From Paraspadella gotoi (taxonomy: Eukaryota; Animalia; Chaetognatha): DNA of 64,000 nt. The notes under the pieces are model-generated. The model saw only the letters and a list, made by a program, of their open reading frames with translations. It was not told the DNA's origin and did no database searches. Numbering within the stretch: position 1 is the first letter of the stretch; every line of letters starts with the position of its first letter. The DNA is taken from positions 9,556,538 through 9,620,537 of the forward strand of contig CM119266.1 of NCBI GenBank assembly GCA_051294375.1, in the 5' to 3' direction. The translations under genes and the position numbers were made by a program. This document shows positions 1 to 64,000 of this stretch, piece by piece.

Positions 1-513
1 GAAACTTGGACAGAGATTATAGGTTTTTATTTAAAATGACCTTAATATGGTATAAAACCAACAATATTATCACAATCCAGTTTATACTTAGATTAGCATA
101 TTCTGGCATTCGATTTTTAGCCAGCGGGAAGTTGTTAGCAAACTTTGGGGAAAAAAAGTTCTAAAACGTAACATGTAACTAATTTCTCACATTTGAGCCC
201 GAGGCATTCTTCATACCCCCCTCTAATAAGCAATATACTAAATTAGTTTTGCATAGATCTGTACTTTTTAAGGACTTTCCTGTCAAATGACATATAATAA
301 GTTTTATTAAATAATTAATTAGTTTAAAAGCTTGCAGTATAGCAAGATAGCTTATTTATTAAATGAATGGTTAATTTTTATATTGGTTGTACCACTTTCA
401 TAGTTTGTGTAATAAATTTTTACTTTGTGCCATTGCAATTGCTGGGGTGTGAATTTTATTGATTTCCTTCAAACAATTCAAGAGATATGCGATTATTTGT
501 GAAAATAATACAA

Positions 514-1249
514 TATGGCACAGCCGGGTTGCCTGTGATGCCCCTTGGGATGGGGCATCTCACTGTTGGCTTTGGGGGCTTCCGACCCTCAGTGACGCCT
601 CCAGTCACTGGCGCGGTTACCCTAGGACGGTCTCGCTTTGCCAACGCAGAGGGAAGTCGTTAGGACTGTGGATGGAACACTACGCCTGGGATGGTGTGTA
701 CCCCCTCTGAGCCAATGGATTTGGCTGAAGGATGATGGATGTGAGGCGGTGTGAATATACCGCCACAGGATCCGGGCCAAGACATCACTCAGGTTCCTCA
801 AGCCTGAGAGGTGTCTGACAAGACTTACCATAGTGGGAGAGAGAGATACAGCGCGAGTTGTGGGGGCATAGGCGTTTGTTGTAGCGTACCCCAGGGACAT
901 AGGCGTTTGTGTAGCGTACCCAAAGTCGGCAGGGCATAGGCGTTTGTCGTAGCGTACCCTGAGAAGGTTGCGTGTTCGATAGTAGGGCTCACCACTTATG
1001 GCAACAGCCGGGTTGCCTGTGAAGCCCCTTGGGATGGGGCATCTCACTGTTGGCTTTGGGGGCTTCCGACCCTCAGTGACGCCTCCAGTCACTGGCGCGG
1101 TTACCCTAGGATGGTCTCGCTTTGCCAACGCAGAGGGAAGTCGTTAGGACTGGATGGAACACTACGCCTGGGATGGTGTGTTCCCCCTCTGAGCCAATGG
1201 ATTTGGCTGAAGGATGATGGACGTGAGGCAGTGTGAATATACCGCCACA
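514..1249 (-). mobile_element. TRIM-like miniature LTR retroelement (two ~253 bp terminal direct repeats around a ~230 bp non-coding internal region)
   Basis: Near-identical direct repeats lie at 514-767 and 997-1249. On the minus strand each begins TGTGGC and ends GCCA(TA). Just inside the minus-strand 5' repeat is TGGTGAGCCCT (plus 984-994), which resembles a tRNA primer-binding site. No clear PPT or TSD. Confidence 0.7.
864..959. repeat. Three tandem ~32-bp units (GGCATAGGCGTTTGTyGTAGCGTACCC core) inside the TRIM-like element
   Basis: Directly visible repeated motif. Confidence 0.8.
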
Positions 1250-1553
1250 ATTTGATTCCGAACCCTCTATATCTGGTATTGAACTTCAGGTGCTGAAATC
1301 GATAAAAGTTTATATCGTGATATGTGCAACTGCAAAGCAAGAGATTTACGAACCAAATCCTACTTTGATCTGAAAAACATACCATTAGGTACGATATTGA
1401 CATTCTGACCAGAGTTGATTTTTAAATAAAATGGTTTGCTGCGTTAATTTTCATAAATATAATAATAATAATAACCTATTTTTTAAATAAACTAACATGG
1501 AATATTTATTTTTCCCCATTTTTAAATTATTAAGAAAATGATACAATTTGTAG

Positions 1554-4137
1554 ATGCATTCCAAACCGACAAAGAGAGGATAAGACTCCTGCAGAGCAAA
1601 GGTGTATCTGTCCTCAAGATTCAATTCCCACTCCGATTGCGCAACCTTTACCTCCAGAACAAATAAGCGAAGTCAAACCCTCAGAGATTAAACAATTCTA
1701 TAATAACATACCATTATGCACCTGCATTCCGGATTATAACCCAACTCAACATTTGCCAATAAATCATATGCCATCAAGAGCAGATATATTAAAAAGAGGC
1801 TCTATAGTAAAGGAACAATATGCTTCTAACCCAATTTATCAAAAACCTGAAAATTTACAACCACCATTACTCGCGCATAAAGAACTAAGTGAGGCACCGA
1901 CGGCTGCCGTGCCTATCGAGGAAAAACGAAAAGAAGAGCCATACTCAGAAAAGGTTACATTTACTCATGAGCCAAAAACAGAACCAATGACAAAAACATC
2001 GCGGCAAATAATCGAAGCACCTCAATTAGAGTCGATTATGAAAGAAACTCAGCCAGAACAAACAGCACCAGCAATAAAAAAAAAATCAGAGTTACCTTTG
2101 CACAAGCAGGAACCCAGACCCACACCACCAGAGCAACCTAAAGAACCTATCCCACCTCCAGCAAAATCGGATCATGCACTGCTTCAGCAGGAGCCCATTA
2201 CCACAGTATCTCAAAAGCAAGAACCTTCTGTACATTATCAGGAACAGATAAGTTCAGCACCAGAGATACTTCCAAAGCCAGCAATATTAAACGAGGAGCC
2301 AGTACTCGAACAACCAAAACAAGATCATGCAACACCCAGTCCTCAACAAGAGTACATTTTACCAGGACCTAAAGAAGAATTGTTATCAACAGTTCCAGAG
2401 CAAGAACCGCTAGTTACATCGCCAAAGACTGATAAAATATCTCCGACGCTTCAGCAAGAGCCAACCGCTTCCGCACCTGAACAAAATTCAGTAATACCTC
2501 AAGTATCAAAGCAAGAGCCAGAAGCTTTACCAGCAAAGCCAGACCCAAAAAATGATTTGGTACTTCATGCCCCCAACGAAGCGCCTGTGCCTCCTATACA
2601 AAAGCAAGAACAAGTATTTCCAGAACCAAAGCAAATACCAGTAGCTCCAGCACCAATGGAAGAGTATGTGACTCCATTACCGGAGCAAGAGCAGGGACCT
2701 ACAGTGCCAAAGCAAGAGCCGATAACTCCAACATCAATGCATGAACCAATACAAATAGAATCAAAGCAGGAGCCCATACTTATAGCACCAAAGCAAGAAT
2801 CATTACCAAAGCAGGAGACCATAATTCCAGGATCAAAAGAAGATCCAATAATTCCAGCACCAAAGCAAGAACCTTTAATTCAAGAACCGAAACAAAAGCC
2901 GATAATAGAGCAAGAACCGATACCATTAGCACCTAATTTAGAGACAATTCTTCCAGCAGCTAAAAATACTACAGCGCCCAAGCGAGAGACAACAGATGCT
3001 TCACAAAAGCAAGATACTCCAGCAACTGAGGTAAAACCAGAAATTGCACCTGAAAAAAAAACAGAAACTCCAAAAAATAAAAAAGAACCACTCCAAAATA
3101 AGTCACCTATACAGGAGGAAGAGCAAGCTCCTTTATTATCTTATACCCCAGAAACTCAACAGGAATCCCAAAATATCCCAAAACCGAATAAAGAATCAAT
3201 TCAACCAAAAAAAAGCGAATATATTCGAGAACCTACAAGCAAAAAAGAGCCTAGATTGCCCTCACCTTTACCATCAACCACTTCAATTAAAAAATCATAT
3301 TTTCCAAAAGAAAAATCCTTAGAAGACTTACCTAAAATACCTTCAAATAAAAAAGAAATCAAACCTTTACAAAACTTGCACGAACCCGATTCCCTGCCAA
3401 CACATACAAAGGCAAAACCCTATGAAACAATTGAAAAACCGAGCAAGGAAATAGCAGAGCATCTACCAACTTTACAAAAAGAAAAACCAATACCATTGAT
3501 AGGTAAACGGCCACTAGAAAATGTAAAAAAACCTCAACAGAAAGAAGCACAATATACCCCAAAAACAAGACCGAAGTATGAAAAACCATACAATCCATCA
3601 AAATATTCAGACAAAAGTTCAAGAAAAAGTAGCTCTGTCGCTCAATTGCATCATGAACCAAAGACTGAAAAAAAACCCGAAATTCATATTGAACCATTAT
3701 TTGATAAAGCTAGAAAAAGAAGGCCCATTTCGTTGTATGACATGCTGGAAAAACCAAGTCCTCCTGATCCACACCTCGGAAAGTTTTGGAGTTCGAAAGC
3801 AGAAAAGTGGAAAGAATGGTCTCCAGGAACCCGTAAAAGAGGTAGAAAACGCTGGCATCCAAAAATGCATTACACAAAGTTACCACAGAGAATAAGACAT
3901 GTGGTTGCAAAAAACTATTACAAAATGATGTTTCCACATGAGGTAGACGATAGGGATGATTATGAAAAGTCGTCCCTTAGTTTGAAATTAGAAAAGATAA
4001 AAGATCGCGAGAGACAAATGCTTGACGACTTTTTAGAAGAACATTGGAATAAGTATTTAAATGCAAGAAAAAGCATTTTGGCAGTTAAAGGAGAATGGAC
4101 AAGAGGATGGGAAAAAACCCCACCTTCAAGCAGGTAA
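1554..4137 (+). CDS. Large terminal exon of an uncharacterised Pro/Glu/Lys/Gln-rich repeat protein with a basic C-terminal region (5' end unresolved)
   Basis: The frame of the 794-aa ORF stays open back to a TTTGTAG acceptor at 1553. It has degenerate ~11-aa PKQEP repeats and CxC motifs near the N-terminus. Stop at 4137. Confidence 0.75.
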
Positions 4138-4422
4138 AATTTACTAAATATAACATTTTATGTTTCTTTTATGTATTATTATTTATATCAGAAAAAAAAT
4201 ATTAGTCTTAAATCAGATTTTTTTACATTCAGCTTTGCGGTAGAGTACTTGATTTAAAAAAATCTTTGCTACTAAACGAATGGCCCTATTTGAATAAAAT
4301 TTATGCCAAACTTATCATCTTTCAATAAACTTTAAATAACTTTTAAAATTTTATTAAAAATTCAAGTAAAGTCTGAAATAGAGTGGCGTGTTTTTTTTTG
4401 TTTTTTTTTCACAGGTCTGTAT

Positions 4423-5750
4423 AACAAGTTTGAGCAAACAACGCCGGATCTGCACGCGGGCATTTAGCGGTAAGCAGCGAATCTGATAAGTTATGATTAT
4501 TGATTAATCTTGTAATTTTTTTTTATTTATTGATGGATAAATTTATTGAATAATTGATTAATTAATCAATTCGCAATTAATTTAGAAAAAAAGTATAATT
4601 AAATAGTGAAACAGGTTTTTTTTGTTTTTTCGCTTTAAACTTATTTCCACTCAGATTATATCATCGAAAATTTAAATCCAGGTCAATCACACACTTTCGT
4701 ACCCACACACAAAATTTCATTTTAATCTATCCATGCGATTATGAGTTAAAATTAATAACAAGATTCAACTAAATTAGCGGTAGCCGACCAAATTCAAATT
4801 TTAATGGGAACAGTATTAAACGAATCCATTATTGTTATTGTTTTAAAATATTTTTTTCAAAAATGTTCCGAACCATAAGTAATTCACTAATCAAAATTAT
4901 TATTTTACTATATAATGTGAAAACTTTTTTTTGATATTTTAAGTTTTTTTAATTGATTCTGATAGAGCTCAAAAAGTTAGGCAAAAAATGTAATTGCAAC
5001 TTCTTAAAATTTTGATGTTTTATTACTGAAAATAAGCAAAAACTACTAAAATCATCGGATGATGATGATTTTTTCAATTTTGACCTACTTGTCATCAAAA
5101 TATTGAAAAAAGAATTATACTTTGTGTAAACAACTTTTTATAAGCTATTTGAATCAACTTTTAAAAATACAAAATTCACAAAAAAATTTTGACCTTTCCT
5201 ATCTATAAATAAATATTAAAAAATTAATTACTAGTGATTCTAACTATTTTCGAAAATTTTGGTCCATTGAAAGTTTTCTCAGAAATGTATGAAGTTTCAT
5301 TTGGGAAGGTTCCCAAATCAAACTTCTGACCCACCCCGTTGACAAAGTTTGGCTCTAACTAAATGTGACTTATGTTTTTTTTCCATTAAAACTCATTTTT
5401 ACTATATCCAGCTCAATCGCACACAAAAAATTTAATTCCAATCCATCCATCAAATTAGGAGTAATTAGAGTTTTTTTCTAAAGGGGGAAGGACATACAGA
5501 CACAGACATACGGACGGATATTTTTTTTTTACAATATTTAGCTTAGAGAAAGTTTGATTTTACCAAAACATGTCCATTAATAATAAAAAAAAATCGTGGT
5601 TCAAAATTTCTCTAAGTGACAAACACAACGAAAGAAAGGATTTTCATAACAATATTTATCATAATTCAATGTTCTGACATGTTCTATGTGAATGACAGAC
5701 AAGATTGAGAGGCGGACCGACAAAGTGGATTATAGATTCGGGACTAAAAA
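4423..5750. mobile_element. Non-autonomous Helentron/DINE-1-like (HINE) element, composite copy
   Basis: Shares both ends with 31489-32114: AACAAGTTTGAGCAAACAA..CGGATCTGC and GGACCGACAAAGTG(G/A)ATTATAGA. Has a GACA/GGAC microsatellite at ~5490-5520. Confidence 0.65.
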
Positions 5751-6370
5751 TTTTAACAATATTTTATAGTAATTAAAACAAAAAAAATAAATGAAAATAA
5801 GTGAAATTTAAATGATAATGTATACAGCATTAAAATAATCTATCATGACCATAGATTATGGTATTAAAATATTTTTTGTCAAATATGCTTTCTTCTGAGG
5901 TTACTAGCCTAATTAAAAATATTATATTACTATATAGAGCAAAAAAATTTTTTTGAAAATCTTAAAATTTTTTGATGAATTCTGATAGAGCATAAAAAGT
6001 TAAACAAGAAATATAATTATAGCTTTTAAAAATTCTTACGTTTTTTAAGTGAAAAAAAAAAGATAAAATCATCGAAAGATGATGATGATGATGATTTTTT
6101 ACAGTTTTTCTTTTCTTGACACACTTATCGTAAAAATATTTAAAAAAGAATTACACTTTGTGCAGACAACTTTTTATGAGCTATCTGATATTCAAATTTT
6201 AAAAAAAATTTAAACAATTTTGGCCTTTCCTATCTATAAATAAATATTAAAAAATTAATTACTAGGGTATAGAGCCATATTAAAAATTTTTTGTCCATTG
6301 AAAGTATTCTTAAAAATGTCTAAATATTCGTTTCAGCATGTACTCACTCTAAATTTTTGACTCACCGCAT
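4920..6370. repeat. Diverged direct duplication (~4920-5350 versus ~5940-6370), probably transposon-derived
   Basis: Shared blocks TTCTGATAGAGC..AAAAAGTTA, GATGATGATGATTTTTT and CCTTTCCTATCTATAAATAAATATTAAAAAATTAATTACTAG. Confidence 0.75.
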
Positions 6371-6451
6371 TGAGTGCAGCTACCCCTACCAAAAGACATA
6401 TTTATTTGAATTTTTAAAAATTTCTTTCTATCTTTCTCTGATTGATTAATT

Positions 6452-6725
6452 GATTGAGCAAATTATGCCAGTTGACCAAATTATGCCAGTCTACCAAATT
6501 ACGTCAATTGACCAAATTATGCCAGTCTACCAAATTACGTCAATTGACCAAATTATGCCAGTTGACAACATTTTGCAAGTTGACTAAATTATGCAAAATT
6601 AGCAAATTATTCAAGTGACCAACTTCTTCAAGTTGACCAAATTCTGCCAGTTGACCAAATTCTGCCAGTTGACCAAATTATGCAAGTTGATCAAATTATT
6701 CAAGTTAACTAAATTATGCAAGTTG
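6452..6725. repeat. 18-bp minisatellite (TTGACCAAATTATGCCAG)n, about 15 degenerate units
   Basis: Head-to-tail units with no spacers. Confidence 0.9.
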
Positions 6726-6869
6726 GTATTGACGCATTGATTGATATATCAATTGATTTATAGATTTTTTCATAGATTTATTAAAAAGTCTGTTATGTTT
6801 TGTTATGTTACGATTTGTTATGATCTGTTAAGATCATAAATTGAAAGTCAGAAAATATTACCGTAATTT

Positions 6870-7090
6870 ATCATCGGATTAGCTTATTACCGCTTATTTA
6901 TCGTAGGCAGATCCGACATTGTTTGCTCAAACTTGTTTTAATTTGCGTCAAAATCATTTTCCACTTTGTCTCCCCTCTCAATCACAAAACAACAATCTCG
7001 ATCACAAAATTAATTAATGAATCAATTACCGACGGACCGACAAAGTTAATTATAGAACCGGAATCTGCTGTAAGCAGATCCGGCTCAAAA
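6870..7090. mobile_element. HINE terminal fragments: inverted copy of one end (to 6937) and a copy of the other end (7034-7090)
   Basis: GCAGATCCGACATTGTTTGCTCAAACTTGTT is the reverse complement of the 4423/31489 ends. GGACCGACAAAG..ATCTGCTGTAAGCAGATCC matches the palindrome at ~32085-32108. Confidence 0.7.
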
Positions 7091-7364
7091 TAAAAAATAA
7101 CCGAGTGGGTCGGTTCCGGTCAGCGAAAGAAAAGTAGTGCCTAAATATTTAGCTTCTTACAATTACACAGTTACAATTACACACTTACCATATACAATTG
7201 TAAAAAAGCGTGACGACGACGACGAGATAAAAACAGACTTTGCCGAAATACGTGCAACTCTCAGTTAAATTACTTGGTTTTGATAACTGGAAATTAATTT
7301 ATCGGATAGAAGCCATTCTTCGGACGGTCGTTTTTGGAAAGACCTTGGCGCTGGGGAGTCGAAT

Positions 7365-7709
7365 ATGGCGAGCGCAAATTCAAATTACGAAAGCGACATG
7401 GACACCTTGAGGTTATTTTGAAATTTCACTTAGAAAAATATAATAAGGGATTAAGTTTAACTTTCAATTTTTAGCACAAGCTCGTTAACAGAAGAATTCG
7501 ATCCGAACTTAATTTCGCGTGCATCTCGAACCGTGAGCTCGCCCAACACCCGCAAAAGAGCAGAAAATCACGTCATCGACATGCGACGTATCAAGTCAAC
7601 CGGAACTAAAAATGGCAATGAAGAAGTCGGCGAAAGATTCGACAAAAACTCATCTGGGAGATATACCAGATATACATTTTCCCCAGGAGGTTACGCCGAA
7701 GTAATTTGA
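7365..7709 (+). CDS. Putative small two-exon gene, 93 aa (MASANSNYESDMDTLS...YAEVI), unknown function
   Basis: ATG at 7365, GT..TTTTAG intron 7412-7474, frame preserved after splicing, TGA at 7707-7709. More GC-rich than its flanks. Confidence 0.5.
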
Positions 7710-7858
7710 ATCATTTGTTTTTATAGTACTTATAAATATAAGATACCGTTTCAATTGAATAAGCTCTCAATCAAGAACTATTTACAGTAGTCTATTATTA
7801 TTCTCTTCGAATATAAAAAAGAATGCATTTGTATCTTGCATAAAGGGTTATCACTGAC

Positions 7859-8544
7859 CTATGAAAGCAATATAGGGCATCGGGAGGGTTCCAATGGTAT
7901 AGTCTAAAGTGTATTCCTCTTTGAAGAACTGCTTGTGTAAAGTTCCTCCAGTTTTCAGCGAATCAGTGAGAGAACGAATATCACCGCCCGCACAAAAGGA
8001 TTTTTCACCGGCACCTATAGAAATTACGTAATATATTTTCATTATTCTAGCGAGCGTTTCGCGAAACTTTTAAAAGCTCCGGAATTTTGTAGACTTAAGT
8101 AAAATAATAGTATGAAATAGAGTATAGTATAGAGTGGATCAGTTCTTCAATTGTTAGATAAGCAATAAGCAATCAGAAGACAAACCTTTCATAATGATTA
8201 ACTGAAGGCTATCATCTTTCCACTTATTTAACTGCTGCGTGATGAGACGCACCATATTCAAGTTAAGGGCGTTCAAAACCTAGAAACGACGAGGTTGCTG
8301 AACTTTTAATGTATAATGAAAAAATGAAAAAAAATTGTAGAGAAAGTCGAAAAATAACCTTGGGACGGTTTAAAGTAATAATTCCCGTCGATCCGACAGT
8401 TTCAAACAGAACTTCAGTATTGGTGGTCATATTGCGGCGAAATATAAGAGCTCTTGAATGAAATGAAAAACTTTCGAGATTAAGTCTATTGTTCGTTCGA
8501 AAGCCAGAAGCAAAAGACTTTGAGATAAGGGCGATAGTATTCAT
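7859..8544 (-). CDS. HIBCH: 3-hydroxyisobutyryl-CoA hydrolase, mitochondrial (first three exons only)
   Basis: Exons ~8544-8359, 8279-8186 and 8014-7859 give ITLNRPK-VLNAL, GAGEKSFCAGGDIR and FFKEEYTLDY. The N-terminus looks like a transit peptide. Downstream exons were not found in the window. Confidence 0.88.
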
Positions 8545-8810
8545 TCTGCACTGAAAACAATCTTGGAGAAAAAAAATCTTCGAAATGATTGAGAAAAATA
8601 AACTTCGGAACCACCGGATCGATCAAACTTAGAATCAAATTTGAAACAGGAAACTAACAGAAACAACTTAAGATTGTTCGTCAAAGAGTGAACCGTTCTT
8701 TTTATAATCCATTTAACATTCGATTAACGAAACTAATGGAAAAACAAAGTCAAAGAGATAAAAATAAATCTACGAACAAAAATGTTAAACTTATCACCTG
8801 AGAATTAATT

Positions 8811-10266
8811 TCAACTAGATACAACCGCTCGACGATTAACTCCTTCGTCCCGGTCGTCGTCTTTGAACCGGATCGTGGCTAAATCTCCTCCGCCCTCAAG
8901 CTGGAGGAGCATCCTAGTCCTGTCCAGGCGATCCCGTCGACTCTCGAGCATGGGGATGCGGGCGGCAGGAAAATGAGTCTGGTTCAGCGGCCTTGCCAGG
9001 AGAACGGCTGATCGAAGCGAGAGAAAACTTTGGACTCATGGCCGAAGGAAACAAGCGAGGGCGAGCAAAGGCGGAACGGGGAGCCGTGGAAATAACCGGG
9101 TTCTCGAGTAATCCCATTCTGAAGGCCATCGAGAGGTAGGGAGATCCTTGAACTCCATAGAAATCGACGAACGAAGCCGAAGGAACGCTCTGTTTAGTTA
9201 CACCATGAGTCTCCTGTGAGCGTTTTCAAATAATCGTCGGTACGAAAACAAGTTTAAAATTTAACAACAAAAATTCTTCCTCTCTCACCCGAACACGTGA
9301 AACGTGTTTCGATTCAGAACCAGTGACGCCCTCTTCCCCTTTCTCCAATCCTAGTTCTAGTTTGTTTTTGTCTTTCGTCTCTCTTTTCTTCCTCTTCTCC
9401 TTTTTCTTCTTCTCTTTCTCATTCTCTTCGATCCTCTTCCCGATTGATTCCATCAAGAGTCGATTGGCGATTCGATCCTGCACCTTTCGGATGGAAGGGA
9501 TCGTCTGCAACGCGGGATCGTCGCGGATCGCTTTGGCGCGTTGACGAGAGAAGGCGATGCTGGGGTCGACGTAGGGACGAGCGGCGACGGCGGAAAAATC
9601 GATCGAACCGTTAGTCGAGGCTTCTTCGGACCATCGTTCCGCCTCGACGACCTTGAGAGAACGAAAGCGGAAACGAGTTTTCCACGTGGGATTAACGTTT
9701 CAACGACCTGCGGCGATCGCTCGATCAACTTACATCCGGGTTGAGATTATCCGAGGCTCGAAAAGGCGGAGGGGCCAAGTTGCCCTTGACCTGATCAAAA
9801 GGCGAGACGATACGGAGTCCGACCTCGTCCCGTTCGACGACGAGGTCAGGGTCGACAAGCGCCCGATCCGGACAATTAGAAATGTGGGTCAAATAAGATT
9901 CGGGATCGACGTCGTGGAGTGAACTGACGAACGGGAATCGACAAAATCAATTTGTAATCTTTGTTTAATCTAACCGAGGCAAATTAGGACAAATCTGGCT
10001 AGTTTATTACTTGAAAGGACATGTCTTCAGCTCCAAACCCATATCTCCAAAAAGTTTACGGCATCGACGCAAGTGAAAAGGAAACCTTTTGGCCGTCATT
10101 CGATGAGCTGAATATTTAAATAAACAATTTGAGGAAATGATACTTAACTAAACTTAATCGAATTAACTGAGTGCTCACCAGTGCTGTAAGGACACACGAC
10201 TATCGAATCGGGATCTAAACTTTGTCTCGCAAATATATCTTCTGGCATGTCCATCGACGAAAACAT
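8811..10266 (-). CDS. GTSF1: Gametocyte-specific factor 1 / Asterix-like double CHHC zinc-finger protein (3' end uncertain)
   Basis: Spliced exons 10266-10179, 10107-10011, 9923-9734 and 9651 onward give CPYSTAHRMTAKRFPFHLRRC and CPFNSLHDVDPESYLTHISNCPDR (two CHHC fingers), then VKGN..PP..W and a Lys/Glu-rich tail. Confidence 0.8.
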
Positions 10267-10424
10267 ATTGAATTTAATATGAACAACTGTGTCTGTAATT
10301 AAGCAAGTTTCGATCACAAAAAACCAATATATTCTCAAATCAGTATTAAATTATAAACGCATAACAAAATTTCATAATAATTTTAAGATAAAAGCACTGT
10401 CAATAGTTTAAACAAAAAAACTTT

Positions 10425-11990
10425 TCACAATTTGACAGATTTCGTGATGCTGGTATCAATATGAAATTTCTTTTTGGACGGATCTAATTGATCGGCGATG
10501 GGCGAAAACCCGAGCCCGACCTTTCCCTTTCCGAGTCCGCCCATGGCCTTCTTGAACTGTTCTTCCAATTTATGGTTCAACGTTTCGGCGTCCTTCTTTC
10601 CCAACGCCAGGATGCCTTTGTCGCCCACCGGATCGTTGCCCACCGAGGATACGCTTCTGAGGGAGAAAAAAAAAATAGATTGACGCTTGAAAATGTGTCG
10701 GCGTTCATCGTACATTGCATTCAAAATTTTACATTCATTTCTTACTTACCCTTTATTGTCACGAAAAGAGAGCGGAGAGCCGGATTGATTCTTCAGCCCG
10801 CCGAGAAGTCGGAAAAACTTGTTCGTCTTTTCGGTCGAGCTCAATTCCACGTTGGCCCACTGGCCGAGACTGGCCTTTCCGAGAGGAGTGGAAGCGGCGG
10901 CGGGGGCGAGAACGGAGGGGCGCCGCTCGGTTACGACGGGGGTTCCGTCAGAGTCCAAAGATTTTTTCTTCTTTTTTTTTAATTTCTCCTTGAGTTCGTT
11001 CATCACGGAGGAGCGAGGGTCTAGCTGCTGGGGAGGAGCTTTTTTCTCGGAGAGAGCCGTCGAAGTTTTCGTCGCCACCGAATCCGCCGCTTTGCCAACG
11101 TCAATTGCCGCGCGTTTCTTTTTCTTTCTTTCCGCCGGGACCGGCGTAGGTCCCGGCGATTCCACCGACTCTTTCGCCTCCGTCGGCACCGGCGGAGCTT
11201 TCTTCTTCTTTTTCTTCTTTGTCTTCGCATGGGAGTCGATGACGGGGCGGGCGGGCGGTTGGACGTCGCCGCCGGTGAAAGACATGAGGCAGGAAACGTC
11301 CGTCGAGTCCACGGATTCCTGAGACGTGCAGAGTACGGACGGGTCAACGGCGGAAGACTCGTGGCGGACGTCGATTCCATTTTCCTTCGCGATTTCGTTA
11401 TCCTTTTTAGACTTTTTCTTCTTCTTCTTCTTCTTCTTCTTCTCGTCCCCGACGGGATCCTCGCCGCTTCGGTCGGCGTAGTAAACAGAGTTTTCCGAAG
11501 CTTCTTCCGTTTTGCGTCTCTTCGCGCTCTTGACGTCGCCGACGGATTTGCGCTTTTTTCTTTTCTCCGTGACCGCCTTTGTCGGCTCCGTCGAAGTCGA
11601 CGGTTTGTCGTCTTCGATTTCCCAAACGCAAAATGAATTTTCCGCCCCGACGGACTCGTTTCGCTGGCGAGCCTCTTTGCCTTTGGGCCCGACCTCGGCT
11701 AACTTTTGATCGAGGCGTTCTTTCTTCTTTCTCTTTTCCGTCTTATCGTTTCTTTCCATGAGGCGTTTGAGGCGGTTTTTCTTCTTCTTCTTTTCTTTCT
11801 TTTCAGCCGGCGTCGCGACGCGGATTGAAGCTTCTTTAGCGTCTTTAGTTTTCTTTTTCTTTTTCTTAGATACGGTTTCTTTCGAATCGTCGCTCGACGA
11901 CGGAACGTCCACGCAGCCCAGCATCATTTTCCTCATCTTTTTCTTTTTTTTCTTCCTCTCGTCATCGGGGGTGTCAGGGTCAGGAATCAT
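10425..11990 (-). CDS. KNOP1: Lysine-rich nucleolar protein 1-like (C-terminal SMAP domain)
   Basis: Poly-Lys tracts. C-terminal GQWANVELSSTEKTNKFFRLLGG...LEEQFKKAM...GLGF. Intron 10749-10657. Confidence 0.75.
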
Positions 11991-12566
11991 CGCACTCTTC
12001 GTTTTCTTTATTTCTGTACCAGGGTGATAGGCAATTTTTTTTTTGTACGAGTTAACAAAAAGTAAGAAGAAAAATGATGAAGCTCGGTTTTATTCCTTTT
12101 ATTCAATGAATAATTCGCAGGTCGTTCGGTTTCAAAAATAATAAATGGCTAAAGATTCGAGGGCTAAATGTGCTTCGGATGTGGGCACAATAACGGGTAG
12201 CAACCAACCTTCGTAATTCATTAAAATTGGACAATTTCCATTACAACGAACAGATGAGCAAATTAAAAAAAAAATATCGTTCGGACCTTTTTATGATATA
12301 GTTTTCGAATAGTTACGTCTCAAGCGTTACAATCTACATCTCTCACTCATACAATAACATGTAAAATTAATTATCTGATCCTAAATTAAATCGAGACATG
12401 ACGTTAATAACGTTAAAAAAAAAACCACAAACTAGTTTTTATTTAAATCATGCATGCTAATTGAAAAGGAGAAAAAACGTGGCGGACGAAAATATGTAAA
12501 AATGTTTGTCTTTGTAGTTATTTTGGTTCCGACGGTTGATATCGGCTAAGAGGTGGCGATAAGTAC

Positions 12567-14639
12567 TCATTGCTGTTTGCACTCTTGTTGATCGCCCGCC
12601 TTGCCGCCGGCGTCTCCCTTCTTCTTCTTCCCGCCTTCCTCGCCATCGTCGTCATCCTCGTCGCCGTCATCGTCGTCTTCGTCGTCGCCTATTACCGCAA
12701 AGGAAGATAGGCAATTGTGTCACCTATGACTTCTTAAGAAGGAAAAGACACAAGTTAACACAAAAAGCGATTAAAAAAAGCGAGAAAGGAACTTTTAAAT
12801 TTAAAACTTTTCTAAAAGTTAAAACTGTTCTAAAACTTTTTCTAAAAATCTGATTTATTTATCACTAGCCTAAAACTAAAGTGCAAAAAAAAAAAAAGAA
12901 GAAGAGGTTTCCGTCGAGTTTTCCGACTGACCGTCTTCGTCCTCCTCCTCTTCGTAGTCCTCGTCGTCGTCCTCCAAGGCCTCGCCCGTGAAGTAGAGGA
13001 CGGCGCGAGGAATGATTCTGTCGCGGAAAAAGTGGCCGATCTCGAAGTCGGCCGAAAGCAGCGCCTCCGTCTCCTCATCCATCTCGTCTCCGCCCTCTGG
13101 AGGAAGAAAAAAAAAGAATCGTGAAAACAGCAGCAGCAGTGAAGTAATTGTCGATGCTGCTAAATGGCAAGAGCATTTTATAGTCTTTTCTAAAATCTTG
13201 CTTCGAACGAGCCTTTATATCTTTATAACCTTTATAATCCCACAGTAATAACATATCTTAAATTGAACTTACCCTCTGGATTAGGGACGACCGGAGGATC
13301 GAAGAAGTTGAAAAAGGAGTCTGCTTTAACCTTCTTTTCGATTGTTCTCACGGATCCTTTGCTCTTGTGCTTCTGCCTCTTCTTTATTACTTTAACCGTC
13401 ACATCTTTGCCTGAAAAAGAGTTGGAGCGCATAACTTTATATAACCTTACGATCATAAAATATGGCGAAACTAACACGAACTTTTTTTACATTGACATCG
13501 CAAATAGTTTTTAAATAACGTATTATATGATCTAAAAATTAAGCAAATTCAATTTACACGGAAATCATCATTATTACTTCTGTAAAAAATAAACCTGAAG
13601 CCTATCATTATTACCCTTTTTCCAATCGATCTTGCAGCCGGTGCACTTGATGATCTCGGGCCCCTCGAAGCCGAGAGGATCGCCCTCGTCGGGCTCCGCT
13701 CTCATGACGTAAGTTTTGGTGAGGCTTCGGTTGGTGAAGAACTCGTTCTCGGCAAAGAAAAACTCCAGCTCGAAGCTCATGGGTTTGCCGGGATCCGAGT
13801 ACCTGACCTTGATATCTTCGAGATGCTTGATGATTGGTTCGTCATGATCTTGCAGCATGTCCGAGAGAGTGTCGACTTGTCTGCAATTTCAGAGAGTAGG
13901 TTGGGTTAACAAACGTTAAAATTTAACTCTAAGAGCAACATATTCATCGACATCGACACACCGGAAGATCTGGAGCCAAAATTCAGGAACGCCCTTGGTC
14001 TTTTCGTCGCCCACCACGTTCGCTTCGTCGGGCTTGGCGTCACCGTCGCCGCTGATGTTCATCTGCGGCGAAAATCGAAATCCAACGAAAGTCATAAGAC
14101 TTCAAAAGCCACCCTATCACCATTCCCCCACTTCCAAGAACCCCACCTTCTTCTTGAGCTCCTCCGTGAGCTCCTCGTCCTCCTCCTCCTCATCCGAGGC
14201 CCACTCGCAGTCAGAGTCGGTGGGTTCGATCTGGCCGTTGATGATGTCCTTGCGCTTTTCGTAGAGGGGGTCGTATTGGGTGGCGTATTTGCACTCCAAT
14301 GCGTGAACCTCTTCGTAAAACTTGGACTCAATGTCCAGGCATTTCTTCTGCAGTTTCTTGAGCGCCTTTATCCTACGCTTTACGACGGGGTGAAGGTTCA
14401 ACATTATTCCGCGACCGTTCAAGCGATCTTGGATCGCCTGGAGGACCTGATCCAAAAAGAAACGTTAAGCTTCGACGAAAAGGAATGAAGATGAGAGAGA
14501 CCAAGGACCTTGATAAGGACGGTAGAGAAAGGCGAATCACACGAACCTGTGGATTGGACATCAACTCGGAAATCTTGTTGTCACGGTCACCGTCTTCGTT
14601 CTCCACATCTTCAACCGGTTGCTTCTCTGGTTCAGCCAT
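12567..14639 (-). CDS. NAP1L1: Nucleosome assembly protein 1-like
   Basis: Seven exons. Motifs FYEEVHALECKY, GVPEFWL, SFFNFFDPP, DFEIGHFFRDRIIPRAVLYFTGEA. Ends in the CaaX motif ECKQQ*. Confidence 0.95.
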
Positions 14640-15087
14640 TTTTTCCCCCCGCAATATTTTACTTTAACAAGTTAAAATTTATCACAGAAAACCCTGGTTA
14701 TACTTAAAAAAAAAAAATTAAAATTAGGGTAGTGATTCAAGCGTACGATGCGTCGTTCTTTCTGGCCACTGGCCAGATTCCTTGCACAACAATAGCTCCA
14801 GATAGTTCTTAGGGAATGGATTGTTGATTTATTCTTTTTTAAAAACCATATTATGAAACTAAAATAAAAGGAAGCGAATTTTTGTTGGTTTGTTTTTTTT
14901 TTTCAGTTTACAAACGTTAAGACCTTTTAATTATTACGAAAACTTAACAAATACTCGAAAACGGATTAAACCCAAAAAAGGAAACGGATTGGAACAGGCT
15001 TCCCAGTAATTAAAGTTAGATGAAAAGGTATATTGACGTCGATAATCAGCGAATTTGGAGGTGCAATCCCACAAAACGTCGTCATCT

Positions 15088-16141
15088 TCACTTGTCGGCG
15101 CCCTTGGTCTTGGATCCAGTGAGGCGACCGGTTCTGCGGGCGGCGATGAGGCCGACCTTTCGTCCGGCGGACGTGTCGCGACGAACCGTCGAAGCGTGAC
15201 CGATGTGCTGGTGGTTACCACCACCGTGGGGATGTTCAACCGGGTTCATGGCCACACCACGCACCTATGGAGGATCATTATTAGTACAATAAACAAAGGA
15301 CCACAAGAAACCGCCCGACATTGCCCATAAAACATACGAACCTTTGGCCACGAGTTGCGCTTGGCCTTGTACTTGAAGTAGGCTCTGCCGGCTTTCAACA
15401 TCGGCTTGTCAATTCGGCCGCCGCCCGCGACGATACCGACCATCGCGCGGTTGTTCGAAGGAATTGTCTTCTTGGAGCCGGAGGGCAGTTTGACCTTCGA
15501 CCTAAAGGAAACAAGACGAAAAGCGATTTAATTTTTTTAACCGAGGATCTTTTCAATTTTTTCCCCCCCCATTTCAGTATTCCTACTTGTTTTGGTCGGG
15601 ATTGTGGGAAATAATGGTGGCGTAATTGCCAGAGGTCCTGGCAAGTTTTCCGCGATCACCCATCTTCTCCTCCAATTGGCAGACGATGGAACCCTCGGGC
15701 ATGGCGCCAACCGGAAGCACGTTGCCGATCGTCAGCGTCGCCTTCTTGCCGCAGTAAACGAACTGGCCGGTGTACATTCCCTCGACGGCGATGAACGTTT
15801 CCTTACGCTTCTTGAATCTATTAAAGAAATAAAGAAAAATATAGCATAAGAGCAAAGTTAAATTTGGATAAATCATGATATCATGATATCATATTCAATG
15901 TACACGATAATGAAAACAGTCGGTTGCATAAATCTTACCGGTACGGATCCCTGAACTCGACCATAGCGAGCGGGGCTCCACGACCAGGATCGTGGATGAT
16001 GTCCTTGACGACGCCCTTGATGTAACCATGGCGCTCGGCGTAGTCGGCGGCGCGAAGCCGCGCGGCTCCCTTGCGGTGCTTGTTGTGCGACGTAAACACT
16101 GAGCCCGCACCCTTACGCTGAGAACGAATCACTCGACCCAT
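15088..16141 (-). CDS. RPL8: 60S ribosomal protein L8 (uL2)
   Basis: [41 protein letters not shown]; four exons. Confidence 0.98.
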
Positions 16142-16409
16142 ATTTTCACTTCCTTCTTTTTATTAACAAAATATCTGAAAATTCTAAAAATTTGGAGAAA
16201 AACTATTTTTTTTTGCCGAGTTGGATTTTTTTGCCCTCAAAATATTTAAACCCTTTAGAACAAAACGAAAAATACATTCTGAAGGTTTCTTTCATTCGAT
16301 TTGGTCGAAAAATCAAAAAAAGAACATTTTTGTCTCCGAGGATCGATGGCAGATAGTCAACGTAGAAACCGATCTTGATCGAGTAAAGGGAACGACGAGG
16401 GCGGACCGC

Positions 16410-17253
16410 TCAATCCTCCCCTTCGATCGACTCCTTCTCCGAGACGTAGATCCCGTCGAGAAACTTGCGGATGTCCTTCTTCCTGACGAGGACGCACTGC
16501 TGGATCATAGCGGCGGATTGGGAGACCAACTCGAGGTCGTTTCCTTCCACGGCGATCTCGTCCTTTTGGCCCGTCTGCAGACAGGTCACGCCGGCGCTCA
16601 TGGACACGCGGCGAACGTACTTCTCGCCGAGGAAGTTTCGTACCTCGACCGTTTGACCGGCGTCCTGTTTTGAAATAGAACGGATGAGGTCGGAGTCGAG
16701 GAGAGAAAAAAATAGTAATCTTTAGTGTTATTAGATTTCACCTGAATGGCGATGTTGATGGGAAAATGGGCGTAAACGGACTTCATCTTATAGCGGTAAC
16801 CGCGAGTCACGCCCTTCATCATGTTCTCGATGTGGCTGCAAACTGTGCGAACGGTGGCCAGATCCTTGCGGTTTCCGAACCACTTTTCAACCTGCAGCCT
16901 GAAAAGATGCGAAAATTTGTAAGAGATGATTATTTAATATGGTAAGTCAAGTCAACATTCTATCAAGTAAGATATTAATGAACACTGAACCTCTTGGTAC
17001 CTAGTTATATGCTTATCTTATCTCAGGCAAACAAACCCTCGTTTAAATTCAATTACGAAAACAAATACATACTAAATTATTCTCTGGATCGACCTTACCT
17101 TCTCTTTCCCACCATCTTGATGTCCAATTGGGTGTGCTTGAAGGATTTCTTCAAGGTTCCCCTTTTGCCCTTAATAGTGACCAGCCTATTGTTGACGGAA
17201 CATTGGATGTCCTCGGGGATCTTCACCATCGAGCTCGAATGAATGGTCTTCAT
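16410..17253 (-). CDS. RPL9: 60S ribosomal protein L9 (uL6)
   Basis: [34 protein letters not shown]; three coding exons. Confidence 0.98.
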
Positions 17254-17492
17254 TTTCGAAACAAAAAAGTTCTTAACAAAAAAATAACTTTTTTTTAAAA
17301 CCTGGATGGGAATAAAATAATAGTTCATTTCGATGTAACATAATATCCAATGATTAACTCCTGCAATAATGCTAAATGCCGAGTTCCCAAAAAGCTGGGA
17401 GACGTGAAAAAACCGGTAAAACGATAAGACGGTCGGCAGCGACAATGCTTAAAATGCCGCAAAAAACGTTCAACATACATAAGGCGCTCAAC

Positions 17493-17515
17493 CTCAAGAG
17501 AGTTTCGAAAGGAAG
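17493..17515 (-). promoter_or_regulatory. Candidate 5'-TOP/TCT initiator and short non-coding first exon of RPL9
   Basis: Minus strand reads CTTCCTTTCGAAACTCTCTTGAG|GTTGAG. A downstream acceptor CCATCCAG lies at ~17302. Confidence 0.5.
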
Positions 17516-17901
17516 ATCCGAAAAAAAGTGTCGCGGATAACTTCCATCGGGCGCTACGCACATCAAAAACAGACAATTTGATTCGATTTGGGATTTTTTT
17601 GTTTTTTTTTTTAACGCGCGTCACACTCATAAAATGATAATTTGACGTATCTTTGGAACGTGAGCAGAATCCGACCAAAAAAGCCAAATAAATTACAAAC
17701 ATTACGCTAAATTCTAAAATTCTATCAACGAAAATTAACAGGTTCCCGAGTGGACTTGACTAACAAACTATTTAGTCAGTATTAATATTCAATAAGTTCA
17801 TTCGTTGGCCACCGATTTTGCCCCGCGGGTGACGAAGTTTTTGAACGGGGGTGGGGGAAGAATAGGGAAAGGAGGTGAGGAAAACTGGAAGATTGTCAAG
17901 T

Positions 17902-19376
17902 CTACGTCTTGCGTTTGCTGGTCTTGAAGGAGACTTGCAACTGCTTGAATCCGTTTTTCTCGAATTCGTAACCGTCCATAGACTGAATGGCGTTGCAGGC
18001 GTCGTTGTAATCCGCGTAGGTCACGAAGCCAAACCCTTTGCCGGCGCCCGTGGTCAGATCGCGCTAGGATACAGGGCGAGATAACTTACTTTTTCGGTTC
18101 AATTTATTAACAAATCCCTATTTGGACACTTACTTGAATATGAACCTTCGTAATGGCACCAAACGGGCCGAACAATGCGTACAGCTCGATTTCTGTAGCA
18201 TCCGGACCGATATTATAGATAAATAGCGTGTGACCGGGTTCGCCGTCCGGAGGGCCGGGTCGAATAGGAATCGGGTTATAGCGATGCGAGCCTCGTTGTG
18301 AACGAATGGGAAGAGTGAAAGGACTGATGGCGCCTGGAAACCTCGGATCGACAGCAGTTTGAATGGGTAAACGAACACCTAGTAACAAGAAGATGAATTT
18401 GCATTAAATGAACTAATTGAAACAGTCTTAACAATTAAAACGATCAAACAAATCTTGAAACATACCAGCGGCACCAGGATATGCGTAATGATGAATTATT
18501 TGCAGCCCTTGTCCCTTAGCGGCCTTGGTTTGTTCACTGTCTTGCGCTTTCTTTACCGTCATGAGGTTGGCTGAGCCCGGTGCTTTGGTTCCATGGAGTT
18601 CTACGAAAAAGAAAAAAAAATATCTAATTTCCGAAAGCAGAGGGCATACAAATTTGGCCGATTCACGAGCCACACCGAACCCTTTCTTGATAAAATTATT
18701 TGATTAATCTAACAAATTACTACGATCTCTACCAAATGATATTAATAAAACAGCGACGGTTACCCTTTATAGCAGCGTCTGCTTGAGCAGTCTTCGAAAA
18801 TAGAACGAAGCCACAGCCTTTGGAGACTCCCGTGGTGCCGTCGTACAGGATCTTGGATTTGATAATGTCCCCGTAGGGAGCAAAGAGGGCGCCCAGTTGA
18901 TCTTCCGTCATCGTTTTTGGCAAGTTGGCGATAAATACATTGGCGTTTTTAATTTCTTCACCGGAGGAGCCTTCCATCCTTCTGAACGAAAAACAACGTA
19001 CCGAAAAGAGTTTGTACATTGATTAAATGGCCAATTCGGAACTGACCGACTGTAGGCAACTTTGAGCCGCTTGTGCTCCAGTTCCAGCCCGTTGAGCTTG
19101 TCAATCGCTTTGGCGGCGTCTTCGGCTTTTTGATAGTTGACGAATCCATAGCCGAACGAATAGCCTGTCGCCTGGTAGACCACGGGGTAAAACTCATGTT
19201 TAAAGAAATGGCGCAATCTTTCTTTCGTTTTTTTTTAAACATTATACCTTATTTCGCATAATCTTGGCGCTGACCATTGGCCCGATGGCCTCGAAAAGCT
19301 GAGTAAAATGTTCATCGCTCAATGACTGGGGAAGGTAGTTGATGATCAGGCTTGTGTTCTCGGCGGAATCTTCCAT
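17902..19376 (-). CDS. ELAV/Hu-like three-RRM RNA-binding protein, paralog 2
   Basis: [54 protein letters not shown]; stop at 17902. Confidence 0.9.
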
Positions 19377-19626
19377 GGCGACATTTAAAGGTTCTCGACT
19401 CGACCAGTTTTCAAAAAAAAAAGGAAAAAAGACTAAAAAAATGGGGGTAATGAACAGCAAAGAAACAAAAGAAAACATAAAAAGAAAAGATGTTGAAAGC
19501 ACTATCGAAAAAAACATAGAAAACGGCTTTTAAAAAAATCTCCACGATGTGGACAACAGTGTATGCTCGAAGAGAAACTGGGTGAAGAGGTTTCTTCGAT
19601 ATCAGCTTGAAGGGAGAAAGCAGACT

Positions 19627-21235
19627 TCACTTTTTGAAAGAGACTTGCAGCTGTCGATAGTCGTTCTTTTGCCAAGCGAATCCATGGAGATTCGCGATTG
19701 CGCGAGTCGCGTGTTCTCGATCGGCGAAAGTGACAAAGCCAAATCCTTTGCTCTTTCCGGTAGATAGATCGCGCTAAAAAAAACAAAGGGCGTTTTAATA
19801 TGACGAAGACAGTTGTAGCTCTCGAACGCAAGGTACTATTTTTCTACCTGAATGTGAGTTTTGTTGATCGCTCCAAACGGCCCGAAAAGCTGATACAGAT
19901 CCAACTCTGTACATTCCGGTCCGATATTATAAACAAAGAGCGTATGACCTCCTATCGTTGAAAAAAAACTGAAGTCAAAACGCTCTCGAAGCTGAGGCAA
20001 TATTAAAATGTTTTTTTTCCTTTACCTTGAGAAGCGTGTGGCCCTGACAAGGACCCTTGGGAAGAAGGGACAGCCTGCAACGATTGGACGGGGGGCACCG
20101 CATAAGTAACCTCTCCATTGTAGCCGTACGTATAGGGATATCCGTAGTGATATTTTTCCGTGGCCGAGCCGTATTCCGAATACTTTTCCGCAGAGCCGTA
20201 ACTAGAGTATTTAGCTTCGTGACCAGTAGCGTAGCCCGAATATTTTTCCGTCAACGACGGCCCGGAAACGAAGGTGGCATTGTGACTCTGGGTTCCGTAA
20301 CCGAACCCGGGGAATGGAGGATACGGTGAATAATGATGGATCACGTGAACTTCTTTGGACGAGTTTTTAGGCGAAGTCATGGGGGCGCTCTTTATCTTGG
20401 TGCTATCTTCCTGGATATTATTCCGTTTGACCATCAAAGCCTTCTCGCAGCCATCCGGTATCTGACCATCCAAACCTTTGGTGAAAATGAGAAAAAAATT
20501 AAGATTTCCAGCATAGTCAGTTGAGAGTAAAAAAAAGCATATACCTCGGATTGCTGCTTCGGCCTCGAGCGTCTTGGAAAAGAGAATAAAGCCACATCCC
20601 CGCGAAATGCCCGTCAATTGGTCGATAAGGATCTTGGACTTGATGACTTCCCCGTAAGGCTTAAAGATTTCCTCCAGATCGGATTCCTTCCACGATTGCG
20701 ACAAGTTGCCGACGAACAAATTCGCGTTTTTGATCGCTTCCGGTCCTTCGCCGCGTCTTTTTTATAACGGGGGAAGAAAAAAATAATAAATGTTCGATAA
20801 TTCATTTTCATTCAAAATTTTTAAAAATCATATTTTTAATTAACATAAAAACCGAAAACGTACCTGCTGAAGGCGACTCGAATCTGCTTGTGAAGGACTT
20901 TTTCTCCATCCTTTTGTTGAATGGCTCTTTCGGCGTCTTCTTTTTTTACGAAATTCACGAATCCGTATCCAAAGGAAGTGCTGGTAAGCTGAAAATATTT
21001 TTTTAAATTAATTTTTTTCAATTTTTTTAAACTAAAAATAAATCAATCATCCGACGCGAATCGTGTTTTCGAGATAAAAAAATCTTACTTTGTTCCTCAT
21101 GATCTTGGCACTGTAGAGAGGCCCCACGTCGGAGAAGAGGCCGTGCAGATCTTTGTCGGTGAAAGAGGGCGGAAGATAATTTACTATCAACGCGTAACCC
21201 GCGTCCGGATTAACCGAACCATCCATCTCCGTCAT
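19627..21235 (-). CDS. ELAV/Hu-like three-RRM RNA-binding protein, paralog 1
   Basis: [52 protein letters not shown]...LQVSFKK*. Tyr/Gly/Ser-rich hinge. Confidence 0.9.
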
Positions 21236-21408
21236 AATATTGTTTATGAAAAAATGGAGATGAATAAATTGAATAAATCGATAAAAAAGATAAATAAACT
21301 GGAAAAAAAAGGGAGAGAGAGGGGGAGATATGGCTAGAAACTTAACAAAAAAAAAACACACGACTAGGGCGAAGAGAAAAACGAATCGGCGGAAGAAAAG
21401 CGGAAAGA

Positions 21409-23585
21409 TCAATCTTGTTTCCCGACGGATCGAGTCTCGCCCTTTCTCTCCTCGTCGCTCTCGTCCATGAAAGCTTTCTCGAAACTTTCTCCGTCGATCT
21501 TTCCGCGTTTTAACTTTTTAATGAGTTTGATGTCTTGGGCGAGATCTCGCAACTCCTCCTCAGTTACTTGCGTCTTTCTTTTCTTGACCCTGGCCTTGTT
21601 CTTTCTCTCCTCTTTCTTGGCCTTTTTATCTTCTCGCTTTTGCGAGGCTTCGGACCACCGCTGAGCCTTTCTCTTTTTCAAAAACGGATTCTCGCCCGTC
21701 TCCTTCCAGAGTTTGAGTTTCTCTTGTCGCTTTTCCTCCTTGCCCTTGTCCAAGTAGGAAACGGCGTCGAGGTCGACCCCTTCCTCCACGCAACCGCTCA
21801 TGTCGACGCCCTTCAGCTCCGGCATCCGGGGAATCTTGAGGAGACAGAAGCCTTTGGCGAGACCAGGAAAGTCCAGTTCCTTAAGTTTCATCAGGTAGCG
21901 GCACTCGTGCTTTGTGTAGCTCTGCACGTAACTGACGAAGGCGCGCATTCCCTTTTCGTACAAGTTTCTGTCCTTTTTCGCGAATTCCTTAATCTTGGAA
22001 AGCGAATCCGCATCGACAGCCACGTCCTTTTCAGCGAAAGGCTCTACAGGAGCTTTTTGATTGATGCGCAGAAAATCCACGTAGCATTCTTCGTTGGGTA
22101 GGAGGATGAGTAGAGCGCTGCCCTCGTGGCCGATTCGTGCCGTGCGGCCGCAACGATGAACAAATGCGGCGGCGGCAGAGGGCGGATCGAACTGAACGAC
22201 CCAGTGGACGTTGGGAATGTCGATGCCTCGAGCCATGACGTCCGTGCAGACGAGCACTCCTGGACGAAGGACAAAAAACACAAAAATTAAATCGCATTCA
22301 TTAATCCGGATAAAAATTACTAAGGTCAAGGCAGTCGGCGCCCACCTTCCTTCATGGCTCGAAAACTCTCAAAGGCGTTCTCTCTTTTTCCCTTTTTTCT
22401 TTTGCCGTGAATTAGACGGACGTCGGACTTGAGCATCCGTTTGAGGATGTTTCCAAAGTAGTCGACGCCGGCGCAAGTGCTGAAGAACACCATGACTTTC
22501 TCCCGCCTTCGCTTCTTGAGAAAAGCGAGGAGAAATTCCAGTTTATCCTCTGCTCTTCGAACAACGAAAAAGTTTCGCAAAGTCTGAGGAAGTCTCTTAG
22601 CTTCGGCCGTCGGGTCGAGTCTTTTCTCCTTGACGACGATTCGAACGGGATTCCGAAGGCCAGCGCGAATCACTGACTCGACTTCCTCCGTCTACGAAGA
22701 GACAAGAAGCAAAAGAATAGGCGGAAAGATTGAATTATATAAATGAATTACAAAAAAATGAACGGCTAATTTTTATATTGGTTGCACCAATTTTATAAAG
22801 ATCTTTAAAATGACTCACCTGCGTCGCGGAAAACAACCCCGTTCGCCTTTGACGAGGAAGGTACATGAAGATACGGTTCAAGGTGATCTCGAATCCCATC
22901 GAGAGGAGTTTGTCGGCCTCGTCGAGAACCAGCACCTCCAGCGCTTTGACGGAGGAAGATATCGAGCAGGCCTTGCTTTCCAACAGATCGTTGAGTCGGC
23001 CGGGAGTCGAAATGATTATGTTGGCCCCGTTTTCTTGGAAGTCGGCGATAGCTGTCGACGAACTGATATCAAATCAACGATCCTATTCCTTCCTCGTAGT
23101 CGAGTCTCTCACGTTTATCACCTACCCAAACTTACCTTGGCTCAAGTTTAAAGATCCGCTGGAAATGAGCTTCGCCGTTAATCCTTCGATGTTAGAAAGC
23201 AATTTTTGCAGAACCTCGTAAATTTGACGAGTGAGTTCTCTAGTGGGAGACAACACTATAGCTCCGATCTCCATCTTTTTTAACTTTGGATTCCGTTTCA
23301 GTAAATGTTCGAGAATTGGAACCAAAAAGGCGAGAGTTTTTCCCGAACCTTGAGAAATGCAAAAAAATCGGGTATCATTATAAATATCATAAATTAAATT
23401 TAATAAGTAAGCAAAGCACCAGTAACGGCTTCCGCGGCGACATCTTTGTTTTGGCAGAGCAGCGGAATGCAGGAAGCTTGCACCGGCGTGGCGTTTGTAA
23501 ATCCGTTCTTGAGAAGGGAATCGACAATCACGGGGTTCAACGTCACATTCAAATCCGACCAAACCTTCGACGTTGTCACCGCCAT
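21409..23585 (-). CDS. DDX55: ATP-dependent DEAD-box RNA helicase DDX55 (Spb4)
   Basis: [47 protein letters not shown]; Lys-rich tail. Confidence 0.95.
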
Positions 23586-23801
23586 AACTCCTCTAAAAAA
23601 ATATCGCCTAATAAATATATCACATGCTTCATTTTCGCCTATTTTTCTCAGAGGCTTGCGGTGTAAAAATAATAAAACGTTGGTGAATTTAAAAAAACAA
23701 AAAATTTCAAAGGGTAAACAAAGGTTTCGAAACCCGCCCTAAAATTACGTTTAAACTCAGAAATTTAAACCTACAAGAAAAATTTTAATTCTCGGTTGAC
23801 A

Positions 23802-25997
23802 TTAATGTTCTTTGCCAATTTCCGTCATCGTTCCGGTCGAGTTAAATTCCTCCTCTATCATTTTCCGGTATTCCTCGAAACCGCCCTCGATCCTCTTGAC
23901 ATTCCCGTCCTTGCACAGCCAAATCTCGTTGCAAACATACTTGAGCAGCCGTTCGTCGTGGGAGACGAGGACGACGCCGCCCTTGAAGGCGATAAGTGAC
24001 TTGCCCAGAGCCTCGATCGTCTCCATGTCCAGGTGATTGGTAGGTTCGTCCAAAATGAAAAAGTTGGGACGGTTGATGGACATGGCGGCGAAGGCCACCC
24101 GAGACTTTTGACCCCCACTCAAGGAGAAAAGGGACTGAAGCGCCAAATCCCCCGAAACACCGAACTGGCCTAATTGGGAGCGGTAATTCTCCACGGGCAT
24201 TCCTGGCTTCTTGGAGGCGACGAACTCAACCGAATTCATGTTCATGTCCAACTGATCCACGTGGTGTTGACTGAAATAGCCAAGTTTGATTTGTCTATGA
24301 CCGAACCGGTGACCCTTGACGGGCTCCAAATCGCCGAGAAGGATCTTTAACAAAGTGGTTTTTCCGGCGCCATTTTCGCCCACGATGCCGATCTTCGAAT
24401 CCATGTTGGCGGACAAATCCACTCCGGCGAATATGGGCTTGTCCTTGGAGTAATAGAAAGTCACTTCGTCCAGTTGCAGCACCGGTGGGCCGATGGGCTC
24501 GGGCTCGGGCCACTTCAACACCACCTCCGATTCTTTCTCCACGGGAACCAAAACGGGGAGCTTCTCGAGCAGCTTGAGCTTGCTTTGGACTTGACTCGCT
24601 CGATTAGCGTTGTAGCGGAAACGATCGATAAAGACTTGAATGTGCTCGCGGTACTCCTTCTGCGCCTCGTACTCTTTCTGTTGGCACTTGAGTCGCTCCG
24701 TTCGGGTCTTGAGAAAGTTTTCGTAGTTTCCCCGATAGGCGTCGAGACGTTTCGAGTGGAGGTGGACGACGTCGGTGGCGACGGAATTGAGAAACTCGCG
24801 ATCGTGACTCACCACGAAGAGAGTCGACTTCCAATTTTGAAGGTAATCTTCTAGCCAAAGGATGGCGCGAACCTGGAAATAGATTTAATTTTTAATTGGA
24901 TTCGTACACACTCAAAATTTGTATTTTCCTCCTCTTACGTCCAACATATTGGTGGGTTCGTCCAATAGCAACAAGTCCGGTTGCGAGAAGAGAGCTCTGG
25001 CAAGCGCCAGCCGCATGCGCCAACCGCCAGAATATTCCTTCGTTTTTTTCTGCTGCATCGACGCCGTGAATCCGAGGCCGCAAAGGATCGTCGACGCCCG
25101 CGCCGGCGCCTTGTCGGCCTCAATGGCCTGCAGTTCCGCGTATATCTCGGAGAGTCGTTGACTGGCCGTTCCGTCAGAGGTAGAGTTCTCCAACATCTTA
25201 TTGAGTTCTCTCTCCTCGCAAAGGAGACCTTCCCGAATCTCGTCGGCCTCGAGGACCGATTGGATGGCGGGAGTTTCGTCGCCGACTACCTCCTGCTCCA
25301 CGTGGAGAATCCTGATGTGCGAGGGAATTTCCAGATTCCGACTGGCGATGAGACGCATCAAAGTGGACTTTCCGAGACCGTTTCGTCCTATGAGTCCGTA
25401 GCGTCTGCCGGGCACCATGACCAGCTCGGCGCCGAAGAGTAACTGTTTCTCACCGAAGGACATGTCAAAGTTTTCTATTCGAATGTCCATGCTCTTGTTG
25501 GAGCCCTTGGCCTCTGCCTTGGCAATTCGGCGATTGGAGGCCTGACTAGCGGAGGCCATTTCCAGTTTGGGAGAAGCCTTCGCGTCCCCATTTTCCTTTT
25601 TAGCTTTTCGTTCCGCCTTTTGCCGAATTTTTTCCTCGGCTTTCTCCAATTTTTTTTGGTCGACGGTGGTGTTGTCGCCGCGGAGCTTCAACCAAATGCT
25701 GTGTGAGTCGTCGATAGAGTCCTTGACGTCCCCGAGGGACACGGGAGCGTCGAGAAGTTTCGTGGCAGGCACGGGTCGCTCTAACTGCAGAGCCAAGAAC
25801 AATTTGTGACAGATTTCCATGACCCGATCGTCACCGTCGTCGGCGGCTTCGCACAAGAAAGGCCCGACGGCTTCGTAGACGTCCTCGTGAGTCTCGAAAT
25901 CATTTTTGCTCGTATCGATCACGCCCTCGACGTAATCGGCGAGTTCCTTGTCGAGCGTGGGGAAATGTTCTTGAATAATTAACTTACATTCGGCCAT
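23802..25997 (-). CDS. ABCF3: ATP-binding cassette subfamily F member 3 (Gcn20-like)
   Basis: Two ABC domains ([17 protein letters not shown] and [17 protein letters not shown]). One intron at ~24938-24873. Confidence 0.95.
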
Positions 25998-26147
25998 ATT
26001 TTAGTGCAGAATATCACTGTTTATCGGTTTACGGCTGTGACGGGATAGGAAAACATTCAGTTTTAACATTGAAGCTCGTAAATCGGAATCATAAAAGTGG
26101 AATGGAATGAAATTTATCACAGATCGCGAGGAGTGGCATTGAGCTAG

Positions 26148-28441
26148 CTACCACATAAATCTTTGTTTGTCCGAGCTTCCTTCCCAATCGAACGGCTTAA
26201 ACATATACAGTCCAAGAGTCAACGCATCTACCCCAGCGTAAACGGTAAATTCGCTCACAGTCGACTTGAAACTCGGCGAGATAAGATGCAAGCGGAACAT
26301 CATGTAAGGAATAATGAAATATCGAAATTCCAAAAGCTGAACAAGGAAGTAAAATAAGGCCCGTAATTATGTGCAAAAACCTAACGGGAAGCAATAAATC
26401 GCGTCAAACCTTTTGCGGTACAAGAGAAATGAAAACGCAGAAAAAATATATAACGCGCCATCCGATGTGCATATGATTAAGGGCTCGATGCATGATGATG
26501 AGGCAGAGGATATACACTAAGTTATAAAAATGAAAAATAACGAAGACTGAGCCGGATCAACAAATAAAATTGTTTGAAAACCTGGAAGCAAGGCGAATTT
26601 TATAGCGGGATGTCGCGTAAATACTTTGTTCCATACGTAGAAGGTGTAATGTCGGTTGTCGGCCAGCAAATAAGGATGCGCATGAGTGAAATAATAAATT
26701 CCAATAAAGGAAAGAATCGTACAAACTGAAAAAAAAAAAAAAATTAAAATCTGTCATTTCAGGTGTAAACATTGAAACGTCAACAGAGGTTTGTTACCGA
26801 TAATGATCTGGATCCGTTTTCTAAACGTCATCAACGCTGATCGTAAATTGGTTTTCGAAACCACGTGCGGCGCGGAAAAAAAAACCGTGAAACAAGCGAA
26901 GTAAAACAGCTGAGAGAAAGAAAATAACACTTAATTTACTTGTCTAAATTTATTTGACAATGTACGCGTTGAGCCTCGAAGTTACCTGAGGCAAGTGGAA
27001 AACTGATTTATGCATCTCTCGATCACCGACGACGACGCCTCGATTGAATATGAGGAAAATCAAGAAGCAGACCCCAACCATCGCGTATCCCCACAACCGA
27101 CCGAACATATCTTTCAAAAGGTCGAGGACTGTCTGCAAACCGGCGTGTATCAAGCTAAAAAATTTTTCCAAATATTATTGTCAAAAATTTTTTAAATAAT
27201 ATCAAAGACCGAACCAAATAATAAATATCGGTTAAACTCAAAACCTGGGCGCCATTTCGATTCCCGTGGACAAATCGCTGAACATCAAAACGGAAAATTC
27301 TCCCACGAGGTGGCCGAACACCGTGAAAAATCTCTGACTCGGAATATCGGCCTCTAAAATGTCGCCGATGATGTCGAATATCGCGTCGGCAGCAGCAACG
27401 GCGGCTACACGTTGGGATCAAATTTGCAATTAGCCACTAGGATTTTTTTTCTTCCTTACCGACATGGTCGGGGTTCAGGGGTCACCGTTTACCGGTAAAA
27501 AAAACCCAAACGATGTTGGACTGGCGAAACAAAACGGAGACGTAGCCAAAAAGCGCCGCGGTCAAATGATAATCGTGAAGGGACAGCAGGTACATGAGGA
27601 GAACGAAAAAAGTTGAACCTAAAAAGCCAAAGGTCACAGTACGTACGTTACAGAAACGCCTAACACGAGCGCAACCCCGCTATGGCAAAACTAACCGCAG
27701 TCGGTGTAGTAGAAAAACGTAAAGAAATGAAGGAGCGGAAAGTGGACGAGAGTAAAGGCGGTCAACGACGCCGCCGAAACCGCGTATCCCTGGATCTTCC
27801 GGTTCAAATGATAAATGACGTAGTAATTTCCGACGGCGAATATCAAATTCACGAGCCGCAAATGAAAAACGTTGCAGTCTACTGACAATCCTGAAATATT
27901 TAATAAAACTATTAAAATAAATTACTTGCTAAAAATTAAATTATTGGTACCAGGACTCTAAAAAGATTGGTTGTTAAATTTAAATTGACTATTCTAAAAC
28001 TTTTCAGACTAAGCTGGTCGTATGCTTAGCAAGTCGTCAGCTGTACTACACGTGACTACACATTTTTGACGTAAAAATAGCGATTTAGATCAAATTAATA
28101 AATGGTTCTCTGCATAATTGAAAAGTATCCGTTCCCTTCAAACTTAAGGAAAATATTCTTTTAAAGTTGTGATTATGACCCATGACATTATTAATGTACA
28201 AGAACTAACCTAAGATTCCGCAACTAAAAATATAGAGTCCTGGTAACGTGGTTATCTTTGGATCCCAGTCACTAAACGTGCCATTGCAAAATCTTTGTGC
28301 TTGAGGTACGTGATAAACTTCGTCCATGTACGGTTCAGGGTTAACATAGTCCATCACTTTGAACAAAACAGCCGTCACCGCTAAATACAAGGCGAACATT
28401 GACATGCTCTCGAGCCGCAGAAAATCCTCTATCCTCGCCAT
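26148..28441 (-). CDS. ALG10: Dol-P-Glc:Glc2Man9GlcNAc2-PP-Dol alpha-1,2-glucosyltransferase
   Basis: PYMDEVYHVPQAQ, WDPKITTLPGLY, RQSNIVW, VVGDR, HPYLLADNRHYTFY, EFRYFIIPY...QRFMW*. Confidence 0.95.
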
Positions 28442-28589
28442 TTTCCCGAAATAGTTTCGACGCTTCCGTTGAAAAACCTACATAACTACATACTTCTAGA
28501 AAAAAAAAATAATGAGAATAGTTCGCGAACGCAAATAAATGCATTTATACGAAATAATGAAAATTTAGTATTACAATATAGTTAACAAA

Positions 28590-28960
28590 TCATGAGGGCC
28601 CCATTTTCACGAGCCGGAGACCGCATTTTTCGTCTCGGCAAAAACGTGGGAGATTCTGAGCCCGAAATGTCTGCTAAAGTTGAGTCGGGATTCAGGAGAA
28701 GAAAAATCCCGGAGCGACATCTCGCTCCACCATCACCGAAGAGGGAGCCTGCGTCTGCGGGCTACATTTTACATCCGGATCAAGTCCGATTTTTGCAGGG
28801 AAATCCAAATGCAGCCAGGATGTAACTCGCGTAGTACGGGCCGCTTCGAAACCGACCATCAGCTGTGGTTGCAGGCAGCTGGCCTACGTCCGCAGTGAAC
28901 AAGAGACAAAGAAATAAATCCCATTTCCATTCCATGCGAGGTTTCGTACCATGAATCGAA
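28590..28960. promoter_or_regulatory. GC-rich divergent (bidirectional) promoter / 5' leader region between ALG10 and RNF11
   Basis: The only head-to-head junction between conserved genes in the window. A CpG-rich island with several hairpins. Function inferred from position. Confidence 0.5.
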
Positions 28961-29054
28961 TTCGTTTTTCGTCTAAGTTGCCACTTCTTAACTATTGGAC
29001 GTAAATATGTAGTCTACACAAATTTCTAACGAAAAATGCGCTGCAAAGAAAAAA

Positions 29055-30458
29055 ATGGGTAACTGTTTGCAAACACCTACGTCCGATGACATTAGTCTTT
29101 TAAGAGGCAGTGATGGAAACCCCGACGCCAATGATCCCAGCGATCTTGACTCTCCGCCACCCTACAACCAGGAGCAAGTACGTATTACCAACTGAGTTAA
29201 GCTGCCTAATCTTTTGTTTCTTTAGGTAATGTCACAAATTATAGTAAAGTTACTACGCGATAATTTCGAACTGTAAGCCTCCAACAAACGTAGGATAAAA
29301 AGCCGTAGCAGCATCAAATCATAAAATAACTTATGACGGTCATGAGGCTTGATTAGGCAATCGAGGCATTCTTAATTATTAAATTTCATGACTATATTTG
29401 ATAAGAGGCGCTCATGTCAAAATTACGGTTAAACTAAACGAGAAAAAAACGAAATTTAGTATTTACTTTCAACCCAAAACTTAGTTATTATTCAAAATAG
29501 TAAAATTACACTTGATCAATAACTGTCTCGAAAATACGTCAATTGAAATGTTAATTTTTAATACCCGCCAAGTATAATCTAACCGATTTATGTAAATGCT
29601 GTTCAAATAATTATCCCGTTTAAGGAATCCCTCGCTCCAACATCGCACGGGGGTCCACCAAGCCCCCTGAGAGCCTCCACGAGCACAACTCCAGCTCCCC
29701 TTCTCCCTCACTCCACACATCATTCCGGTTCGTCGAGATCAAGTCATCATCACAGAGATGCTCATGCCAGAGATCAAGCTTCGTTTTTGGGTAATTTCAG
29801 CCTAATTAGCTATTCGAACCCAATCCTATTTCGTGTTAACTAAAACTCTATTCAAACGGGGATTGAAAAAAATCGGTCATTTCATTACATTAATTAATGT
29901 GATTTTCTATAATTAGTAATTTAGTATTAATTACTCTCTCACTCTTAAAGAAGTAATTCTCCGCTAAAAATGAATATCTAAATATCTTTAAAGGAGGTCA
30001 CCGAGGTCAAGGAAGTCACATACCAATCTATCACCCAAGCCCAGGCGTTAGCAGACCGGCCCATTTATTAACCGAAGAAGAACAAATCAAGATTGCTCAG
30101 AGAATCGGTAGGTTCATATCATAATTTCCAACAAATAGATAATAAGAAATATAATTTTACGTTTCTGCAGGATTAATTCAACATCTACCCATGGGACATT
30201 ATGACGAGGCTAAGAAAAACCAAGAATGTATAATATGCATGACGGAATTCATGCCAGGAGATCCAGTCCGCTACCTCCCATGCATGCATACATACCATAT
30301 GCTATGTATAGGTAGGTCTAATAAAAAATTTAGTCAAAACACGAGTTTACCTGTTTTTATTTTTTTATCTAGATGATTGGCTGATGCGATCGTTCACTTG
30401 CCCATCATGCATGGAACCAGTTGATGCTGCACTGCTATGTTCTTATGAATCGACATGA
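29055..30458 (+). CDS. RNF11: RING finger protein 11
   Basis: MGNCL N-terminus, PPPY motif, LTEEEQIKIAQRIGLIQHLP, RING-H2 CIIC..LPCMHTYH..CIDDWLMRSFTCPSC; five exons. Confidence 0.93.
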
Positions 30459-31488
30459 ACTAGAAGATACTCTAGCTATACCAGAAATATGATTCGTGAA
30501 TCGCCTAGTGGCTTCCTTTTTTTTTCTAGAAATATTACCTTCGTATTCCTGTATTAAGTTCGTCTTAGTAAATAGATAGTTGTTATTGTTACAAAGGAAG
30601 TCTTCCTGGGTAAATGCTTCTACGAAACGCTTAAAAATTGTTGACAGAATATAGAAAGAAAATACAAAATATGCAGTGAAAAAAAAGACCTTCAAAGGTA
30701 GCCTTTTCAAGTCGTAAATCAATCGGAATTTATTTATTCTCTGAGATTTTACGCCGGAGGAACTTTGACCAAACTTTACTACTACAGAAATTTTACTCAT
30801 TGAAAAGCATTAAGTTCGTACAAATAATTATAATAATCTGAAATTAAAAATTATTTTTCTGGGAATTTCATATAACGGAACTGTTTAAAAACTAATATCT
30901 CATATTAAAGACGGTCAAAGCGAATTTTGCCGCATATTTTGTTTACCTGTTAATCGTATACTATTTAATTCTTCGCTTCGAAAATAAAAGTAATATTATA
31001 ACATAGGTATTTCCTAACAACATCGCTTTTTCTGTAGAGAGCATATTCCCAAGAAAAACACTGAAAACTTAATTTTATACTATTTGAAGCTACTTACCAT
31101 GCTCGATTAAAGTCACTGCTACTAACTATCCCACACATCTGAAATGGATACTTCCCCCTAAATAATTTATTTTGAGTATAAACCCAAAAATTTCAATTGC
31201 TTTTCTCAAATATTATGATATTGTGCTACTTGGTTATGATTAACCAAATACGAGTCACTGAAATTGTTTTATTGCTTTGAAATACTTGATTATATTCAAA
31301 TAACTTTTTTTAAAACCTTGATAATAGTAGTATTCTCAAAGTAATATTGGCCAACTGCTTTGCACGCCAAACTTGAAATACAATTGTAAAATGACTAATG
31401 TTCAGTTGGTGTTATCTATGTATTTAAAAATAAATTTGCATTGATGAACCTGACGTAATGAATTCGAAAGTCGATGTAAATCAAGAGT

Positions 31489-32114
31489 AAACAAATTTGA
31501 GCAAACAATGTCGGATCTGCCCACGATCATTAGCGGTAATGAATTAATAAATTAATTAATTTGATCCGAAATGTTTATTTTTAGGTTTTTCTGTCTCTGA
31601 CCACGACAAAAGCAACGACGACAATAATGCCGGTAACGATTGATTGAATAATTAATTAATTGATAAATAAATTGATTTATTGAATAATTAATAGATAAAT
31701 TGATTAATTAAATAAATTGATTAATTAATTGACTAATTGATTAATTAATTGACTAATTGATTAACTATTTGATTAATTAATACATCATTTTGTATTTACA
31801 TTTAATATAAAAAGAAAAAGAAGCTTAATCAATTAGTGAAACAGGTTTTTTGTTTTTTCAATTAAAACTCATTTCCACTCGCACGATTCCATCAAAACTT
31901 CATATCCAGCTCAATCACACACTTCCCTACAAAATTTCATTCCAATCGAACCATCCAATCACAAATAGTTGGAGTTTTTGCTAAGGTGGGACGGACGGAC
32001 AGACATTTTTTTCCAAAAATTATCATAATTCGATGTTCTGACAAGATTGAGAGGGCGGACCGACAAAGTGAATTATAGAGTCGAGATCTGCTGATAAGCA
32101 GATCCGACTAAAAA
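31489..32114. mobile_element. Non-autonomous Helentron/DINE-1-like (HINE) element, most intact copy
   Basis: Subterminal inverted repeats GTCGGATCTGC / GCAGATCCGAC, terminal palindrome GATCTGCTGATAAGCAGATC, GGAC/AGAC microsatellite at ~31989-32005, internal TTGATTAA repeats and A/T-run flanks. Confidence 0.72.
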
Positions 32115-33759
32115 CCAAAATTCACACGAATTAGTATTTAAGTTTTAGACTCAATCTGACGCCTTTGGGTAGGTCTCTCAATTTATGAAAATGGTACGAC
32201 CAATACAAAATTATAAAAATATTCATATGATAATAACTCAAGTTCAGACTGTCTCACTCCCGATAGTACCTGGTTTCTATAACAATGAAGCGGAATGGAG
32301 ATTGGAGAGGATTATTTTGCTGATATCCGCAAAACCGTCTTAGACCAACTGGGGTCGACCGTGCCGCCCGTGATAAACTGACCTTGTCGTCTTCGAGTAA
32401 GAGTGTCTCGTGCTTTACAATCGCCAGCCCGGCCGCCGCACGCCGACATCGCCAGCAAGAATCACCTCACAACTACCTTAAAAGCTTAAATATTAGGACG
32501 TCAAAGATGTCGTTTGTTACCACACACTAGCAACAAATGGAAGGCGCTGACTATTTTCAATAGACATCAACAAACATTTCAATAATAAATATTTGGATAA
32601 ATAAATTGTTTATCAATAATTTATCAATAAGTTAAACTAATTTAATAACGTTTTAAAATAAATACTTCGTTCAATTCGAGTAAATTTTTTGTAAAGTGAT
32701 AATGTAAATTTGGGCTCCATGCCTATCACAAGAATAAGAACAAAGCAAATCCTTGCAAACTTTTAATTAAAATTCTATAAAATTTACAATTTAATAATTA
32801 ATTCTTTTATTAATCTCAAAATTTATCAACACGTAAAATTTTAATATTAATATTATGCTAAATGTATAACTTTTCAAAAGTTATCTTGCGAATTTTATTT
32901 ATTATAAAAAAACTCCTGAAGCTGAACGAAGTGTATATAATAATTTTTAATATTATAAATGACAATAAATCGCTATTTTTCAAAAACCATGAGTAACAAA
33001 CTAACATTTTTCTAATATCATTTTAATTTTTATTGTGTTTCCATTCACACTACTACGCCCTTTATCTCTTTTATCTTATTTTTCTCTTTTTTTTCTTCTC
33101 GCATAAAAAATGGTTAAACTAAAATTTTATAGCTAACTTTAATTAAATAATAACCTCTTATTAACTATTGAGTGACAATGTCAATAAATTAAAATTTATG
33201 AAAAATTTCAAGATTGCAAGATATCATTTTAAAGCGGGACGGGATAGCTCAACGTTTATTTCTGTACAATGTTTGAAACAGATTTGACCGATTTAAGAAA
33301 CAAGAGTACAAACGATTGGAACCCTTCAAGCATTACAACAATACAGAGGAATTATCAAAAGCATACACAAAATTAACATCAGTCACACTTGAATCACATA
33401 TAACAGTTTAACAAATTTTAGGAAAAAAGTAAGGAAAATTGCTGCCTAGATCGCATCTAGAAACCTTCGAAAGCAGTCAAACAAATTAGCCACATTGGTA
33501 TTGAATAATAAAAACGAATAGTTATATACAGTTCCTTAGTCCATCGTTGTTGCCAGTTCTTTGCCAATGTCTAATTACTTTGAGCAGTCACCTGTTCACG
33601 ATATACAGGCATATAATGAAGGACTATTCCAATATCCAAACATCAACCTAAAATTAAAAAATAGTCAACAATATTAAAACTGCAATCCAACAAATAAACG
33701 CTATTATACAGTAAAAATTGAACAAACAACGTAATGCTTTATAGCGGTTGAGTCCACAC

Positions 33760-36700
33760 TTAAAATATCCTACCATTTTCGGATGGTTTGGAGGAAAACT
33801 GAGAATAGCATCCTCGGGTAGATCCTTGCGCAGGATTGTGAATAATTGCTACCCCAGAACTGTTTACTGGACCTTTACTGGGAGGTGGTGAAATTGATTC
33901 ATAATGAGTAGGCATTTCCTTAGTAATTTGTGAAAAGTTTGAGTTCGGGGTCGGATTCATTCTCATTAATTTTGCCGCAGGGGGTGAAGGTTCCAAGTCT
34001 ACTACAATAGGTTGATTGTCGATTCCCTTTCCTCGTTCCATGGGGCGTTTCGTAATTTTGTGCTTCCAATTAAAATGTTCAGATGCAGTATTTGGAATGT
34101 CCACTTCGTTTCCTTTGTTATTACGACCCTCAGAAAAGTATTCTTCGTTTATGATGGCATCTATTCCTTGCCCAAGAGTAATGCTTTTATTATTAGCTAA
34201 ATGATTGACAAGATTTTGAGGACCCAAATTATTTCCGCTTCCACTGGCTTTTCCCAAAGCCTTCTGTTGCTTATACAATTGGGAAACGTCGTCCGGTTTC
34301 GATAAAATTTCAACACCGCCAGTGTCTAATACTACACCACCGCTTGATCGGGATTTTGGATTATCAGTTATACTCTTGGTAATTATTGCGTCAATTAAGT
34401 TCTTTGTTGATAATGTTACTGGCGCTACTTCGGGCTGTTCAATTTTGGAAGTTGTATGAGCAAAATTGCTTATGACCCTTGGATGACTCGGGCCAGTCGA
34501 AAATGACTGATTGGGTAATCTCTCGAGAATTCCATGGGAATTATCGACGTGTTTCGACGTAGGAATAAATCCATCTCGAACTAACGGCGGTAACATTTTT
34601 CGATCAAAACGGTTGTTGGGCAAGTAATTATCTACATCTCTTTCAAGCCGATTCACTCGTTGTTCACGATCATAAGCCGAGCTTTCAGAATCTGTTCTTG
34701 TTCTTTCTGAATCAGTTCTAGTTCTCTCACTGTCTATTCTGTTTCGTAAGTTTCGTGCATCTTGATAAGCTCGCATTTCACTTTCATACTGCGATAGCTT
34801 TTCAACGACACTTTCCTTTGAAGCTTCCATTTCATCCAAAATTTCTTTTCTTTCCCGCTCTCGTGGAGATTTGCCCCCAGCGTTTGCTGGTTGATACTGG
34901 TAAGCGGAAACTACATCTTTTTCTCTAAAAGGTGAGACGCGGGAGGATCGTGTGGATGGGATAACTCTTGGCACATCCAGAGTAGGAGCCTGCGCAGCCA
35001 CGTCCACTAACGCCTGAAAAGCTGAGGAGTGCTCTGATGGCCCTCTGGGACCATCTTCTGGATGCTTGACATTAGGATTGAAGGTTCTTGACGGATCAAA
35101 AACTAAATTTTGGCCTGGATTATGAATAACGCCAAACTTATTATTGTGAGCTAAATGTGCATCTGTCAACAATCCTCTAGTGTGTCTTGGCGAGGTATTC
35201 ATTGTAGAACTACTTTGAGACGCATAAGCCGGTATACAAACCTGTGGAGAGACAGGCGAGTGTCCACGCTTATTTTGCGATAGCTGTGCCTTGGGTGGAA
35301 TGTTAGCAACCTTATTTGAATAAGCTTCCACTGATTGGGCTATAATATCAGCCTGATTAAGATATATTTTCTTATCAGAACTATTCATTATGAGTCCAGA
35401 AGGAGGTTTAACCAAAATATTGTTTGATAATGATTGGCTGGAGACCAATGATGACCCATCTAATGGATGCATGCCTCTATTTTTCATTGCTTGAGCAACT
35501 GCATCTTTTGTTGCCTGTTCGCGCTTAGCACCCAAATCATCAGAAGAAAATCTTTTGTTACCTACATTATGCATCATGTTCTGCGATGTGTGAAAATCTG
35601 TTGCAAGCGTTGATTTAGAGAGGTCGTTTCTTTGAGCACCTGAATTTTTTACGTGGAAAAACGAAGCACTGTCCAGTATAATACCTTGTTCGTCGCTGTG
35701 TCTGGATCGAATTCTATCGGTAGATACCAGCATTGAACTACCAGGAAAAGTCACAGAAGTTTGGGGCGAGGATTGTAGAGTTTGGGGATGTGGTGGAGGC
35801 ATAACACGAGAAGCAGAAAGACCAATATTCAATTCTGAAGCATGAGAGGGTAAAACTGTTGGAGTCCCTCTTGTTATAGATCCATGACTTTGGAGTGGTG
35901 AATGGCTGGGTGAAGGTGCCGCATACGCAATAGGAGTTCCCATTGAAATAGAGCCAACATTACTCGGGGATCCTAAATGACCATGTGAATTTGAATAAAG
36001 AGGAAGACCTGTAATTGCGGGAGAAACTTTCGGCGAATTCGTTATGGATAGCGAAGAGTGAACACTGACGGGATGAGGACTTCCTATATTTCTACGATTT
36101 AAAGAATTTTGACTTGTATTTTTGTTTTCAAACTGAAAACTTCTACAATCATTCGTGTGCTGTGGATCTACAGGAGGTAAAATTTTTGGGTGATGAGAAT
36201 GGGCAGAGGGTGGAGTTAAATGATCATTAATGCGGTTGAAATCGGGATCAGAATTTAATCTATGATTAATCGCATATCCTGGATGAGGGACCGAATTGGT
36301 TGAAATGTGTTGAGACGGATTAAATTCACGTGGAAAAGGATGTGACGAATCTGGATATGGCGATGTTGGAGTACCTCGTCCATGGTTCCTTCCACTCATT
36401 GAAGCATAGGGGGTAGAGGGACCAGGAGACAATACATGAGAACGACTCCCTGATCGTGGTAACTCTCCGGAGCTACTACTAGGACGAGATAAATCCTGAG
36501 GCTCTGAATCAATTTCAGCTAATTGCAAATTACTCTCTGAATGAGACACAGCGGGTGAAAGTCTTACTGGAGGTCCAGAAGTGTCACGGAAATTTCTTTC
36601 TATAGTAGTTTGTATTATTTCTTTAACACTACTAGTACCTTGGGGAACTACTGCTTTTCCAATAAAAGATCGCGGCAGATTGGAAAGAGGCACAAGTGAT

Positions 36701-39700
36701 TGTCGAGGAGGTACTTCTACCTCGCTTCCTCTTTGAACGCCACTAGATACCGCCCGGCTGAATGGGGGAGTCATAGAACATCTTCTTTGTCTCTGCGGTG
36801 TAATTGTTTCATGCGATTCATCAGCACTTAGCGTAGTACTGCTATCATTGTCACAGTTATCGCTTTTCCTTTTCACGCTATCACTACGTTCTCGAAAAGG
36901 CATACTTGTAACAGGTTGAGTCGATCGGAGTATGCTCGAGTGTACCATCTCATTAGGTGACTCAATAGAGAGTGCTTTATTCTGAGAAGAATTCGCAAAT
37001 TGAGTTCCTTCATCTGTTGGGACCATTTCATTGGATCGATTTGATGAAGAATTCGCGTCTGAATATTTTGGCTTAACCACTACATCCGGTAAAGGACTAG
37101 GAGCACTATCAGTGTCTGAGCTTGAATCTGCATTATCTTCTTCATCTGTAGCAACAGACGACATGTCACCTAAATCATCATCTAAATCGTCATCATCATT
37201 AACCGAAGAAACAACACTTTCACAGGTTGATACTGTTCGACGGTTATCTTGAGTCGCCCCAGAAAGAAGTGATTTCTTTTCAGAATCCTTCTGCGTTTGC
37301 TCTTTTTTAAACTGGTGAACAAGTGCTTCTAAGCCTAATTCCCGTTTGTATCTGGCATAAAATCTATGGCACTGAGATGGAGTTTTATCTCCAAGTATAT
37401 TTACTTCATCCATTGACTCTTTTGCAGAGTTCGGATTGACTTTCTCTTCTTTACTAGAAATTAAACTATTGGCAATAGACGACCAGTCTTTTCCAAAATT
37501 GGTAAGAGCATCTTTAAACTTTTTAATTTCACTTTCCGCCCACTGCATATCTTCACCAGCTACGTCGGTCAAAGTTTTAAACTGTGAACCATTTATTCTT
37601 CTGGCTATTCTATTAAAACAAGCGGAGCAGCATTTATCAGCTTCACTGCTTAAGTGCAATTCGGTTACAATTTGCTGTCTTACTTCGACCGTGATTTCCA
37701 ACCAATTTTTCGGAAACGGACGCAGCTTTTTGACTCTACGCTTGGGATTTTTACAAGAAGATATTGGGCAGTGGGTATAACGCTTTCTGACACTTTTACC
37801 ACGGCAACTGTGACAAATTCTTCTGGAAATTTTACTGTCGTTGGTCGGAGCCGGAAGTTCAAAAAATGCACAATCATTTTTCGTTACTTGCCGACTTTGG
37901 TGATAAGAAGAAAGTTGATTCTTACACACGCAACAATTATGCAAGCCATCAGTTTCATTTTTATCCAAATCATTTTGACTGTCACCTTTTTCGGAAAAAC
38001 GTTCTTTATCTTCTTTTCCACTCTCAAGTATATTATTACTAGAGGCATCATCAACGTTAATAGTTCCGTCTGGAATAATTCGTGTTGATTTAGCTTGTTC
38101 TCTAGGAACATCAGAAATATCTCTTGGATCATCACCATCAACTGATTCTTCAGCTTCACGTGCAACATTTGGCTGTTCTATTGGAAGAAGGGTCGTTTCG
38201 TCGCCTGGTCTGGTTGCGATGGGCTTAGTCTTCTCTCGGTATCCCTTCGGTTTACGTGCCGTTTGCTTACGTAACAGCTGTTTGTAATTTTCTCTTTTCT
38301 TCGATTGATAATAAAAAAGTATGCAATCTTGAACAGTTTTTCTTTCCAGATGTGAGGCTATGATTGGAAAATTTTTGGGGTGGTTCAAGTATTGCGTCCG
38401 AAAAATACTTTTTTCGGCTTCAGTCCAATTTGTTGAATTGGCTAATTGTTCCTTGTATTCTGCCATTGGATCTTCTATGACACCATTGTTGTTGACGAAA
38501 GAAATATTTTGATCTTTAGCGTTCAGAATCATGGGTGGAACGACTGCGTACGATTTCATTTTTTTATAATCTTCTTCTTGTTCACGAGAATGATCAACGG
38601 CGGGATCAACCTCGCCTTCCGGCCGTGCCAAACTTGATCTTGGACCAGTTGAAAACGAATTTTCTATGGTGGCAGCACTGGAAATCGAATTAGCGTGTTG
38701 GGAACTGTTTCGAGTCGCTCTCGTTATTCTTTCCCGGTCTTCACGCTGTTTCTTTAATTCGGGAAAAATCCGTTCAAAAAACTCCCGAGTTTTTCCATCC
38801 TTAATACGGCGTTTGGGCGCACTTTCAATTTTTTCCATCTTCTTCAGCCATTCTTGAGAGAGTTGATCGTATTTCTCAGACAAAAATCTTTCGCGAACTT
38901 TCCTCGCGTGATGTTTCTTTCGAAAATACTTTAAAAGCTTCACCCTAAAACGCGCGTGAAATTTCTTATTCTGGTGATAGACCGCTGTATCGCAGGGTTG
39001 ATTGTAGAGTGGAACCGCTTGGCGAAAATCCGGACTCATCAAACTATTTCCAGCCTCCGTAAGAAGAAGTAAAGATTGCGATACCTTCTGACGATTTTCA
39101 GCATAAACCCGTTGAGCGATTAGCAGATGTTTGGGCGTGGATTCGGTTGCGCCCAAACTCGTCACAGCCCCGCAATTCCCAGACTCATTCGTTGGCAATG
39201 GAGTGATCCCCACTTGTTCTTCGTTTTTCACGTGGAAATTTTCATCTTTGATTCCATCATTAACAAATTCCTTCGCAGGGTCGATCTCCATCTTGACCGG
39301 AACCTCTTCTTTCTTTATCGACCTCGTCGAACTTTCCTTTAAGGTAGACATTTTCTTTTTCAGTTTTCTAATATTTTCCTCCGTCTTCGTGATGTCGTGC
39401 TCAAGTCTCGTAATGTTTTTGAGCATTTCATCCTTAGTTTCTTTTCCTCCGGTTTGAAAAGTCTTTGTCGTCGCTGTTGAAACCTTGGCAATGATTGACT
39501 GAGCGATGGGCTCTTCCCCCGAGCCTGGAGTGGGCGAAATGGCTTCGACTTGGGGGACGTAAGACCCGCTGATGGCCGACACGATTTCCGCTCGAGAGCG
39601 ATGCTGCAGGGAAGAAGGCGCGGCCGCGACTCCCGGGGATTCGCGCGCTCGACCGGCGACGTTCAGTTTCTTTGGAGGCATAACGATCGACGATTGTCCC

Positions 39701-40872
39701 GCGGATTCGGCCAAAGATGGCCGGAGGGGGGAAGCCGAGAGTCCATCGATCTTACCACCACCGTTTCCCGGAACATCGATTCTCAGAGGTTGAGAATAGT
39801 CGGGTCTAGCCGCCGTTGAGTGCACCAGACCCAAGGTCGACGACAGGGGATGACCCACGACGATGCCGCCCGGGGGCAAGGCTCGGTCGCGAGCCTGAAG
39901 CACATCCTCTCTCGGATCCCTGGCGTTTTCTCGTTGCAGCGGTACGTCGGAGAGGCGAGGACGTTTTTGATGAGTCGAGTCTGCGGCGGCAGCGGCAATG
40001 TGGGATGACGGCGCCGCCGCGGGCATCAGGAGTGAAGGATGTAACGACGACGGAGGCACGCGAGGCGATGGTTCTTGGTGGGCGGGCGGTGGAACCTGCG
40101 CGGTGGCAGTCGCCCGCTCCAGGCGAGCGAGATCGGCTTGGTGTAGATTTCCGACCGAATTGGAAAATGTCAAGTTTGGAATGACGGCCACGCGCTCACG
40201 TCGCTGCAGTGAAAGCGACGCCGACTCGACGGGAATAAAATGCGAAGAGGATCCTTCGGTAATTCGTCCCCCGGAAGTTGAGCTACGATAGCTGGCGGCG
40301 GCTGCGGCGGCGGCGACGACTCCGCCGTGAGAACTTGCCGGTGGATGATGATACTCGGGGAGCAAGTGAGGGCGCCGACGAAGACCCGGTTGAGGATAAG
40401 ATCCGGAGAGAGGGCTCTCAAGAGACGACGTTGGAGGATAGTGATTGTGCGACTCAATCCTGAAATAAGAAACAAATTTTATTAGTTGTCATAGTTAGCG
40501 AAAAAAATTTCATTATCGAGCTAGATAGGCCCCTTACCTCGAGCTGTAATGCTCCCCAGGTTGAACTTCATGGGATCTCTCGTTCCTGACTGAAGGATTC
40601 GCCGAGGAACTACTTCGATTGTCAACGACGGCGCTGCGATGGGCGTAGTCTGGCAAAGTAGTGGCGTGGTGATAAGCGGTCGGATAACCGGGGATGTAGT
40701 AGCCGGGACTCGGGTTGACGCCGCCGGGCAGAGAGGAGCGAGAGTGGGCGTGTCCCGGACCGGATGCGTGGTTCGACGACGAAGACGACGCCGATGATAC
40801 ATAATGTCTGCCGGAGCCAGAAGTCGAAGTTCCGGACGGAATCCGTCCGTGACCTCCGTCTTTGTGGTACAT
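33760..40872 (-). CDS. NCOR1: Nuclear receptor corepressor (NCoR/SMRT/SMRTER family)
   Basis: YVPQVEAISPTP; GPS2-binding coiled coil; PLYNQP; SANT/DAD (HPKNFPIIASHLERKTVQDCILFYYQSKK); second SANT; GSI motifs; CoRNR-like LIDAIITKSI. Exon 1 is 40872-40538 and exon 2 is ~6.7 kb. Confidence 0.93.
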
Positions 40873-41234
40873 TTTTTTTTGTTTTTGAGTTTTTTCTCGC
40901 CTCAATGGGCGAATATCACTAACGCGACGAACGAAGAAGGACTATGAAAATTGATAGAGGTTCGAAAAAGTCTTCGAAAAAAGTCTACATGGTGACGTTT
41001 TTTCGACGCTGAACATTCGCCTTCGGTGGTTGAAGTCAAGTCGAAGTGTCACGATTGTTTGATCAGTAATAATGGATGGGAGCAAAACTAGAGCAACATC
41101 TCTAAGGAAGAACAATAAAAATACGGTAGAATTAACAAAGACATGGCATTGAGTCATAAAACATTTTGTGGGGAAAAAAAATTGTTTTTCAAGGAGTCAG
41201 ATTCCCAAGATTCCCAAGTTTTTCATATCACGAC

Positions 41235-45532
<4,298 letters not shown>

Positions 45533-45695
45533 GGTTAACCTTGACTAAAAATAAAACGTTCGAGCAACGTGATAAAAGTCAACAATAACAGCATTGAGCG
45601 GCATGTTACACGATAATGGTATAAAAAGATGAATGGCATATATCTTCCAATGTATAGATAGATGGAGAAATAAAACAACAACAAAAAACTTTGAA

Positions 45696-47459
45696 TCACA
45701 TCATGAAGCTATAGGCTTTCAATATGGTGGGCGTTATCTTGGACTTGATCTTGCAAAAGCATTTTTTAAACTCGAGCCCGTCTCCTTTGGAAAGTCTGAA
45801 ATCGCAGAGAAAATCCTTGGACTCGATTTCGATGAGAGTCGCCTTGAAGACGAGTGCCTTCTTTCTTCTGTCCGTAGTCGAGACAGTAAAGGAGTGGGCA
45901 TTGGTCCGCTTAAACGTGAACTCGAGTGACTCGAAGACTTTGACCAACTCTGCGGCCACTTGCTCCAACTGGGCCGTCAAGACGAACCGGGTCATCCTCT
46001 TGACTAGCCTCTGAAGCGGCGTCTGCGACGCCTGAGAGTTTTGCGTCCCGAAAATCTGGGAGGAGATGAGCATGTGATCCAGCGTAGCCGGCTGGGAAAA
46101 GCTGATAAGGTCGGGTTCGATCCCGCTGGTGTCTCCGCTGATGTTGGGATCTTCCTGCGCGCGAGAGACAGCCGCTTCTGGCTGGGACACGGCCATCGAC
46201 AAAGATCCGTCGAGGGAATTGTCCCGACTCAAAGAATCCTCGCCAGAGCGGCGCCGCTTAAAAGACGGGCATTCGCCGCTCGGCGACGGCGGACGGCGTT
46301 TAAAGGCGCCGGGGTTCTCCCACTTGCGCGACTGAAGGTCTATCAACATCCATCGGTGCTTTTTTATCTGATGGATGTTGAACCGATCCTCGGGCTCCTC
46401 CACCAACAAGTTCCGGACCAGAGATAGGGCGACGTTGTCTAGTTTAGTCCACGGGGGAAGAAATATCTTATGGTCCTTCCAGTCGCCGAACTCTTTGTTG
46501 CAGGGGCTGGGCGCGTCCCAGGGAAGCTCCCCGGCCAGCATGGCGACCAGAATGATGCCACAAGACCAAATGTCCGCGGGTCGCGCGTGAAACTCGCCGC
46601 CTTGCAGAACCTCTGGGGCGACGTAGGGCATTGTGCCGCAACACTTGGCCAACTTGCGTTCTTTGTCTCGAAGACGGAACATGGTGGCCATGCCAAAGTC
46701 CGTTAATTTTAGGTTGTCATTGTCGTCGAGGAGAATGTTTTCAGGCTTGAGGTCTCTGTGTGTGATACCCATGTCAAAAAGATACTCCACAGCCGAAAGG
46801 AGCTGATGAAAGTAGCGTTGTGCCTGGGGATAAAGATTTTAGTTTTCTAATAAAAAATAATAATTAAGATTATAATAACGCAAAATATCAACTAGTAATG
46901 AATTAATTAATCATATTAACACGGTAAAATCTAATAATAATAATAATAANNNNNNNNNNAATAATAATAATAATAATAAGCGTTTTGACGAGTTTTTTTA
47001 AAAACATAATTCTTACCGATAATTATGAAAAATTACTATTTACTAACCGCTGCAGGGTGCATCCCCAGATCGGGTTCAATTCGATCGAACAACTCTCCGC
47101 CGCTAGCGTATTCCAAAAACATGTACATAACTAAACCTTCTTCTCGTTGACCGTAAAAACGAATGCAATTAGGATGATCGATTCGACGGTGAATGAGCAC
47201 TTCTTTTTTGACTGATTTCACCGCTTCGCTGCTCTGAAGCCCAAGGGATGAAAATATTCTTCTTCGAGTTTGAAAGTTTCGAATAATTAAAGGGCGATGA
47301 TCGTCCTTTTTTTACCTGATCTTTTAATTGCAATATCTTGACGGCGACGGCTTCATTCGTTGTTGAATTCACGGCCAACTTGACTTCTCCGTAGGTTCCT
47401 TCGCCCAAAGTTTGAATAAACTGCCAACCCTCGACAAATTCACAGCCCCTTTCGTTCAT
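45696..47459 (-). CDS. CHEK1: Serine/threonine checkpoint kinase 1
   Basis: [23 protein letters not shown] cluster (AVSQP, FSQP), [21 protein letters not shown]. Confidence 0.97.
46933..46979. repeat. (AAT)n microsatellite spanning an assembly gap (N run) in a CHK1 intron
   Basis: AAT repeats on both sides of the N run at ~46950-46959. Confidence 0.95.
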
Positions 47460-47782
47460 TATTATAGTAGCTTTAAAAATAAATAACAGGATGGAAGAAT
47501 AAATACAGCAATAGTACTGCGATGAAAACGGACAAAATTAAAAGTCACAAATCAAAAAGTCACTTAATCGGTAAACTTACAATAGTAAGAAATAACCGTT
47601 TGTAAAAAAAAAATAAAAGAAGGTTAGTCACGATAAAGACAACAAATAAATTCATTACTAAACGCTCAAAGGAAGACATACACAAAATTAAAAATAAACT
47701 TAAAAAATATAAAAGGAGATCGTAGAAATTAAAACGGGCAAGTAAACATTCTCCGATATGCAGTGGCTGCTTAGGGAAAGAC

Positions 47783-50700
47783 TCAAACTTGAACCTCTTG
47801 AACTTCGATAATATCTTTTATCGATTTGAGCTCAGTAAGTTTGTAGGGAACTAAAATCCCGTTAGGAAATCCGCGAACTTCGGCGAGGAGATAACCGCAA
47901 TGTTTGGCGGACCTTTCTTTCACAAATATAGTGTCGCCCTTCAGCAGGGTCCCGATCGAATTGCTATCGCAATGATAGACGCTCTTCATCGTGCGGTATT
48001 GAGGAAAACCTGTTGAGATCAGGTTTTCTAAATAAATCGATATTGATATATTTTATAAATTTTAATTTAAACGTACATGATGCGTATAATAATACTACTT
48101 TTGTGAATGTATGCGTCAAAGATACTATAAAATATTGTTGTACCAATTTCATAAAACGAGAAGAATCTCGATGAAATCCAGTCAGGAACAACAATTCTAC
48201 ATAAAATCTTACCGATTTTCCACTTTCCAGAGACGGAATACTGACGCGGCGGAGGAATGGGCGGAGGCAGGGTCGTCGGCGCCGGAATCATCGCGCCGGC
48301 GTCATCCTCCGGCATCAGCGTTCGAGCCGTCGAGGAGTGACGGACGCGACATGGTTCGTCAACGACTGAAGGAGAATCAATTTCGGAAACCTCGGAGATT
48401 TCCGTCAATTCCGGCAAAGTCAAATCCTCGTTCTTGGTGAACGTTCGATCTCTGGCGAAGGATGGTAAGGCTTTGTGGGTGGGTGGGTGGAGGAGTGGAG
48501 ATTCTCGCCCTTTGGCCAAGAGGTGGAGGGATGACAGGGTGGAGAGGTTTCGCTCGAGGTCGATGCGCGGCGTCGACGGCGGAGAAAAGGGCGGAAGTTC
48601 CCCGGGGGCCAGGGTTCTTTTGAGACCGGAGAAAGGGACAGGGTCGTCGCGGTAGGACGAAGTCGGCGATAGGCGATCGTCTAGACGAAACGGAAAATTT
48701 CGGACGAAGAATCTCTGAATGGTTTTAGCGGCGTGAAAGCGGCGCAGCTCAAGAAGCTCCTCCACCAAATGGCGGAGCCGCTCGCTGAGGAACAAGTGCC
48801 GCCGCCCGATGGCCCACATGGGAAAATCCGAGCAGATGCATTGATTCAGAGTCGTCAAAAGTTCCTGGCAAGCTTCGAGGGCGCCGTCGGCGTCATCGCT
48901 GCGCCGCCAGTCCAGTGGCAAGAGACGCCGGTACCGGGCGATAAAGTCCTTCAATCGCAGACGATGAGCCAGTCCGTTTTGCATAAGGAATTGCGTCTGG
49001 GGAATCTGCATGGCCTTTAGTTGTTGACGGACGATTCCCTTGTCGAACCAGCCGGCGACGCACTCGGTATTGGCCTTGATGCAGCGGATAAAGTGCGGCT
49101 TGGAAAACTCGAGCGTCGCCAGGAGAGAGTCGACGCGTTGCAAAAAGTCTTTAGCCAGCGTTCCGTCGACGGACGCCGGGGTGGAGCCGGAATGGCCCGG
49201 ATGAATTCGAAACTCGGAGCCCTGAGGGCCGCGATCCTTCATAGCCTTGATCTCGTGATTGAAAAGGTGCGACGCGAAACCGAATCGACAAAAGTCGGCG
49301 TGGAACATGAAGGCCAAGTCGTCAGGCAGCGAGTCTCGATTAGATTCTAGAATATGCGCCGTCTCGTAATCGACGTCACTGCGATAGTGCGTCACGCCAA
49401 AGACGCCGCGGTTGTCGTCTGGAAAGAAAAGTCCGGGCTTCTCCGCGTGGACGACCTTGAGTCGATCGAGGAACGCCTCGTCGTAGGAGACGGGGCTCTG
49501 GGCCTCCGCGTCCAGCAGCGAAACCAGATTAAGAGGAACGCGCGTTAGAGTCGGCAGGCAAGTAGAGTTTTCGGCGAAAGATACATGAGTACCGGCGTGG
49601 TCCGTCTGGAACTCTTCCTTGTACGAATTGATGGGAGTCTTGAGGACGTGGCACGTGTAGAAATCTTGAAGCATCTCCGCGCTCATGTTGATGCAAAACT
49701 GCTCTAGGTTGTTGGCGCACGAGTTGGAAGATTTGGGATGGTTGGTCTCGAAGCCGAACATATCTACGATACCGATAAACAGTTCCGGAGATGACGAATC
49801 GGCGCCATTTTTCTTACGGGTCATCGTCCCTGGCTCGTCCTTTGACTTTGAGGAAGACCCACCGCCGTTGGCTCGGCGAATTACGGATTTGAGCATTCGA
49901 CAGTATAGCGTACGTGCCAGTTTGTCCTTGGAACGGTTCGCATCGTTGGGACTAACGGAAGTGTTAAAAACTTGTCCAGAGACGCGGAGACTTCGCGAGG
50001 TTAGCGCCTGATGTAACGTGGCGGTGGAGACGCCCAACAGTTCAGATACTTGTTCGAACTCGCGTCCGCCGACAACCTCGATGGTGCCTGGTGCGCCTCC
50101 GGTGATGAACTTCACCTCACCCAGTAAAAGGCAGGCGGCCAATATGCGCGTCACGTCGGAGAAAGAAATGCCCAGCGTGGTCAGGCAAGAACGCCAAGAT
50201 TGAAAGCGGGCAGAATCTTCCTTCTCTTCGGAATAACTGTAAACCAGGCCACTGTTGAGATATTTCAAATTCGTGGGTAGACGATCGGAAAGGTGAAATT
50301 TGCGTTTCTCATCGGGGGAAAGTCCTAAAAAGGAATTCATTTTTTTTCAACGGGCAAGTGTTATGATAATTTTAAATACTTGTTTATTAACGATTCGAAA
50401 GCCAGGCTCACCAGCTAGCATCTGATAAAAAACGTTGAAATTTCTTTCGTCCCTCCTGAGGCCGGTGAGTCGAGCGTGATCCACGAAGCAGGCGTGAATC
50501 TTCGCCCTGTGAATCGCACGATCCTGGATTTGGATTTCGTAAAAAAATCCAGCCCTCGAGCTTTCTGGGTTGCTGGGGGTTTGAGCCGTCGTCAGAGTTC
50601 TTATCACTTGTAGAGCAGAGGATATGTGCTTAAAAGTGTCGTTTTCGAGACCGCCGCCTGGGGAATAGTATTCATTCATAGGTTTTTTTTCTCTCAATCG

Positions 50701-51051
50701 GTTCATAAAACGAATTGGGATAAAAAGTGAAAACTCACCCGCGCTGGCGAAAATTTCCCGGAGCAGCAAAAGTGAAGCGTGAGATTTTCCGCTGCCGCTG
50801 TCGCCATTGAGAACGACCGTCTGAGACTTGCCCGATTGCGCCGCCTCGTCGAGCACCCGCTCAGCAACTTCGCCCAAGGGACTCGGGTCGGGATCTTGCG
50901 TCGGCGTCAACAGCCATTCGCTGCTCGAACCGAAGGGATTCACGAACAACAAAACGGGGCCGGTGTACGAATAGTTTTCGGATTTGTTGTAGCGAATTTG
51001 TAAAGTTTGAATGAGCGCTTCCTCCATAGCCTCGTACATTGGGGCCTCCAT
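47783..51051 (-). CDS. d: Dachs-like unconventional myosin
   Basis: P-loop GDSGSGKS; dachs-type GGGLENDTFKH..NPESSR; DMFGFE; PHFIRCIK; IQ-like motif; PPPIPPPRQYSV and an SH3-like C-terminus (FPQYRTMK...VPY). Confidence 0.85.
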
Positions 51052-52043
51052 TTTATTGTCGGTTTTTTTTCTAAGGGGCGACTTCTCTGCAATCAAAGAA
51101 AAAAAACTTTATACAAATACTCGGTAGTAGGAAGGAATAGAAACTGATTTGAGGTAAATTCGGTCTTTTCGTGTGATATTAGGTTTTAATAAAATCAAAG
51201 TGACTAATTGGGTAAACTGTAAGTAAAAACCCGATGAATGGCTGTAACACCGGAACGAAACTCCTCTACTAGGAACATGACTACATAAAAAAATACTTAT
51301 TAATCATCACATAAACGGGGAATAAAAAAATCAATACTAACTTTGTTTAATAAAAAAAATTAATGATTCGACAGTGACCTGGGGTCTTTGGACAAAATTC
51401 AAAGCCCAAAAAATATAAGTAAAATTACTTATTTATCTGAAAAATTACTATCCCTTCAAAAGTTCCTAGTAATTCAAAATTAAAAACGAATAAAGACTTG
51501 AGACTGTATAAAACTATATAAAATTTAGATTGAATAAGTCACAATCTATGGCACGAATTCAGTTTGTAAAAATATTGTAGGAGAGAAAACATTAATCCGA
51601 TGTCCAATCATCAGAAATATATATAATAAACAATGCTGGAAGGAACAAGCACATTTTTTTGCTTTTAATCAACAGTTGTGTTGATGTCCTGATCCTTAAG
51701 CAAGAAAATACCCGTGGTACAAAAAGAGGGAAAAACAAATTTTCATTGCTTGTGAATTGCAAAAAATGATTTGAAATGAGTAATTTATGCATAGGATACG
51801 TATTGCGACGCTGATACCCGAGAACAAGATTATAGAAAAATATGCTTAAGAAGTATACTTACATTTAAACAGATAATATATTATTTATGAAAACACTTAA
51901 AACTACAAATTAACACATAATAGAAATGCTTTTTCGTCGAAAATTTGAAAGGGAGATCCTCTTCTATTATGCTTTAATCCGCATTTCAAAAAGATAAGTT
52001 TACTATGACTTAGATTTTGTTATTTATATGCCAATATTCTTGG

Positions 52044-55000
52044 TCATATCGGTGGGAAGTTAATGCCAGGGGTGCCAGCCATGGGATTCGTAGGGTTATG
52101 CGTTTGCATATTAGAGTAGTAAAGACTGAATTGCAGCCTATCTTCAACTTCTCTGCGAGCAGCTTCGAACTGAGGCGTAGTGTCATAATCATGTTCCACC
52201 GTTTTATGGACCTGCAAATAAGTGTTTCAAATTTTTGTAGTTAGGTTCTGAAAACTAAGTGATGAAATAAGTTATTTAAACCTATATCTGATTTAATCAT
52301 CCTAACCATAGTTATTATAGTTTACCGTTTCGGACACAGGGTCGATCCAGACGGCACCCTTGCATTTTTTATCTCTTTTATACATGCAGAGAAACAAATG
52401 CAAGGGATACGGTTTCGACACTGGACGATCGAAAACGTAACGCCATCCTTTGTAGCAAAGCTTCGTCTTTCCCCTTTGAGATGGATATCGCACGATGGTT
52501 TCTGAGAACAAATCAATAATAAATAAACAATACTGGTTGTTAGAACGGATTCGTCGTCTGTCAATTTGACTTACCTGAATTGGGGTCCAAACCCTTTAGT
52601 CCGGCTAAAGCGTCGGCAGTTAAGTTATCTCCGCCCTCCAAGCCACCGCCGACAGCGCCACCGCCGACAGCGCCACCGCCTCCCCCACCTGGGGGCCTTC
52701 CAGTGTCGCGGCTGCCGCCCGGTGGAGGATCGCCGGAGGAGATCCCGAATTCGCCCCCTAAATAGGGATGGGGATGGGCGATTAGAATGTAAGCTCGGAT
52801 TCATAATTAAATCGAGTGAAACTAACCTCGTTGCCCGACTGCGGTAGCGCCGTTCCCACCACTCCCAAAGGCCGATCCTCCGGCCGGGATGTCGTCTTCG
52901 TAATCTCCCATACCGTTGTCGCTCCCAGGGGGTGATCCAGGCTCGTGATGACCTGATAACGAAAAAAAAAACAACCTAAAATCAAAAACCAAGAAGAGGC
53001 AATTTTGTTTATTTAAATCCTAAGGTCTAAAATCCCAAATCCGGAATCTCGATTCAGTAAACTCTATCTCACCAGACGGTGGCGGGATGTCGATTCCTAG
53101 CGGCGGGAATCTCGAAACTGCGTCCGAATAACGGGTCGTCGTTGGGTCACCATGACCGGCGTGGTTGGCCATGTTCGCGCCGTCGGCGCCCGCGATGGCC
53201 TCATGCGGCGACGCGAAACGCGCAGCGCCGACGTCAGTCGACGCGCCAGAATCGGCGCGAGCGCGATTATCGTGGCTCGAAGCCGCCGCGTGATCCGGTC
53301 TGGAGTTCGGTAATGAGCGAAATAAAAATTGAAGGGGGGGAAGATAATAAATAGTGACGTCACAGCCTTTGTTACGATTGAGATGGTTCGGATTTTTCAC
53401 ACCGCGGGAGCGCGAATTAAGCTTCTTAAATGTCACGAATGGCAAACAAAAATCGATTCTTCAGTAAAAAAAAAAAAAAAAAATTGGCGCCGGTCTCATT
53501 TTTTTTCCTACCTCACAAAAACTTCGCTGACGCCGACGTGATTATCGACGGGGTTTCCGGAAGAAGCGGCCGCGGCGACGTTGGCCAACTCTTGCTGAAA
53601 GGCTCGCTGCGCGCGGTCGAAAAACGACACGGCGTGCTTCAAATCGCGGTCGTCGATATCGCCGTCTAAAAAAGCCGATTGGGAGGATTAAGATGTAAAG
53701 AAAATGTTGGAGCAGAAAAAAAAATGGGAAAAAAGAACGAAAGAATGGATGAAACATTTCGGTGGAGGAAAAAATGATAAAAAATGCGTAACATGAAATT
53801 ATAGTGGGAAGTAAAGCGTAGCAAAAATATTAAAATCTAGTTGAATCAAAATTCGAATAGTAGATCACGAACAGGCTTGTTGTACCTGTGAACATTTTTA
53901 AATCAAAAAAATATTTTTTATTTTAAATTTTCGCATACGCCCATATTTATGCATAGTACTTACCATAGAAAATGTTACAATTTTAAAATTGCTTTTCTTA
54001 TTTTTGAAAGCAGATTCGAATTCCTAACGAAAAGTTGATAAAAGGAAATATAACTCTTTTTAAAAAAATTATTTCATTAAGTGGGTCAAAATCCTAAAAA
54101 ACTGTTATAGTTAATTTATAATTTAATTTTAGCATAAAAAATAGTTTTTTTAATTTTTAATTTTTGATTAGGACTCATATTTTCTTTTATCAACTTTTTA
54201 TAAGGAATTTGAATCTGCTTTTTAAAAAAAATTATATATCAATGTTCTTTAGTACAAGACTGTTCATGAACTATTCGAATTTTGATCTGCCTTAGTGGGA
54301 AGAGTAGTATTTAATCATTTACACACCTTTGGTCTCTCTTATTTCTTGAACCTCTTCTTTCAAAAGAGGGTTGGATTCCGTCGTTCCTGAGATGATGGAT
54401 TCCGTTCTGCACGAATAATGCGCAGGAAGAAACCTAAAATAAAGGAGGGGGAAAAAGGGATGGGTCAAGGGCCAAGGTCGGTCTCAACGAAAAACTCTTT
54501 ACGACGAAGGGTGAATGAGAATCACCTGGAAGAGGCGTGATGGCTGTTTATCGTTGTAGCGTTCAAAATTTCCGACGGCGTCGAAGCGGCGTTATTGGCG
54601 AATTGCTGAAGCGGCAGCGGCTGCTGCTCCGGTTTGACGTTGAGCGGCGGGGAGATATCTTCGAGTTCCACGTAGTCATTGCTGGAAGCGGACCTGAGAA
54701 TGCTGGGCTGTTTCGACGAGGATGGCACTGAAGGGGAGGAGAGAAAAAGAAATGAGGATAACGTCTGGAAAACAATACTTGCGAGGGTCGTTTAGAATTA
54801 GCACCGGTTATATTAGTAACAGGACTGAGCAGATGATTCGACGGTTTTAAACCGGGATGAGGAGAGATGTTGGAAGCCACGGCGGGCGGTAGGCTGAGTG
54901 AATTTGAAAGCTGAGGTAATTGTTGTACGGAGCGAGAAGAATCTGAAAATAAAGAGCCGAAACATAAGCCTCATACTCCGGCAAAGCCTAACACGACTTA

Positions 55001-55741
55001 GACTCACCTCTGTCAGAGTTGGCACGCTTCCGAGAGGTTTGGATGGAAGGGTCAGTGCTGGGCGCGACGGCGTGATTGGAAGAGTGATGGCGCGAGCTGG
55101 CGTCACGCTCCCCACGTCCACGATGCGTCTCCGGCAAAACAATCGGGGCCGGCGGCGAGATGGCGCCGCCTGCGCACAATAATGGAGGACGAAAAATTAA
55201 ATTATAGCCTCACAAATAAATTTTAAAAGTTTAATTTTAGGTACCTCCGAGAGGATTGGTGACTCCCGCCTGGGCGGCCAGCATCTGAGATATTTGGTGA
55301 TGCATTTTTTTATGTAACTGAATCTGCATTCGATGGACGTCCTGCGAAGGCGCGTTGGCGGGTGCCGCCGGCTTCGCGGTCGACTTCTTGATCAAAGAAG
55401 AGACGCGTGGGTCGACGTCGAATTCGGTGTCGCCGGGTTCCGGGTGCAGCCGCCCGCTGACGAAGAAATCCCTGAGTTGCTTCCGACCCGCCCAACAACG
55501 ACCCTCCGTGGCAGAGTTGACCATAACGAACACGTCCGCATCTTTAAGAGGAAGTTTGACTCGATAAAAGCGGTAATTTTTTTAAAAATATTTATTTATA
55601 AATTTGTTTATAAACACTTTTAAACCAACCTGTCAAGGAAGAGAGTTTCAAGACTGCCTCCATGAGTATGGTCGTTAAAGAACTTTCGAGAGGCTGACTG
55701 GCCAGGCCGAGAATAGAGGTAGATAAATTGGCTCCCGCCAT
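52044..55741 (-). CDS. Multi-exon protein with a small N-terminal globular domain, low-complexity middle and C-terminal FLYWCH-type zinc finger (internal exons approximate)
   Basis: Exons 55741-55630 and 55541-55244 splice in frame. The penultimate exon gives SQRGKTKLCYKGWRY..LC..KKCKGAVW, followed by VHKTVEH. Stop at 52044. Confidence 0.65.
53845..54286. mobile_element. MITE-like palindromic element in an intron
   Basis: Perfect 17-bp inverted ends (ATCAAAATTCGAATAGT / ACTATTCGAATTTTGAT) and inner inverted arms at ~54007-54051 and ~54177-54222. Confidence 0.75.
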
Positions 55742-55974
55742 TTTTCCCCCCGCTTGTTTCCACAACTCAAAAACTCAAGTGATAAAATCCATCGGACAAC
55801 TTGAGAAACGATTCATGATAAGCAGTCACAGCGCTTATCAATTTTTCGGAGAGATATGTTAAGTTTTTTTCCTGAGATACTTGTAATACTTTTTTTTTTG
55901 AAAAATTAATCGCGGTTGAGCTGAAAATTACAAGTACATTTCAAAATAAACAAAAAGGATTATAAAAGTTGTTT

Positions 55975-57298
55975 TCACTCGTCTTCTTGCCAATAAAAAG
56001 ATAAAGTTGGGACGTCAACGACCTCGGGTGTAGAGTCCAGAGAGTCAACGCACTCTGGCAGTTCCAGCGAGTGATACGACAGAGCCTGACCGGGGAGCAC
56101 GCCGAGCGGAACGCTTCGCCAATCGATCGAATCCTCGTCAACGGCCTCGATCGCTTTATCGTCTCGACTCGACTCGGTCTTTTCCCCTTCGATCCTAAGT
56201 TTAAAACTCGAACTCTTCTCTCCGAAAACGCTGGGCAAGTCGGAGACGAGGTCGATGTCCTTGGATTGCTCATCCCAGTAGGTTATCTGAATCCAGAAAA
56301 AAAACGAAAAACAAAGTCGAAGATACTCATCGTCGTAAATACATAACAGAAAAAAAAAGAAAATAAAAAAAATATCTAGATCCAAGATCGAACTCTGTAA
56401 ACATCTCTATTTCACAACTAAATAAGAGAAAAAACAAACCAACCTTGAGCCATTCGAGAGCCACGGAGACGCCATTTCTCAGCAAATCCATGGACGGGAG
56501 GGCGTAATGCGTGGCTTCGTGACGAATGTTGACCAGCCATTCGGGAAGACCCATCTCGCCGGCCAACATGTGAATTGCTTGAGCAGTTTTCTTTTGAAGC
56601 AACTCTGAAAAAAGAATATTTTCAATACGAAGAAAGCGGACAAAATAAATCGTAAGCTTGATGAAATAACCAATCTCTTTCTTAGCGTATAAAAAACTAA
56701 AACAATTGCCGATTTAATTTAATTACTTGAAAAAACAAACCTGTGGCGAGATTGATGAATCGAACGAGAGCCATCGAATAGGCAAGACGAATTCCGGTCT
56801 CCTCAAAATTAACAAGCTCTTGCGATCGGCATTGATCCATTAGAGCGACTCGCATCAAATCGACGGTACAAATAATCGCCACCGGAAGCGATCGCGGCGA
56901 TCTAGAGGAAGTTAGATATGCGGTAAATAACAGGTAATCTTATTTTTCCTTCTTTCCTCTTCCAATTTATAACATCAGCATCGTCCTGTTCCTCTGAATA
57001 CAAACTACGTCGTAAGATTCTCCCCTTTCTCTCTGACTTCAAAATTACACGGAGGGTTTCCCTCTATTTCCTTAAACTATTGTAACTTTCGATAGTCCTC
57101 AAGTAAAAGTTTCAGATAAATTATATCAATATTAGATAAATACTATATCGGATTCCGAACTGACTTGCTTCTCCACGCGTCGATTCGATCAATGGCGTGT
57201 CTCTGTTTGGACGGAATGGCGGAGAAGAGTTCGTCGCGAACCAAGCACCATTCGGCCGTCGATATCCATGGAACAGAAACCAAGCCAGAATCAAGCAT
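55975..57298 (-). CDS. LAS1L: Ribosome biogenesis endonuclease LAS1-like (short form)
   Basis: VPW..AEW, IRLAYSMALVRFINL, LPEWLVNIRHEATH (HEPN RxxxxH), YW, and C-terminal W..VPLGVLP; four exons. Confidence 0.9.
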
Positions 57299-57510
57299 TT
57301 TGTTTTTGTTTATTTACGAAACAATAACGAACCAATTAATTTAACAAGTGCCTAAGAAAACAAATGGATGAACCATAGCGTTCACTATATTGCAATAACT
57401 TTAAGGTCGAAAACAAAAACTAAAAGAAAATCGCTGAAATTTTATATAGTTTTCTCATTTTTTTATTTTTCTTCTACGAAATCGAATCAAGAGTCTTTCG
57501 AAGCGTTCCT

Positions 57511-58086
57511 CTACGTCCGGGGCGTGCGCCAATTCGACTGGGTAGGCTGCTGTACGACCTGTATGGAAAACGGAAGCAAAGGTTTCAATGCCATTAGCAT
57601 CTGTGGATTACAGTGAACATCTTATCAAGACTAATCCACACATGCCTGTAAGTTGGAGATGCCCGTCATGTCGAGAGACTTCAACATCTCTTTGGTGTCG
57701 GCGTCCACCTCGATCACGTCCATCGCGTCGATGTACGAGATCTCGGGGACGTAGTTGTCGCGGCGCTCGCGCTCTTCCTCCTGGAGTTTGATGGAGATAC
57801 CTGGGATCGAAAAAGGGGTGGGGAGGAGAAGGTGAGGCGATCGTTTTCAACCGGAACTTCTCTCTTGGGCGCTTTAATACTCACCCCGAACGGGTCCCCT
57901 CTGAATACGCTTCATAAGGTGAGTCGTGAAGCCGGCGATCTGGTTGCGGAGGCGCTTGCTGGGGATGATGGCGACCTCCTCGGCGATGCGTTTGTTGGTG
58001 TGAAAGTCGGAGCCCAGGCGCGTGTAGTACTTCTCAACGATCACGCGCGCCGCCTTCTTCACGGTTTTGGTGCGAACTCGACCCAT
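57511..58086 (-). CDS. RPS17: 40S ribosomal protein S17 (eS17)
   Basis: [29 protein letters not shown]. The second intron has a GC donor (CAG|GCATGT). Confidence 0.98.
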
Positions 58087-58235
58087 TTTTTTATTTTTTC
58101 GATTTCTCAAGAAGAAAAAAACTTAAACCTGGAAATATATATTAAAAGAGTAACTAAATAAGGCGCTTTGGATGACGATAAAAATAATGGGTAGGAGACA
58201 AATACGGAAAAAAAATGTTAACAAATATAAAAAAA

Positions 58236-58692
58236 TCATTCTAAATAAAGTTTTCTGTTGATGGATGAAAGATCGATATCCGCGATTGGTGGGATGGCGC
58301 TTTCCGGGAGTTCGTCAGCTGGTCTCGGCAAATGACAGGCGCCGTCCGTAATAGTTTGGATGGAGTCGAAGGGCGCCGTGTGGAAGAGGCTAAACCCGAC
58401 GAGGACAACGGGAATCGCGAAAAACGCCATCGCTGCGGGAACGAAAATGAAAGTCTACATTTGACAAAAAATAACTCGGGGATCAAATCGAACTAAGCGC
58501 GAGATACGCACTGAGAAATATCGGAGCGGAAATGGCCCAATGTTTCTGCGGCCAATACGTTAGTCCCACTGCATGAAGATACTCGTCGGGAACGAGAGAC
58601 CAAACGAGATAAATGATGATGAAAATGCTGCTGAACAAGTAAAGCACGAAACCATAGATGGCTCTCTCCGGATCCGGAGATGGGGAGGACAT
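58236..58692 (-). CDS. PIGP: GPI-GlcNAc transferase subunit P
   Basis: PSPDPERAIYGF, LTYWPQKHWAI, TITD, IPPIADIDLS.IN.KLY. Confidence 0.93.
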
Positions 58693-58704
58693 TGTCGCTT
58701 TAAT

Positions 58705-59436
58705 TCACTCTCGCTTCCGCAAATCGTTCCCGGTTTCAGTCGGCCCTAGGGTTTCGAGTTCTTCCTCGCTCCGCGCGCGCGGATGCTGTTGCTGCGGCTG
58801 CTGCTGAGGCTCCTCGCCTTCGGAGAACTGCAGCAGGCGAAACTTGGTGAGCTGATGTCGCACCAGCGATCGATTGGCCACGTAGCCGAAAATCAACTGC
58901 GCCGCGAGAAAAGCGAGAAGGACGAAATTGAGGGCGCGCTCAAAGGGCAAGAGCAAGAAGCGATCGTAGAAAGTGTAAAAGCCGAGGACGGGGATTTGTA
59001 TCAACGTGAGCAGCCAAAAGCCGGATAGTTCCGGAACCTTTTCCGTCAAGTTGCCGAGATAACCGAGATAGAGACGACCGATTTCCAAGAAGGAATAAGC
59101 CAGTAGAATAGTGGACAACAGAATTTTGTAAATAAGTTCGACTCTTAAGAAAAGAAAAATCAGTTACGATATAGTTAGACAATAGACATAGATATGGTAT
59201 AGATATGGTATTATGGAAACAATAAAACTTATTAATGACAATAACCTATTAAATTTGAGCGCAACGACGAAGCCTGTGCAGATAAACCAGAGAGGAAGGT
59301 AGCAAACGTTGAAAAATAATGACATCTGCAGAGGAAGGCTGCTCATGTACCGACTTTGTGTCAAGCCGAAATCCCTGCGATCTTTGCTGTCTTCCGTCAA
59401 GGTTTTCACGCCTGAACCACGAAACTTTTGAAACAT
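58705..59436 (-). CDS. TMEM17: Transmembrane protein 17 (ciliary transition-zone family)
   Basis: SSLPLQMSLFFN, RLYLGYLGNLTEKVPELSGFWLLT, LPFER. Confidence 0.9.
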
Positions 59437-59747
59437 AAAAAATATAGCAGTTTAAAAGACTGAAACCTCAAGAACGAGTTTTAACCGGGAAAAAGCGGGT
59501 CAAGTGAGGCGACGACGTCTCGTTTGGCTTGACGAAACCTAGCGGTGGACGTGATCGTAGCCATAGAGCGAGTTCATCGTTAATGATAATGTTTCTTTCT
59601 AAAAGTCAACAAGTAACAAATAAGCAAATATGTCAGGATGTATGTATATCAAATTAAAGACCATCCTCTGGTCACAACGGGAAACCCTTGTAAAAATGGG
59701 TAAAAATTATCGCGATAAAATTATGGAGAGTTTTTTTATTTTCAAGT

Positions 59748-61086
59748 TTATTTTGGTTTCGTTTCCTGATCGGTGACGCGTCGGATGAAAATGGCGTCCT
59801 CCGGATGTTGCTTGTCGTCTTCCGCTTCGTCCTCGTACATGTAAGAACTGCGGGTAACGATAAATTTTCATAAAGCGGCGACGCCTACGCAAAATGATTC
59901 AAAAGTTAACGGAAATCGTACCTAGCAATGGCCAAGACGGCGCCGTCGTGACTGAAGGCCAAAGAAGCTATGGACGTGGGATATCTGTGGAATTGGCACA
60001 ATCGCTTTTTGTTGAAACCGTCCCAGATGTTCACGAGGCCGTCGGAACCACCGGTAGCGAACGTGTTGTATTGGTTGTGGAATGCTGGAAAAAGAGCGAG
60101 ATGGTTAAGACTGGTAATAAAAACTTAAGACTAACGCATATGTAAGTGATTACCGATAGCGTTAACGGGATAAATTAACTCCGTTCCGTTTTCTTTTATC
60201 CGATGACATTTAAATGCGTATTTTTTCTTTTGAACCTCCGGCGACGGATCGAAATACTCTACGGCGACTCTTCCTAAGACCGAAATAAAAAAGTCATCAA
60301 ATATAAAAATGCAAACAATCCATATCAATAATTATCATTAATACCTTCGATGGACGAGAGAACGTATCCCTGCTTGCTGGGGAACCCACGAATGCAGCGA
60401 ATCTGGTACTTGAGAGAGGATTCGCGTTTTTGCTGGACTGAGCTCATGGAACGGATGTCCCAAATCCAGACTTTTCGACCGGCGGTTCCCACGACCAGTT
60501 TCTCACCGGAAACCGTCATCGCGTAAACACGGTCCGGCTGCTGATATGTTCCCACGCACGAACCTGATCGGGGATCCCAGATCTTCACCGAAGAATCCCA
60601 ACTGCCTATAAGAGGAGAGGAGTTTTAAGTAAATATACGAATTCAACATAGCACATGCAGCAGAAACGATTGGCACCCGTGGCAATGACGTTCCCATCGG
60701 AACAATATTCCACGCAACGAATCGGCGCACGGTGACTTCCGATAGTCGTCTCGTGTCCAGCGTTGAAGTCGTACATCTTTAGGTTGTTGTCACAGTCGCC
60801 GCTGTAGGCGTGAACGGCGTCGTGAAAACAGCAGTCGAGGACGGGTGCCGAATGCCTTTTTCAGAGTAAAAATTGAAAATCACATACGACACGAACTGAA
60901 CGGGCTCGATCCCATGACCTACTTGTACTGCATCCTCATCGTGTTGGCGTTGATGTCGTAGAGTCGGACCGAGGAATCCCATGACGAGACCAAGAGGTAC
61001 TGCGAGGAGTTGGGGGAGAACTGCAACGAAGTTATGCCGTCTGTCGGGGGCTGCCCGATCTTAAACTCGTTCAAATTCTCCGTCAT
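59748..61086 (-). CDS. BUB3: Mitotic checkpoint WD40 protein BUB3
   Basis: [49 protein letters not shown]. Confidence 0.96.
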
Positions 61087-61377
61087 CTTATAGTTTTGAG
61101 AATATTATTTTTTGGAGAGTAGATCGTCTGATTAGTTGAAACTTTTCCCTGGAAGCAAAAAATGGCAATCGTTTCAAAATAAACGAATACAATTTTTTTT
61201 TTGTTTAGGACAGGTAAAAAACAGAAACGCCCATAGAAACTCTTATGTTCAATGTTTTAATTTCTTTTTTTTTAATGTTTTAATTCCTCTTATTTTCTTT
61301 CTAGAGACACGAAAAACGGCGAGGGAATGAACCGGCGGCGCACGAATAACGACGACGACGACGAGCGTTTCTCATCG

Positions 61378-62136
61378 TTAATCCTCGTCTTCTTCCTCGT
61401 CTTCCTCGTTGTTTATCTGGAAGTAACGAAGCTCGTAGGAATCTTTGGCCGAGGCGACGACGCGCAGCCAGTCCCGAAGGTTGTTCTTCTTCAGGTACTG
61501 CGAGGTAAAAAGAAAAAAAAATAATAGTCGAGACCGAAAAAAATTAGTAAAGAAAAAAACATTTCATTTCTTGGAGGCCAGAGGTTCCAAAAGTTTGAAC
61601 TTACTCTTTTGGTGAGGTACTTGAGGTACCGTTTCGAAAAGGCGACGTCAGCGGTCACGATGATCTTGGCCTTGTTTTTTTCGATGAGGACGCTGTTCCC
61701 AAGGTTCCCCGTTTTTCCGTTCACCTTAAATTTAAAGGTCGATTTGAGAGATTATCTCTGCGAATAAGAATAATTTACGCCAGCAAAGAAATCGGAAGTC
61801 CCGTGGAAAAGGTTTTAAAAGAAAAAGATGCTTCGAAGAAAACAGCTTTCTTTTTGTTCACGATGTGAATCTCTCACAAACAACAAGGAATAAAATTCGA
61901 CCTTTCACCCTAAAAAAGGCTTACATGCAAAAATTATTTTTACTTTCGAGGTATGAATAAACTTACGACAGTCGCACCTTAATTCTTTCGTGAAGGTATT
62001 TCTCAAAGTTTCCCGCGTCCAAAATCCCATCTTCGACGGGTTGAGTGCAGTTGAGGATAAATTTATGCGTGATTTTTTTCTTGCTTCCGCCTTTTGCTTT
62101 ACCCTTGGCCGCCGTTTTCTTTCCAGCGATCACCAT
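61378..62136 (-). CDS. RPL22: 60S ribosomal protein L22 (eL22)
   Basis: [47 protein letters not shown]. Confidence 0.97.
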
Positions 62137-62237
62137 TTTACAGGGTTTTTTCTTCTTTAAAAATTAAAACTTTAACAATCTGAAAAATAAAACAATATAA
62201 CGAATCACAGTAATCTTACGGTAAAACGGACAGTTTA

Positions 62238-63042
62238 CTAATCGTCGCCGAGGTCGGGGTCTTTCTCTCCCGAGTCACTATCGTCGCGTTTAGTATCGGT
62301 GACGTCTACATGTTCGATTGTTTCGAAGGAACCATCGTTGGACCACACGGCCATCACGTGGATCTTAAACTCGGCCATCTGGCGTCCGAGCAACTTAAGC
62401 ACGCGTGCTTGTTCTGGTTTAAGAACGTCGCCGTTTGTGCAAACTTTGTGCTCCTTTGTCAGCGTCACCACGCCACGTTCGAGCTTGGTGGGCAAGCCCA
62501 GCCCGCGCAGTTGAGGCTCCATTGAGTGTGAAAATCCTTCCATGGGCCCGGCGGGAATCGTGACGTCCTCTTCGGCCAAGCAGCCAGTCCGAGCGAAATC
62601 CAAATCAGAGTAAGAGTCGAACCACGATACGACATCGTCCTTGGTAGAATTGGTGAAGAGCAACCCGCGTTGACCTTTGAGGCATCCGCTTACGCGGTGT
62701 AAACCGTCTTTGTATTCTTCCTCATCGGAATTGCCTAAAAACAATTGTGGTTTTTAAAGGTTTTTAAAGGGATTTATTTATATACTTTTTAAGCGGGAAA
62801 TAGACCTTACCCAACGCTAAAGCCATAACTTTGTTTTTCCCGAAGAAGAATTTGCTGTGACGCCATTCTTCGCGAACTTCCTTCAGTTTATTATTTCGCA
62901 TATTTTCCACTCTGACGACGAAGACTCGGGCGTATTTGTCCGCCGCATCTCTCACTTTTTTCACGACCTCCTGCTTCAATTCGAGCCCCTTTTTCGACGT
63001 TCTCGTCAGGGAGATCGTTTTTTCCCTTTTTGACTTGGGCAT
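62238..63042 (-). CDS. MRTO4: mRNA turnover protein 4 homolog (ribosome assembly factor)
   Basis: MPKSKR, NMRNNKLK, FFFGKNKVM, GLLFTN, HSMEPQLR.LGLPT. Confidence 0.96.
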
Positions 63043-63298
63043 GGCTATAAAATAACCCTTTGAGTCTTAGAAAAAGAATCACAAGGGTAACTGAAAAGAA
63101 AAAGACCCATCAAAAACAATGCGAAGAAACAAACGTTACAAAATATATAACAAACGTCACAGTCGAAAAAAACACTAATGAATTATCTATGAAGTTTCCT
63201 TTCGAGCAGAAAGAAATGGAATGAGGGTGAGAAAAAAGAGGGAGGAACGATAGCGAAACGTCAAAACGTCGCTAAAAAGGAATTTCTGAGAAAAGCAG

Positions 63299-63953
63299 TT
63301 AGTCGGACTCTTCGATGATCTCGTCGTCCGAATCCGAGGCGCTTTCATCGAGATCCGAGGACAAATAGTACTGAAGAGGATTGGACCAGAGATCTTCTTT
63401 GATGGCCTGAACAAACGGAGTAAAGGTAGAATAAGGAATCGAAGAGTTTTTTTCCACTGTCGTCAACCAGGCTAAAAAGGTAAACGAACTTCGGCGATGT
63501 CGTCGTTGGAGGGATCATTGTTCTCCGCGAACCACGAGAAAAAGGATCGGTGGCTGACGGAGTTGCGTTTTTGCCCGACTCTATTCTGGATCGCTTTTTG
63601 CTTTTTGCAAAGATCGACGCCCGGAAGCCACTTGAAAGTGCACAAAATTAATACATTAATAGATAATTTCATGGAACAATACAGTTGCATAGTATAAAAA
63701 CATACAGAACCAAACAATGAAAATTGGCTTTATACATCTGGAGTTAAATCGCTTAAACAACGACATCGTTATTTCACAATAACCAGTTAACTAACTCTCT
63801 CCTCTAATAAATTATTTTCCATATTTTTCGTTAGGCCTTTCATAATTTGCAATAGAAGATAATAACCCTCACTAATCGATGCGAATGACCTCGGGTTGTG
63901 GGCAGCTCACAATTTTCGCCCGACGGACGGATGTTGACTTCGCGTTTAATTAT
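63299..63953 (-). CDS. SET/TAF-I/TSPY-like NAP-family histone chaperone, 3' exons (5' part outside the window)
   Basis: W.PG.DL, SFFSWF, DDIAEAIKEDLWSNPLQYY, acidic tail. Confidence 0.85.
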
Positions 63954-64000
63954 CTGTTGGTTCGAGAGAAGAGGAACGATAACACGAAGAGAAAGGAAAT

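Follow-up and report, generated by a model that had tools for sequence, protein, structure and literature searches.

A minus-strand run of at least 13 arrow-worm genes, likely transcribed as a polycistronic precursor and resolved by spliced-leader addition

In the chaetognath Paraspadella gotoi, trans-splicing affects about half of all genes, and operons, defined as two or more genes less than 250 bp apart of which at least one bears a leader, account for 18%; the longest operon holds nine genes, development and signalling genes are depleted from operons, and chaetognaths have no operon-specific leader (PMC12460157). In Spadella cephaloptera, an RPS14-PCNA operon is resolved by spliced-leader (SL) trans-splicing, with 3 nt between the RNA end and the acceptor (PMC2481426). 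Elsewhere among animals, operons comprise 2-8 genes in C. elegans and up to nine in Macrostomum (PMC8629364), up to seven in Ciona (PMC7986045) and up to 14 in Pristionchus, the last being predictions under a 3.5-kb cut-off (PMC4138322). The literature searched, mostly outside subscription journals, yielded no animal operon beyond these maxima.

We analysed a 64,000-nt stretch of DNA, hereafter the window, whose minus strand carries at least 13 unrelated genes in tandem over about 30 kb (33,760..63,630). The first-pass annotation had reported such a one-strand array, and gene modelling bore it out with 12 complete models, SET being partial at the window edge. The 12 models run from ATG to stop with 41 introns (40 GT-AG and one GC-AG; median length 87 nt) and without internal stops, and 72% of 33,760-63,630 is coding. 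A Pfam search matched 33 of 148 minus-strand ORFs and covered 12 of the 13 array genes, the remaining one, SET, being recognised by PDB search; none of the 98 plus-strand ORFs of at least 60 aa within 33,988-63,694 matched Pfam at E 0.01. If orientation is assumed to be independent, 13 genes on the same strand have p = 2.4e-4, for a run chosen by eye; window-wide, 24 of 26 counted genes or long ORFs share one strand (p ~1e-5). A plus-strand RING gene bounds the array and parts it from an 11-gene minus-strand run below. The genes are as follows.

63299..63630, minus strand: SET / NAP-family gene, last two exons, intron 63489-63407; PDB match to protein SET (E 3e-5); upstream part outside the window
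62238..63042, minus strand: MRTO4-like gene, 242 aa, 1 intron; Pfam Ribosomal_L10 and RL10P_insert; RNA joint
61378..62136, minus strand: RPL22, 132 aa, 2 introns; Pfam Ribosomal_L22e; RNA joints
59748..61086, minus strand: BUB3-like WD40 gene, 328 aa, 5 introns; Pfam WD40; 5 RNA joints
58705..59564, minus strand: TMEM17, 227 aa, 2 introns; Pfam Transmemb_17; 2 RNA joints
58236..58692, minus strand: PIGP, 125 aa; Pfam PIG-P; start residue shared by relatives
57511..58086, minus strand: RPS17, 134 aa, second intron GC-AG; Pfam Ribosomal_S17e
55975..57298, minus strand: LAS1-like gene, 255 aa, 3 introns; Pfam Las1
52044..55741, minus strand: FLYWCH zinc-finger gene, 683 aa, 11 introns; Pfam FLYWCH
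47783..51051, minus strand: divergent myosin ("dachs" in the first-pass annotation), 965 aa, 3 introns; Pfam Myosin_head
45696..47459, minus strand: CHK1-like kinase, 485 aa, 2 introns; Pfam Pkinase
41235..45532, minus strand: POLR2B (RPB2), 1187 aa, 7 introns; Pfam RNA_pol_Rpb2 domains 1-7
33760..40872, minus strand: NCoR-like gene, the last of the array, 2344 aa, 1 intron; Pfam Myb (two matches) and GPS2_interact (26.7 bits, cut-off 27)
29055..30458, plus strand: RING-finger gene, presumably RNF11-like; Pfam zf-RING_11 (E 1e-11); ATG and stop present

The names MRTO4, BUB3, CHK1, NCoR and RNF11 go beyond the level of the Pfam family and are presumed from likeness. The identity with dachs was not confirmed, the searches returning a Pfam myosin head and two relatives at 74-75% and nothing more specific.

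From SET to NCoR, the stop-to-ATG gaps measure 256, 101, 291, 183, 12, 149, 212, 233, 992, 323, 163 and 362 nt (median 222.5 nt); 11 of the 12 are below 500 nt, seven below 250 nt and five above it, and the 13 genes show the short-gap, one-strand adjacency by which SL-resolved animal operons are recognised. Eleven of these lengths agree exactly with those first reported, and the BUB3-TMEM17 gap is corrected from 311 to 183 nt because TMEM17 owns an upstream exon (ATG at 59564), the RNA being spliced across its intron. The longest run depends on the cut-off applied to stop-to-ATG distances, comprising six genes at 250 nt and 9 + 4 genes at 500 nt. A repeat search found no element common to the gaps, and Rfam detected no family within the window, from which a leader gene is absent too.

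The 992-nt gap between FLYWCH and the myosin gene had been suggested as a possible internal promoter that divides the array. An empty promoter region was not supported, as 883 nt of the gap are covered by RNA.

51161..52043, minus strand: RNA-covered part of the gap, likely the FLYWCH 3′ UTR; RNA record 4 ends at 51161, with ATTAAA at 51190

The internal exons of FLYWCH total 1772 nt, the length demanded by RNA record 4, and the FLYWCH RNA ends 74 nt short of the myosin acceptor listed below. A promoter within this 3′ UTR is possible.

The contigs of set X1 were taken as RNA by guess; 14 of the 15 joints shown coincide with introns, and sets X2 and X3 gave short unrelated matches only. One joint, 56369-61384, has just 21 letters on one side and was discounted as a probable artefact. 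A single contig bridges LAS1 and FLYWCH, and eight joints of equal depth run through BUB3, TMEM17 and PIGP. Such bridging does not show one transcript, because overlapping UTRs would yield the same contig. Contig depth varies about 20-fold among the genes, and depths were left unused because they cannot rank genes.

The RPL22 contig departs from the genome exactly at an unpaired AG, where it continues with the terminal 16 nt of the chaetognath leader SL2 as published (the 3′ end of SL2.0), and these letters are absent from the genomic window. The non-genomic leader that had been predicted, placed at an unpaired AG of a downstream gene as in SL-resolved operons, is thus present on RPL22 RNA. 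Against the leader reading, the 14 further letters shown for this loose end differ from the 5′ half of SL2.0. Leader letters were seen for one of 12 gene starts, among 16 of the 89 loose ends listed (6 from X1). The leader-bearing, likely and acceptor-like sites are listed here.

62180..62181, minus strand: RPL22 trans-splice acceptor AG, 43 nt upstream of the ATG; junction with the leader at 62179
58129..58130, minus strand: likely RPS17 trans-splice acceptor, 42 nt upstream of the ATG; RNA contig aligned from 58128, preceded by 7 unaligned letters
47471..47472, minus strand: likely CHK1 trans-splice acceptor, 11 nt upstream of the ATG; myosin contig terminates at 47473, CHK1 contig begins at 47470
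61149, minus strand: acceptor-like unpaired AG of BUB3, score 11.1
57352, minus strand: acceptor-like unpaired AG of LAS1, score 9.6
51087, minus strand: acceptor-like unpaired AG of the myosin gene, score 8.6

Acceptors are predicted at 63091, 59599 and 45545 as well. The CHK1 contig start and the myosin contig end were obtained by length arithmetic with all contig letters taken as genomic, and AG occupies 5.5% of positions, the background for the breaks at AG in RPS17 and CHK1. At three junctions, 74, 2 and about 53 nt separate the RNA end from the following acceptor, which favours an operon. Within 100 nt upstream of the 12 ATGs, the best acceptor score averages 5.6; dinucleotide-shuffled sequence gives 3.7 +/- 0.8 and attains 5.6 in 5 of 1000 shuffles. 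Five ATGs have a score of at least 7, the median of true introns being 6.8. Several observations point away from an operon: scores upstream of ATGs do not differ significantly from those downstream of stops (p = 0.13), no good acceptor occurs within 100 nt of the ATG for PIGP, FLYWCH or NCoR, and donor-like GT sites in the RPL22-BUB3 and FLYWCH-myosin gaps allow an ordinary 5′ UTR intron there.

The affiliation of the locus agrees with the leader, the nearest named proteins of RPS17 and the SL2 end both being chaetognath. RPS17 exon 1 shares 99% identity with two Spadella cephaloptera eS17 entries, other named matches reaching at most 91% among the 120 listed, and the whole protein shares 124 of 134 residues with S. 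cephaloptera eS17 P0006. Among 27 RPS17 relatives with an N-terminal extension, three open with a leader-like peptide, in favour of the leader reading, and one relative, P0011, agrees with SL3.2 as translated. When metagenome contigs were scanned with P0006, 80 loci emerged; no locus was chaetognath-like or carried a leader motif or shared neighbour, and the best of them has different neighbouring genes. For PIGP, 21 relatives were found, and none of the seven N-termini viewed has a leader-like or TMEM17-like extension; a literature search on the TMEM17-PIGP pair, judged by title, gave nothing relevant.

Collectively, these findings suggest that the run of at least 13 arrow-worm genes is likely transcribed as a polycistronic precursor and cut into single messages by spliced-leader addition. 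Polymerase II would read across the intergenic gaps, the upstream message would be terminated within or close to each gap, and the leader would be spliced to an unpaired AG about 10-60 nt ahead of the next ATG. The run would most likely represent one long operon or a few overlapping ones, perhaps with internal starts, as in other leader-bearing animals, and TMEM17-PIGP may remain a single joint message. The very long polycistronic units first proposed gain from the leader on RPL22 and from a phylum with leader-resolved operons; the accompanying reading of the 992-nt gap as an empty promoter region is not supported. A leader alone does not show an operon, because trans-splicing affects about half of P. 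gotoi genes and only 18% lie in operons. Tentatively, a putative single promoter outside the window, beyond position 64,000, might drive 13 or more genes over at least 30 kb, including the second subunit of RNA polymerase II, a checkpoint kinase and an NCoR-like co-repressor. Taken with the adjacent 11-gene run, such a unit would mean a genome consisting partly of long directional blocks meeting at strand switches, the longest tightly packed animal operons yet seen, an extension that we consider doubtful.

The same region could instead hold, by chance in a row, a number of short operons together with trans-spliced genes that stand alone, each under a compact promoter inside the 3′ end of the upstream gene. 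Most trans-spliced P. gotoi genes do lie outside operons (PMC12460157), five of the 12 gaps exceed 250 nt and three genes have no good acceptor near the ATG. We nevertheless regard such a row as unlikely, given the 2-74 nt between RNA end and acceptor at three junctions, and given that separate promoters do not require 24 of 26 counted genes or long ORFs on one strand.

Far less probable still is a compact region of ordinary genes that make no polycistronic RNA, the RPL22 leader being an assembly chimera. That leader comes from one contig whose farther letters are foreign to SL2.0, and neither contig depth nor bridging can show single transcripts; however, the 16-nt match to the leader of the phylum sits exactly on the AG, two further contigs break at AG, leader-like peptides occur on RPS17 relatives, and a promoter would hardly fit into gaps of 12 and 101 nt. 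We would hardly expect, finally, that parts of the array are stable multi-gene mRNAs translated uncut. TMEM17-PIGP is the foremost candidate: the PIGP ATG lies only 12 nt past the TMEM17 stop, the gap lacks a good, pyrimidine-rich acceptor, and one spliced contig path leads through BUB3, TMEM17 and PIGP. Overlapping UTRs would produce the same contig, though; ATTAAA directly follows the TMEM17 stop, weak AG sites lie within the last TMEM17 exon, and uncut translation is inapplicable to RPL22, which bears its own leader.

Returning to the polycistronic precursor, its mechanism, SL trans-splicing with operons in chaetognaths, is already published, and the length of the array alone stands out; the surprise expressed in the first-pass annotation was overrated, given the shares of trans-spliced genes and of operon genes in P. 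gotoi (PMC12460157). The array likely exceeds the phylum's reported maximum of nine genes. If it is one unit, animal operons can exceed the eight or nine genes given in the literature covered here, operons can carry regulators besides housekeeping genes, and message levels, as of ribosomal proteins versus NCoR, would need post-transcriptional setting. Were it to comprise several units, it would be an ordinary case of what is known from the phylum. The locus offers a compact test case for the coupling of 3′ end formation and leader addition in a lineage without an operon-specific leader.

In summary, the array resembles chaetognath operons (PMC2481426, PMC12460157) in its phylum, its SL2-type leader, its same-strand housekeeping genes, including those for ribosomal proteins, and the very few nucleotides between its RNA ends and the acceptors. 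The MRTO4-RPL22 pair, with a 101-nt gap and a leader on RPL22, is an operon by the P. gotoi definition; over all 13 genes the outcome hinges on UTR ends, seven of the 12 stop-to-ATG gaps being below 250 nt. Unlike published chaetognath operons, the array holds at least 13 genes, as compared with up to nine (gene models under a 250-bp rule), and unlike P. gotoi operons it includes a kinase, a myosin and an NCoR-like co-repressor. With nematode, tunicate and flatworm operons it shares unrelated genes in tandem, gaps near 100-300 nt and, probably, resolution by a leader. Kinetoplastid directional clusters comprise tens to more than 100 mostly intron-less genes, extend genome-wide, meet at strand switches and involve leader addition. 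The array likewise forms a long one-strand run of unrelated genes with leader addition, but it contains 41 introns and stops after 13 or more genes at a single opposite-strand gene, and trans-splicing of only about half of P. gotoi genes argues against a kinetoplastid-type cluster (PMC12460157).

Through gene models assembled by coordinates from the window sequence, we observed that the array layout is a real feature: 12 minus-strand genes give a clean ATG-to-stop translation, and SET is represented on that strand by its final two exons. Pfam matches were obtained for 33 of 148 minus-strand ORFs, corresponding to 12 genes of the array (among these 33, two weak matches are probably due to chance), and for none of the 98 plus-strand ORFs in the array region. 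From SET to NCoR, the stop-to-ATG gaps measure 256, 101, 291, 183, 12, 149, 212, 233, 992, 323, 163 and 362 nt, reproducing all but one of the values in the first-pass annotation, which had missed the first exon of TMEM17 and thereby misjudged the 183-nt BUB3>TMEM17 gap. The array is open-ended at position 64000, and its lower end is formed by the NCoR-like gene; facing this gene is a RING gene on the plus strand (29,055-30,458). A single 6.7-kb exon holds nearly all 2344 codons of the NCoR-like gene (33763-40459, minus strand). Below the RING gene, another 11 genes form a second run on the minus strand; the median gap there is 246.5 nt.

Features of the remainder of the window
28441-29055: interval of ~610 nt between the ATGs of the divergent ALG10 (minus) and RING (plus) genes; candidate two-way promoter
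28592-28825, plus: short ORF, no Pfam match
From 28441 down to 8544 and below, minus: second run, gaps 150-648 nt; ALG10, ABC-F, DEAD helicase, two RRM genes, RPL9, RPL8, NAP1, a lysine-rich SMAP-domain gene, one unassigned gene and an enoyl-CoA hydratase-like gene
1534-4137, plus: low-complexity ORF of 867 codons, no Pfam match
About 530-1250: two near-identical copies of a ~230-nt stretch, preceding the 867-codon ORF

RNA contigs were aligned to positions 44,500-64,000, a range lying above NCoR and the POLR2B>NCoR gap, and the results rest on 15 of 45 splice joints, 16 of 89 loose ends (contig letters departing from the genome) and 20 of 343 pieces. Modelled introns match 14 of the 15 joints listed, indicating that the contig set X1 is spliced RNA from the same or a very close organism. 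Six of the listed loose ends belong to X1, and the one at 62179 begins exactly after an AG that lies 43 nt upstream of the RPL22 start codon. The 16 letters at its end, TTTCAATTTGTTTAAA, are identical to the 3' end of the chaetognath spliced leader SL2.0 (Table 3, PMC2481426) and are absent from the 64-kb window; the non-genomic leader predicted at mRNA 5' ends is thus present on RPL22. The 14 further letters listed do not match the 5' half of SL2.0. As published SL2 variants diverge just upstream of the shared 16 letters, an assembly-graph branch could explain this stretch. At 58905, a contig departs from the TMEM17 last exon with at least 255 letters, of which the 30 listed are absent from the window. 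The other four loose ends fall within an AT-rich repeat in a FLYWCH intron (53666-54326; 70-nt inverted arms at 53998-54067 and 54161-54230), which is matched by many divergent RNA contigs and is likely a small mobile element.

Contig ends were placed by length arithmetic on the exon models, with all contig letters assumed genomic: this puts the start of the CHK1 contig at 47470, immediately past an AG, and the end of the myosin contig at 47473, two bases upstream. None of the contig starts of LAS1, myosin and POLR2B lies on an AG. The RPS17 contig aligns from 58128, the base following an AG, and is preceded by 7 unaligned letters; a GC-AG intron of this gene (57559-57645, minus) is joined in RNA. 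RPS17 exon 1 shows 99% identity to two Spadella cephaloptera eS17 entries and at most 91% to other named proteins among the 120 matches listed, and over the full model 124 of 134 residues are identical to one S. cephaloptera eS17 entry (P0006); these matches identify the source of the window as an arrow worm. A leader-like peptide opens 3 of 27 N-terminally extended RPS17 relatives, one of which matches the translated leader SL3.2. Two relatives of the array myosin (P0142, P0143) are 74-75% identical to it; the P0142 sequence continues through an intron at the position found in the window's gene, so that its likely source is a related animal's genomic DNA.

Using an acceptor matrix derived from the array's 41 introns, we found that the best score within 100 nt upstream of the ATGs averaged 5.6, compared with 3.7 +/- 0.8 in shuffles (reached in 5 of 1000); the difference from the 100 nt after stops was not significant (p = 0.13). 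Scores of at least 7 occur 35-62 nt from the ATGs of RPL22, BUB3, RPS17, LAS1 and myosin, and the same 100-nt scan gave no good site for PIGP, FLYWCH or NCoR. AATAAA or ATTAAA is present in 6 of the 12 gaps. The motif TTGTTAA, which was chosen after the fact and resembles the 3' end of the leader, lies within 80 nt upstream of the ATGs of RPL22, LAS1, RPL9, RPL8, NAP1 and the lysine-rich gene; these 6 of 23 upstream regions compare with 0.5 in shuffles, 3 of 23 downstream regions and no occurrence in 3,922 nt of introns.

Collectively, we consider the array to be probably a polycistronic run resolved by leader addition, in which transcription would read through successive genes, the leader would be added at most gene starts, and 3' ends may form near the acceptor of the next gene. 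A putative single promoter serving all 13 genes is less likely than not. The 992-nt FLYWCH>myosin gap had been proposed as a possible internal promoter splitting the array. One RNA contig (record 4) begins in LAS1 exon 1, crosses the 233-nt gap and the whole of FLYWCH, and reaches 51161; the length of its internal part agrees with the gene model to the base. The 992-nt gap is therefore mostly covered by RNA, which stops 74 nt short of the myosin acceptor. BUB3, TMEM17 and PIGP are spanned by eight joints whose equal depth suggests one contig. The PIGP ATG lies 12 nt past the TMEM17 stop (58692-58705, minus) with no good acceptor between; TMEM17-PIGP is a candidate two-gene mRNA, or else a candidate for a leader site within the TMEM17 last exon.

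The reading in the first-pass annotation was mostly right, but the mechanism itself is already published for chaetognaths: PMC2481426 describes the leaders along with an operon of two genes, in which poly(A) site and acceptor are 3 nt apart, and PMC2566580 locates leader genes within the 5S cluster. For P. gotoi, PMC12460157 reports 10,197 of 21,072 genes trans-spliced, no operon-specific leader, and 18% in operons under a 250-bp rule. Phyla having leader-resolved operons are listed in PMC2776167; a 500-bp rule was applied in Oikopleura (PMC11067885), and reported maxima are 8 genes in C. elegans, 9 in Macrostomum, 7 in Ciona and 14 in Pristionchus under a loose 3.5-kb rule (PMC8629364, PMC7986045, PMC4138322). 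By stop-to-ATG gaps alone, our array forms a run of 6 genes at a 250-nt cut-off and runs of 9 and 4 at 500 nt, reaching 13 only if the RNA end of FLYWCH is counted. On that count, its 13 genes compare with nine in the longest P. gotoi operon given in PMC12460157, and what is left as distinctive is its gene content, together with a length that equals or exceeds the largest published sizes found.
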